Source of the DNA: Phoronis australis
Taxonomy: Eukaryota; Animalia; Phoronida
DNA length: 64,000 nt
Reading direction: 5' to 3'
Assembly: GCA_002633005.1 (NCBI GenBank)
Contig: NMRA01000056.1
Coordinates: forward strand, 786,137-850,136
Below the pieces are notes generated by a model that was not told where the DNA came from, ran no database searches, and was given only the letters and a program-made list of their open reading frames with translations. Position 1 is the first letter of the stretch. Every line of letters begins with the position of its first letter. The translations under genes and the position numbers were made by a program. Of the stretch, positions 1 through 64,000 are shown piece by piece.

Positions 1-231
1 GAGAGGAACTGGTGTGGGGCATGCGCATTGAGATTTGCACATTCGCTATTAAAGATTGCATTTCGACCCTGTCAACTCAGCTTGCCTTGTACACCAGAAT
101 TTGGGTCAAGCTCTCGTGCTTTCACACATGTGCCAAATACTTGCTATTAGACCATCAGTTTTCAGCTCCCTACTTATGGTCAGTTTGTGCCCGGCAAACA
201 TTGCATGGCTAAACTACAGCTTCTGGCCTAC

Positions 232-1793
232 CTGTTGAAACTTGTAAAGGTCGTTGTTCTTTTCATGAAAGACAATATCTTGTAGTTCTTTGTCCAGCTC
301 TTGTAGGAAATGGGGTTCTGCTATGAAGTCCGACAATGAACAGCAACTGAAGGGATACGAATGAACCACCGCTTCATTTCCTACAGAGAGAGATACTTTT
401 TAAATATTCAAGATAGTGCAGTTCAAAACTGTAACCATGTTCAGTCAGTCAGTGAATTCACTTCAATTTGTATATGGTAAAGTATAATAGCAATTTTGGA
501 CAAAAAATGACTGCAAAAATGTCACGTTCTTAATTTCTCAATGGCTTCTAACGTTGTTGTGAATGGTCAGACTGTTTCAAAATATTGTCTGTAGGTGTCT
601 CTGGTACAGAACATGAAGATGCCACAGCATGTTTTTTGGTACTATACATTATTTATGAAAGAATGAGAAAATTCACACCTCTGACATATTGGGACCTAAT
701 CTAGTGAAATTTAACTACACTATTAAAGATTCTTTTGTCCCGTTGACATGAACTTCCAGAACCTGCTAAGGTATGCAATGTTTCAGCGAAAACAGTGCCA
801 TCCCTGCCAAAGGTACCCAGTCATCCAAGCCTTTACCCCAAACAAGTGGCGCTTTGCACCACTCACGTGGTTTGTCCCTGTCTCGAGGTATATCCCGTCA
901 CAACAAACCTGTTCTCACCAAACCATATAATACCCAAGTCAAGTCAAAATGTACACTGTGGTTCATTGTGTCCACTCGACGAATTTTCCTGATATAAGGG
1001 GAACGTAAGGAATTAGTGTATTTGCCAGGGGTTCACTCATATTGACAAGGTGTCCGCAGGCGTGCACCAATAATTCGGAACACGCGCCGAGGTCCAGTAG
1101 GCTCCTAAATTTCCATTTCGTCCCCGCTAAGTAGTAAAGGCCCACTGCACTGAGCTCAATTCCAAATGGTGCACTGACCGACTTCCTACAAAAAATCTAC
1201 CCCACAAAAATGTGACTTAGCAAAACTGGCACCATCAATAAGGGTGTCAGTCTCTCGGCAACTTTTCACAATTTATCATACTAGGAAAATACTATGTTTT
1301 AATGAACACTAACATCTAAATCACACTACACGGGCAGCGCAGCACGTTTTGCTGATTCTTCAATCCGTTTTTTTCCTTTTACTGTGACAAGTTTGCACAC
1401 AGTTCACTTCAATTTTAGAAGGGCCCCTGCGACGACGAGATGTGGCTACAATTTCATGCATCTTTTTGCTTCATGGATTGCCTCCCCCTGGTCAACACAG
1501 CGTTTGAATAGCCGCTGTGGGTAAGACCTGGGGATCCCTAATTTGCGTGAGACGTCTAGGAATATTCCTACTCTTACTTCACAATTTACCGCAGTACAGT
1601 CAATGCAGGAAATCTAACCTCCGGGCCCGATTCCGTCAAGGGTGTGTCTTCCGCGAAAACTGTGCGACAGCTGTGCCATAAATTCTTCACTAGTATACAA
1701 AGGGTGTATTGAGCATGGCACTGGGGCAACATCGTCGCTCAGTCTACGCCGTTTTCGTTTAGACCGGCTCGTTCTCTTCTCATTATCACTCAT
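232..1793 (-). CDS. OGFOD1: Prolyl 3-hydroxylase OGFOD1, coding exons 1-2 (partial; continues past the left edge)
   Basis: Exon 1 1793-1619 (MSDNEKRTSRSKRKRRRLSDD..., basic NLS-like start, GT donor, phase 1) joins exon 2 380-232 (GNEAVVHSYPFSCCSLSDFIAEPHFLQELDKELQDIVFHEKNNDLYKFQQ, AG/GT bounded). The string PF...FI...FL..L.KEL..+.FHEK.NDLYKFQQ is recognisable as the OGFOD1/Tpa1 N-terminal region. Confidence 0.9.
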
Positions 1794-4748
1794 TTTCTGA
1801 CCAACACCGGTGCCGAGAAGCGGTCTGCATGTCGTAAAGCAGATAGGTCGCCACCTAGCGAGTTCACTACCTAACTTCTTGTTGTCACCAGAGACCGTAG
1901 AGAGAGTTAGCGTCTTTGTTGTCACTCAACCAACGCCGTAGCGGGGCTCATGTGCATTCTTGCCAACAGTCGCTTTTGGGGGAATGTCGCACTTTTCGAG
2001 CGTTTGTCCCTCTGTCTCGCCACACTATAAAAATTACCTACTTTTTGACTCATTACAAAATATTAGCCTATTGCCGTTCCACACGGCGATCAGAAAACTT
2101 GAAGCCTAATTTAATTCACTCCGACACTTGGATGCCTATCGATGAGAACATGAGGGTTTGACCAATCAGCCCCCACAATCCTCATACGTAAGCTACCAAG
2201 AACAAAATAATTCATGGCTCAGACTAATCACCATACATTGACTGCGTCATAAGGCAAAATAATTCTAAATTTAAAGTCGGGCCCATAGAAATATCGAATA
2301 ACAACTCAAAAATACCGTTATCAGTCATGATTTTTTCTAATTTAGTTTTGGTTAGATAAACAACACATGTCATGCCTTCCGCATCTACCGAAAAGTACCA
2401 AAACGACATTAACGGTCTACAAGTATCAAGTAGTCATCAAGAAATGTCAGCTTGCCAAACTGATAGTAGTTTAGTATACAGCTTGTAACGACTCTGGCAA
2501 TACGCAAATCTACTTAGTTGATTGCGTTCAGTGCTGACGGCACGCTCGCACGCAGGCTAGATTTTATAAAAGATGTTACGTTTACAAGCCATATATATGG
2601 TGTGTTTGGCCGGATCATTTACGAAAGTCACGCATTCCCGGTATGACCCGCCGCAGGCGTTAATTGGTGTACTTCGATCCGTTCGATTAAAAACATAAGG
2701 GAAAAATTTAAACGCTGTTGAAGCGTTTTCGGGTGTTGCGGACCGTTTAGGCATTATATGATCTCAGTGTAGTCCGCCATTCCACTTTTCAATCCTGGTG
2801 TCCCGTTTTTTCATTCTCGATGCATCCATGCGAACCTACCTCCGATATCAGCCGCATGTTACGCATACATCATACATTACCAGGTTAAAATAACCATGCG
2901 TTGGCAGTTCGGAAAATCGGAGACACGATTCCCTCAATGATAATAACATGTTGACAAACGACTAATGTGATTGGAGGAACAACATTTTGTTCAAAGTAAA
3001 AAAATACTAAAAATCGCATATCTCGTGAAAAATAAAGGGCCAGTAAATAACAATTAATAAATTTTGCCAGGAATTTTAATCACCTTTCAGAAAATTTATA
3101 CTTTGTAGGGGTTAGAGCAAACAGAATTTAGTATTTGCACATGTACAACTGGCAAGGTTCACAGCTAACTGATTTCAACGGAGGTTTGAGAAGAACTATA
3201 ACCGTTGTTATATCCGCTTGTAAGTTCGCAACTGGAACTGTTGGTTTTGTCCACCATATGTCGGGCAGCCTATAGTTAATCACTAACCCCGCCCCGAAAT
3301 AGTCATCTGCATTGGTTGACAGAGATCTTTTATGTAACCAATGTCAATCCAAAGAACAATAAATGCGACGAGGTTTCTGTGAAAACCGTATACGTATGAG
3401 TGAAAAAGTCTTCTACCCTGGCATCAAAACATGGACGGGGATGATACCAGCGTATTGAAAAACACGCAAGCCCAACGCACACGTCTTAAGACCACTCAAA
3501 TTACCGGTACTCGGATCGGCGTCGACAATTCCAGACAAGAATACCGTACATTTCACGGCGTGGCTCACTTTATTGACTGGTCCTGTCCCACGTGGAAAAG
3601 AATAATCCCCTTTTTGCTCCCCCCTAGATGTGACCAAACGGCACACAGCTTTTAAGGCTATCACCAAAATTGCGCAGTCCTCCTCGCGTCCTCTCCGGCA
3701 GAGCAGTTGGATAAGCTCGTGTCATAACATTTTCATGACTCGAAAGGAACGTTTGATAGGGCATTACAGTCGTAAACCATAAGGCTACACGTTTTGATCC
3801 TCGGACGACATCTGACCAATTTCTCAGTCGCGCGCAGTGTAGATTTACACTGCATAACAACCCGTCGAGTCCCATATGCATTGTTCTGGTGACAACGTGT
3901 GACCAAAATTGATTTCCAATTACAGACCAACAGCATAGCCTACATTTAGAACTATCTTGCAATTCTTCAACTGTCAGATTCTGTTCACCGAACGGTCACA
4001 AATTTGAACGGTTGAATTTTATTTAAATTCACATGTAGAATAAAATTAAATTCAATCAACGGTGGAAAACGCGCGGCTCCTCAGTATCAAAAGAAAGGAA
4101 ATTCCGAGGCAAGTTGCCGAACTAAAATTTTTAGCCGGCAGAGAACTGACCGTTAGCCATGTTTAGCATGACGTCATTTCGTTTTGGACCTAGTGCAACG
4201 GCATGTCCATTCTTATTTATGGGTCCAAAGTGCGTCATCTACTGCCATGCACGTCATCACTAAACATGCGAACTGCAAGGGTTTAAAGGTTCTGCCAAGA
4301 AATTTTGCGAGTTCATTCGTGTTAACGAGCATATATTATGAAGTGCTTATGCTTTGATTCATTTCAGCACATGAAGTAATCTAGACAGAAAAATAAGCTG
4401 ATTGAAGTTATTGATAACCTTTAAAAATAACATGGCATATACGCCTACCAGCATTAGCCTCATATGTGGGTTATAAGGGGATCATTTGTTTGAATGTGAA
4501 ACACTGGAATAAAAACTTTTCTTTAAAACGCACATTTTCGGATATAGGTGCATGGGCCTAAATACGCACACACACAGTAGACCTGCTCAAATAAAATTGT
4601 CTTACATTTCTTGCATTTCAACGGTGAAAACCAATAAAATGGAAATGGGCAATGAAAGAAAAAATATGTTGTGATTAGTTCAAAAAAACAAGAAATTAAG
4701 TTTCTTCAAAGGAATAGGAAAAACACATGTTTACATGTAACAATAGTA

Positions 4749-4754
4749 TTTATT
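4749..4754 (-). terminator. Candidate polyadenylation signal of the large minus-strand gene
   Basis: AATAAA on the minus strand about 93 nt past the TAG stop. Confidence 0.45.
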
Positions 4755-4846
4755 TTTCATACTAATGGCCAGATCCAACGAGATGAGAGTAAATATTTCA
4801 AATAAATAAATTACCTAGTTAAGTTTAAGATAACAATTTATAAAAA

Positions 4847-7800
4847 CTAAGAAGTTCTTCCAACACCTAAATCTCCAACACCAATCTTCATTTTCTTTTC
4901 ATGTGAGTCACTCTCACCATCTAAACCATCAACATCAAATGCCTGAAAGTGTACAAAAAGAAAGAAAAAGGTCATAACTACAGATTAATTAAACAGGAAT
5001 TCCAAAAGTGTACTAACGGATGATTTTAGACCCAATCAAAACTTTACATTTACTAAAAAAAAAACATTTTGTCAGAATTTGAATGCAGCAGCAATACTCA
5101 TTAATTTTATCAAAATGGAGGAAAAATCCTGTCATGCACTACACACAGTAATCAATAAAAATAACACTTTTAATAATTAAGTGAAATCTATCTAATTTGT
5201 ACAAAAATCATAACAATAACTGCACTTTTCTCATTTTTCAAGGTTTTCTTCCATTGTGACTGCCCTCAAAGTTTCAAAATAATCTCAGTTGGTACAGAAC
5301 AAGCCAAAAGAGTTCTATCTTAGTAACCCAGAATACCGTCACAACCACTGGCAGAGGCCAAATTCACAGTCAGAGCAGTCTTCCTATATGACCGAGAATG
5401 ATAACAGTGAAGTAAGCAAGATGGCTGAGCCTTTCGGCAATTAGAATTTTTCTGCCTTGATGGTTATTCTGAGTAATTTTTCCTGTTAACACAGTTAGTC
5501 ATAATGCTGGGAAATTGTATTTTGTTGTCTGATTACTTTTAGTATTTGTACTGTAGCTATGGTACAAAACTTGAATATAGCAAGGTAATATTTTGGTACT
5601 ATGGTATCGTAAAGAAAAAAAAGAAAATTTCACTTAGCTGCCATACCATGTTTTAAATTAGTAAGATTTAAGGACAAGTTAAAGTCCCACAGCACTAATT
5701 AGGTCAAGTTGAAGTAAAAAAATGGACTAAATAAACAGCCTGTTCCAAGAAATCTCACTTAGCTAAGATAAATCATAAATGTCAGACAATTTTACGATGA
5801 AACTAAAATCTATCTCCAGCCCATTCCAAGAAAGAGATCTTAAGTTTGACTTATTTTTTACTTAAGTTTTGCCTTAATTTTGACTAACTTACTGGACGTG
5901 GAAGTTTCAAAATTTGGAAGTTGAGACAAATCTTAGACTTAAGTAAAAATAAACTTAAGTCAATTTCTTGGAACGGAACCCTTAAGTTAGCAGCAATGAA
6001 TCTTCTCATTCAAACAATCAATGGATTCCATTTGGACCATGGAGAGCGTTAAGTCATCACATACCAAAATAAAGGGTTCCACCCAAAAAATGATAAAAAA
6101 TGGTTTACAAAGATTGCACTCTGTGTGGCTTTGAATAAAATAAAATTAAGGCATACATTAATGTAAATATTATATATAACTGGAGAAATGATTTCTAGGA
6201 GTTGACTGATCATCAGCGATAATGATAGAAATTCCACTTAAGTGAGGGCTGCACACTATGATGGCGGTGACTCCATTACAATTACAAAAGTTTTCAACAC
6301 TTTTTTTAGGTTTGATTTACTTACCCATAAACCACTGTCTGATGTTTGATTCTTTCCTTCAAAGAGAGTGCCAGACTTCTTGAAACTTTCTAACGCTGCA
6401 AAGACAATCTTGATAGTTAAAGAAAATTAATACAAAACATCAGACACAAAGATCTGGGATGTTTAAGCAGAGAGGACAACAAAGACCAAACATAACAAAT
6501 GACTAAGCATGGAGACGGTGGTTTTCAGTGGTTTGAGCCCCTGACTCCCGTTTGGGAGACACGGGTTCAAATCCTGGCTTTGCTGGTAGACAATCGAGCA
6601 TTGCACAAAGGTGTCTCCTACTCCTCTGAATGTATGCAAGGCAGTAAATGAGAACCTGGATATAATGGGAGTAAATGAGAACCTGGATATAATGCGAGTG
6701 AATGAGAACCTGGATATAATGCGAGTAAATGAGAACCTGGATATAATGCGAGTAAATGAGAACCTGGATATAATGCGAGTGAATGAGAACCTGAATATAA
6801 TGTCAGTGAATGAGAACTTGGATATAATGTGAGTGAATGAGAACCTGGATATAATGCGGGTGAATGAGAATCTGGATATAATGCGAGTGAATGAGAATCT
6901 GGACATAATGCGAGTGAATGAGAACCTGGATATAATGCGGGTGAATAAGAATCTGGATATAATGCGAGTGAATGAGAACCTGGATATAATGCGAGTGAAT
7001 GAGAACCTGGATATAATACGAGTTAATGAGAACCTGGATATAATGTGAGTGAATGAGAACCTGGATATAATGCGAGTGAATGAGAACCTGGATATAATGT
7101 GAAAGAGATTTCTGGGAGGGGATGTGGTCCACTGGAGTTCCTCGTCTCTAGACCTACATTCTGAATAGCAATTACTGTAAAGTTCTCATAACTTTCATTA
7201 TAACTAGTGTTTTTTTCAAAGCCACTCGTCATTGGTGTTTTAACCATAAAGAAGTGTTCTAAAATGAACTGAAAACAAAAAATCCACCTTTCACTGTCAA
7301 ACAATTCATGAAATAAAGGGGCAAACTTTCTACAGGAAACATAGGACTCAAAATTTCTATCATCAATCACAAGTAAAATAGGCAAGACCAGTTTGCTGGT
7401 ACTCGGCCAATTTCTTACAAACTTGTTTAAGCCATAAAAAAGGGAGAAAACACCCCCACAATATTTTCAATTATCACCTTGACGATGATAGTCAGCCTTT
7501 TTCTGCTCCAACAGCTGAAGCGATTGTAGACAATCGATGTACGTGGGTTTGCATGTGTAGTCGCCGCAAGGAACTGGGAACTTAGTGTTCTGTGGATGAC
7601 AAGATAATACGACTTAAAACCATTGTGGAGTACATGTATTAGACTAGCAATGACTGGGATCGTTAGAAAACACAGCGTTCTAGATCTGCATGGTCACTGC
7701 ATCCCAGCAGTTTTTGTGTTTATGCCATCTTGTAAATGTGACGTCAAAAGTGACATAAAATTCCACTAATTTCAAGTCAAATATCCCGGTATTTCTTCAC

Positions 7801-10800
7801 TTGTTTCGCCACAAAAATAACTTCGGCCATTTTTCTATTTTTCAAAGGTGATCACCTTTCTAGAATTGATTCATGAAAAACGTTATTTTACAATTCTACA
7901 CAGAAGAAATCACACTTACACCATAATCTTAATTTATGTCGAGAACTTTTTTGAATTTCCGCTTATAAACCATACAAGGTGCTAAATAGCTGAAGAGAAA
8001 CTGTAGCATTCTCGTGAAGAAGACAGCTCAGGATTAAATATTGTAGGTGGTCTAACTAAAATCTTTTTACCATTCTTTTGCTTATTTTTTAACACTCTTA
8101 TATTCAAAAATTTCTTGTTCTCACCTGACATGGTCCATCAAAATTACTGCTGACACAATGGCCCAGAATGGAGAAACCGTAGAGCACCCTTGAAGAAAAT
8201 TGTCGCAGTGATTATAAACGAACCATCTAATACTAGATTTGTAGAGACTGAGAAATGAAGTAATCTCAACAATAGCACATAAACACATGGAGGCAATACA
8301 CCACTGATAACCAATTACTTGATTGATACAACCGTACTATTGTATATACCAGTAGTCCTACATCAGTTCAGTGCAGAATTACACAATGCCAGAGGAATGA
8401 GGTCGTATTTTGAGAATGTATAGAGACTAATGTGATTCAACACGTAATTAAAGATGTATACCGAATGGCTAATCCCATAAGACACATGCACTAATAGACT
8501 AGTGTTAGGGCTCGGCAGAACCTGATAGTTCTTCACTGCCAGGTTCAGCGAGTTCACTTGACACACCTGGTCAATTTAATAAGGCGTGCCTGGTCTCAAG
8601 CAATAACGAACAATGCAGGTCGTCCCAAGCCCAAAAATCTATTTTAATCTGAGAAAAGAACCAAGTTAAGGGCAGTTTTAAAATGGCAAGTGGTAAAAAT
8701 AACGACTGAGGGCAAATTCACAGCAACTTAAAGGGGAATTTATAAAGGTATGAGGGCACACAGAAATTCATGACTAGAAATGTTGCCCCACCAATAAAGC
8801 TCAAGTCTTGATATCTCTCCTCACAACTTGAAAGCAAAAACTGTACTCGGCATTTCAAAACTTACTTCGCATCTGTATTACAGTGTCCAAAGTCATCTAC
8901 TGTCCTTTGATAGTTCATCAACATCGCCATTACCTAGGGACAAGAACACTGTCTTATTTTTCAGGCCAAATTCTAGTGAGAGCTGCTTCTATCGTTTTGA
9001 TTTAATTTTGATATCCTGCCAAAAAACCCCAAGTCATGAAATAAAGCAAGTTAACACGCCTTGTTCAATGGTAATACTGTGGTCGGAATGCAGCTCATAC
9101 AGAAGGTGCCACTTGGATTTTTCTTAAAAGCTTCATTTTTGTTTATCTTGATTTAAAAACGGGATGTTTTTTGACCTGCTGAAACCCTATTGCAAGAAAC
9201 TTTTACAGCGCTCAGCATAGTTTTAGAATGCACCTTGCTGTGTCTTGATGAAATGAGATAAGTGAGCACTCAAACTAGTATTAAAGCACTACACACACCT
9301 CAAACTGTCTTATCATGCTATTCTGCAGGAAGTGTAATTCACCGCACAGAAAATGTCAAAAGTAATTTTGAGTTCAACCTATACTAGAAAGATTAGACCT
9401 CCGGCTCTGAACTAGCTCGGAAGCCAAAAGCACTTTCGTTGAACTATGTCACACCCAAAGGACGAATTTCAATTTTCTCTACCCAGGGTAGAAACCAATT
9501 CTTACCATGAGAGTGTGTCCTTACCACTCACTGCAAATGCTCCTTACCACGCACATAGAACACCACCACAGGACCCAAACTCCCACCACACCCAGTCATC
9601 GTTACCAAAGACAATGTTTAGTACAAGAGTAAGAGTTTCTGGGTATGGTTGGAGTTCAGCTTACATGATGGAGATTTTCTGCATGGTAGGGGCACGCCCG
9701 CATGGAGCACGGGTAAGAAGCAACCCCATGTTTTTTGGAAAGATGACGATTTCATTTTTAAATAAAATTTATCACGCTCACATTGACCGGCTCGTATTAA
9801 TGCCAATTTTCCATAATAAATGGAAAAAATACATATCGTCTGTTCTTTGACTTATTGGAGGCATATCCCTATCTAAATAAAGGCGAGAATACTGTGGACT
9901 TCGACTTTACCATATATTATTCATACTGGTAGCCAAGTCTAGTCTTATTTTATTTTTTCCCATTACATAGGTGTCAGTCAATGGAATAATTCATCATTCT
10001 CTTCACACTACAGGATTTACAACCTTCTATGGATCTTTGCTGTAACATCAGCTGTGCGAGATAACCCAGCTTAAAATGTTGAATTAGAGGATGAAGACGT
10101 TGTAAAGGATGTAACAGTTTGTTCTTTATGCAATTTCAAACAAAAAACAAACACTACGTGAGATGAAAAACCTGACACCAAAGTCCACGTACGACTAGAA
10201 AACATTGCAAACTAAATTCAATGCTAAATAAACCTTGAACACAAAATAAATCTCAAATTGAAGAAGTGTGTGACAACAATTACGTGACGTGTGGTTACTG
10301 AAAATTTAATAAATAATTAAATAAATGCAAAAAAAAACTGCACCTGAAATGCGGCTTTGGCCATTTTGTTAAAGGTCATGTCCTTAGTGTCATAGTCTAT
10401 GTACCTGAGTTGCCCGGCAACGAAAACTGAAGCGAAATAGAAAACAGAGACGAGTCATGCAAGTAACATCATGCAAAATATGGAAATGAAAAATATTCAA
10501 GCACATGGGACACCAAAGCTTTTTCTTTACGAAACAAATTCCGACTATCTCTCACAGAATTCCTTCACAGTCCTCGTGACATTCTTGAGCACTACAGTGA
10601 AAAGTCCTTTCTCGATGTGAAGTTCTGTCTAGCGTCAAGGAGAATCTTTTTAAAGCTGAATAGTTGGGGCCCTCTTGTACAGCAGTGTTGCCACTAAAGT
10701 GTTCCCATCATTTGTTACAATCGAATAAAATACATTGTGAACAGTCTGTCCCCACACCACCTGCTGGCTACATCACATGACCTAACAAATGAAAGTATGA

Positions 10801-13800
10801 AAAGATTTCTTCCCCGACAGGGACTCAAAGCCAGGACCTTCCATTAAATGTGCAAATACCCCAGACTGCCGAGTCCTTGGGACCACCAGTCAAACACAGA
10901 AATCCAATCATATTGTTGGTGGCATCCCACCCTTGAACTCCTGAGTGTATATTAATGTGTAAACCTTAGGTCACCTCAAGTGGCCAACAGGTGGCGCAGC
11001 GACCAGACTTAAAATGCTTGCAATCTACATTTCCACTTCAGTTTAAGATTTACATATTATTCATATGCAAATAAAATAAAATAAAATACAGCCATTAGCA
11101 ACACAAGGCTGATGATGAACTTATCGAAACGTAAAAAGAACAAAAGCGCTGTGACAAAAATAAATCAAATATCAATCCTGCAGAGTTTGAACAGTTAATC
11201 CCCACTGCTAACAAACATAGTCTGTGTTGCAGCCTCTCGACAACAGACCCCCGCAGTTCAGTTGAAGACCTGAGAATACTTAGGCAAAGGTCAATATAAG
11301 ACCTCATGACTTGACCAAAAACTTGAGCTCTGCAAATCCAGAAGCACAAGTCGGAAAGAAATTTAAGTTTTAGGACATCTCATCATAAAGTACACAATAA
11401 AATTCGAAATTATTCTGATAATGCTATGAATTGAAATTCATAATTTTCTCTGGAGTATAAGCCTTTGTTTTAAGCCAATTATCTACAGTAAAACTAGGAA
11501 ATTATCTGAAACTAGCAAACCTGAGGAGTTTAACTTTCAACTTTTTACCAGCAATTAGAAACTTTAAGGTGCAAACAAAAGTGCCAATAACACATAAATG
11601 TTCAAGATGGAATCTCAAAAACGCTGTTACAGTTCAATTTCTAAATCACTGTTTCGTTCCCAAACGAAAACTTGTGGTTTGTTCTGGAATTTTGATTATC
11701 CTGAATGGATGAGCTCGCTACGTGGGATAGCTATAATGAAATTTGAGTATTTCTGTGAAAATTAAATTTTATGTCTTATTTTTTGATACCCTCATGCAAA
11801 AGTGAAACATCTGAAAAATTCATAAAAGCAATTTGGAGAACAGTGTATAACGCATATTATCTGAAAGTATCATACGAATATGATAAGCCATTTCTGAGAT
11901 ACAACGTTTCGAAGTTGACCAAATCTACACAACTTTAATTTTGCATATAAATAACCATCAACTTTACATAAGTTGCAGCGTTTCGCTTACATTTGAATCG
12001 CAGCGCCACATTTGCAATGAAGTGCCTAAGACCATCTATCTTAGCTACAACTAGGCATCCGACCTTTGACAACACAGGCCCGTGGTGCAGGCGCAAAAAT
12101 GATTTGAATCACATGCCCATCCTAGTGGTAACCAACCTATATTCCAGGGCGCCATGTCTTCGTAAAGTGGTAGTTTCAAGAAGTTGTCATACAACTGAGT
12201 TTTTATCTCATCCAGGAGTCCCATTCGCAGTAACGCGATTAGTGAGACAGCTGCAAAAGAAGGATATGTTGCGTAATATTCAATGCATTCTTGATAAAAC
12301 AATGATTTAAAGGTACTATTTTGGGTTCGTCTCAGTTAAAAGCTTCATAAAAGGAAATTGAGTGCAAGCCATTGAAATTTCCCAAACGAGGCCCTTTCAA
12401 CACAAGTTTTCAAACTGGCCATAATTAAACATTTTAAAATTTCCAAAATAATTTTTGAATTTCTGGTGGTGCACCCATAAAATGGCTGCCACAGACGGGT
12501 GAAGCACGTTGGGTAGCGAAATAGAATGAAGGGAGGGTAGGATCGAAAAGAAAGTGATTGGGTAACATGAAAGAGAAGAAAGGAATGGGTAGGGCAGAGG
12601 AAAGAGGAAGGGTGATTGAAGGAGAGTGGCGAAAGAGTACGATGGAGGGTGGGAGGTAGAGTGAAAGAAGGAAGGAGAGTGAGACAGAGATAGGGATGGA
12701 CGATTGACAGTGTCTCTGCACTACATTTATATATATTACACTGCATCATGTCAACATTTCTCTGGCAAGATTACAGTCCAGTTACAGGCAAATGCATGAA
12801 AACATTGATTTCATGTGTAGAAATATCTTAAAAAATTTACAAGATACTAACCTTGTATTCGACCGTAAGGTATCTTGAATCCATCTGTTTTTCGGATCAG
12901 GTAGACGTTGACACTTGTCTTATTGGTCGACAGACAGTGCATAGTGTATTTACGACTGTGACCGTCTAACTCATAGTCAAAGTGGTGGTTCACCTGCACA
13001 ATAAAAGTCAGTTCCAGCTGAATGAAGGAGATTAAGAGACTGATTAAAGCTCTCCTCAGGTAGGCACCAGGGGCCCGTTCCAAGAAAACTGACTTAGCTA
13101 TAACAAAATTAATCTTAAATTTCAGTCAATTTTAAATTTACCTCAAGTCCGTTTCAAGAAAGAGATCTTAAGTTTGACTTTAAGTTTTTGACTTAAGTTT
13201 TGTCTTAATTTTGACTAAATCGACGGATGTGGAAGTTTCAAAGTTTAGAAGTTGAGACAAATCTTCGACTTAAGTCAAAAATAAACTAAAGTCAGTTTCT
13301 TGGAATAGACACCGGAATTTCAGCATGGTATCAAACTATGGTTCAAAGGTCAACCTCAAGCAAATATTACCGTTAATAACGTTAAATTCAATGTCAACAA
13401 TAAACGATGAATTAAAACAATGCCATCATGCAGATTAGTCAATGATTGCATTACGACTTTTTAGTTTATTTGTTTTAAATTAATGGTCTCCAGTAATCTA
13501 AAACGTTGCTTTAACATTTGGCCAAATGCACAAAAAATCAGTTATTCCTTAATGGGGCAAAATAAATTAGTAATACAATATCATGTGATAGAAGGGCCCC
13601 ATGAGAATTCTTTAAAATTCCACAAGATTAACAAATCAGAAATGAGCAGCCCTGTAGTTCGATGCCTGTCACATGCTATGTCCCACAAAGGAGAAAAGAA
13701 CTGGCAGTGTGCAACTACACCTACCACTGTCGTTAAGTTTCTCACATCCACTCTCACTAAACTCCAGGATGACTCCATGTCACCACTAGATGGCGCTGAT

Positions 13801-16800
13801 GGGATGATCTCTGATGACACATTGATGGCAACATCGGCTCTGGCATTCTGTCAAATTGAATGAAAACATCATCACTTCCGAAGAATTTAAATTAAGCAAC
13901 TAAAAATGTAACTGCAAGTAATAATGCTAATTAAACCACACTCCACAGCTACTACGTTTCAATAAATATGTAAATTCAGGTGAGAACTATACCTGTTTAA
14001 TGAAACTTGTCTCACTTCTGCTGAATAGCTTGAATGGGTGGTGAGCCGCCTTGAACAGTTCCTTAATGGACAGAATGCAGGAAGAATGATGATTCAATGT
14101 CAGAGCAACAGCTAAGTTTTACTTAAAACAATGTCATTAGAAGAGCACGAGCACGTAATCCACCAAAAGTTCACATTTAAATTATCACATCCACTGTAGA
14201 AGCTATAAAGTATTCACACATTACATACGGATACTACAATTATTATTACTGATAACAGTCCTTTCACTACCTGATATTGTCACTTGGTATAAGCAAAAAC
14301 AAAAATAAACCCATTCGTTACCATGTTTTTAAACTTTATTTCACATGATGTGAAAACCAAGGACATTTACCAGCAAAAAAAATCAAAAAAATATGAACCT
14401 TACCAAAATTTGACCACTTCATCTGTCAAATCAACTACAGGTCATTTCCAACAAATTATTCAAATTGCGAGACCTGAGTTTGGTAAATAAGACTCAACAG
14501 TAAAAAATTCAAATTAACATGAATTTTCTATATGTTATGTAGAGATCAAATTGTGATCCTTGATCTAGGTACAAAAAATCCCCACAGCCGCGTGTTCCTG
14601 TATTCTCTGACTACAGCAGAAAAAATTAATCGGTGCTTCCGGAAACGCCCGAAACCCTGGCTGTCAAATGCTAATGACCTCAACAGGATTGTGGAAAAAA
14701 GTCAAACCTTTGTGAAAACTCGTAAAACTGTTTTATACATTCATTCAAAACGTTAACGCGAAATCAATCAAATTATGGTAAAGATCAAGAAAGACACCAA
14801 ATTCTCGAATTTGGTATATGACTAATTAGGAAATCAATGTTTCTTGATTTCACATTTAAGTAACAACTTAAGTGAAAACTAAGTGCAACAACATTGTGCC
14901 ACTGCTGTTATTTTTATACCTTCTTCTTGTCACTTCTGAACTGCTTTCTGATGTCCGGATAAAAGGTATACACTGCCAGTGAAAAAGCCTGAAAAGCAAA
15001 CCAAACGATGTATCATCACAGGGCTTGGAATGAATCATCACAGGGCTTGGAATGAATCATCACAGGGCTTGGAATGAATCATCACAGGGTTTGTAATGAA
15101 TCACCACAGGATGTGGAATGAATATTCGCGGGACTCTGAACGAATCAGATCAGGACTTGGAATGAATCGTTGCAAGACCTCGAACGACTTGAAGTGAAAC
15201 AGGGCAGAACTTGGGGCTTTTTGCAAAGATGGACCACACCAATGCTGGGGAAATTTTACAGGGGAAACAATCGATCTAAGGGCCGAAAATGCATTCTTGG
15301 GATTATTGTTAGAAGGATAGACTTTTTGACCAGAGTAATAAAACAGCACAATTTTTATTTTGAGAATTTATTAGAAATTAGTTATTCCTGATATTGGCTT
15401 CTAATCATTTGATAGATTAATTGGAATTGAGGTAGGTGACCTTGTCAGTTAAATACTCTTCAAATACACAGCTACTAGGTTGCCACATTGGCTTTCAGCT
15501 CTACTGGTAAAGCATCAGACTGCGACAGCTAACATTGTGGGTTCAAACCCATTATGAAGCCGATCTCAAATACACAATGTTGTTGCAGATAATGCAACGT
15601 TGTTTCATCAAAAGTGGTTTAGCGAGAACTATCAGCTGTTTAAATGCAATGAGACGTGGTTAATGTAAGAAGCAAAAGTTAACCATTTCGTACGCATATT
15701 GTGACGGGTTTTAGAAGTTGCTATCAATGATGCCAGCATTCTTCTGCAAAAAAGTTGGATCAATACCCTAATCATAAAATTAGTCTCAAGTTGTTCTTCA
15801 CTCAGCCTAGAAGTGACGGGTTGGAAAAAAGTGACTCAATGGTTCCACAAAACATCTAACCCTGACTTTTAAAAAAGTTGACTTTTAAATGCCAACACTG
15901 CTCAACATCTTACATTTACATACTAACTGCAATTTCTCAACTGAAAATCCGAGACAATTAATACTTGGCTGGAGACAATACCTTAGATGAAGGAACTTGG
16001 AAAAATGTGGTGGCCCCTGTAGCAATGATTGGACCAATGGTTGACTTTGCCTTGTTTGACTTGACCAGTGAGAGGAAGAGAGATAAGTCTGCAGACACAG
16101 AGAGATTTAGTCATCAACTTAATTTTATAAAACAAGAAAAACAGTACAAAGAGTAGACCTACAAGTGACAACCAGTTTTCAATATAGATTATTTAGCAAA
16201 CTACAGAATAGAATGATTTTGGTTACAAATTGTTCCCTGATTTCCAGACTGACAGTTTGATATTGCTTGACACCAGACTCTACAAGTTGACAACTGATCA
16301 AAACACGGGTTTTACAAGCTTACATTGAATTTTGTATAGCATGGAATAGTCAGCATCTTGATCTTAAATAAATATATTCATGCCAAATTCACTCCCTTTC
16401 AAAGCTAAGAATAGGGAGACAAAAGGCCACCAGTATAATACACACAGTCTGTCAATGAGCAAGGCATTCAAATGTAAAACTAAGGAGTGAAAGTGCGCAG
16501 TCTAAACACAGTACAGCCCAACCTTTGTTTCCTGACTTACCAACAAGCTGATATCGCAGAAAATCGGGGCTCTCCAAGAGCTTCCTGGTGAATGCATCTG
16601 TCACGGACTGTGCATTGACGAGAGTGTTATTGATGTTACTAGACTTGAGTGACTTATACAGAGACTTTGCTCTATCGACATTCTGTTGTAGAACGATGAA
16701 AGTGCTGTTTCGATGAGCCGAGGCTAGTTTCGTGATCAACGAAGCTGAAAGATACCACTGAGTTTTATATCTTTACTGGTGAAAGGAGTCATTGAAATAA

Positions 16801-19800
16801 TGTTTTTGTTATACATTAATCCTAGTAGAGTGAAAAACTGAAATTACTACCATAAGACAAAGATCCTTTTCTGGCATACAGAATGAAAGTCACAGCCTAA
16901 CATTCATTCATGACAGTGGGAGTTTCTAACCTTTCTATTTCGTGTTGGTATTGCCAATGTTGTGTCTCGTCAGTTGTTCCTCTTTAGTTTTTAGGTTACG
17001 TGATACTATGTCATTCCTGCGTGAGCTAGAAACTAACTGAATTTTTAAATTAAACATAATGTTTTGAAAACAATTATATAAAATAACGTGAGATGTGATA
17101 TGGTAAGATTAAGATGTTCAGCACATGCACTAATGATTGAAAAGGTAAGACACTTGAAACTTAACAGATCAGAAAGATTATGCCCTCTCTGTATTTGGCC
17201 ATGTGTCAGTCAGAATATCATTTTGATACTGGATATCCATTCTACGATGACCTTAAGAAACAGTATTTGCCTGCACAGATCTACAACAATTCCAGACTCG
17301 TGTCTATGGAAATAAAAGATATTATAAGGTCAACATGTATGTTCATTTCGTATTCAAGCGAAGAAGAGATCAGTCAGTGTTTGACATTTATTGTATTTGA
17401 TGATTTGATCGTAACAAGGGCCAGGGGCCAAGTTATTGAATAAATACATATTATAATATTAAATTTGTATGATATATTAGTTATAACTATAATTGTCTTT
17501 CACTCCCCCACTTTCTATTGTTACATGTCTTGACTTCACAACCAGTAGTGCTATATTCAGCCCACTGTTATCTTGCTAGACTTTACACAGTTTACCTACC
17601 ACTGCTGATGATGACCAGAATGCTAGGAACATTCAGGTTTTAAAATTTGAACACTCTATGAGTCTTTTATCACATATTCTAGGTTATGTAGGACCTTACC
17701 GAAATGTCCCAATTTGGCCAACTTCGGAACTTACGTCATATTTCAGAGAGGGGAGATCAAATTCTTATGAAATTTTCAGATACTGTGCTTTAAGCAACGT
17801 TCTCCAAAAAATGGAATTGTTTTTAAACAGTTCTACTTTTGTACGAGGGCTATGAAAAATAGGACATTCAGGATTTTCATGAAAAAAATCATAAGTCGCA
17901 TAAAAAATGAAACAATAAATTTAGAAAAACTGTAGCCTACACCATTTATGAGATTCACCATGAAGATTCATATTAAACAAAATTTGTTCATGTTGTTGAT
18001 ACCATGTTTTTCCTATTCGCAAAATTTTACAAACAAGATATGGTCACGTCACCCAATTAAAGGCAGATTGATAAACAAACATCAAATTCTACAGGCTTTC
18101 TACTTTCAGTATGTAATTTTACTGACTTAAAATCTATAACTTTTAGACATTTAAACACACAAACTTGACGATAAGGTCCTATACAACCTTGTGTTGGTAA
18201 GTGCATGTACCACCTCACATCCTGACTTATGCCACAGCCATGTGACGACTACTGCAGTCTGTATGCTCAAGGGCAGATTCAGTTAATACTCTGCACTGAC
18301 AATATGAAGAGTTTTACGCCTACACATATTTTTCACAATGCATGCTTACACTGCTTTTCATTCCAGTGTGATTGCCACTTGGCACCAGAATCGCATCTAC
18401 ACAAAGCTCTCTCATAAAAAAGAAGCATTAATTTGATAAAATCTAAATTTTTGCCACAAACTTTGAAAAGGAATTCCATAATACCTTCATCCGAATTATA
18501 GTCCAAGAATGAAAATGGTTCTTTGATCAGTTCTCCATCAATGGATTCAGCAAGCAGCAGCCTCTCAGTCTGATAGCGTGTCTGTACATTGGCAAGGAAA
18601 GGCTTATCCGATGCTGCCACCTTGTGGTGTATCAGGGAGGCGTTGAACCAAACGATGTGCGTCGGACACATGTCTTGGTGGATTCCCAGAGAGAAATACT
18701 GAGAGAATAAATTGCTCCTGCAAGAAATTGGTTTAAATTTTCAGAATTAAGATTCCAAAAATCTGAATTTCTCAAAACAACATTATGACAATTCCAAAAT
18801 TCATACACGCTTATTATGCCATGAGTTACATTACAAATGTTCACATTTAAAATTGTACACATGCCAAATGTAATTGAGCTTAACACTTTAAAAGCGACAG
18901 AGCAAATTTTCATCTTATCACGTCTTTAAAACCCTAATATATAGAGGATTGCCCACCACTAATGCCTTCTACTGTTCAGGCCATCAACCAGCCATTTTCA
19001 AATTACGCAAGACCCAAAATGTTTTCGGTGGATGAACAACACGATCAAAAAAATAACTCCAACACATATACTATAATATCTAAAAAAATAACTAATCAAG
19101 TTCAGTCCTAAGCAAACTACACAATCCTGTACTGGAGGTTGTTTCCAAGCCCCAAAGTCACTTCTAACTTTGGTCAAATGTCAATCCTATGGTACAGCTG
19201 AGGTAAGTGGACTTAAAATCCTGTCTTTTGAAATTACAAATCACCAAGAATGGGCCATAGCAAATGAACACCCTGAGTACAAAACCATTACACCAATTTA
19301 TGCTGTCTACAGTGCTTACCTGTCTCTGCCTTTCACACCAATCTCTGTCAGAAACTCAAGGCCAACTCCGGTCTGAGCCCTCAGTAGCGGAAGTGGGACA
19401 CCTTCGTCAACTGAGGTTGAAACTGTTGCGTCAGCATCAAGAGTAAGCGTTGCTGAGGTGCTTTCGCAATCAATTAAAACCTAAAACAGAGATCAATGCT
19501 CATCCAATGAATTAATATATTAAAACATTTCCTTGGAAGCACAAAAAACAAAATCACACAAAAAATATTTTATACCATTCTTCAAACACAACACTACAAA
19601 TCAACAATGTATACACTATTTACCCCCTGCAGGTGCACCCAGACGAGTTACTTTTTAGTAATCAGTAAAAAAAGATTCCCGTGGCGTCCGAAGTTCTTGT
19701 AGTTTACTTAACATTTCGTATATAATAAAAACCAGTTGAACACTTTGTTTTCTTTTTTAAAAGGGGTTCCAAAAAGTATTCTATTTTAATCTAAATGAAC

Positions 19801-22800
19801 TTTGGAGTCGAACCTATCTTTCCTTTGCAGGAGAATCATGACAACTATTACGTAAGGCAAGCAAAAAAAACTAGTGACTCGTGAACACCGCGAAGTCAGC
19901 TTGACCTGCTCTTGCAGAATCTTGCAACCGGGATAGCTAACTCTCTCTAACATATCTTAATCTGATGCTAACTTATCTATTAGCAGAAACATTCCATTAA
20001 GCAACTCCTAAGTTACATGGCTATTGATTTTAAAGGGTAGCAACAATTTTTGATGTAGCATTTACTAAAAGTAGGCTGTGACACAAACAGCCAGGCAAAA
20101 GGGAATAAGGGCGGAGGTGGGGAGGGAGGGAGCAAGTGGGAAGGGAGGGAGGGTGNGGAGCGAGGGTGGGGTTGGGAAAAAATACATATACTTACCATGA
20201 ATGACATTAAAAGTTTCAAGATAATGACACAACTACACTTTTTCTGTTGAGAAGGAATTTTGTTGCAAAAAACAAGACTTCAGTCAGTTTATACCACACA
20301 GACAACGAACCTTCCGTATGATGGAGTTCATGGTGACCTTCAGAAATCTCACTGATGTGACGCCGTTTTCTTCATTTGTCAGAACAGTGATTGCCTTGGC
20401 TTCAGCCCCAACAGACTGTAGAGCCCCGTTCACTAGACCCTGACAAGGTATGTATGGGATTCACATGATTATTAAATTCATGAGAAAATTTTAATCGCAG
20501 ACTATCTGCTAAGACTAACAAGACAGAAATTTAAACTTTTGAGCCAGCAATTGTGTTTAAGTATTAAGAGAATTAATAGTATTATGGTACTAAGAGTATA
20601 ATACACACAATTATATTACAATTTAAATTTCAAAAGTTTCAGCACCATAAGCATGCCATAACCCTGTAGTTATGCCAAAAGAAAACATAAAACAATAAAA
20701 ACAATACAAATCATTTTTCTAACTTAACCATCTACACAAAACCATACATGTTTCATCCATTGTAGGAATGTCCAGAAACAGTAGGGAAGGTAATCTTTTC
20801 TCATATTAGGAGGGGATAATTTTAATTCAAGGAAACAACCGTGGGTCATTTACTACTCTGAGTTATGTTACGATCACAGACAGTTATGAAGAATATTATA
20901 TGCAAAAGCAGCTTAGCTTTAAAGACACCATGACTTGGACTCTTTAAATAGCTTAGCACCACAGCCACCTCTACAGTAGGAAAGACAAAGTCTCCCCAAA
21001 GACAAAACATTTGGTTTATACGACACCGTCTCAGGGGTACAATGAAACACACCCAATGAAATAGTCACCAAAACGTAACCTTAAAATTTTTAAACACAAT
21101 CGCAGGAGAGATTTCTGGCTACAACGTAAAAACGAAGTAACCTCCTTCTAAAAGTGCATTTTGATAAGTTAAGCCTTAATAATAAAGCAATTAGTTAATA
21201 CAAATAACATATCCGAATGACTACACATAATTATAAGACCAAGTCTTTCGATTTTGTACCGATTCCCATCAACCTTCAGTGAGTAACCTCTTAGTAAGCT
21301 CTCCCTAGCAACACGTCACCAAACAATGTGTCCCCTAGCAACAGCATGATACTTACGTCTGGCCAGATGGCGCTATTTTGTTAAAGTGCAAATAAACAGT
21401 GAAACGACAATCAGATATCAGAGAAGGTACTACAAAGAACGAACAGTTGTACAGATCATTAAGCAGGAATCAAAAGCTGTAAACGCTTCGAAATTTACAG
21501 CAGTAAAAAAAAATTTAGCATAGGACAGTTAAATTTTATTACAAATCATTGTGCACAAGTGATGAATTGAAAGCACGCGTAGCATATGGAATAGTTTCAC
21601 AACATCAGATTCTGTCAAATCAGTACAAGAATCAGCAATAGTCACTTACAGGGGTCCTGATTTTGAGAACCAGTTTGATGCTTAATATTCAATGGAGAGA
21701 ACTGGTTCTCAAAACGTGGGACATTTGTGAGTGGCTATTACCTACACAAAGAAAGCAGGTACAAAACAGCCCAAACATGTTCAATTAAATGAATTGCCTG
21801 CATAATGAAATAGAAAGCATATTAGACAGACAAAGTTGAAGACACATTTTTAGTTGCATCATATTGTGCTCTCAACTGTTCCCAGAAAATGCGTAATTTT
21901 AGCTGTAAGACTACTGCCTAACTTTACAACACATGCTGACTTGTCTTCCTTTTCTTCCCATTGAATGGTTTCAAACAAATCAGTAATTGATTATCCTAGA
22001 CATTAGTCACCTACCATAGTGTTCATTATGAATTCCCAGACAGAAAAATGCAAATCGACTACTGTACCAACATGGATGAAGCGTGGTGTGCTAATAGGCA
22101 GCCATAATCTGTCAATGGCCTGAAAGGCTTCCTATTATGGGCACAACAATCGCAACAGTCATTTGCTTACCCAGGATCTGCTTTGATAACGCGGCTCTAC
22201 GTGGCTACAATTTTAGTGATGTGTGATCAAAAACACACTGTAGAGAACCAGTTGCTGTAGAACACTTGAAAGGGACATCCTCCATATTTAGACATCCTCC
22301 GTATTTGGACATCCTCCATATTTGTTTTGCACTTATGGAGCTTTGCAACAGTAACAATCGTAGGCGTGTCCTCACTATCATAGTGTGAACTATCCACACG
22401 TGGAAATCGAAAGGATGGCATTAACCAATTACAATGTACTAATAACGCATGGACATGTAATTGTTAGCCATTGGGAACGAACTAACTCCCTTCAGTAGGC
22501 CAATAGGAACATCTTACCTTAAGGTAATCGTGTTGTGCTCTGTTGCTAAGTAACACTGTAGCGAACGCCAGCTGATGAGGGGAGGGGATTTCCAGGTAAG
22601 TAGTACGAGCCATTGTTAGCCACAATCCCAGGTAATAATGGAAGTTGGGGCCTAAGGTTATCACATCGGCAAACACGCTTTCTCCCAGGATCTGAAAACA
22701 AGATCGCGAAAACGAGGAATTAAAATGCATTCAGCATGGTAAAAGCTTCTGTAACTGGAATTATTTTTCGGATATGAAAAATTTTATCTGAATTTATAAC

Positions 22801-25800
22801 ACGTCAATGTGTCACACGTTTATTTAAACGCAAATGTCACAAATAAAATGTGAGTTCACACTTGAAAGTTTTTAATAGTTGTCAAACATACTGTAGAATG
22901 CTGATCAATACTTAGTGACATCATTCAGTTGACTTAAATTGTATGATGTTCACTGTTAACATGTACTGGGAAACCAATGTTTCTCCCTCACGATCTGAAT
23001 GCAATGTTTATTATCGCTTATGAAATTCTTTTCTTATGAGTGAGAAGTAGATTTGTGATACTGCCCAGCAACAGTATTCTTACAAAACTCATTTCTTTCC
23101 TTACAAAGCTCTAATAATGCTCTTCTTTCAAACATTGTCTTTTCTCACAAACCACAACCAATACTTTTAGTTATAGTAAGTAATACATTGATTCACACAT
23201 TTCTGAATACTAAACTCAGCACGTGCAGCCAGAGCTCCAGTCAGAGAAAAAAAAGCGATACGCTTCATGAGAACAGAAATGCTTATTTGAAAAAAGAACC
23301 AAGGCATGAAAAAGAGTAATATACAATTTGTCAAAATGTGTTCATACACAAACTAAAGCTCTATATGAGTCAGAATGCTCGAGTCAGTTGATGAGCTACA
23401 AAAAATGGGTACCCAGATTGCAGTTTTTTAAGTTATTGTCATAAGCATTAGGAAAACATATAGAAAAGGTTCATAGTAACCTGGACAGCCAATAGTTCTG
23501 GCATTGAGCTCAGCCTCTCCATGAGTCCAGCAGTCATCGTACGTGGCACAATCAATTGATTTTCCATCATGAAAGTGTCAACAAGTTGTCTGAAAGAGAG
23601 CAGGAAGAAAAATTACTCCATCATCAACTCCTTCAATGTTAATGCAACCTTTAAGCGACTTCACACTAAGCCCACCTGAATGCCAATGTCGCCTTTTGGC
23701 GATCTAGGTACCTGTCGCCGATTTGTCTATTTTTAGCTGTACAAACGGGGATGTTAGAAGCAATTTAAGAAATCACCACTTTATGTGCGTCTTTCGTTTG
23801 GCAGAAAAAAATTGCTGAAAAGCGACATTTTTTTCCTCCAAAGTTTGAGTGATTTGTTAAAGTTGCTGATTTGCCTCAACTGCTGGGTTCAAAGCTATGG
23901 CACCTAGTATTTTGTTGATGCTACTACAACACAAACACTTCATGGTTCAGAGTCAGATGTGGAGTTTCAACAGTCAGCCAACATACGTATTGAGCATTCA
24001 GAACCATACACTACCGTTTTCAAGTTACACTTACCAAATAACGATTTTATAGTCCATTTTGATTGCGAACAAAATTTTCCAATTTGCTCAAAATTTAATT
24101 GGGGCTGGGAAGTGCACCTCGCACTAGAAACTTGGAAGTAAGAGTTAAAAAATTAAAGGAAAGCACCTTGGAGTGAAAACTCTAACACACCATTGTCTTG
24201 TACATTGACCTTTCAACAACCATACTGTATAACTCAAAAAATTTATAGATTGCAGTTTATGGAAAGTGAAAGCAGACCATTTCAACCTAATGTCAGATCA
24301 ATTTATATAAAAGTTGAAACATGTATTGAAAACAAAGATGGTTAGGATATAAGAAAATTACAGGTGAAGAATATTTTGTAGAATTGGCGACACCAAGATG
24401 TCTAGAGTACGGATGAGGGGGTGCACCAGACGGCCGATGTGGATCACCCCCACCCCTTGTCGACCTGCAAACATCCAGAGACCGCATCATTGCCACTCAT
24501 TTGACGATACATTTGTGTACAAGATTCAAAGGCAATGATTTTCTATCATAGGATCATAACTAAATGACGTTTTTAAACACACGACTACAGCTGACTAGCC
24601 ATGATTAAAGTGGAATAGGGTCCCCACAGTTCCATCAAATCATCAAGTCAAACGGGATCCTGGTGGTACAGGATCCAAGAATAACTTGACAACAAACCTC
24701 AGAAAATCTCTTAATCTAAAAATAAATTGACAAACCTCTCGGAGTCCAATGCAGCATTATCCGTGTCAGGCATGACTGAGAGCACATTGGACGATGGGAA
24801 GGTATGAGCCACCTTTGTACCCAGAAGGCTTTGATCTTCACCACCTGTTTAAAGATTGGTACAGCAGAGCAGGTGAGAAAAATGGAGAAACGGAATTCAA
24901 ATATACTATTTTTGGCACGGAAATGTATAAACTAACCTGGGCAGGGGGCCAAATCTTGATACTTGAAATCAGAATGGTGTACTAATGACTTACAGAGAAA
25001 GGCAAACCTCTTGAAATATCCATGCGTGAAGGACACCATGTCCCATACATTTACCAATGAAATGAAGAATACCCCGCTGCACAGACGGTGTCTGCAACTC
25101 ATAAAGCAGGAGAATTTCAATCCCAGCCCATGTCAAAATGCTAAAATAAATTAGTGAATTTAACTTTATCAAACAATGGAAGTGGTTGGCAAAGGGATTT
25201 ATTCCTTTGTTTTAAAATTAATGAACCACTATATGTAACAGTGAATTTCTGTCCACCAAATCTAAGTCTCAGGGTCAAGGAAGTCGCTTTTCCGCTCTCA
25301 TTACGCTAGAAAGCAACAATATGGAAAGTACCCTACAACAGCTTCAACTTTTTTTCGAAGCTCATAGCCTAAAATTGAAATCCGTGTGTATTGCCGTACC
25401 ATAGGTGAGCAGGCTGAATGATGAAAGACCATTAAGAATAGCAGACAAATCGTCTTTCAAGAGCTTCCAAGTTTCATCATAAATTGACTTGGCATCACTC
25501 ATCATGGTTGTTATCACCACCGGGCCAATGTCCAAATCCTGCAAAGCAGAGCGATCAACAGAAGCAAGAGTTTACCAAAACATACCCTTAGTATTCAAAT
25601 TACAGACTTCATATTTTGATAACAAAATCTCACGGAAGAAGTTTGATCTTACCTTTATCAAGAGGCATGGACGTTGTTAAACGTTACAGACAGTTTAAAC
25701 AAGACAAAAATAATCGCAAATATTGCATTTTTTTTAAATCTTGAACCAGCATGGAAATATATATCACAAACATTTTTAAGTCTGGTCTGCAGACTGCACA

Positions 25801-28800
25801 AATGCCCAAAACCTAAAGCAAAGCACTCGCGGAACTAAGGAGCAAACGAATCAGAACAAGAAATTCGAGAAACCATGTCACTATAATAGTTTCGAGCAAA
25901 ATGTCACTTTACTGAGAGTAACAGAATTCTCCAACACTGAATACTTCTGGTGAAGAACACACAGATAGTGTGATGGCAGAGGACGCGAGTTGAATGTGCT
26001 TTCTACAAGAACTTTGTGATCTGGTAAAAGACATAGCTACAAAAGTATTGCTCTTCATTTCAATTTTGTCATACTCCAACTACAGCATCTACTGGCTCTC
26101 CATCTGTTGGCGAGATGGTGAACAAAATAAGCTGAGTGTCCGGATGAAACTGTCAAAAGAGCTTGTATTGCCGTGGTGATGTTACACCCTTAAAGGGAAC
26201 TAAATTTGCTCAGTTCATATGTTAATTAACTGACCTCATTTTCATCATCACCATCCTCATTTTCTTCATCCTCATCTTCGTCATTAACAACGTCTAAATC
26301 TGCAAAACAAATGGAAATTTAAATATCTAATTTTAACTCTTTCATTGCCACGAGCAATTACCCCATCATTGCGAAACGTGCTGATCGGCAAGATGAGTAT
26401 TTTCACATTCATGACCCACTTGAACCTCAATATCATGGAGAAAAACTACAGTTTAACAACATTAGCAGACCACAAGAAGACAGTTTTACCAAATCCTAAT
26501 GAGTAGTTTTCACTTTTTTGCATTTTTAAAGAATTTTGTTGTATGGCACATCTATAAAATTGCAATAGCCTTTAAACTGTCCATACCTGTGCATCTACCC
26601 CCGAAACTTTTAAATTAAAAACAATTCACAAATAAATAACAATTTCAGAGCATTTTCAGTGATTACAACCTATGTTATATGTATCCTTAAAATTTATTTG
26701 ACACTGGGAATGCAGAAGATAAATCAAACTTAAGTGGTTAAGCATTGATGGTACTTACCTGTTCTGAAAAAAATAGAAATGTCTCCCACAATGTGTGGTC
26801 AAGTTACGAGATTTTAACCCGGCGTTACTGCAGTTTCTCTAAGAAAAATACTAGTCGTGGCTCTGAGTTTTTAGTCTTAAACTCTGAGGAATTCTTCACT
26901 AATTTTGTTTTTAGCACGCAACATGTCTAACACTTGAAATTCTATTTTCTCAAATTTCGCCAAAAAGTAAAGATTTAACAAAATTTAGTCAATTATGAAC
27001 GGGAAGTGTACAGCGAAGATGTCAAACACAACATTTAGTAAGACTTATTATAGCAATGTAATCTGCCTTCGAAAAATGACAAATTTGACACAATTATTTC
27101 TGTCATGTGTGCAAAATAAGCGGAGAATTGGTTAGAGAACGTTACCAACAAGCATTGTGCAACCATGATATGTCCGCTTTAAATATTTACTGAATGGCAA
27201 TTGTTTATGAATTTTTAACAGGTGACTACAACATCACATATGATTTGTTAAAATGTTGTTTCATGACAGTTATTACAGCAAAAACTATGTCATTAATTAA
27301 ATTTCTTTGTGCTCATTTTTGTGGAAAAATGCGACAAAATGAATTTCTGTGTCGGCCATATTGAGTGCTAAGTATCTGAACAACAACAACATTCTTGTAT
27401 TAGTCCAAAAATCCAACATTTTGGATTTAACAATGACTGTGTACCTGACTTCATGACCAGATTGAGGCTAATTTCAGAATGGATAAAAGGTTCCAATTTG
27501 CTGGTAATTCATTGACAAATAGCTGTGCACACTAACCTGGTGTTGTTGTCTTGTGATACACAGGACGTCTTGTGTTCTGTTCATCACCGTGGAACATAAG
27601 AAGGCGCTGTAAAGCAAGTTGATGAATCACATGACCAAATCCTGACAAGTTTACCAAATCACGAAAAAATGTTTGAGCTCAACTCTACAAACTGAAGCAC
27701 TAGAAGGGGTTTTTTCCACAAAGCTTATGACCTCAGCATGAAAATTATGCAGTACCCCACTAATGGGGGTCAAAGTAGTAACTTGTTTCCATCGTCAAAG
27801 CAACCCAAGAGATATCAAGGGCGACTGACAAGATGCAAAGGAATGGACAACCATGTCAAAATTGATGGCTTTCTGACATGTTTCTTTGCTTGCCCATGCC
27901 CTGAATGTCGGTAGAAATCATTTTCAATTACATTACGGAAATGGTTGTTGCTTATTTTGTGTGGTTGAACGACTTCACATATATGTTGCCATTTGTGTGG
28001 TGAATGTCTCCCGATAAAATTAGGTGAAAATTCATTACAGACCCTGTTCTATCCCCCTCAGTTGACTTTTGATTGATGCAGTGAAGCTTGAGATTCAGTG
28101 ACAGTCACAAGTGAAGCGGGGGACCTTCACACAAGAATGTGACAAATCCCTTACCACACCATGTTGACGCAATGCTTTTTGCCCTTAATCCATTCAAAGT
28201 CAGAAAGAAGGACCTTTATTTTATTAGCACCGCCTAGTGAAGACCAAGATGCCCATAACAGGCTCAAACCAACCCTGATAACATTTGATGACCAGACCAC
28301 AATATCCCAGTTGACATAGCCAGCTCTAACAAGACTGATTGTGAAAAGTTTGCTTTATCCCCAGCCTCTTCATAGTTAACTTCACACAATCCAGAACTCA
28401 AAAATTGTCTAATGATAATTATGTTTGTTTAGAGAGTAAAAAACAGTAGAAAATACAACTGGGTTGCTTTCCATCGACGTACGATACTCGTGAAAAAAGC
28501 TAGTGTCATAATCGTTAGGCATTATATTGAAAAGACTGGCGTGATCTAGCATTTCTACGAGATTCTTGACATGCATTTATGAAATGCAGCCCCAGAATTC
28601 TTACCCTTCTAAATCCCTCATCATCAGACTTCTGAATCAGTCCAAAGTCATGATCTTCCCCGTTGAGTATAGCATCACCTGGCTTGTTTATACCATCAAC
28701 ATCACCTACAACACCGTGCCTCTCTTCGCCAGCATTTACTTTGTCACCAGTGTCAACTGCATGATTTGGAAAAGAAAACGGTCTTTTTATGTCCTTTCCC

Positions 28801-31800
28801 TCACCATCCTGGCCAGGTGGACCTATGACATTCTTGTCCATACTATTTCTCCTGCTTATCTTGTTCATGTTTACCTGGCCTTTGATAGGAACCTTCCTGT
28901 CAAATACATCTTTGTCAGCCATATCGTTGCCTACCATGACATTGTTTGCCGTGTTAATATCAGCAATTCTGGCACCAGCCATGTTGTCGCCAGCCATATT
29001 GTTTGCTGGCACATTGTTTTCGGCCATATTGTTCGTAGCCATGTTGTTGTCAGCCATTTTATTGTCAGCCACATTGTTATCAGCCATATTGTTGTCAGCC
29101 ATATTGTTGTCAGCCACATTGTTGTCAGCCACATTGTTGACAGCCATGTTATTGACAGCCTTATTGTCAGCCATATTGTTGGTAGCCACATTGTTATCAG
29201 CCATATTGTTGACAGCCATGTTGTTGTCAGCCTTATTGTCAGCCATGTTGTTGACAACCATGTTGTTGTCAGCCATATTGTCAGCCATATTGTTGACAGC
29301 CATGTTGTTGTCAGCCACAATATTCTGATGACCAGGCTGATGCCCATTCACCTTGCCATCAAGCCCACCAAATTCATGAAACGAGTTTCCTACCAGACCA
29401 ACAGGTGCTGCAGTTTTTGTTCGGAACTGTTTCCGTCGGTTTTTACTCATTTTCTTCGTCTGCTTTCTGTGAAGAACTTGCTCATCCCCATTAACGGCTT
29501 TCACAGTCTTTTTATACGCAACCTTTTTTTCATTGCCAATGTTTCTTTCTTTTTGGTCATCAATTTCGTTTTCATCATTGACATTGCTGGTTGGCTTGAA
29601 GTTACTTCCAACAATTTTTCCTACGTGAACTTTAGGAACAGGAGTCTGGCTTTTTCCAACACCATCTGGCATCAAATTCCCATATTCTTTCTGTACCTGA
29701 ACATGTTTTTGCCTTGACTTACTCTGTAGCAACAAAGTTTTCTCAGGAAGTATCTTACGGCTGACTGGTCTGCTTGTAATCATAGAAACATCCCTATTGT
29801 CTGCATTTAACTTGCCATCAGCCTCCTGCCTCACCTTGTGACCCATATTGCGGCCATTTTTATTCAGATTCTTCCCAACAAACCTCCCATCATTCTCTCT
29901 TTGTTGTCCCCTCCCTCGACCATCATCTTCTCCCAGATTTTTAGTCCACTTCAAATTCCCGCCGTCTGCTTCCTTTGCTTTCTTCTCGTTTCCAAGTGGT
30001 TGATCATTCAGTGACCCCATGGCAAGCTTCAACGCCTGCTCATCTTTCGTCAGTTGCACATCGCCATCTGTCTGTTCGCGGCGCGGATCCCCGTCCTTTA
30101 TCTCTCTGTCCCATGTCTTGTCCATCAGCTTGTGATTGGGCAGCTGGGTTGTATGGGCAGTTTCACGGTCCCAGTGTTGTTCCCATTGGTTTTTGCCAGA
30201 TTTGACAGGCATGTCCTCATTAACTCGTATCCACGATTCAGCAACGCCATCAACTTGGCTTGCTGCCTTGTTGTGTCGTACATAAACTTGTGTAGTGGAA
30301 GGCAAAGAATGTACTCTTGGTTTCGTCTTTGCGTGTTGCTACGAAACAAAAAATAATAGTTGCAACACAAAATTCAGAAAATACATGCACTAACAGCTCC
30401 TCATTTTGGGATGAATGTTTCAAATATTTTAAATTCCAAACCACGTTAATGAAGTGCGTTAAAACTTAGTAGGAAGTTGTCTGATTTTTGTCTAGATGAT
30501 GTCTTTGAGAAATGCTATGAGTTATGTATAAAACAGAACTTTTTGCTACAACTGTGTAAAAATTGGCACAACAGAGCAGGTGAGAAAGATGGGGGAACCG
30601 AATTCAGAATATTTTTGTTAGGAAACATATAAACAAACCAAGGCCACGCATCTAATCTTGGAACTTGAAATGATTCATGTGTGCTCAAGCATAACGTAGT
30701 TTACACAGGTGAGCGTCTAGTCTTAGTTTGCACTTGATGACCCCAAATTCGAGCTACAAACTCGAGTGAAAACTTGTAATTTTGAGTTCAGACTTAGTAA
30801 ATTATATAATTAATGCTGATGTTGTCCAATATAGTGAATTAAACTTAAGCAAATTAACACGGAAAAAACAGGAACCCCAACTGGGAATCGAACCATGGGC
30901 CTCTCGAATACCACTCTAGTGCTCTTACCACTGATTTTTCTGTGTTTATTTGTTAAGTACAGACTCAAGCTTATAACTTTAATTTTGGGGTTATCAAGTA
31001 TGGACAAAGAACCATAGTCATCCACATGGCGCTATAATGTACAGGAGCAGACAATAAGGGTCACACCTATTAAGTTTGCACAAAAGTAGAATGGAAAATG
31101 GAAAGTATCAAAAATAAATTTGAGTTTGATTTCGAGAAAATCGAGAACGGCCCATAATTCAGGAAAATACTGTTAAACTAAAAACTGACACTCTAGTGCG
31201 CTAACTGTAACGGTAAAGATTGGTAAGAACCCCCTTAAAATTCTAGGAGTATTTGCACATGGAATTATTACTATTCTCTGCACGGACACATGGCTGGAAA
31301 GATTTTTACCATTTCTATCTCCACTTCAACTTCAGTGCAATACAGTAAAAACCAGAGTGACACCATGCAGCAGGGACTCATCTAGGACTCCAAAAATGGG
31401 GGTTCAAATTCATGAGATTGACACTCACTATATGCTGGTATTCTGTATGAGGTCACCCTAACATCACGTGACATGGAGGCATTTCCCAAAAAAAACAGGG
31501 CTGCCAGCATTTGCCAATCATGAGCGTGACATTTACAGCAAAAATAGACAGTTGTGATCACAGACACACGTCTAAATATTTATTGAACAAAAACAACTAA
31601 TTATAGGTTTCAAAAATTTAATCATCAGAAATGTTGAAATTCTTCATTTAGCCACCATTTTTGCCGAAGGTGTCTTGAAACAAGCCGCCTTTTTTCTCAT
31701 GCTAGTGCCGTCATTTTAAAAACTGGCCAGCCATAACAACCATTAGACGAGTTCCTGCTACGCAGCCAGTATTAATTGCTAACAATTTAACAGCCCCCAG

Positions 31801-34800
31801 ACTTCTAAAGTACTGACATGCAATCCGTCTCTTAAGATGTACTTACAAAGTGATTAGAGACCGGCTCTTGCTTTCTAACATAGATGTCAGGTTCATTTGC
31901 ATCCTGCCCAACAATCCTTTGCACGGCTTCGTGCACAGTCAGCCTGCTTGACACGGAGTCTCCGTCCATAACTCCACTCTAAATAAACGAAACGGGAAAA
32001 AGTCAGTCAAAATTAGGAATTACAACAGGACGACGGGTCTCACAGTGTCACAGCAGAGCTACGGTAGTTTTCAAACCAAGCTGGACAACGTCAGAAGTCG
32101 ACAAAATTATGACACACTAAATATCCATTTCTTTTTGAGAAGAACACGATTCAATTTGGGCTAAATCTCGGTCAAATCTCGACAGGTGTTGCTAGACAAA
32201 CATTGTCGAAATAGCGATGACTAAATGCCTTACAAGTTCATAAACAAAAAAATTGGGCTAGGAGGAATAACATCACATTAAAGTACGACTTAAACTCAAC
32301 AAATATTGCGACAAAAATTGTCTAGACTACCGAAGCAATCCAGGCAAGAACTTCTCCAAACTAGGCGGAGTCAGACAGATTTCGGTGGAAGTGTATCCAC
32401 TTTATTTTGAAAACTACTGTTAGCAAGGCAATACTACGATCAACGATATATCAGTCACGGAACTACAGTTTTGTTGACCGGGTTCTGTTACCTAAAGGGC
32501 CATTCAAAACTTTTGAATCCCTCCCGCCTGAATGTACATGAAACCAGCAATTTTCACATATTTATTGGTGTCTGAAATGATGAGATAGAAAACCACGATT
32601 CTGGAAGATAAATATTGCCAAAATTGTACCCACTGCTGACAAGTTACGTCACACAGAGCAACAACTGCCCTATTTAAGGAATGTTTATATGGTCAACCAC
32701 TAATCCGATGTGTCATTAATTAGATTACAGTGCAATATCAGTGGGACATCATCATTTAAGCACAACATTTATTAAATAAATAAAGTTTAATGCAAAGAGC
32801 TGACAGCAGGCACATTATAAAAATGATTTTGTAAACAAAAAGCACTAACTTGTAAACAGCTGCTCAGACTGGCTCAGAACAGATTGAACAAAAGTTAATT
32901 ATATCAACAAAACTGGAATAATGTTCAAACAAGGAAGCCCACAGCATTCAATTTTCAGCATTTAAAGCCCTGGTCACACATTGACATCCTCTCAAATTTG
33001 TTACGGCATTCTCACACAAGTACATAGTAGACTTGGACAAGCATACATTCCACCGAATCATATTCGAAATGTATTGAATAGGCGTGGCCATTTCTTGACA
33101 GCTTGAGCGTAGTCAGAAGTTGGAAGGATCACTAAGATCGAGCTACGACAAGCACCCTGTCTTCTCACGAGTAGCCGATCTCCCCAGAGACCAAGCGTGC
33201 ATGCGTGAACGGAATTAAACAAGAATTTGCGAATGAAACAAACATGCTGACAGATAGTACACAGCTCACTTTTTTTCGAACGAGTGGCAACGAGGCGTCG
33301 ACCAGGCATCTAGAGGAAGGCAAATGACAGCCAAGCGCTCAACAAGACGGGTCATACATCAGCCATCACAAGCTACATCCCACGGACCTGACCATTAGCG
33401 GTCTAGGCATCGCTCGTACAACAAATTACTGGCGAGCTGTACTGATGTACCACTGGCGTCACGGTTACTACTGAAAAACTGGGGTAAGGTCCATAGATTC
33501 AAGACTCTTGCGTCAATGTAAGATCGTGCAAGACCACGCAGTAACACACGCTGAGTGAAAGGTGAGTGTTTTGGAGAAAGCTCGGGAGCCTACGTTCAGT
33601 GTACCCTAACAGAATGTCGGACGCCTAAGTGATTCGTTTCTTCACGTTGGGATGTAAAATTATGAATTATAATCCACTGTTTCTGTTCCATAAAAGGCGA
33701 TTTCCGGCTGCAAGTGCTTTGCAAGGGTCTTGGGTCTACAGAACGCAGTCCAGTTTCAGCACACCCATTACAGTAACCGTACGTGAAAGTCATGCCAAGC
33801 AAAATTGTTAATTATTGAGCAATACCTTCTTTTTGGATTTCCTGATTTTCTAAAATCAATTCTGATTATTACTTGATGTTTTTCATACACCGACCATACC
33901 ACCACATACCAGCACAGACTACAACAAGCTACAAATATTTCAAAACAAATGACAGGACCCTGAAAATAATCTAACAAGCAAAGTTAAACCTTTCCAGGAA
34001 AAAGTGTCCTGTTCAATAAGGATAATATTTGTTCATACTTAGGGAGCTTCAAGGATAAAAGCTACTTAATTTGAAATCAATAACTAAAGGTTAGTCATAA
34101 GACTTTATCCACAAGTCTATGCATTCAGCCACATCTTCACAAGGACTTAACTCAAGACCGACGACTGTGTTACCACTCAGCTGTTGTAAATCATTATCAC
34201 AGACAAAACCAACCTATTTGCAAAAACATGAATAGGAAGATTGTTCTCGTGAACACTTTAATGCAGTTGTGCAAACACGACCACCCTCAACAGAGCAAGC
34301 TGCATTTCACCCGTTTACTTGCCAATGGCGAATTCTTAACTGAAGCACTTTGAGGTTTGAAAATATGTGACAGTAATCCGATCTTGTATTATTGCCGGAT
34401 GCACTAGCAACTCAATTCACAGGCAATGCGGACAGGGGCCATTTACGAATCCGCTTAATATACAGTGCATGGACAAGAACCAGTTTTAATCCAATGGAAC
34501 TTTCGACAGAAATGACGTGTGACTTAATTAGTGCATGAGTCGTTTGCGTTTGTCATGCAGTGTAACTTTAAAGACACCACAAGATTCGCCTACAATTGAT
34601 TAGATCCAAACAATAGAAGTATTGAATATTTTTTCCACTTGATCAGTTTTATGGTAAATTGGATGTTGTTCCACAAAGTGACTGATGACTAGCACAATAT
34701 TGTCGTTACACTCAAACACTCAGCGGTCATGACGAGGAATCACGGTGATCCTTTGGCTTGAACTGTAAATGTTCTTTAAGATAAAATCTCAAAGATATTG

Positions 34801-37800
34801 TTAAGTTTTATTCTCCTTTTTAGTTTTTTAAATCAAAATCATACAAACAATTGTTAGCCCATCGTGAAAAAAGAGGATCAATTTGAAAATTCTTTACAGC
34901 ATTTTGGAGAACTGAACATAAAATGTAGTGTTCTATAGTTTTATATGAATTTGAACAGCCATTTCTGAGATATCATGTTCTGATTCAGAAGCTAGCCAAA
35001 TTTGGAAATTTAATTTTAAATCTAGAAAACTTTCAACCAGAGCAGTTGCGAGACGGTGTTTCTTGACTTTGACATTGCCATGATCCTAGCACAGCAATAC
35101 TTAATACCACCTAGCCTGCGGTACAGAAATTAACAACAAACCACTTTAAAATAATCAATCAGCTTAGCACTTGGCACTCAATATTGTGGAGAACTGAAAT
35201 TTCAATTTGCCAAATTTATCAAGAAAAATAACGTTATTTTTACTTCATTATTTGTGCAGTCTGCCCTGTAAAGTTACCTGTTGTATTCAAGAGATGACAT
35301 ATTTCTTACAAAGTGTTTAGTTACCACAAAATCTGTTTCAGCAACAAATAATACACAGTAATCACTGGAGTCCATGAACTAATGAAAACAATGAAGTGTC
35401 CACCTGGTTCTGGCTCTCGCACTGACTACACTGAATCCATGGTCTCAAACTGACCGGTCTCAAACTGACCGACTGCCAATAGAACAAAGCAGTCTATGTA
35501 TAGAACACTCTCACTAGGTTACAGTAGGCACTAAACCTCAGCCTGACTGGATGACTCAAACTGGGTCAGTACCACAACATTACTATAAAACAAACCTTAA
35601 AGTAGCACTTAGAACACAATGTCAGCAGGCTTTGAAGAAATAGGAAATCACGCTTCCAGCACCAATAGTTGTACAATATTTCCCTTGATAAACTAGACTG
35701 ACTTGGTGTGTAATGATTTTTCATGCAAACTATAAGCAAAGTTCTTGTTATACATGAAAGTTATCATCAGTGTTAAGTCTTATAGTTTAAATGCAATAAT
35801 AATCATTGTTTATTGTTTTCACCAATAGCACACACGCGCAGAAACACAGAAACTTTATGTTTCGCTTTTTGAAAACTTACCATTGTTAGAGACACAGCTA
35901 GACTACTACCTTGGCACACAATATTCCGGGAATTCAATTTTTTACTATAAACCAATCGCAGCAACTTCAGAAATATCTTCCTACGTGTTAATTCCACCAA
36001 ACCTGAAAATGATTCACCATGTAGTATCTAACATTTCTAAAATCTATTGATCTATTTGAATTAAGCCTAATTGACCTATCGCTACGATTTTGAGTGACGG
36101 CTTAACTGACCAATCAGAACGCAGCATTCTTGACACACCTTTGTTTCCAAGCTGCTATTTTACCCGACAAACAACACGTTGTCAGGTAAAACTTATTGTT
36201 TGTTTGTCCACTTTTTGTAAGGGCGTGGAGCTTGCGATAGGTCAATTACACTAGCAAGACATTTCCATTGGACACTTCTCTAACCATCTTCAGGTGTTAC
36301 AGGGTTCTTAGAAGAACGAGCACAGGTACACTCATAGTAGTCAATGATGGGCACCTTTTTACTTTATTTTTCAGAATGATGCTACCACATCACCACCTCA
36401 AAGCGGTTTTTGGAAAACATGACGTAACAAAATTAAAAATAATTAAACCACTAGCCTACTTCTCACTCGAATTCAAGGTATTTTCTGAGTTTGGGAAGAA
36501 CTGACAGTTCTCTATAGTCAACACCAGAGGCTGGTTGCATGAAACAGTCCCAAATAGGGACTCAACTTAGTTCCCTAAATCTTTTTCGTATTTGTTTCGT
36601 TCTTAAGGCATGGATGTAATATTCTTGTATAATATATCTTTATTATGAGCTCTTCTTTGACTAATGGCATTTTCTAATAATATATTAACTAAAAACCCTT
36701 AATTCAATCAAAATAATTAGGGACTTAGTCCTAAAATTGGGGGTGTTGCATGCAAAGATCCCTTCTTATTTTCAATAATATTGAGAATTTAATGTAGAGT
36801 TCACTCTCTATTTGTATCAAAGACAAAAACTGATTTATTAATAATAATAAACAACATAAGAAAGGGCAGTCATTGTTTTCACAAGCCCACAAATATGCAG
36901 AAGATTTAGGATACTTAGCTGAGTCCCTATTTGGGACTGTTTCATGCAACTGGGCACAGGCTCTATAAGCTGGCATGTCGTGACGGGTCATTTTATCCAT
37001 CGAGGGTCTCACACAATAAGGATCTGTCAGTCAAGAAATCACTATGAAACAAGTCGACATATGGGTCATAGTAACACAACAACAAGTGTTTTATGTCCGC
37101 AGTTAGTTTCTTTGAGGAAAGGCACATTTACAACACCTCTAATCACTTGCTATTGCTTTCTTCGTTCCAGTACATTACAATGTAACATAAGTTGTGAAAA
37201 ACTACCGTTATCAAACTGTAAACCAATCTTAGCTAATTCATTTCAATGAAATGAATCACTAATGATGGACAATACGTTCTGTTTTCAATCCATCACAGAA
37301 TTGTTAAACAACCTACCAAATGGTACAAGGGAATGAAGAGATATTGTGTTTGGATTGGCTGTTGTTGTCGTTGTGACCTTTGATCTATCAGAGGAGATAA
37401 CCATGGCACTGCTGGAACCATTTGAATGTTGGAGTACACACTGGAAATCAAGAAAAATTGAATGAACAAATTTACAGTTTTATTTAAACTCCAAAGAGGA
37501 CTGCTTGCATTAAACCCACTTCAATGTCAATGACCAAAACAGTTTCTATATTCAACAAAGTCATATAAAAAGTTTGATTTTACATTCTACCTAAGTGTAA
37601 ATTACGATATAATTCTTGACTTATTTGGCACACATATGGATGACAAGTGAAATTTGATTTTGTAAAATTTCTCTGCAAAAACATAGATTAAGAAAATTTT
37701 AGCCTATCAGGAGCACGGATCACAGTGTGCACTTCATAACATCAAAATTTCCCCAAAATTCCCATTATTAGCAAAAAGGTATTCAGCCCTTGAAAATGGA

Positions 37801-40800
37801 AGATTTACCATTTTAGAAAAAATTTTTGTGCAAAACACACGAAGAATTTAATTATAACAGTAGTCCAAAATGGACGGCGCATAAACTAAGCTCATCCAAC
37901 ATGACTCACTGCACACAGTGTTGGAAACATAATTAACCTACAACTTAAAGGTTCAAGCACACAATAGAGACTCCACCTTGTCGCCAATGAGGCGTCCAGA
38001 CTTTTCACATCATAGATACCCCAAAAAACCTTAATTCATCAGCACAAGTTACATGGCAATACACAACTGCTCTGTTGATGCCATCACACCTAGTGTTTCT
38101 TTTCTGTGACTGATTATGCTAAGAGACCTGCAGTTTACTGGGGCCGTGGCAGTACAGTTTGACTTTCAAAAAGTTTTGTGCACTTACTAAAGTATACATT
38201 TTCTGAAACCATAAAGCTTTAATTTTGGGTGTCACTGGGTCACATGTCCTAAAATATATATGGCAAAAATTCTTTAGTTTGGGACAAAAATAATAATTTC
38301 TAAAATTGCCATGCTTCTATTCATTAGATACTTACCACATTCTCACAAATGCTCAAAATTTTACTAGATGTTGTTTGGTAATAGCTCCGTCTTACAAAAT
38401 AATGTCCCAAGCAAAGAAAATCTTCTTGAAAAGTTATTTTTGTTGAGAAATTTGTGTCTCAAACTAAAGATTTTTACCATATGTATTGGATGGCAAACCA
38501 ACGGACCATAAATAACAAACAAATTTCTTAAATACACATCCTCAAAAAGTATCAAAAATGTTAATAGTCACAACATGACACATTTTGGATGTTTTGCGTA
38601 ATCTTAAGGAATGATTTAAAAAGAATGCTTGTTCCAGTGAAAAAACATTCCCTCACCTGAGGGCTCTGAACTAATTTCAGGCATGTTTTAGATGGGAGAG
38701 GATGGCGGCCTTGCTGGACGGTGACTTTGACTAAACCACGAGCGGACCACGTCGCAAGACCAGTAACAATCTCTGTCAAGCACTTAAGTTTGCCAACGTC
38801 ACATGACCTTCTCACCAAGTGCAGTAGACTACTCCAGGAGTTGACAAAGAATAGCCGCTGCGAACGAAAAATCAATCAAGAGATTGCAAAGCAAACTTTC
38901 TTGCCCTTGCATAACCATCGTATTCTAATAACGATCAAGACTAGTTACCTAATAACAAATTAACACTAATACTAATGACACAAGACCACTGCGTTAATCT
39001 GAAGAGAGGTATCCAGTTGATGCTGTAATGAGACTAACTAGGTCAGTAATAAGCCCGCAAATATTAGTCAACGGCACTAGTCTGATATAACGTGCCTGTA
39101 TTTTGAGAACCCGTTTGATGCCCGTTATTCAGTGGAGAAATCTGGTTCTCAAAATTGAGGCACGTTATATCAGACCATTACCTTAGTCAACAGCGTCAAA
39201 AGAGAAACAATGAGAAGGCTTAACTGACAGATAACTTGCTGCAAACGCAGACTGCCAGACTTTAAAACCAACCTGTTTTTGATCTTGCGTGCGAATATTG
39301 GACACGTAAGTAACTTGACTGGAGGATATGAACTGAGCAACGACTTTCTCAAACTCATGTGGAAGTAAATTACCAGTCATGGATGTTAGGTTACTGAGAA
39401 ACACAGTCCCAAAAAGAACCTGCAAGTAGAATGGAAGTCAAAAGTCAAAAATGGAAATTGAACAAGTTTATGCTCATGAAGCGTTCCCATGATTCATTCC
39501 ACAGCATTGTGCATGTTTCCTGGTACTATCTAAATACAATTCAACGAGACACCTGGCTACAGACAATTAGACAAAATGATGCCACAAAACAAGACAGCCA
39601 TGCAAAGAATATAGGTCATTCAAATGACTCTGTGAATGGTCTCATGGAAACCATCAGAATCAATTGAAAACTGCATTAGGCTTATGTTGGTATACTGGGA
39701 CTAGCAAGTAAACCGTAGCACAAGGACCATTATATGAAAACAGTCTTTTTACCATTGACATCTCATTACATTAAGATTTGACATAGAAAATCAAATTACT
39801 AATGTTGGAACCAAAACTCCAAGCAACCTAACAAGTTCCAAGCCTTGAAACACTAAATAACAATGAGGCTGGATTGTACAAAAGATTGTCACTGAAAAGN
39901 TTTTGTATTCACCTCATGCTTGGCTACCTAGCCCAGCCGCTACAGTACGGGGCAAAAGTATTCAGACAAAATGACCTGCAATTTCCTGTCACAACAGCTG
40001 GACGGAAGCCAAGTTCATTGTCAGAGTAGTCTCCCCTGATGACCAAAAATTCAGGGGAATTAACAAGAAAATTTCACCAGGTCACCAAGCCATTCTGTAA
40101 TTAGGAATGTGTTGACATAATACTAAATACCAGTCATTTTTGCTGTAAGGTGGCTAAGCCATTCTGCAATTAGATTTTTGTCCACGTAATAGTAATTGTA
40201 ATAATAAACCATTCCTGTTGTTAACGGAATTATCTACCATGACAGGGAAACAGTGCTATGTGTGATTACTTTTGTCTGGTACTGTACATGGCCTATTGAT
40301 TACTTTTGTCTTGTACTGTATGTCTCACTTCATACCTGGTAATCAGCATACAAACTGTCAGCCACATCCTGCACACGCCCAGACTGTACATGGCCGATGT
40401 AAATGTTGTGAACACCATTGTGTTTTGTGTAGTCTATCACCTGAGATAAAGTGGAATCTGAAACAAAAAGGAATGACGCAAATTTCAATTCAAATCCTCC
40501 AAATCCTTTATGATCACAGAATCGAATCATGCATACGGCAATAGCGCCTGGATGTAAATAATCACACGGCTGCTTTTAATCTAAAATCACGAACATTCAT
40601 AGAAACCAATATGACATCCACAGACAAGGACATTTTTGCAAGCGTACAATAGAATCCCATTTCTGTGATCTTTTGGCTAAAACATTTCTCAGATTTTCTG
40701 ACAAGGCCTTTCAGCCCAAGAACTCTACTGTCAAAAACAAGTTCCAAAACATTTCACCAAACATTGAAATTATAGTAGTTGCAACATCCAGTCACTTAAC

Positions 40801-43800
40801 ACAACTAACAATGAATGAATCTTCCATCTTTCAAAAATCCTTAACCTCAGTCTTCCACCAGTTCTACGGTAAGTAAATAGCGCCCAGTGTTTAAACAAAT
40901 CGCTATAATGTACTTGCATGTAAGGACAAGAGCCACCAATGTCGTGTTTTTCACTACTTCTAAGTAAATAGGGGTCAGTGTCTAAACAAATCGCTACAGT
41001 GTACTTGCTTGTAGTGACAAGTGCCACCGTTGTCTTGTCTTTGTGCACGTCAGCCACTGCGATAACTGTGGCTCCAGTTCCCACCTCAACGAAGCTGCCA
41101 TCATGCAAATTGCGGTCAATATACGAGTAGAAAGAGAGCTGCTGGAGCACTCCATCGTTATCGAAATCTAAAATAACGTAGTAGTAGTATTAGTCGCAGT
41201 AGCAGTACATTTTCCTTTGACTCAAATTACACAAAAAACGAACCCAAATGATGTGAGGTCCTGTAAAGGCCATTTACATGCCATCTACTCCTTTTGAGAG
41301 GCAAACCAAATGAAAACAAAAAATACGATAGAGGCAATATAAAGTATGAGATTAATAAAGTGACAAGCAAGTTGTTCTTAAATAAGTGTATTTGGCAAAG
41401 AGATCTGAAACAAACCACTGGCCAGTGCTCAGTTGGTATGTTGACATAGTTTTAGAGAATAACACTACACAAGGTGGGTTATAAGTGACCACCAAGTCAC
41501 CCTTTAAAAGATTGGCTAGTGTATGATTTGTCGAAACAGCATTACTTTGCAGATTTTACTATTTAAGGGCCAGCACACAAACAGAACAGCAAATAGCTCA
41601 AGTATGCAGTAAACTGAATGAGCATTTTGCCCTCTTTTACCTGGCCAGTGTCACTCCTCACAGCAGGCAGGTAAGTTGAGGTAAGCGGTCAGAAGATTAT
41701 TGTTGATAGCCAATGAAAACTATTTCATCACTCCACACATGTCCTTCTGGCTCGCTCATTGTAACCAAGAGTATAAAATTTCCGCTGATGACAATGAATG
41801 TAACTGAGCATTTTGCCTTCCTGTGCAGGTAACAATGACCTGAGGTTCATCTGAGTTGAGTCAGAAAACTGAACGTGCAGCTTTCTGTCAGTGAAGGCCC
41901 TTAATAAAATACCTAATGCAACACAAATTAATTAGACCAATCCCCTATTCCTTACTTAAACAGTCCAACAAATCCATGGCATACAAATAAAGTTATTTCA
42001 CAGCTCACTTACCTGGCTTCTTTAAACATGTAATTGCATGCTCCTAACAATGCTAAAAGTATAGCAGGAACTAAACCACAAAGCTATTTTAGCATAATCT
42101 ATGCTAAACAACGTGCAGTTGTATTCCTTGACAATTTGTAAATATGAAAACAAAAAATTCTGTAAATAGCCGACCTGTGCACCAATGACGAACCTCGCAG
42201 GTTCACACACTCCACATCATGCAGTGTTATTCCCCAGCACCACGTCAGGATACTTACTGGACATGAGTCATTCATTTGTGGAGGATCATTTTCGCCACAA
42301 AATTCGTTCTTAAAAACACTTGGCAATTTTTAACTTGCTTCATATTCTCATCTTCACTATATGTTGTGTTCCCAAACAATTTGGCCAAGCAGTCACATGG
42401 ATAAGGAATTAGCCTGCAAGTTCCACTTTAAACAGAATTTACTCGATAACAAGAGCAACACAAAGCACTGAAAGGCACACACAACTGCACTGCAAGTGGT
42501 GTGCTTTTAGAAATGTTTATTAGAATCAGGCAATAATGTAAAATAAAAAGGATACTAGGGGCTTAGCGTAAGATAAATCCATCTGAAACAAGGCACAATT
42601 ACTGGCGTCTCCCTGTAAGAAACTAATTAGTTGAAATTCTATGAATATCCAACAAGGAATTTGGTAAACATGGAGTCTAAAGCCATGGTTCTGGCCAATG
42701 CATGTTTTCCAAAAAACAAAAAATGGAATGGGCCAGGTATGATGACAATTATGAGAACCGAATAAGGATTGACGTGGATGGTATCCATTAGTTCTTTGAA
42801 ATTACTTGAACAGTAATCAAGTCCAGACATCTGGCTTCTACTGTTTTACCCACATCCAGAAGTTCCGCCATTTTAAAAGCTTTTCCGTGCTCAAACAGTA
42901 ATTTTTTCTTCAAATACAGGTACTTGGTACCCATGGAAATTGGAAAAATCCGACTGATAATGACATCTTGTATCCTAAATTTCTGGAACCTAGATGTCAA
43001 GAACATTTGGAACCTAGTTTATGTGGGCATATATACTAACATGACGGCATACAAACCATTCTGAAAAGCTGTTCCATCTTTCAATGTGGAGGAGAGTATA
43101 TCCAATGGACTACTTTCTATTAGCTGTTCTTTAAGTTTATCCTGAAATGAATACAATTCGAGCCAGTAGTCAGTTATTCGAAATTACTCTGATGCTTAGG
43201 TGGGGCAAAAATGGTCAACTTTAAAGTACGATGAAATAAAAATGAAGCACTTGGTAAATTAAGCCAAAAAAACACCACCAGGCCTTTTTCCAGGATTTCG
43301 AAAATAGGGGGTCCAAAATGGGGTTCCCAATATTCCAGGGCGTCCATGATTCCGATGCGTAACCCCCACTCCCAGGACCATTCACCAGCAATCCCCCCAA
43401 CGCAGTTTTTTACAAAAAAAATGCGTAAACCAAAGTTTTTACATCTAAGTTTACAAAACAGAGTTCTGTAGAGAGCTTCTTTACTAAAAAACTGTGTAGA
43501 CCAAGACTTTTACATCTAAATTTCAGAAAACAGCCAAGTAGCTTACCAAACAAATATTAGAGATATTGGTTTAACGATGACTGCACTATGTTTTTGGTGA
43601 TTTCAAGTNTTCCAGGGCGTCCATGATTCCGATGCGTAACCCCCACTCCCAGGACCATTCACCAGCAATCCCCCCAACGCACAGTTTTTTACAAAAAAAA
43701 TGCGTAAACCAAAGTTTTTACATCTAAGTTTACAAAACAGAGTTCTGTAGAGAGCTTCTTTACTAAAAAACTGTGTAGACCAAGACTTTTACATCTAAAT

Positions 43801-45521
43801 TTCAGAAAACAGCCAAGTAGCTTACCAAACAAATATTAGAGATATTGGTTTAACGATGACTGCACTATGTTTTTGGTGATTTCAAGTCAAATTGATGTTA
43901 TAAAGTTTGTCGTATCATTTTAATTAGCTTTAATATTCTGTAAAATGAGGCATCAGAGCTGCCAAGAAAAGTACACAGGGTTAAACTTTTTTGTGACTGT
44001 CGCCAAATTAAATCAAAATATTGCACACACGCACGCACACACCAATAATCTTAAATGGTACCAGTCAATGAAAAGATGCCCAATCCCCTTATCAAATGCG
44101 AAACAATGAAAATAACCTTATTCAACAACAAAAGTGAAATATCACTAACTGATCTTATCTAATAATCTCAAAATTCACCAGAAAATCATTTAGCAGTTGT
44201 TTACAGTATGAATGAACCAAACAAAAATAGTAGTGAAATAAAATTGTCCCATGAAAAGGCCTTCCCAAGTTGAAATCGCAAACTCCAAACTGACACAAAT
44301 AAATCAAAATACAGTAGTGGCGGAGAATTTTTCTGTTGAAGCTATCAGTGAACACTGTTTGGTCCATGGTCTGAATAGAAACATCAATTGGCCTTATTAA
44401 AAAACAAAATAAACAAAGGCTCGCATGCTAAAACATGAGCCAAAACAGACTTTCAAAGAAGACATTGCATGGGGCTTCAGTTCACCATAATTGAGAATGC
44501 AAACAGGCCACATTTTTCCACCAGCTCTAAAGATACCACCATACTTCATGAATACTAGATGTAGTGTTGTGAAACGTGACTTCTGGTTGTGACGACACGT
44601 ACAGCCAGATAAAACCTCTCTAAGTTGCTTGCCAAGCGGCAACTGCCTTTTGGCCGAATGGTTTAGATGCTTGGCAATTGCTCGTGCAACCTAGCTTCAA
44701 GTCTCGGAGTCACTGAACTGTTCTACAGTTATGAACCTGTGCTCCACCTAAGAAGCCAAGCTATGATTTAGTACAGACACCTATAAAATTCGTTTAAATT
44801 TGTTCCTCATTCAGGGGAGAATTTCTTAGGGCCTTGCACCCTCTGAGAATGGAAATCAACCCCCCCATGGCCAACACCAAACCTATTTCTAACAGGTATC
44901 CAAACTTAACATTTAGTCTTTGTTTCAAAGCCTAGCCTTCACTTGAACGAAGGACTCATGTGAATGCTTTTCAATACTGATCTCCTTAGAGCTTGTAGAG
45001 TGTGAACTAATCTGTTTTCTGTTTTGCAGTTTGAGTCTGAAAACACAGTTAATAAAGCCATTTGATAGTCTAAATCGCTAAAATGAAACTGGTCTTGAAT
45101 CAAGTTGAATGACATTAAAACTAAAATTCTTTGTTAAGTGACTGGTTGCCGAGTTCTAAGTAATTTCCTCAATAACTGACAGAAATGCTACTCAAACTAC
45201 CTTATCCAGGGCACCACTTATAATTTTAGTGTCAAAATTAGTTCGCTCTTTATCCTGAAGAAGGGCGTGATGAAGGTAAAATTGTTTCACTGTCAGCGAC
45301 TGCGAAGACATGTCATCTGCCACAGCACCAAAATTGTCATATGTTTCATGATATCTTTCTTCAGACCCAAATTCACTAAGTCTGTAACTCGCTTTGTCAT
45401 TGTTCTCTTTTTCCAAACCTTCTGTATCAAGTAGAGCCTTATTCAGGCTCACACAAATTGTCAGAATTATTAGAAATATCTTTAATCTGACACATTTCCG
45501 CGAACTTATGAAAGCAGCCAT
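4847..45521 (-). CDS. Uncharacterised ~1885-aa secretory-pathway protein with three methyltransferase-like/kinase-like modules, an Asn-rich repeat insert and a Cys-rich C-terminus (32 exons)
   Basis: Phase-consistent exon chain with no internal stop: 45521-45201, 43141-43057, 41167-41009, 40457-40336, 39419-39273, 38857-38657, 37440-37317, 36002-35881, 31978-31847, 30338-28605, 27606-27537, 26299-26235, 25538-25400, 24844-24736, 23589-23481, 22691-22518, 20439-20311, 19480-19320, 18717-18485, 16744-16541, 16088-15982, 14988-14920, 14061-13993, 13847-13725, 12993-12852, 12250-12137, 10426-10344, 8933-8866, 8188-8125, 7589-7478, 6395-6325, 4942-4847 (TAG); 5658 nt in total. All introns are GT-AG except intron 3 (GC-AG proposed). 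Hydrophobic N-terminus KIFLIILTICVSL. Motifs FVEVGTG, YEDMAPWNIVF, YIDYD. Small additional phase-0 exons cannot be excluded. Confidence 0.82.
5740..5982. mobile_element. MITE family A, copy 1
   Basis: Inverted ends GTTCCAAGAAA / TTTCTTGGAAC; clearly similar over about 240 bp to 13070-13313. Confidence 0.75.
6511..6670 (+). mobile_element. tRNA-derived SINE head leading into the minisatellite
   Basis: A-box-like GGTGGTTTTCAGTGG and B-box GGTTCAAATCC (6564-6574) at tRNA-like spacing, followed by non-tRNA body sequence. Confidence 0.6.
6644..7102 (+). repeat. 27-bp minisatellite, about 17 copies (GTGAATGAGAACCTGGATATAATGCGA)
   Basis: Directly visible head-to-tail array with few substitutions; it generates the repetitive ORFs at 6463-7132. 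Confidence 0.97.
7478..12993 (-). other. C-terminal protein-kinase-like catalytic region plus six-Cys segment (exons 25-30 of the large gene)
   Basis: Spliced translation VNHHFDYELDGHSRKYTMH...LPLYEDMAPWNIVFVAGQLRYIDYDTKD...VMAMLMNYQRTVDDFGHC...HCVSSNFDGPCQNTKFPVPCGDYTCKPTYIDCLQSL. DxxxxN followed about 10 residues later by hydrophobic-hydrophobic-D-aromatic-D matches the catalytic-loop and DFG-equivalent spacing of atypical kinases. Confidence 0.6.
12520..12700 (+). repeat. GA-rich purine low-complexity tract
   Basis: Strong A/G bias in intron 25 of the large gene. Confidence 0.7.
13070..13313. mobile_element. MITE family A, copy 2 (PIF/Harbinger-like GGGCCCGTT terminus)
   Basis: GGGGCCCGTTCCAAGAAAACTGACTT ... 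AAGTCAGTTTCTTGGAA; shares the internal GAGATCTTAAGTTTGACTT...GGAAGTTTCAAA...GAGACAAATCTT with copy 1. Confidence 0.75.
15012..15170 (+). repeat. 22-bp minisatellite (ATCATCACAGGGCTTGGAATGA), 3 perfect plus about 4 decaying copies
   Basis: Directly visible; lies just upstream of the acceptor of exon 14988-14920. Confidence 0.92.
17040..17460 (+). mobile_element. Decayed 3' end of a non-LTR retrotransposon (LINE ORF2 C-terminal Cys/His region)
   Basis: Frameshifted peptide RLRCSAHALMIEKVRHLKLNRSERLCPLC / EYHF...PFYDDLKKQYLP resembles the RxSxHxLxIExGR..R.C..C..E.HF...Y post-RT motif of CR1/L2-group LINEs; ends near AATAAA at 17439. Confidence 0.7.
17681..18189. mobile_element. Non-autonomous DNA transposon with TIR AGGTTATGTAGGACCTTA
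   Basis: Inverted copy TAAGGTCCTATACAACCT at 18172-18189; matching single ends near 47678-47697 and 50972-50988. Confidence 0.65.
21637..21739. mobile_element. ~100-bp foldback element, family C, diverged copy
   Basis: AATAGTCACTTACA...TTTTGAGAACCAGTT / AACTGGTTCTCAAAA...TGTGAGTGGCTATT hairpin; the core is shared with 39078 and 62448. Confidence 0.7.
22275..22325 (+). repeat. 17-bp tandem repeat x3 (GACATCCTCCATATTTR)
   Basis: Directly visible. Confidence 0.8.
24864..24970 (+). repeat. Dispersed repeat, copy 1 (matches 30571-30670)
   Basis: CAGAGCAGGTGAGAAA.ATGG...GAATTCA...TATAAAC.AACC...AATCTTG..ACTTGAAAT is present at both sites. Confidence 0.65.
28605..30338 (-). CDS. 1734-nt exon 10 of the large gene: low-complexity region with NNMAD-type repeats
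   Basis: Matches the 596-aa ORF 28515..30305. Acceptor ttcgtag before 30338 and donor gtaaga after 28605, both phase 0, fit the flanking exons. Confidence 0.88.
28960..29320 (-). repeat. Coding 15-bp (sometimes 12-bp) tandem repeat encoding NN(M/V)A(D/V/T)
   Basis: The plus strand reads repeated GTTGTTGTCAGCCAT variants; roughly 25 units, all in frame. Confidence 0.93.
30571..30670 (+). repeat. Dispersed repeat, copy 2 (matches 24864-24970)
   Basis: Same shared blocks in the same order as copy 1. Confidence 0.65.
30870..30935 (-). mobile_element. tRNA-derived SINE fragment
   Basis: Minus strand TCAGTGGTAAGAGCAC...GGTTCGATTCCC (A/B-box remnants); 5' truncated, no closable acceptor stem. Confidence 0.55.
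36069..36247. mobile_element. MITE family E, copy 1
   Basis: TIR AATTGACCTATCGC / GCGATAGGTCAATT; the interior matches the reverse complement of 63461-63644. Confidence 0.78.
36529..36955. mobile_element. MITE with ~55-bp terminal inverted repeats
   Basis: GTTGCATGAAACAGTCCCAAATAGGGACTCA is perfectly inverted as TGAGTCCCTATTTGGGACTGTTTCATGCAAC; AT-rich interior. Confidence 0.85.
39078..39177. mobile_element. ~100-bp foldback element, family C
   Basis: GTCTGATATAACGTGCC..ATTTTGAGAACC / GGTTCTCAAAAT..GGCACGTTATATCAGAC. Confidence 0.8.
39941..40115 (+). mobile_element. Dispersed repeat family F with TA|CAGT terminus (Tc1/mariner-like), one of four copies
   Basis: TACAGTAC...AGTATTCAGACA.AATGACC...GTAGTCTCCCCTGATGAC; related copies at about 57925-58090 (+), 62953-63080 (+) and 53540-53690 (-). 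Confidence 0.6.
42446..42512. repeat. Dispersed repeat fragment (inverted match to 55163-55225)
   Basis: AGAGCAAC.CA.AGC..TGAAA.GCAC...TGCACTGCAA.TGGTGTGCTTTTAG occurs as the reverse complement in an HM13 intron. Confidence 0.6.
43333..43887 (+). repeat. ~277-bp direct duplication on either side of an N (likely assembly artefact)
   Basis: 43333-43608 and 43610-43887 look identical apart from a 2-bp indel (aacgcag vs aacgcacag) and are separated by n at 43609. Confidence 0.9.
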
Positions 45522-45730
45522 GTTTGTTGTTCTCTGCTGACTTATGGGAAAACACGTTCATTTTTAATGAGATTTTAGGTAATTTTTCTGTTTTTTACAC
45601 ACAATGCATATTAATTTTATGTAATTATTGCTAATTTTTAATTTGATTTTCATCTTGGATGAGAAATGACCTTACTAAGAAATACTTGCAACTCTCCAAT
45701 TGGCGAGACTCAACGTAGCACTTCTCAAAA
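45522..45730. promoter_or_regulatory. Compact bidirectional promoter / 5' UTR region shared by the large gene and HM13
   Basis: Divergent ATGs at 45521 (-, context aacATGG) and 45731 (+, context aaaATGG) are 209 bp apart. CCAAT and ATTGG overlap in ccaattgg near 45696. Confidence 0.7.
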
Positions 45731-48700
45731 ATGGCAGACGAAGCAGCCGCAATCGTGAATGAAACTTTAGTAGAAGCCAATGCGAGTGGAAATGCATCGG
45801 CAAAAATTCCGGCAACTCCCGAAGGAATGGCACTAGCGTATGGTAGTTTGTTTTTAATGGCAATCGTGCCCATATTTATTGGGTCTTTTCGATCCGTGAA
45901 GTACCATAAGGAACTGAAGGTAAACATATGAATCTGAATGAGCCGGTTTTTTCCGGCAACATATGGACTGGTTCTTAAACCTTATTATACATCAACGAAG
46001 TTTCAGTGTGTCGTTAAACATAAGTCAGATGTAACAGTTCCAGATTATGAGTTGTGAAGAGAACCAATTACTTCCACTGAACAGCTGAATTCTTGTAGCG
46101 TGTGTAGAACTGGAAGTAGAAGCAACTGGCGCTGGCACTGCTGCACATGTTGAGCTTATTTCGATCTGTTACTGTTAGAATATACACCATTAGTAAAGAA
46201 GGGAGTACTGTGTATTCCTAGTACTGTGTACTCCATTACACAGTGACATAGAATGTGCCAAAAGTCTGGCGAGGTTCGCAATCTCACCATCAAAGCACTC
46301 CTGCATGATTACTTGCAGCTTAGGCTTTGCTTATGGCTTTGATCGCATCAAATGAATTACCATGATTGAAGTACAAGCAGCAGTGTTTGATTTAACAGCC
46401 TGCAGCTTGCCAATGTGACTTCATATTGTGTTTGGCGACCTGGGATATTTACAAGAAGTTGCATTTGGCGAGTTGGTGTTAAGTTGAGCATCAAGCATTG
46501 CATTAGACAGTTATTCCATTAGATCATGTTTGGTGATTAAAATGACATGCTGTGCCAACTTGTATAGCACTGTTTTGAACAATAACAAACTGCCAGTTCT
46601 TTCATGAGCCCTGAAATGGCCATCCATCACTAAGGAATAATGTGAAATCAATTTCATTGTTGTAACTGGTCTAAATCAATTTTTTTGTGATGGAAGGCAA
46701 GCTTAAAAATGCTTTAAACATCCTATTGCAGTGCCAGTGGTCACATGGTAGAAAGTGAAACTGGGACATCTAGGATGTCGTAAAAGGGGGAATGGCAAAC
46801 CACAATTTTAATGAAAATATCACAAGCCCTAAATAAATGGCGTATTTGCACCATTTTTAGTCACAATCATTATTTTTGACGAAAAAAGGAAAAAAAACTT
46901 TTTCTTGGATCCTTTTGATATTTATACAAGTTCTGTTGAAACATCTGAAAGCATCTAATTTCTTATTAATGCATTTTTGTATTTTATGGCTGCGTTTTAG
47001 GACAGTGGTGAGAAGCCGGAGACGATGTCTGGTAAAGATGCGGCCATGTTTCCCGTAGTTGCAAGCTGCGCACTTTTCGGAATTTATTTATTGTTTCAGG
47101 TAATGAGGTGACAGTTCTGATTATTGGCTTTGATTAACATAATGTAAGACTCCAGAAAATATCCAAATTTGGCCAACTTTGGAACAGAAGTGGCTAGTTG
47201 GATTCGTGTGAAACTTGCAGATACTATGCTTTAGTATGTGCAGGTATCAGTCCTCCGCAGATTTCATTAAACACTTGACTCATTTGGTTACAGACTCCCT
47301 TGAGTTTTTTTCTTTCAAAACTCTCTGTCAGACAGCCAATGTTCAGGAGACAAAGTATACAGCAGTTCACCTATCATTGCTATCGATGTCAATAAAACTA
47401 CCCAAAATTTTACACTGTGCATTGCACCATTTATGGTCAAGGTGAAGGGCAAAATGCTAAACCACATAAAATACACAATGCGCAACCCAATACACAATTG
47501 CATAATTTGTTTAGTTCAAATAACAATACATGGAGAGACCTCTGGTGGTGAATGCTCCTAATTAATAGCAGATTGCTAAAGTAAAAAATCAAAGTCTACA
47601 TGCTTTTGGTTTCAGAAAGTATGTAATTTTACTCACTTGAAGTCTAAATTTTTTCAATATTTGACTATAATTGTTGATAAGGTCCTACATAACTTAAAAT
47701 ACAATTAAACTGTTAACTGTTAAAGGTTATGAGTCATGGTCGCCATGTTGGTATGAAGTGTACTGAATTACAGTATAGTGGAGTAGTTTAGAACAGAAAT
47801 TGAAAGTCAATGTGAAAATCTTACAATTGTTCTTATTGTATCAGTGTCATTTGAAAGAATATTATATTCTTCTCTGTTCGCCAGAGGCCAGAATTGTTAC
47901 ATGCCTGAAACGTCTCGTACCAATTAAAGTTTATGTACGTTTAACTAATGCTTTTCACTCACAATCCACTTTTTTAGATTTTTTCAAAGGAATACATCAA
48001 CCTTCTGCTGGCTGTGTACTTCTTTTTTCTTGGTGTGCTTGCGCTCAGCCACATAGCTAGGTGAGTAGATTTATCCAGGGTTGGCAGCGCTGTCTGTGGT
48101 AGTCGCTTACAGTGGTACTGCGTTTTGACAACCAGTTTCTTTCGCTGAATAACAGGCTTCAAACGGGCTTTCAAAATGCGGAAGCCCTGTGAGTCACTGA
48201 TGACGTGCTGTTAATTCCATTTTGTAAGGGATTGTTTATTTCAATTTGGTCAACATGCATCGTTTGCATAGTCTTTAGTCTGTGGACATTGAACATACTG
48301 ACATGGCTTACTATTGCATTAATTTAGATTTGATTCTATCAAATGATGTTAGTTGACTTTTTTGTTGTTTTATTGACAATTGAGAAGAGGATTTATTCAT
48401 ACATGACCGGTGAAGGCAAAACATGATATCCTTCCTAAAATAAAATCAGTTGCTCAGTAGTCCTTTCCATGCTTCTCATGGAAGGTTGATTAAAACCTCT
48501 CCATGTTTTGAGTTAAAAACTGGTAGCTGATTGGCCAAACGAGTGACCTACAATGGAAAGCTCATACATACCATCCTTCTATGTCTGGTTGCAGATACAA
48601 TCTGTATTCGTGTAATAATTTAAAATACAATTATTGTCTTTCATTTTTGGCCAAGATGTTTTCAGGACTCAAAAATATATTGACCTCACTTTTGCCTCAA

Positions 48701-51700
48701 TGATTTTCACATTTGGGGTGTCTGAAAATGAACATTTTGACCTCGATGAATGTCAACAACGGCATGCAGTCACGTGAATGTGTTCATTTTCTATACATGG
48801 CCAGAATCCTTAACAAGAATGTTTAGTTCATTCAGCTGTCAGTCACCCACAAAGTTGTTGCAGCAAGGAATCTGCTTGTTCAGCTGAAATTGTGGGTTAA
48901 TTTGTAACTGTTTGCGTACCATTTTCTTACATAATTGAGTATACTGACTTCATTCAACCACGTTCAATGTTCATTTTTCTTATTTTCTCTAGTAAGGTTG
49001 CAAGCTTTTGCGAGATTATACCTTTCGCAAATAGGGGCCTAGACTCCTGTGTGATCTCTCCAAACTCAACGCAAACTAGCTTTAATCAAGGCGTCACAGC
49101 TGTTACGCTGTAATCCAATGATTTGTTGAATGGCCATGCAAATCTGCATTTGCTTATTATGTAATCATTATTGTTTTCAGTCCATTCGTCAGTAAGTTAA
49201 TTCCACCCTCGTTTCCCAATGTCCCTTACCACCTGAAGTTGACTGAGGGCGACGGTGATAAGAAAGAAGGTAAGATAAGGTTTGCCTTTTTGGGTTTTAG
49301 GCAACTTCAGCTGCATTTTATTTATCAGTGTAAATAAGATCAGATCTTAGTAGTATAGAAATTGCGGATGTCTTTTGTGTCGCTTAGCGCAACCTGTCAG
49401 CGATTTGTTTGTTGGTTATTTAGGCCGTAAAATGTTGTATATCATGTGCGAGTACACTTTATTTTCAGGACTCTGTCTTTAAAGGGATATTCTCAGCGAG
49501 AAAATTAGTTTTACAGAAATTAGCAGAAGTGTAGACTTAAACCCACTAGCTCTGCAGTCGCAACTGAACGCTTTGCTTTGAACAAAATCCAATTATGTAA
49601 ATAGCAGAGTATTTTAAGTGTATTTATATGGTAGGCACCAGCCTTGTTTTCACCGAATGACTGACAGACAACAGCGAGATTTGGCAACTTGTAATAAAAT
49701 CACAAAAAAGCATTGTATTTTGGTGTTATATGACGACTGGTGAAAGCCAATAACTCCAAGAAGTCAGTCTCATCCAACAATGATCCCAACAGTTTGGTAA
49801 TGTCCCTTTGATAAAAGCTGTTGAACAAGTCTGCATTTTGTAACCAATCCAACTGAATATGAACTTTGTAGTTTGATCTGTAACATTCCCTGAATTAAAA
49901 CGGAACTGAGCATTCAAAAGGTCTTGTCGTTTGATCCAATTTATTCCACAGTTGTTTTTGTACCTTTCAGATCTTTTGGATTACCGGTTTGACAGGAAAG
50001 ATCTGGTCTGTTTAGCGCTCTGTGCCGTAATTGGCGTTTGGTACTTTTGGAAGAAGGTAGGATTGTCACATTTTTGGTTTTTAAATAATTTTATTCTTTC
50101 ATGCAGCTCGGGGTGTGTTTTGTCATTAAGTCTGATTCCCGCAGTGTGGCACCTATTAAGTTACTTTTTTCTTCCCCAGATTTGAACCACCATATAAAAA
50201 CTGAATCTACGTTCAGTTTAAAAATAAATGGTGGAATGTTATATTAATTGAACTTAACATTTCATTTAAATCTGTTTTGAATTTCGTGAAGAATTTGTAG
50301 CCAAATAGTTGTGCAGCTTATGACGGTAGTAAAGTTAATACTTATTTATTGAAACAGGCGTCAGGTAGTAGTGATTTCTGTGCTTGAAAACAACTGGCAT
50401 CTCATCACTGTTTGAGACCAGGCTCAATTAGCCGGCTTGACCCTTACGATGGTTTTATGCACAGAGCATGATTTCAAGTAATAACGAGTTGTTTCAAAGA
50501 GAAAGTGGTCCAGTGATTCAGTTACTGTTACTTAGGCCTTTATTGGCGAGTGTGTGTAGATATCTAGATATCGTTGAAAATGTAGATTTTAACTCGGTAA
50601 AGGTATAATTTGTATATTCTGAAAATTGAAAGCCTGTATAATTTGACTTTTGACTTTATGCTAATCTGTCATAAATTGGATCACGTGTGTTGTGTGTTTT
50701 TATTTAAATTCAACGAAAAATATTCATAGGAACATTGGGTCGATTTTGTTTGACATAATTGTTCAAGATACAGTTTTTTAAGTATCATTTTGTTTAAACT
50801 AAAATCTCAGAAATCCTATTTTTGATAGCTTCTCGTGCAAAATTAGAACCTTTTAAAAACAATTCCCAACTAGCGTTATGGAAAACAGTGTATAAAGCAT
50901 AGGATCTGAAAGTTTCATTTGAATCCAAACAGCTGTTTATGTGATGTTAATCACATTTGGTCATTTTTCGAGGGTCCTACATAACCTTCAGTGCTCACCT
51001 TCAACTGGAGTCTCTGTCTTTGTTTTCACGATTATGTAAATATGTTCTCAGTTAAAAGATACCAAATTTAGGGGCATGTGCCAAAGCATGACGTGGCAGG
51101 GTAATAGTTTGTATTTTAAAAGCATTGTTTGGTAAGAGCCTTGTTGAATGTCAGCTAACGGTACTGTCATTAATGTTTGACCTGGACTTTGCTGTGTACA
51201 AGTGTTGTTGAACACCTGACAGGTGTATTGTGTGTGTTCTAGTGCATAGAGTAAATTCTTATGATTTTTGTTTGTTACATAAAGTGATGAAAAGGGTAAA
51301 GCTGCAATTTAATACTAACATTTTCTTTACTGCAAATGGTAATTGATCATTGCATTGTGTCTTGCAGCACTGGATTGCCAACAACCTGTTTGGCTTGGCA
51401 TTCGCAGTCAATGGCATAGAGCTGTTGCACCTCAACACGGTGATCACTGGCTGTACCCTGCTTGGGGGACTGTTCATCTATGATATTTTCTGGGTGAGTT
51501 GACCACCGTAGCCGTTTTATATGGTTGTTCTCTTGCAGTGGGACTAGAATTTTTGTCCACTTCTGTCCAGTCCTGTCTTGAGCATTATGTGCTTGGCCCA
51601 CACATACAATTTTTTCCTACATGTTGTGTTTCTGTTTGTTCCTGTCGCTTTTCCTTTCCTGTGAACACCGCATTAAAACCCCTTTCAGTCAGTTGCATTC

Positions 51701-54700
51701 CAGGTTCTTGCCCTGTTAATGATGTCTGATTAAACAAACACAGTTGCTAAGTGGATATTCACTAACCAGTGCTAATGAATTAAAAGTTCCTACTTTTACA
51801 TCTGAAGATTGAAGTGAGAAAGTAATTCATTAGCATGGGGGCATTCATGTGATAAGGATCCTATGTGTTCACTCGAATGAAGGCATTTCTATGTCTGGGA
51901 CCTTTGTTACTCTAGCGCCACCTAGTGATTTTGAGTTCCTATTCCTTTTCTTGTTTGAGGTCTCTCCTGTTTCTAGTGCTTTCCCGCAAACAAACTTTAT
52001 TTGTTTGCCAACCTGCTTTCAGTGAACAGCATTCCATTGTTTTAAACATAGTGAAATCTCATTTTGAATCACATTCAGTGTGGTTTAGTGCCAAAGGTGC
52101 TATGACAGAAAAGAAATATTTCCAGGGAAGCTATTATCTAATATTTTGATGAGGCTTCTAACATGTTGTCCTGCTATTTCAAGAAAAGATTGTTTTTGTG
52201 ATTCATGTGTTTGATAATTTGCAACTGTGCGTTGTCCTAATAGGCTCAATCTATTTGTTTTTTCATTTTGCAGGTGTTTGGTACAGATGTAATGGTGACT
52301 GTTGCAAAGTCATTTGAAGCACCCATTAAGTGTAAGTGATTTGTTTTAATCGTTTAGTGCATGATGGTACATTGTAGCTATTTTACCCAAATGCTTTCCA
52401 TGTGCATTGCAACTGCATAGAAACAGATCAAGTTTCACAATATCTGTGTAGATTAAAAGCAACTGTCTCTTCTAAGTCTTTCCTGCCAAAGTTACCGAAA
52501 AAAGATTGTAGAAAAGGAGGGATTGATAAGATATGAGAATTCCAGTGACCTTCAAAATAGAGCAATTGATAACAACTTTGTCCAGGATATGCGTAATCAG
52601 TTAATTAAAGGAATGTATTGAGAATAAAAATACAAAGCCAATAACATTTTTAGTTTTACTGTATTAATTGAGGAATTGAGTAATTTTAGTTTTGAAATTT
52701 TAAATCAACCATCTGAGTCCCCAATCATAATAATTATCTATCTTTGTCATTATGAATTGTATGATGTTTAAACACTTTTCCCCTTACTCTGCCCTCTCAC
52801 TATAAATTGGGTAGGTATGAAGGTGAATTTTATTGTGACTCTTGTATTGGTCATATGAGTTATGTCAGCCACCTGTAGAATGGATGTTGTCAAAAATGTT
52901 TCGCGTGTCAATTTTTGTTGCAGACGAAATGTGTTTCTTTTACACTTTGAAAATGTTTTTTTCATCAGATTGAAAACAAAATGATTGTTTATGTAGTCAG
53001 TTGCAGAAGCAAAAAATACAGTTTTGATTAACTTAGACATGCTCATTATTACAGGGCTTGGGATTTTCCTTTTGCAGGAGGATTTCCTTATTTTTGGTTT
53101 CGATTTCCTCTTGTTTGATTTCCAGTTTCCTCTTTTTTGTCTCTTTTTGATCATTATTTTGGCTTTATTCATGCAAAAATGTTCATTTCAGTTAAATTTT
53201 ACGACACAAGATAATATTTCTATCACACAAGTCCATTTATTTGTGGAATGATACGTCTTCTGTAAAATTTTCCTCTTTTTATCATTGGTCATTCCAAGCT
53301 GTGATATTGTGACACAGCCTTGTGTAGCACAGTACTTAATGAGATGGATTTTCAACCAAAAGGTCGTTGGTTCAATCCTTAGCCGCTGTAGTCACCTGTA
53401 TGAATAAGTACTAGTCACTGGGAAGTTCAAAACAAGTCAAAAGTAATTGGACAAAATACCGTTTTCCCATAATGAAGGCTAACTTTGTTTACAGCAAAAA
53501 TTACTTGTAATGGCTATCAGGGTGGCAAATTTCAGATTACAAAATGGCTTAACCACCTGTTATTAGCTCTCTTGTAAATTCTCTTTATTCTCGGTGATGA
53601 GGGAAGACTAGCCTGAATGGGATCTCTACCCAGCCGTTATGATGGGTAATTCCGGGTCATTATGTCTGAATACTGTTCGTAATGTACAAGCTTCCTGCCC
53701 ATCCAGAGTTCAAAGACTCTGATCCACTTCAGAAATCAGAGTAAACAACCAGCCTGCTGTGAGGGACTTAATTTTTTGATTGTTAAAATCAATTATGTCT
53801 CTTTGCCGTTGCAGTGGTCTTCCCACAGGATCTGCTGGAGAAGGGTCTGGCCGCCAACAACTTTGCCATGCTAGGATTGGGAGACATTGTCATCCCTGGC
53901 ATCTTTATTGCCCTGCTGCTGCGATTTGACGTTCAGTGAGTTTACGTTTACTAATAATTAACACTGCCAATTACAAAGCTTGTTTGCCTTAAACTTCTTC
54001 ACCTATCGCACATCAGGACTCTTTATCAAGCTTGTGTTGGGCGTTACTTAGGGGATGTCATCGGTTTTATGGCTGAAAAACACATTTTTGTGATTTTTGG
54101 ATGGGATTGACTTCTTGATTTTTATTAGCTTAGATCTGAGCTTTAAGACAACGAAATCCATAATGATTTTGTGACTTTATTTCAAATTGACCATTCTGAG
54201 GTCTGATTCTGTGCTGGGGCTGATTTCAGTCTGTCACTTCTCTCGCCAATAATGTTCCCTTAATAAGTTGTCTCTGCTTATGGAGGAATAATTGGATTAA
54301 TAACGGGTGGTAAACATTTAACATTGTGAGTTTGTTTGATACTTAGTTTGTAGGTGTGCTGCCTTCCACTTGTTGCTGATACCTGAAATCAAGAAGTGTG
54401 CTTATTGGACCTGTCATTCTGGACTTAAATATTGCCACTGAAATGAAAGCAGTGGTTTCAGCTGAACTGGAGCTAAAACATTTTTGAAAAGTCCACCGTG
54501 CCAATGATTTCTATATTTTTATTCACAAACTGCCCAAGATGCTACTTGTGGTAATGGAAATGAAGTCTAACTGTGCTAAGGAAAGTTGCAACACCGGCTT
54601 TGTCAGGTGGCCTAGTTTTGATTTTTTGTGACATCTTAAGATTAAAATGTAGTAGTTTTTCTTACTAGTTTAACTCCACTTTGTGTATTACAAGAAAGTA

Positions 54701-56812
54701 CTGAGTACCGCTATGCTTTGTACTACTGAGTTGCTATTATGTCTATCTTTTCATTTCAGTCTGAACAAAAATAGGAAGACGTATTTCTATGCCAGTTTCA
54801 TAGCATACATCGTTGGTCTGGGCACAACAATCTTTGTCATGCATGTGTTCAAACATGCACAGGTATGTCATTTTGTCAACGCCGCTATGCTCGCTTGGTG
54901 CACTGGCTTAACCACTGCTGGTCTACTTTTTAAAAAGTTAAGTTTTGCTGTATCGCTGTATCACAACTGCATATGTGCATATTTAGGCCCACGGACCTGC
55001 TCCTCTATACAAAGTTGAGACTCATACACTTATTTGTAAATCACTGAAGCTAAAACAAAGCAGCAACCTTTAAGTGAAACGTGAATATTCAAGTCTGTTA
55101 CAATACTCTTGATGTATGTTCTTGCGCCATTTAGTGGCCATTTTTATTACACATGAACAACCCTAAAAGCACACCATTTGCAGTGCATTCGTGGGTGCAT
55201 TTCAACGCTCTGCGTTGCTCTTTTTTTAGCCAGATAATCAAATGCAAATTTAAATGAAAAGCACAAAAGTGGAGAAAAGACCAACATAAAATAGTCAGTT
55301 AAAGACATGCGTATACAAATTACCCTATAATTGAAGCATGCTGGTCAGATTTGCCAGTATGCGAAACATTGAAGCATGTATTTTAGAAAGGCTTTACACT
55401 CCTGACCCGTGCTTCATCTGTTATCTTGATGACTGTTTCAACATAATAAGCATGTATAAGTAAGAATTATTGGTCTGCTTGTAGGCCATATTGCGTGAAA
55501 GAAGAGAAATAATTACTGATATCATATCAATGATTACTGATACCATATCAATAATAACTGATACCATATTAATGCGTTCATTTATAACAACACAATCATA
55601 TAATGAGCACGTGTTCTTAGGCAAGACGTGTCTCTAGTTCAACTATTGTCTAACTTTACGTAAACAGCAACATATTGATCGACGTTTCGGTTTGTTGTCA
55701 CCAAACCATTCTCAAGAAAAATCTTTACAATATTCTGCAAAACTGATGTTCTAATTGTGAGGAGTTGCAAAATGTGATCATGATAGGAAAAAGTAGAAAA
55801 AATATTAATCAAGCAGTAGTCACGGTTTTCTGTTTTAAATTGAAAAAAAGATCAATATTGGCAATTATTTGGTTCGAAGTTGGTCAACTTTTACCATAAT
55901 TTCACTGGAGGCCTGGAGAGGTTCCACTGCAGGTTCTCCATGTCAAACTGTCAGACGCATGTTTTTAATGTCCATTCGATTCACCTACCAACTCTTGTAA
56001 CATGCTCCACCTCACAGCCTGCCCTACTCTACCTGGTACCGGCTTGCACGGGTTTTCCACTCATCACAGCTCTGGTGAAAGGGGAAATTAAAGACATGTT
56101 CAGGTACGTTACACAATAAAGAGGCTTCTGTTAGAAAAATGACCTTTGATTTTGACCACTGACTGGTCATTTTATTCACTGAAGGCGATCTTAAACAATA
56201 ATAAGTGTCAGTTCTTCCCAAGCACAGTTGTCACTTCCAATCTGACGAAGGAATTTTATAATGATGAATGGCCTAAATTGGAAATTTAGACATAAGGGTG
56301 GTGAAATCTTAGAATCCCTTGTAATATTTGAAAAGCTGCTATTGAATATGCTGAACACAGATCTCAGTGGCATTCCTAAGTTGTATTAATGGTGTGATTC
56401 CTTACTCGTAATCATCTCTGTTTATATTTGTATTTTTTCACCCCTCACTTAGTGTCTGTGATTGCCACCAGATGTCACCCTCTCCTGTATCTCTTTTTGG
56501 TATTTAAATTGTTAACACACAAGTTATAGTGTGCTTTTCATGCACTTTTGCCATTTTAGTTTATTCTTGCAATGAACATTGATGTTGACAATGTCTTACT
56601 GTTGTCTACGTCTACCATCAGACAGTGGATCAGAAGTTTCAACACAACAAACTTTTAAATTTAAGATTATACGCATTGCATGTTGTCAGATTTTCTACAC
56701 TTCTTCTTCCCGCGCCTTGAATTCTGATTCTTGTTTTAGCTACGAAGATAGTCCAGAGGACAAAAGCAGTGACAAATCAGAGGAGACAAAGGATGCGAAG
56801 AAGGCGAATTAA
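45731..56812 (+). CDS. HM13: Signal peptide peptidase (minor histocompatibility antigen H13), 11 exons, 370 aa
   Basis: Exons 45731-45919, 47001-47099, 47978-48060, 49181-49269, 49971-50056, 51368-51493, 52274-52331, 53815-53935, 54760-54862, 56018-56103, 56740-56812; all GT-AG and phase-consistent. Contains TPEGMALAYGSL, HWIANN, catalytic YDIFWVFGT and LGLGDIVIPG, the QPALLYLVP motif, and a C-terminal KKAN (KKxx ER-retrieval signal). Confidence 0.97.
55510..55572 (+). repeat. 21-bp tandem repeat x3 (ATTACTGATAYCATATCAATR)
   Basis: Directly visible in HM13 intron 9. Confidence 0.75.
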
Positions 56813-57924
56813 CCGGTCAGTAAATGGACACTGACCGGATCGTGACTGAGGCGGCGTATTAAAATCTCAACTCTTTTCAGTGAAAGCAATGTATTTCAGG
56901 TGCTGCATCGTGAACGAAGCAATTACAGCGGTGTCGTTGAAGTCTTTGTGAATGTAACTCATAATGGCAATTAGGACAATGACTGTCCTTATGTGAATGA
57001 TTTATTTTGTGTAAAGTCGATCCTTAACGAATATTAAGAATGGTGCATTAGGTTAATTGTGCAAAGATGTGATATTCATTTCACACGGTCCCGTTACACC
57101 GAACTCGTTCTACAAGCGTCCCTGCCCGTATTAGCGTGTTTTCATGAAAGGGGCTGGGAGTATGCGGATGCAAAATCCTTGTCGAGCACGCGATACTGTC
57201 CGCAGGGCTTTTGTAATAAATTGTATAAAGCTTTATCGATTCCCATACGAGTTCATACGGCAAGATCATTAATGAAATGAATAATTCAGTCCGATGGGCT
57301 ACTGATATATAAATTGTTTCATATTTGTTAATTCTATTTCAGTGAATATTAAGTCGGATTTCTGATATTGAAATATCTTGCTCTTCATTATTTTAAATTG
57401 TGTATGTTCAGACAAAGACCGGAGTCCATTTCATGAAAGTGACGTTAAGACGCAAGACAGAAATTTGGTCGTGCTTCTATTACAATTGCTGAATAAAGGT
57501 TTGGCAAGTAATTGTGGGCGTATCACAATCTAGAAATAATTTATTGAAATTATCTTATAGACTAGCAGTTGTGTGTATACTGTCAGAGACTATGCACTTT
57601 TGCTCAAGTGAGATTTGATTATTTTTCAGAAATAGTTGTGTGTACTGCAAGGCCAAAATTCTGTCTTAAGTCACTTTTCATGTAATGCTTTACAAAGTTC
57701 TTTATTAGGAATGATGTTTCAGACTTGAAAGAGTTTTTGTCACTTTAAAAGAAATTATGATGTTAATTTTATGATGACTGTCTGTCACTATGGGAAACAC
57801 GCGTTAGAGTTTAGAATTAGAGTAGGATATGCATGGAAGGTGATGGACAACGAATCTGCTTTAGCTTGAGATTGTTATTTGTTTTAAAGCTCTCACATTA
57901 GTTTGAGTTGTCAAACCTGGTAAG

Positions 57925-58090
57925 TACAGTACAAGCCAGAAGTATCCAGACAGAATGACCCAGAATTCCCCGTCAAGATGGCTGGGTGGATTCTGGATTC
58001 ATCATAAGAGAATGAATGTAGATTAAGAAGAAACTTATGGCAAATTGACTAAGCCAATTCTGCAATTAGAATTTCACTCCTGTAATAGTT
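57925..58090 (+). mobile_element. Family F copy downstream of HM13
   Basis: TACAGTACAAGCCAGAAG is identical to the 62953 copy; AAGCCA.TTCTGCAATTAG is shared with about 40157. Confidence 0.55.
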
Positions 58091-58656
58091 AAAAAAAATT
58101 TTTGCTCTTAAGAGACTTACCAGTGGCAAATGGCGTCTTGTCCTGTACATCGTGCCAGTCTGTGCGCAGCATTGCAGCTCTGAATTAATTTCTGTAGATT
58201 GTAATGACATTGCATTTGAAAATTGTGTCCTTTTGTTCCTTGTTTCAATTTGCGACTTATTTTACTTTATGATGGCACTTTCTTTTTGTCGTGAAATATT
58301 TATCTTTTGTTGTAAACCTGACTTTAGATGACTTACTCAGCCAACAGGGGGTAAATATTTATGGAATATGAACAACTGATGTTTTTGAACAGGGCCAACC
58401 CACCTCTTTTCTTCATTTATGTTGTAAGCTGAATAAACTGTTGCAAACTTGATATCTGTATTTTCCTGTTTCTGCTTGAAGTCTCGTACTGTCCAGAAGT
58501 GAAAATTGCCCGAGGGGAGTAACAATTTGTAGTTAAAAGTATCTTGATTGTAGCGTGTTTTGTGCAAAACGTAACAATGGTCGTCAAATCCCACCTTATT
58601 CACCAAAAACTAACGCTACCAGTTACTTTTGAATAACGCGTAATGTTAGCAAAATG

Positions 58657-59224
58657 TTGGACAAAGAAATTCCTCCATGAATTAAACTTCTCTATATTGA
58701 GCTTTGATAATGAAAATGAGAGTATTCAGCATATAATGTGGAATACATACGCGCACCCAGCCTGAAATATTGGGGGGCTCAAATTTTTGAGTGTGGACCT
58801 TTAGTGAAAAACAAAATCAGGGACTAAAAAAAAAACGGGGACTACAAAATAAGAAAGGGGTACTACGTTCAGAGCTATGAATTGTGCATTCGCGCCGAAT
58901 TCTTGCCGTTATAGTGGACTTTTGTCTCATTTTTTCGGACATTTTGTTTCTCTGAGGCGGACCTTTTTGCCCACTTTGCCAAATAGGGGGCTCACTAGAG
59001 CCCCCCCCCCCCTGGGTGCACGCATGGAATACCTTAAGAATAAGAACTATAATTCAGCGTATAAATGACTATGTACTAACTATTTTGAATACATACTAAC
59101 TGTTTTGACTATGTACTGTTTTATGGTTTACATTGTAAATTGACTAAAGCTGTTTATAATTTGAACTCTTCTTCGTTAAAATGCTACACAATATTCAATT
59201 TCATGGAGGAATTTCTTTGCCCAA
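58657..59224. mobile_element. Older MITE hosting the nested insertion at 58746-59026
   Basis: TTGGACAAAGAAATTCCTCCATGAA is inverted as TTCATGGAGGAATTTCTTTGCCCAA. Confidence 0.7.
58746..59026. mobile_element. Non-autonomous DNA transposon with CA...TG ends and 5-bp target-site duplication
   Basis: TIR CATACGCGCACCCAG / CTGGGTGCACGCATG flanked by GAATA on both sides (58741-58745 and 59027-59031). Confidence 0.75.
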
Positions 59225-59461
59225 CCTAAAGGCTTTTCTTTGGCTACTAGCTGACCAATCGTTTTAGCAGTTTTTGTGTACAAGTGCCTGGCAAAGCATT
59301 GAAGTGATGCTACTTATCTATTCTAGAAGAACGAGAAGGTAAAATTTCAGTTGTCCTTCATATTGTGTCCTAAACTGGTGAATTTTGCCACAGACACACT
59401 TGCAGGGAACGCGGTATCTACAGGTCAGTCCAAAAGAATGATCTAATTACGACTTTAAAAC

Positions 59462-59467
59462 TTTATT
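59462..59467 (-). terminator. Candidate LSM4 polyadenylation signal
   Basis: AATAAA on the minus strand about 336 nt after the stop. Confidence 0.5.
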
Positions 59468-59685
59468 ATTAAGAACCTAGTATATATTGTACAAAACAAT
59501 AGGAAATACTTGACTGTTATTTACAACAGGTGTAACATGATCTACAATGTAACACAGCGAAAACAATATTCTTTTATACGACAACGTCTGGCAATGACGT
59601 CACATAAACTAATGAAGAATCCATCTACCATAGACATTTCACAATGTCACCTGAGTCAGTCAAACGGACTTCATCAATTTCGCTA

Positions 59686-59790
59686 TTTGACCTTGAGTCG
59701 TTACCTCCCACACGACCTTTGACCTTCAGTTGTTACCTCCTACGTGACCTTTGACCTTGAATTGTTATCTCCCACATGACATTTGACCTC
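59686..59790. repeat. 32-bp tandem repeat x3.3 in the LSM4 3' UTR containing TGACCTTTGACCT
   Basis: Unit TTTGACCTTSARTYGTTAYCTCCYACRYGACM. Confidence 0.85.
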
Positions 59791-59802
59791 TGGACACCTT
59801 CA

Positions 59803-62800
59803 CTATCTCTCCCCCCGACTTTTACCCATATTTTTCTGCTGTCCACCTCTTCCACCACCTCTCCCCCCGCGACCTTGGAAACCACCTGGAATACGAGGGT
59901 GACCGCTAAATAACATTTTGTAAATTATCATTCATCAAAGTTATCCACACAGTCCGCCAATAATTATGAACAGTAAAATCTCACCGATTTCGGACAGAAA
60001 AAAATTGCCATTTTCTCTTTTTGCAAGGCCTTCTTACATTGTAGTGAGTGCCCTGAAGTTTTCAAAATTTTGTGTGAACATGGTGAAGCATATCACAAAA
60101 AATAGAAAATAATATTTTTGCTGTTGTCCACACTGAGACCAAAATTGGTGAGATTTTATTGGTTGATAATAAATAAAACTCCCATACATCGGGCATGCAT
60201 AAATCAGATTTTTTGATTAACTCTGCAGTTCTGCAATACGGTTGATCTGGAGTTAGAGTGCTCAGCCTCTACAGATAGGTCAAATTTACCCTGATGAGGA
60301 CAAAATCTCTCATTCAGATTGAATAGGACTTACATGAGTTTTACTGTAAATGGGGTGTTCCAAAAATATATTAATACTTCGATACAATGCTGGCAGTTCA
60401 AATTCAGTTCCCGTAAAACGGACCCTTCGTCCATATGGTTACACCTTGCTGTGGAATTAGGCTTGTTACATGCTCTGTATGCACAGGTATGACAAAGAAA
60501 TGCCTCAATTTTAGAAAATGGAAAGTTATCGCACAATGCTTGAGGAAACTCTATCAAGGAAGCACAAAAACAGTTTATTTTGTCAATTTTACAAAAAATG
60601 CTCTTCATTTTGTTTTGAGACAATTCCTGTTTTGATCACCTCTTTATAAATTCAAACCAGTAATCTTGTTCCAAAGTCAATAAGCAATGGAGTTATAGTC
60701 ATTTGAAGTGTGAGAAAATTTTTGGGACACCCTGTACAATATCTGTCCATTTAAATCGAATTTCCCATTCAAACCTAAGCTACAATGCCACACCACGTAC
60801 AATTACAGTATTACGTTATGTCGTATCCCATACAAAATTGGATTCGTGTTTATCTTCTGAAACATGACATTACCTTAACACACTAATATGAACCTGTGAA
60901 GTGACACCGACAGGTGAAAAAAGTATTTACTGACATCAGTCCGAAAAGGGATTTCATCCCACGACATCCATGATGGCAGTCTCCATGCCTTGATAGTGCA
61001 GCTATTCCCCACACCGTAAATAGCAGAGTATTTCAAGCACATGTCTGATAAAGTCGAGCCTTGATTTCAGCGAATTTCTAGCAGACAATGATGAGAACTG
61101 CAGATTTGTAAAAAATCCCAAAAACAACAGATTTTGTGGTTTCGTAGATCAGGTCAAAACTAACAACTTCCAAGAACCCTATCCCATCCTAAAATAATCC
61201 CAAAACTGCATTTTTCATCCCTAAATCGACTCGCTATCCCTTTAACACAAGGAACAGGTTTCTGCATAAACGTCACTCATCATTTTACCAAAGTTTAAGC
61301 GATCAAAAGTGAATCATTGGGCACGTGATAATCAAGAGAACAGACATGAACTCACCCCTGCCGGGACCCCCACGACCCCGTTGACCTCCTCGACCTCCAC
61401 GACCTCCCATGCCGCGGTTCCTCTGGATAACCTCCTCCTTCACCATGTCGATGACTTCATCTGGAATCCTGAGATACTTGATGGTGCTGCCGCGGATGTA
61501 ACACTCTGGCATCTTCCAGAATCGATCACCATCCTTGTCAAGAGAAAACATAACAGTAGTTACTGTATAAAGCAAAGCATGCAGGGATCTATCATTTACA
61601 CCACAAGCCAACACTAGCATAGTATCTTACTTAGATTATCTGCACACGTAAACAAATGCGTGACTGCTTGGCCTTGTATAAGCTCACTTTTGTGAGATTC
61701 CTTTACTTTTCAGGCCAACATATATTAAGTGCATTACTTACTTAGGTCCGGACAAATTGTCTCCACATGTAAACCGATGCAGTATTTTCAGACATGTAGG
61801 AACATCACAGTTAAGAAATAATTTATGACAATTGTATGAGCAGCAACCAACACGCATAACATTTTCCAAGAGCTTGTATTTTTGTCGAGGTGAGATAAAA
61901 TTATTTTTTAAGAAATGGTTGTGCGGAGCAGCGTGAGACAAAATTTCTGAGTGAACGCTTAAGTCACAGTCCATGAAACGGACCCGATATCTGACATTGT
62001 CGACTCACCCTTGATGTACAGATGACCTCCCTAAGATTGATGTTCATCCAGTTATCACAGCTGACCAGTTGACCATTGTAAGTTTCACCATTCTTCAGCT
62101 CCACCAGCTGAGAGAAGACAGTTCATGAATTATGAAAATGCTGAGCTACGTCAACCGTGGTCAAGAACCCAGAGCTAATGCACTATCCACCCAATGGGAG
62201 TAAACCAACCCCGGATCTCAAACACTTCAAGTCAGACCTGGCGTGCATTCAGTAACGCTAGGACCTACACTAGGACCTAGCTAAAATCTAGACAGAGTCA
62301 CGTGCTCTTATTTAAAATACACGGCAATATCTCACGTAATCTTGCGAAGTCTAGCTTTTTAGCAAGGTCCTAGCGTTACTGAGTGGGAGGCTGATCTATT
62401 GGCTAAGTTGTCCATTGATAACAGATTTCCTTTGTAGAATAAGCAGTAATGGTCTGATATAACGTGCCCGAATTTTGAGAACCAGTTTTCCCACTGAATA
62501 ATGGCATTAAACTGGTTCTCAAAATGCGGGCACGTTATATCAGACTATTGCCGAATAAGCTACAGAATGCATCACTAGTAGAGTGAGATAGTGTACTTCA
62601 GTTAGTATAAAGTTTGTGGGTGAGCAATTGTCCAAGCGACCAATAATAAAGACATTCAAATTGGAGAGATATTTCATAGCTTTCTGAGAAACTGGAGCAT
62701 GATAGGTTTACTTACAAGAAAACATGTAATCGAGAATGGTTGACGTTTCTAGACTCACTCAGTGGTAATCAAGAAAAGTCAAAGAAGCTGTCTAGTACTA

Positions 62801-63702
62801 GATGCCCCAACTTGAACAAGGAACGTGGCTTGCAACTGCGCCCCGTGTAAGACCTTGTCTCAGATCCACGTCAAGCTATCGCACCAACATCCAGTCAGTG
62901 TACAAGACCCTTAGAGTGACAGTAGTTCTGTATGACCCATTTCAGCTCCTAATACAGTACAAGCCAGAAGCATTTTGGCAAAATGAACCACGATTCCACA
63001 TCATGACGAGTGGGCGAAAGCCAAATTCATCGTCTGAGTAGTCTCCCCTGATGACTATGAATGAAGGAGTATTAACAGGAGTTTTTTGATATACGAGTTA
63101 GAATGGAGGCCACTAAATAAGGTTGCAGATAACCTTAAAATACTTTGCCATTTAACAAGGTGGATTTACTCAATGGCAGGGCAAGGAACTGAGTTCAATT
63201 CCACACAGCAGCTCTTTTCATCGACAAAGTCCCTTAATGGGTCAACAGGGTGTATTACTGGAAAACAGCAAACAGCTTTGTAAGGGAGCGTGCTGGTATA
63301 GCTCAATGCTAAAAATTTATTTTGCCACAATTGCATGAGAATCTATTCTCAAGTTCCTAGCAAATGATCAGACCACCTAGTCATTGACACCAATGATTAG
63401 GTGGGAACCAGTCAAACGTGTCAGACCAAATACATCTTTACACATTTGTAAGTCCACCACTGACCTATCGCAAGGTCTGCCCCTTTGCGAAAAAAGTCAC
63501 GTGACACCCGACAAACAAACAATAAGTATTACCCGACAACGTGTCGTCACGTAAAATGACGGCTTGGAAACGAAGGTGTGTCACAAATGCAGTGTTCGGA
63601 TCGGTCAGCTAAACCATAACTCAAAATCCTGGCAATAGGTCAATCCTTTCATTTACTTACCATAGGGTGGTTAACTGCTGTCCGCAGCAGAGAGAGGGGT
63701 AA
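59803..63702 (-). CDS. LSM4: U6 snRNA-associated Sm-like protein LSm4 (start-codon exon not identified; probably beyond the right edge)
   Basis: Exons 63702-63661 ([14 protein letters not shown]), 62107-62009 ([33 protein letters not shown]), 61533-61356 ([34 protein letters not shown]...RGG) and 59885-59803 (RGG tail, TAG). GT-AG and phase-consistent; diagnostic Sm1/Sm2 sequence. Confidence 0.97.
62239..62392. mobile_element. Small MITE in an LSM4 intron
   Basis: TCAGTAACGCTAGGACCT inverted as AGGTCCTAGCGTTACTGA. Confidence 0.75.
62448..62549. mobile_element. ~100-bp foldback element, family C (opposite orientation to 39078)
   Basis: GTCTGATATAACGTGCCCGAATTTTGAGAACCAGTTT / AAACTGGTTCTCAAAATGCGGGCACGTTATATCAGAC; near-perfect ~37-bp arms. 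Confidence 0.8.
62953..63080 (+). mobile_element. Family F copy in an LSM4 intron
   Basis: TACAGTACAAGCCAGAAG...GAGTAGTCTCCCCTGATGAC. Confidence 0.55.
63461..63644. mobile_element. MITE family E, copy 2 (inverted), just inside an LSM4 intron
   Basis: TGACCTATCGC ... GCAATAGGTCAAT; shares GACAAACAAACAATAAG and CTTGGAAAC.AAGGTGTGTCA with the reverse complement of copy 1. Confidence 0.75.
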
Positions 63703-64000
63703 CTGAAAGAAAAAATGATTACTTTACTGTACTTGCCAACTATGGTTGGCACCTGATACATGTCTCTGGTGTTTCTGATCAGAGCAGGGGAAGAAAACAG
63801 CCCAGCTATCTATATCTCCACCATTAAAGAAAATGTGCCACATGTCGGTACTAGTAACTAAATTTTAGTACGCCTCAGTCTTCCAATTATACGCAAATCA
63901 TGGGCTTAGGTGAAGTAATGGAAAAAAATAATACGGTAAAAAAAACAACTATTTATGACACAATATGTTGGACAGCCAAAATTTCATTTTCTTATTTTTT

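Follow-up and report, generated by a model that had tools for sequence, protein, structure and literature searches.

Gene structure, expression and predicted location

On the minus strand of Phoronis australis contig NMRA01000056.1, a single gene runs from an ATG at position 45521 to a stop codon at 4847 of the window, the stretch of 64,000 nucleotides that was analysed as a whole and to which all positions refer. The spliced chain of 32 exons comprises 5658 nt and encodes 1885 amino acids, with one terminal stop and no internal stops; 30 introns are of the GT-AG type and intron 3 is GC-AG. The exon number and approximate length given in a preliminary description of this DNA were recovered identically. 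The motif blocks quoted there are likewise present in the spliced model, 13 of the 18 pieces as single-frame strings, with the remaining five spanning exon junctions or having been typed differently. An overview of the features is given in Table 1.

Table 1. Features of the gene within the window; paired positions separated by a slash are splice junctions seen in RNA reads, and domain folds are predicted.
Feature	Position	Strand	Content	Support
Exon 1	45201..45521	-	start codon, hydrophobic N-terminal segment, stem onset	open frame of 107 aa
Exon 2	43057..43141	-	stem, aa 108-135	AG/GT and frame fit
Exons 3-6	38657..41167	-	module 1, methyltransferase-fold domain, aa ~146-325	profile match; 41009/40457, 40336/39419, 39273/38857, 38657/37440
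Exons 7-8	35881..37440	-	module 1, kinase-like remnant, aa ~346-430	RNA junctions, profile match
Exons 9-12	26235..31978	-	low-complexity linker of ~680 aa between modules 1 and 2; acidic stretch in exon 12	single open frame; 31847/30338, 27537/26299
Exon 10	30338-28605	-	1734 nt of the linker
Repeat in exon 10	28976-29317	-	15-nt coding repeat
Exons 13-17	20311..25538	-	module 2, methyltransferase-fold domain, aa ~1111-1312	homologue model, motif columns; 23481/22691, 22518/20439
Exons 18-19	18485..19480	-	module 2, pseudokinase-like domain; exon 19 also module 3 motif I
Exons 20-24	13725..16744	-	module 3, methyltransferase-fold domain, aa ~1429-1636	every junction in RNA
Exons 25-27	10344..12993	-	module 3, minimal kinase-like domain, aa ~1637-1745	every junction in RNA
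His/Arg loop	12987-12946	-	H1639, H1640, D1646, G1647, H1648, R1650, Y1652
R1670	12894-12892	-	end of the likely β3 strand
Catalytic loop	12158-12141	-	D1715-x4-N1720
Downstream Asp	10397-10389	-	D1732 and D1734
Exons 28-30	7478..8933	-	helix and six-cysteine C-terminal domain	Cys conservation; 10344/8933
Exons 31-32	4847..6395	-	C-terminal tail and stop codon	frame, splice sites; weakly conserved

Raw-read runs bearing the Phoronis australis label, which were mapped over two stretches spanning 26 of the 31 introns, contain at least 19 of the 31 junctions (at least 19 of 26 within the stretches mapped), one GC-AG junction among them, so the gene is expressed. Over the exons, first mates map to the plus strand, consistent with a minus-strand RNA. 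Introns 2, 10, 12, 13, 14, 17 and 18 are absent among the junctions listed, although they lie inside the mapped stretches, and introns 1 and 28 to 31, which lie outside them, are supported by frame and splice sites. A division into several separate genes was rejected, since module 2 ends and module 3 begins within exon 19, reads splice exon 9 onto exon 10 with its open frame, and modules 1, 2 and 3 occur in one chain in 38 of 63 long homologues; the junction 18485/16744, found in 22+7 reads, links module 2 to module 3. A pseudogene was also rejected, as the in-frame stop after exon 5 is intronic and reads splice at 39273.

A hydrophobic segment at residues ~10-29, which has the best 15-mer hydropathy of the whole protein (2.43 at residue 10) and is the sole 19-mer region above 1.6, with no second membrane segment, is predicted to be a signal peptide or a type II anchor. 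A crude test for a hydrophobic N-terminus was passed by 39 of 77 long homologues, many gene models being truncated. The protein contains ten N-x-S/T sites, and six C-terminal cysteines (C1767, C1783, C1792, C1801, C1806 and C1813), each conserved in 93-100% of the aligned homologues, are likely to form three disulfides. The secretory signal proposed earlier is consistent with these three features, and the protein is likely to be luminal (Golgi or ER) or secreted.

Three modules with unequal conservation of their motifs

The same ordered blocks had been reported to recur three times, and profile comparison found this recurrence to be significant for all module pairs. In single-sequence comparison, the repeat is visible between modules 2 and 3 only (Z 12.4; phmmer E 4e-12), with Z scores of 2.9 for modules 1 and 3 and -0.25 for modules 1 and 2. 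Homologue profiles gave E values of 1e-13, 5e-12 and 3e-30 for the three pairs, with probabilities of 98.1, 97.5 and 99.8 as opposed to 0.09-0.16 for reversed profiles, and scores of 89-216 as opposed to at most 20 in column shuffles (20 per pair). The methyltransferase half and the kinase half of the module each match separately, the kinase half of module 1 with E values of 1.3e-6 and 7.9e-8. On the basis of these profiles, the three modules of the 1885-residue protein are homologous. The linker between modules 1 and 2 varies in length from 133 to 680 aa in 10 homologues.

Each module is predicted to consist of a class I methyltransferase fold, the type defined by a seven-stranded Rossmann-like architecture whose β6-β7 hairpin is reversed, and a reduced kinase-like domain. 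The folds were predicted on the homologues P0009 and P0032 and not on the Phoronis australis protein, module 3 being assigned by structure match, module 2 by secondary structure and profile, and module 1 by profile. In the VIA structure comparison, the methyltransferase domain of module 3 of P0009 matched SgvM (Z 13.8, rmsd 3.8, 186 aligned) and residues 23-222 of WbdD (Z 13.6, rmsd 4.1, 186 aligned), and the best 50 rows were all methyltransferase-type or without a name, which upholds the class I fold claimed previously. Foldseek returned at least 500 matches at E <=0.001 for the P0009 model, in which module 2 has a seven-strand Rossmann-type secondary structure. A BFVD search found mainly methyltransferases, NCBIfam and PHROGs gave weak methyltransferase matches alone (best E 8e-4 and 0.05), and the ESM Atlas offered phage or bacterial methyltransferase clusters at 0.85-0.89 as leads for module 3.

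The (D/E)xGxG motif, which had been described for all three modules, is complete in module 1, where it reads E-x-G-x-G in a domain that also carries the family-wide LLP(H/F)ExE motif, but not in the other two: in the Phoronis australis protein, module 2 lacks the acidic residue of motif I and module 3 keeps it without either glycine. The motif II acid at the end of β2 is absent from all three modules of this protein. In the named animal proteins, the GxG of module 3 is kept in 1 of 16 and its motif II acid is missing in 14 of 16, whereas the non-animal or unnamed homologues have kept GxG in 52/90 and the acid in 63/90. Motif I of module 1, in 14 aligned and mostly animal sequences, retains its acid in 13 and its glycines in 14 and 11, respectively, but is lost in many protist copies. 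With motifs I and II lost from module 3, methyl transfer by the Phoronis australis protein is doubtful, and module 1 is the sole remaining candidate for it.

The D-x4-N motif with a DFG-like Asp, also ascribed to three modules, was found in module 3 alone, where D1715-x4-N1720 is followed by D1732 and D1734; a metal-binding-type Asp 12-14 residues beyond the Asn is present in neither module 1 nor module 2. All module 3 kinase residues listed in Table 1 are conserved at 92-100% in the homologues, namely the His/Arg loop, R1670 (98%) and D1732/D1734 at 92-99% and the catalytic loop motif in 180 of 186, the conservation of D1715 and N1720 being partly built in because the alignment rows were picked by that motif. 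In hand-cut module 3 sequences, D1715, N1720 and D1732/D1734 are invariant (17/17). Of 94 long homologues, near-identical cluster members counted, 80 have the His/Arg loop and the catalytic loop in a single copy each. The kinase remnant of module 1 has no catalytic Asp, and its catalytic positions are unconserved in 14 sequences; module 2 has a pseudokinase-like loop, D-M-C-P, without the Asn and without the DFG-type Asp, and across 15 sequences it keeps the Asp in 14 and the Asn in 3. Judged by these residues, kinase copies 1 and 2 look dead. Three equivalent active enzymes were rejected, since the kinase catalytic set is found in module 3 alone.

The kinase-like domain comprises about 110 residues and has no αC; in the model there is no helix between strands 28-34 and 40-43, and the β3 lysine and the αC glutamate are missing. 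The assignment of the strand ending at R1670 as β3 is inferred from secondary structure. With the isolated domain, 47 of the best 50 VIA rows were kinase-like, some of them presumably so from the complex named and the rest by title, while 3 were undecidable by title and none was an identifiable non-kinase. The scores of these rows, Z 3.7-5.7 and up to 6.0 in a repeat run, lie below the Z of ~8 that the tool treats as clear. The matches span both lobes, model residues 1-111, with none beyond ~111, and include ULK4 11-149 (Z 5.7, rmsd 4.1, 96 aligned) and WbdD 227-377 (Z 4.6, rmsd 3.4, 96 aligned). Foldseek gave no match for this domain at E <=0.001 (best E 0.85), its best rows including chemokines and ribosomal proteins, and sequence profiles found no kinase among the PDB sequences. 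Structures of Fam20, POMK and VLK were not among the best 50 VIA rows, an absence that does not exclude likeness. For the kinase part, the ESM Atlas leads are bacterial clusters at 0.90 and Kdo/WaaP and APH/RIO1 clusters at 0.81-0.82. The kinase-like fold suggested in the preliminary description agrees with the structural rows, but at low Z, without αC and with the catalytic set only in module 3.

Family distribution and relation to known enzymes

The family comprises 649 clusters from animals, choanoflagellates, Capsaspora, an apusozoan, stramenopiles and Perkinsus; with exon 26 as query, 54 of 70 candidate homologues were confirmed at E <=0.001, and with exon 19 none of 63. The gene is that of an animal, as stated earlier, but the family is not animal-specific, being widespread in eukaryotes. 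Named members are invertebrates and protists, echinoderms (sea urchins) included, and no vertebrate, arthropod or nematode name was found among the family matches, which would explain why the family has been overlooked and also limits its medical relevance. Searches of viral and prokaryotic genome contigs (13 pattern matches each) and of 50,697 phage records confirmed no relative; as these searches require close motifs, distant prokaryotic relatives may have escaped them. A recent transfer from bacteria or viruses was rejected, since the sequences of named animals fall into one clade that is nested within those of choanoflagellates, Capsaspora and an apusozoan in a midpoint-rooted FastTree tree of 114 of 181 rows (rows with >=30% gaps dropped), calculated without a clade test.

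No scanned homologue reached the Pfam cut-off, and 10 single exons gave sub-threshold noise alone. Neither a kinase-type or Fam20-type Pfam family nor a profile match to Fam20, four-jointed, FAM69, FAM198, POMK or VLK was found in 13 full proteins (E <=0.5) or 73 alignment members (E <=0.05). In the main texts of a mostly open-access literature, no paper on the family was found under 12 homologue gene identifiers or under WbdD combined with Capsaspora, kinase and methyltransferase, in keeping with the earlier remark that no named gene of this architecture was recognised.

WbdD of E. coli O9a (PDB 4AZS, 4AX8, 4AZW; PMC3482155) likewise has a methyltransferase directly followed by a kinase-fold domain, and the resemblance noted earlier was confirmed in that WbdD matches both domains separately and in the same order. 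Each of its domains superposes on the homologue models (kinase Z 4.6-4.8, rmsd 3.4-3.5, 95-96 aligned), and it ranks second in Foldseek with 399 columns over both domains. Its catalytic loop, described as D350-D351...W355-N356 followed by D369 (PMC3482155), shares the pattern acid-D-x3-W-N and then an Asp. However, numerous other methyltransferases and kinases score within 1 Z unit of WbdD, the profiles A1 and A3 found no WbdD chain among the PDB sequences at E <=10, and the two domains are oriented differently towards each other (Foldseek rmsd 19 over the pair). At its methyl site, WbdD carries a phosphate-binding H132/H133/R203 cluster. It has one bacterial unit in a cytoplasmic-membrane setting, with a kinase of ~250 residues that includes a C-helix, and a C-terminal coiled coil, whereas the Phoronis protein is the product of a eukaryotic gene and combines three units, a kinase core of ~110 residues without αC, eroded SAM motifs, a hydrophobic N-terminal signal or anchor, and a C-terminus that consists of the six-cysteine domain as a cap and a short tail instead of a coiled coil.

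The Lcin_0519 family of Legionella and other proteobacteria is described with a methyltransferase at 88-193, a kinase at 304-543, no αC, and an N-lobe sheet that runs on into the methyltransferase sheet (PMC9758233). In the homologue model, a 16-residue strand at 515-530 and a helix-free N-lobe suggest the same sheet continuity; this likeness is drawn from the published description of Lcin_0519, itself predicted, and not from sequences or coordinates. In that description, Lcin_0519 differs in being bacterial, with a single unit, a coiled coil and no predicted signal peptide (PMC9758233). The bacterial methyltransferase-kinase fusions described in these two sources have glycans as their established or predicted substrates (PMC3482155; PMC9758233). 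Among eukaryotes, Fam20A/B/C, four-jointed, POMK and VLK share a signal or anchor, luminal disulfides and atypical active-site motifs, include active kinases alongside pseudokinases (Fam20A being an activator of Fam20C), and phosphorylate sugars in some cases (Fam20B, POMK); in the part of the review drawn on here, methyltransferase domains or tandem kinase copies are not mentioned for them (PMC7948968).

Proposed function and alternatives

Our best reading, by analogy, is that the protein works like WbdD on glycans, yet belongs to neither WbdD nor Fam20. That it is an active kinase-fold enzyme is probable, and a glycan acceptor, given such activity, is reasonably likely. We see an even chance that it is, in full, a luminal or secreted enzyme in which module 3 is a minimal kinase that would phosphorylate a glycan sugar with ATP as the donor, with the first two kinase-like copies likely serving as inactive scaffolds. 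In the model, the last methyltransferase strand would continue into the reduced N-lobe, which lacks αC, and the catalytic half of a C-lobe would come next. The His/Asp/Gly/Arg loop would replace the Gly-rich loop and grip the phosphates, R1670 would stand in for the β3 lysine, D1715 may act as the catalytic base, and N1720 and D1732 (or D1734) may bind metal, while the six cysteines could make up a disulfide-bonded cap close to the acceptor site. Like WbdD, the ancestral unit probably added a phosphate to its acceptor first and a methyl group afterwards. Echinoderm N-glycans carry phosphate on terminal Glc or GlcNAc (PMC7616688), and since echinoderms also have the gene, this was counted in favour of a glycan acceptor.

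The foremost alternative, an unlikely one, is a secretory protein kinase in which module 3, like Fam20C, four-jointed and VLK, would phosphorylate Ser/Thr/Tyr residues in proteins of the lumen or the extracellular space, with the other domains selecting substrates. The secretory topology and the intact catalytic set agree with it, secretory kinases comprise both protein and sugar kinases (PMC7948968), and protein kinases make up most of the best 50 structural rows, although this share says little, as the PDB is rich in them. However, a small cysteine-rich domain replaces the peptide-binding lower C-lobe, where the structural matches end, and the methyltransferase fusion fits small-molecule or glycan chemistry better.

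Somewhat more unlikely is fully bifunctional, WbdD-like capping even in animals, in which module 3 would add the phosphate, and module 1 (in this animal) or module 3 (in protists and sponges) would then put a methyl group on it. It would explain why motif I is kept in module 1 and why the SAM motifs persist in module 3 of many non-animal or unnamed homologues, and in the secretory pathway of nematodes, methylation of glycans is supported by a candidate SAM transporter (PMC6422873). It is weakened by the near-complete loss of these motifs from module 3 of named animal proteins, by the missing motif II acid in module 1 of Phoronis and by the protist copies without motif I; moreover, in Dictyostelium, from which methylphosphate glycans are reported, the phosphate stems from GlcNAc-1-phosphotransferase, and no Dictyostelium member was found among the named family matches.

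Less likely again is a kinase fold with another chemistry, whether transfer of nucleotidyl, phosphocholine or aminoalkylphosphonate groups or hydrolysis of ATP; the invariant histidines would then hold a metal or an atypical donor. Three near-invariant His and an Arg do replace the Gly-rich loop and Lys, αC is missing, transfer of groups other than phosphate by kinase folds is documented (PMC7948968), and molluscan glycans carry methylaminoethylphosphonate (PMC7616688). Yet the spacing of D-x4-N and the downstream Asp is that of an ordinary phosphotransfer set, and Arg for Lys as well as αC loss are likewise described for predicted kinase-methyltransferases of bacteria (PMC9758233). A matrix or lectin-like protein without catalytic activity, in which all six domains are relics that bind glycans or partners and a long flexible spacer joins them, would suit the degenerate copies (two of three kinase-like and at least two methyltransferase copies), the 680-aa low-complexity linker and the unusually small kinase core, but is highly improbable because the residues kept at 92-100% in opisthokonts, stramenopiles and alveolates alike are polar and fall on catalytic positions in a single module, as would be expected if they formed an active site.

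To our knowledge, few kinases act inside the secretory pathway, and each new family of them has opened a field. If the reading as a secretory kinase is true, the gene represents a new and old family (opisthokonts, an apusozoan, stramenopiles and an alveolate) that is unnamed in Pfam, with an architecture otherwise known from bacterial glycan-capping enzymes. It would be a concrete candidate for the source of the phosphate that invertebrate glycans carry, and would offer structural biology a very small kinase fold, one aspartate as a clean mutational test, and active and dead enzyme copies within one chain. Going further, we tentatively consider that it may be the first eukaryotic counterpart of WbdD, from an ancient secretory family in which glycans are capped first with phosphate and then with methyl-phosphate, the labour having been split between modules after triplication. 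In that case, its kinase fold of about 110 residues without αC would be among the smallest known, and the kinase would stay in module 3 while SAM use shifts from module 3 in protists and sponges to module 1 in most other animals. Such a WbdD counterpart would supply the missing enzymes for glycans that bear phosphate and methyl groups in protists and marine invertebrates.

Gene structure and transcription

The minus-strand gene in the genome of the animal Phoronis australis is real and expressed; it belongs to an old eukaryotic family of uncharacterised proteins. Splicing reproduced the 32 exons and 1885 aa of the preliminary description, with 5658 nt and a single, terminal stop codon; 30 introns have GT-AG borders and intron 3 has GC-AG. 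Raw RNA reads from three runs labelled as the same species, together with contigs of a fourth, were mapped to positions 8850-28849, and two of the runs to 29330-43320. The joints listed correspond to introns 11, 15, 16 and 19-27 in the first stretch (at least 12 of its 18 introns) and to introns 3-9 in the second (7 of 8). For the whole gene, at least 19 of the 31 junctions were seen in RNA, while 7 junctions within the stretches are absent among the joints listed and 5 lie outside them. The intron 8 joint differs in two letters and has the length of the model. First mates map to the plus strand over the exons, as expected if the RNA is derived from the minus strand. Modules 2 and 3 belong to one transcript, since exon 19 spans both and the 18485/16744 joint is covered by 22+7 reads. 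The connection between modules 1 and 2 is partly shown by reads and otherwise based on the open frame and homologues.

Further features are included in the table. In the 122-bp exon 8, the reads differ from the window at five letters, four of them in every read, indicating that the RNA came from other individuals and that this degenerate part of module 1 is variable. Head to head with this gene lies one for a signal peptide peptidase, two exons of which match Pfam PF04258 (E 1.6e-10 and 1e-8); its probable start codon is about 210 bp from the ATG of the present gene, a spacing suggesting a common promoter. The open frame at 61306-61626, which ends in an RG-rich tail, is presumably LSm4-like; Pfam gave no match to this piece at E <=0.01.

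Features of the gene and its surroundings (window positions)
Feature	Position	Strand	Remarks
Exons 1-8	45521-45201, 43141-43057, 41167-41009, 40457-40336, 39419-39273, 38857-38657, 37440-37317, 36002-35881	minus	
Exons 9-16	31978-31847, 30338-28605, 27606-27537, 26299-26235, 25538-25400, 24844-24736, 23589-23481, 22691-22518	minus	
Exons 17-24	20439-20311, 19480-19320, 18717-18485, 16744-16541, 16088-15982, 14988-14920, 14061-13993, 13847-13725	minus	
Exons 25-32	12993-12852, 12250-12137, 10426-10344, 8933-8866, 8188-8125, 7589-7478, 6395-6325, 4942-4847	minus	
Intron 3	40458-41008	minus	RNA support 7+8 reads
Tandem duplication	40870-41042		91 bp, 82% alike; 3' end of exon 3 copied into intron 3
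Tandem duplication, intron 1	43333-43887		279 bp, 99% alike, flanking an N at 43609; likely assembly artefact
Coding repeat, exon 10	28976-29317		15-nt unit, 23 copies
Minisatellite, intron 30	6643-7099		27-bp unit, 17 copies, 93% alike
Short intronic repeats	13066-13305, 21660-21715		Many reads, both strands, loose ends; probably dispersed mobile elements
Signal peptide peptidase gene	45731-56800	plus	
Open frame	61306-61626	minus	

Threefold repeat and predicted folds

As single sequences, modules 2 and 3 resemble each other clearly (Z 12.4 vs 1000 shuffles; phmmer E 4e-12) and module 1 is barely detectable against the others (Z 2.9 and -0.25). Profiles built from 14, 15 and 17 sequences for modules 1, 2 and 3 matched in every pairing: 1-2 with 98.1% (E 1.2e-13), 1-3 with 97.5% (E 5.2e-12) and 2-3 with 99.8% (E 2.8e-30). 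Reversed profiles gave 0.09-0.16%; when columns were shuffled, 20 times for each pair, scores reached at most 20 vs 89-216 for the real profiles. In profile comparison the two halves of the module also match pairwise when taken separately, the methyltransferase half with E 4e-9, 3e-8 and 5e-22 and the kinase half with E 1e-6, 8e-8 and 4e-14. Modules 1 and 2 are separated by a low-complexity linker of 133-680 aa in the 10 sequences checked. The exon 10 repeat encodes an Asn/Asp/Met/Ala/Val-rich pentapeptide run, and the linker holding it differs greatly in length among species.

Two homologues were folded as stand-ins for the spliced protein. P0009, comprising modules 2 and 3 (43% identity over aa 1129-1856; pLDDT 83, pTM 0.77), was modelled with two α/β domains of seven strands; a small β-sheet and a helix-loop-hairpin unit come after each of them. 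At E <=0.001, Foldseek matched the model to at least 500 structures, and those listed are methyltransferases; WbdD, the bacterial methyltransferase-kinase that caps O-antigen, took ranks 2, 4, 5 and 8 with about 400 columns aligned, the rmsd of 19 implying differently oriented domains. In VIA, the methyltransferase domain matched SgvM (Z 13.8, rmsd 3.8) and WbdD 23-222 (Z 13.6, rmsd 4.1), each with 186 aligned residues, in a tie with many other methyltransferases.

P0032, the C-terminal part alone (55% identity over aa 1637-1821; pLDDT 84), gave no Foldseek match at E <=0.001. Among the top 50 rows of a wide VIA search, all over model residues 1-111 with Z 3.7-5.7, 47 were kinase-like by title or by the identity of the named complex and 3 undecidable; WbdD 227-377 reached Z 4.6, and a second search Z up to 6.0. 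These scores fall under the tool's "clear" level; support for the kinase assignment therefore comes from the uniform hits and the motif register. CDK2 11-150 aligns with model residues 1-102, and its DFG aspartate, which we take to be D145, falls on the DxD of the model. No helix occupies the place of αC; the structural matches stop short of the lower C-lobe, in whose place a helix and a six-cysteine domain are predicted. The predicted architecture is that of a methyltransferase-kinase fusion.

Residue conservation and relation to known enzymes

Of 186 homologues, 180 carry the catalytic-loop motif and were picked by it, so D1715 and N1720 are fixed by selection. In these 180, the module 3 residues H1639, H1640, D1646, G1647, H1648, R1650, Y1652, R1670, R1692, D1732, D1734 and six cysteines are conserved at 92-100%. 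Of 94 long proteins, 80 contain the His/Arg loop once and the catalytic loop once. In module 2 the Asp is retained in 14/15 sequences and the Asn in 3/15, with an inconsistent DFG-type Asp, and module 1 has lost all kinase catalytic residues.

The methyltransferase motifs are unevenly retained. GxG and the motif II acid of module 3 are found in 52/90 and 63/90 non-animal or unnamed homologues and in 1/16 and 2/16 named animals, both being absent from the P. australis protein. Module 1 retains E-x-G-x-G here and in most animals, and lacks the motif II acid in P. australis. Many protist copies have lost the E-x-G-x-G of module 1, in a tally whose search pattern picked up 27 of the 75 long proteins. 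Pfam methyltransferase matches are weak (best E 1e-4, 9/73 members, all under the cut-off).

The acid-D-x3-W-N catalytic loop of module 3 matches D350, D351, W355 and N356 of WbdD, in which D351 is described as essential and Mg as bound by N356 and D369 (PMC3482155). Although the design is like that of WbdD, the protein does not belong to the WbdD family: a sequence match is absent, it has three units and no coiled coil, and it would occupy another compartment. Nor did the profile place it among Fam20-type kinases.

Family history and proposed function

Of 70 candidates for the exon 26 query, 54 proteins were confirmed as hits, and no precomputed Pfam domain is recorded for any of them. The module 3 profile matched 649 clusters at E <=0.001 and 232 at 1e-30 in 1.84 billion representatives, with 150 clusters among the matches listed. 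Named animal members come from sponges (Sycon, Corticium), Owenia, Lingula, Ptychodera, molluscs (Haliotis, Patella, Aplysia, Gigantopelta, Liolophura, cephalopods) and echinoderms (Strongylocentrotus, Lytechinus, Diadema, Amphiura). Non-animal members are Capsaspora CAOG_05503, Salpingoeca rosetta, S. infusionum, Thecamonas, Cafeteria, a chrysophyte and Perkinsus, and one short record is labelled Symbiodinium. Vertebrate, arthropod, nematode, plant and fungal names are absent among the named hits, most hits carrying no species name. All named records are "uncharacterized" or "hypothetical", except for one metagenomic cluster, which automatic annotation calls TrmB. In the largely open-access main texts searched, neither 12 homologue identifiers nor the domain combination retrieved a paper on the family.

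Among 63 proteins of at least 1100 aa, the module order is 1-2-3 in 38, 1 and 3 in 16, only 3 in 5, 2-3 in 3 and another order in 1, the hits in protists being weak. In the module 3 tree, built from 114 of 181 rows, this protein belongs to an animal clade that lies within holozoan and apusozoan sequences, a position compatible with vertical descent. From the module orders and this tree, we infer that the triplication predates animals. Possible single-module prokaryotic relatives appear in the ESM Atlas: unnamed bacterial clusters of 168-224 aa are similar to the kinase part (score 0.90), and phage clusters of 308-317 aa with methyltransferase domains (0.87-0.89) are about as long as a single module. 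No relatives were found in phage records by tblastn.

The sole membrane-length hydrophobic segment (aa 10-29), ten N-x-S/T sites and the conserved cysteines suggest a protein of the secretory pathway. Most likely, the protein would enter this pathway, and module 3 would hold ATP-metal between the His/Arg loop and D1715, N1720 and D1732 and then phosphorylate a glycan hydroxyl, the glycan resting on the cysteine-rich cap. A glycan is a candidate acceptor by analogy with WbdD, reported to phosphorylate and methylate terminal mannose (PMC3482155), and with Lcin_0519 of Legionella, described as a predicted methyltransferase-kinase that lacks αC, has an N-lobe sheet running into the methyltransferase and is encoded next to O-antigen export genes (PMC9758233). 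N-glycans of a sea cucumber and a brittle star are reported to carry terminal phospho-Glc and phospho-GlcNAc (PMC7616688). Dictyostelium methylphosphate lends no support to this reading, because its phosphate is described as coming from a different source (PMC6994554, PMC11795075). Glycan methylation in C. elegans is reported to need a candidate SAM transporter, the methyltransferases being unidentified at the time of that account (PMC6422873). The proposed role of modules 1 and 2 is to bind substrate or partners or to control module 3, much as the pseudokinase Fam20A is reported to regulate Fam20C (PMC7948968).
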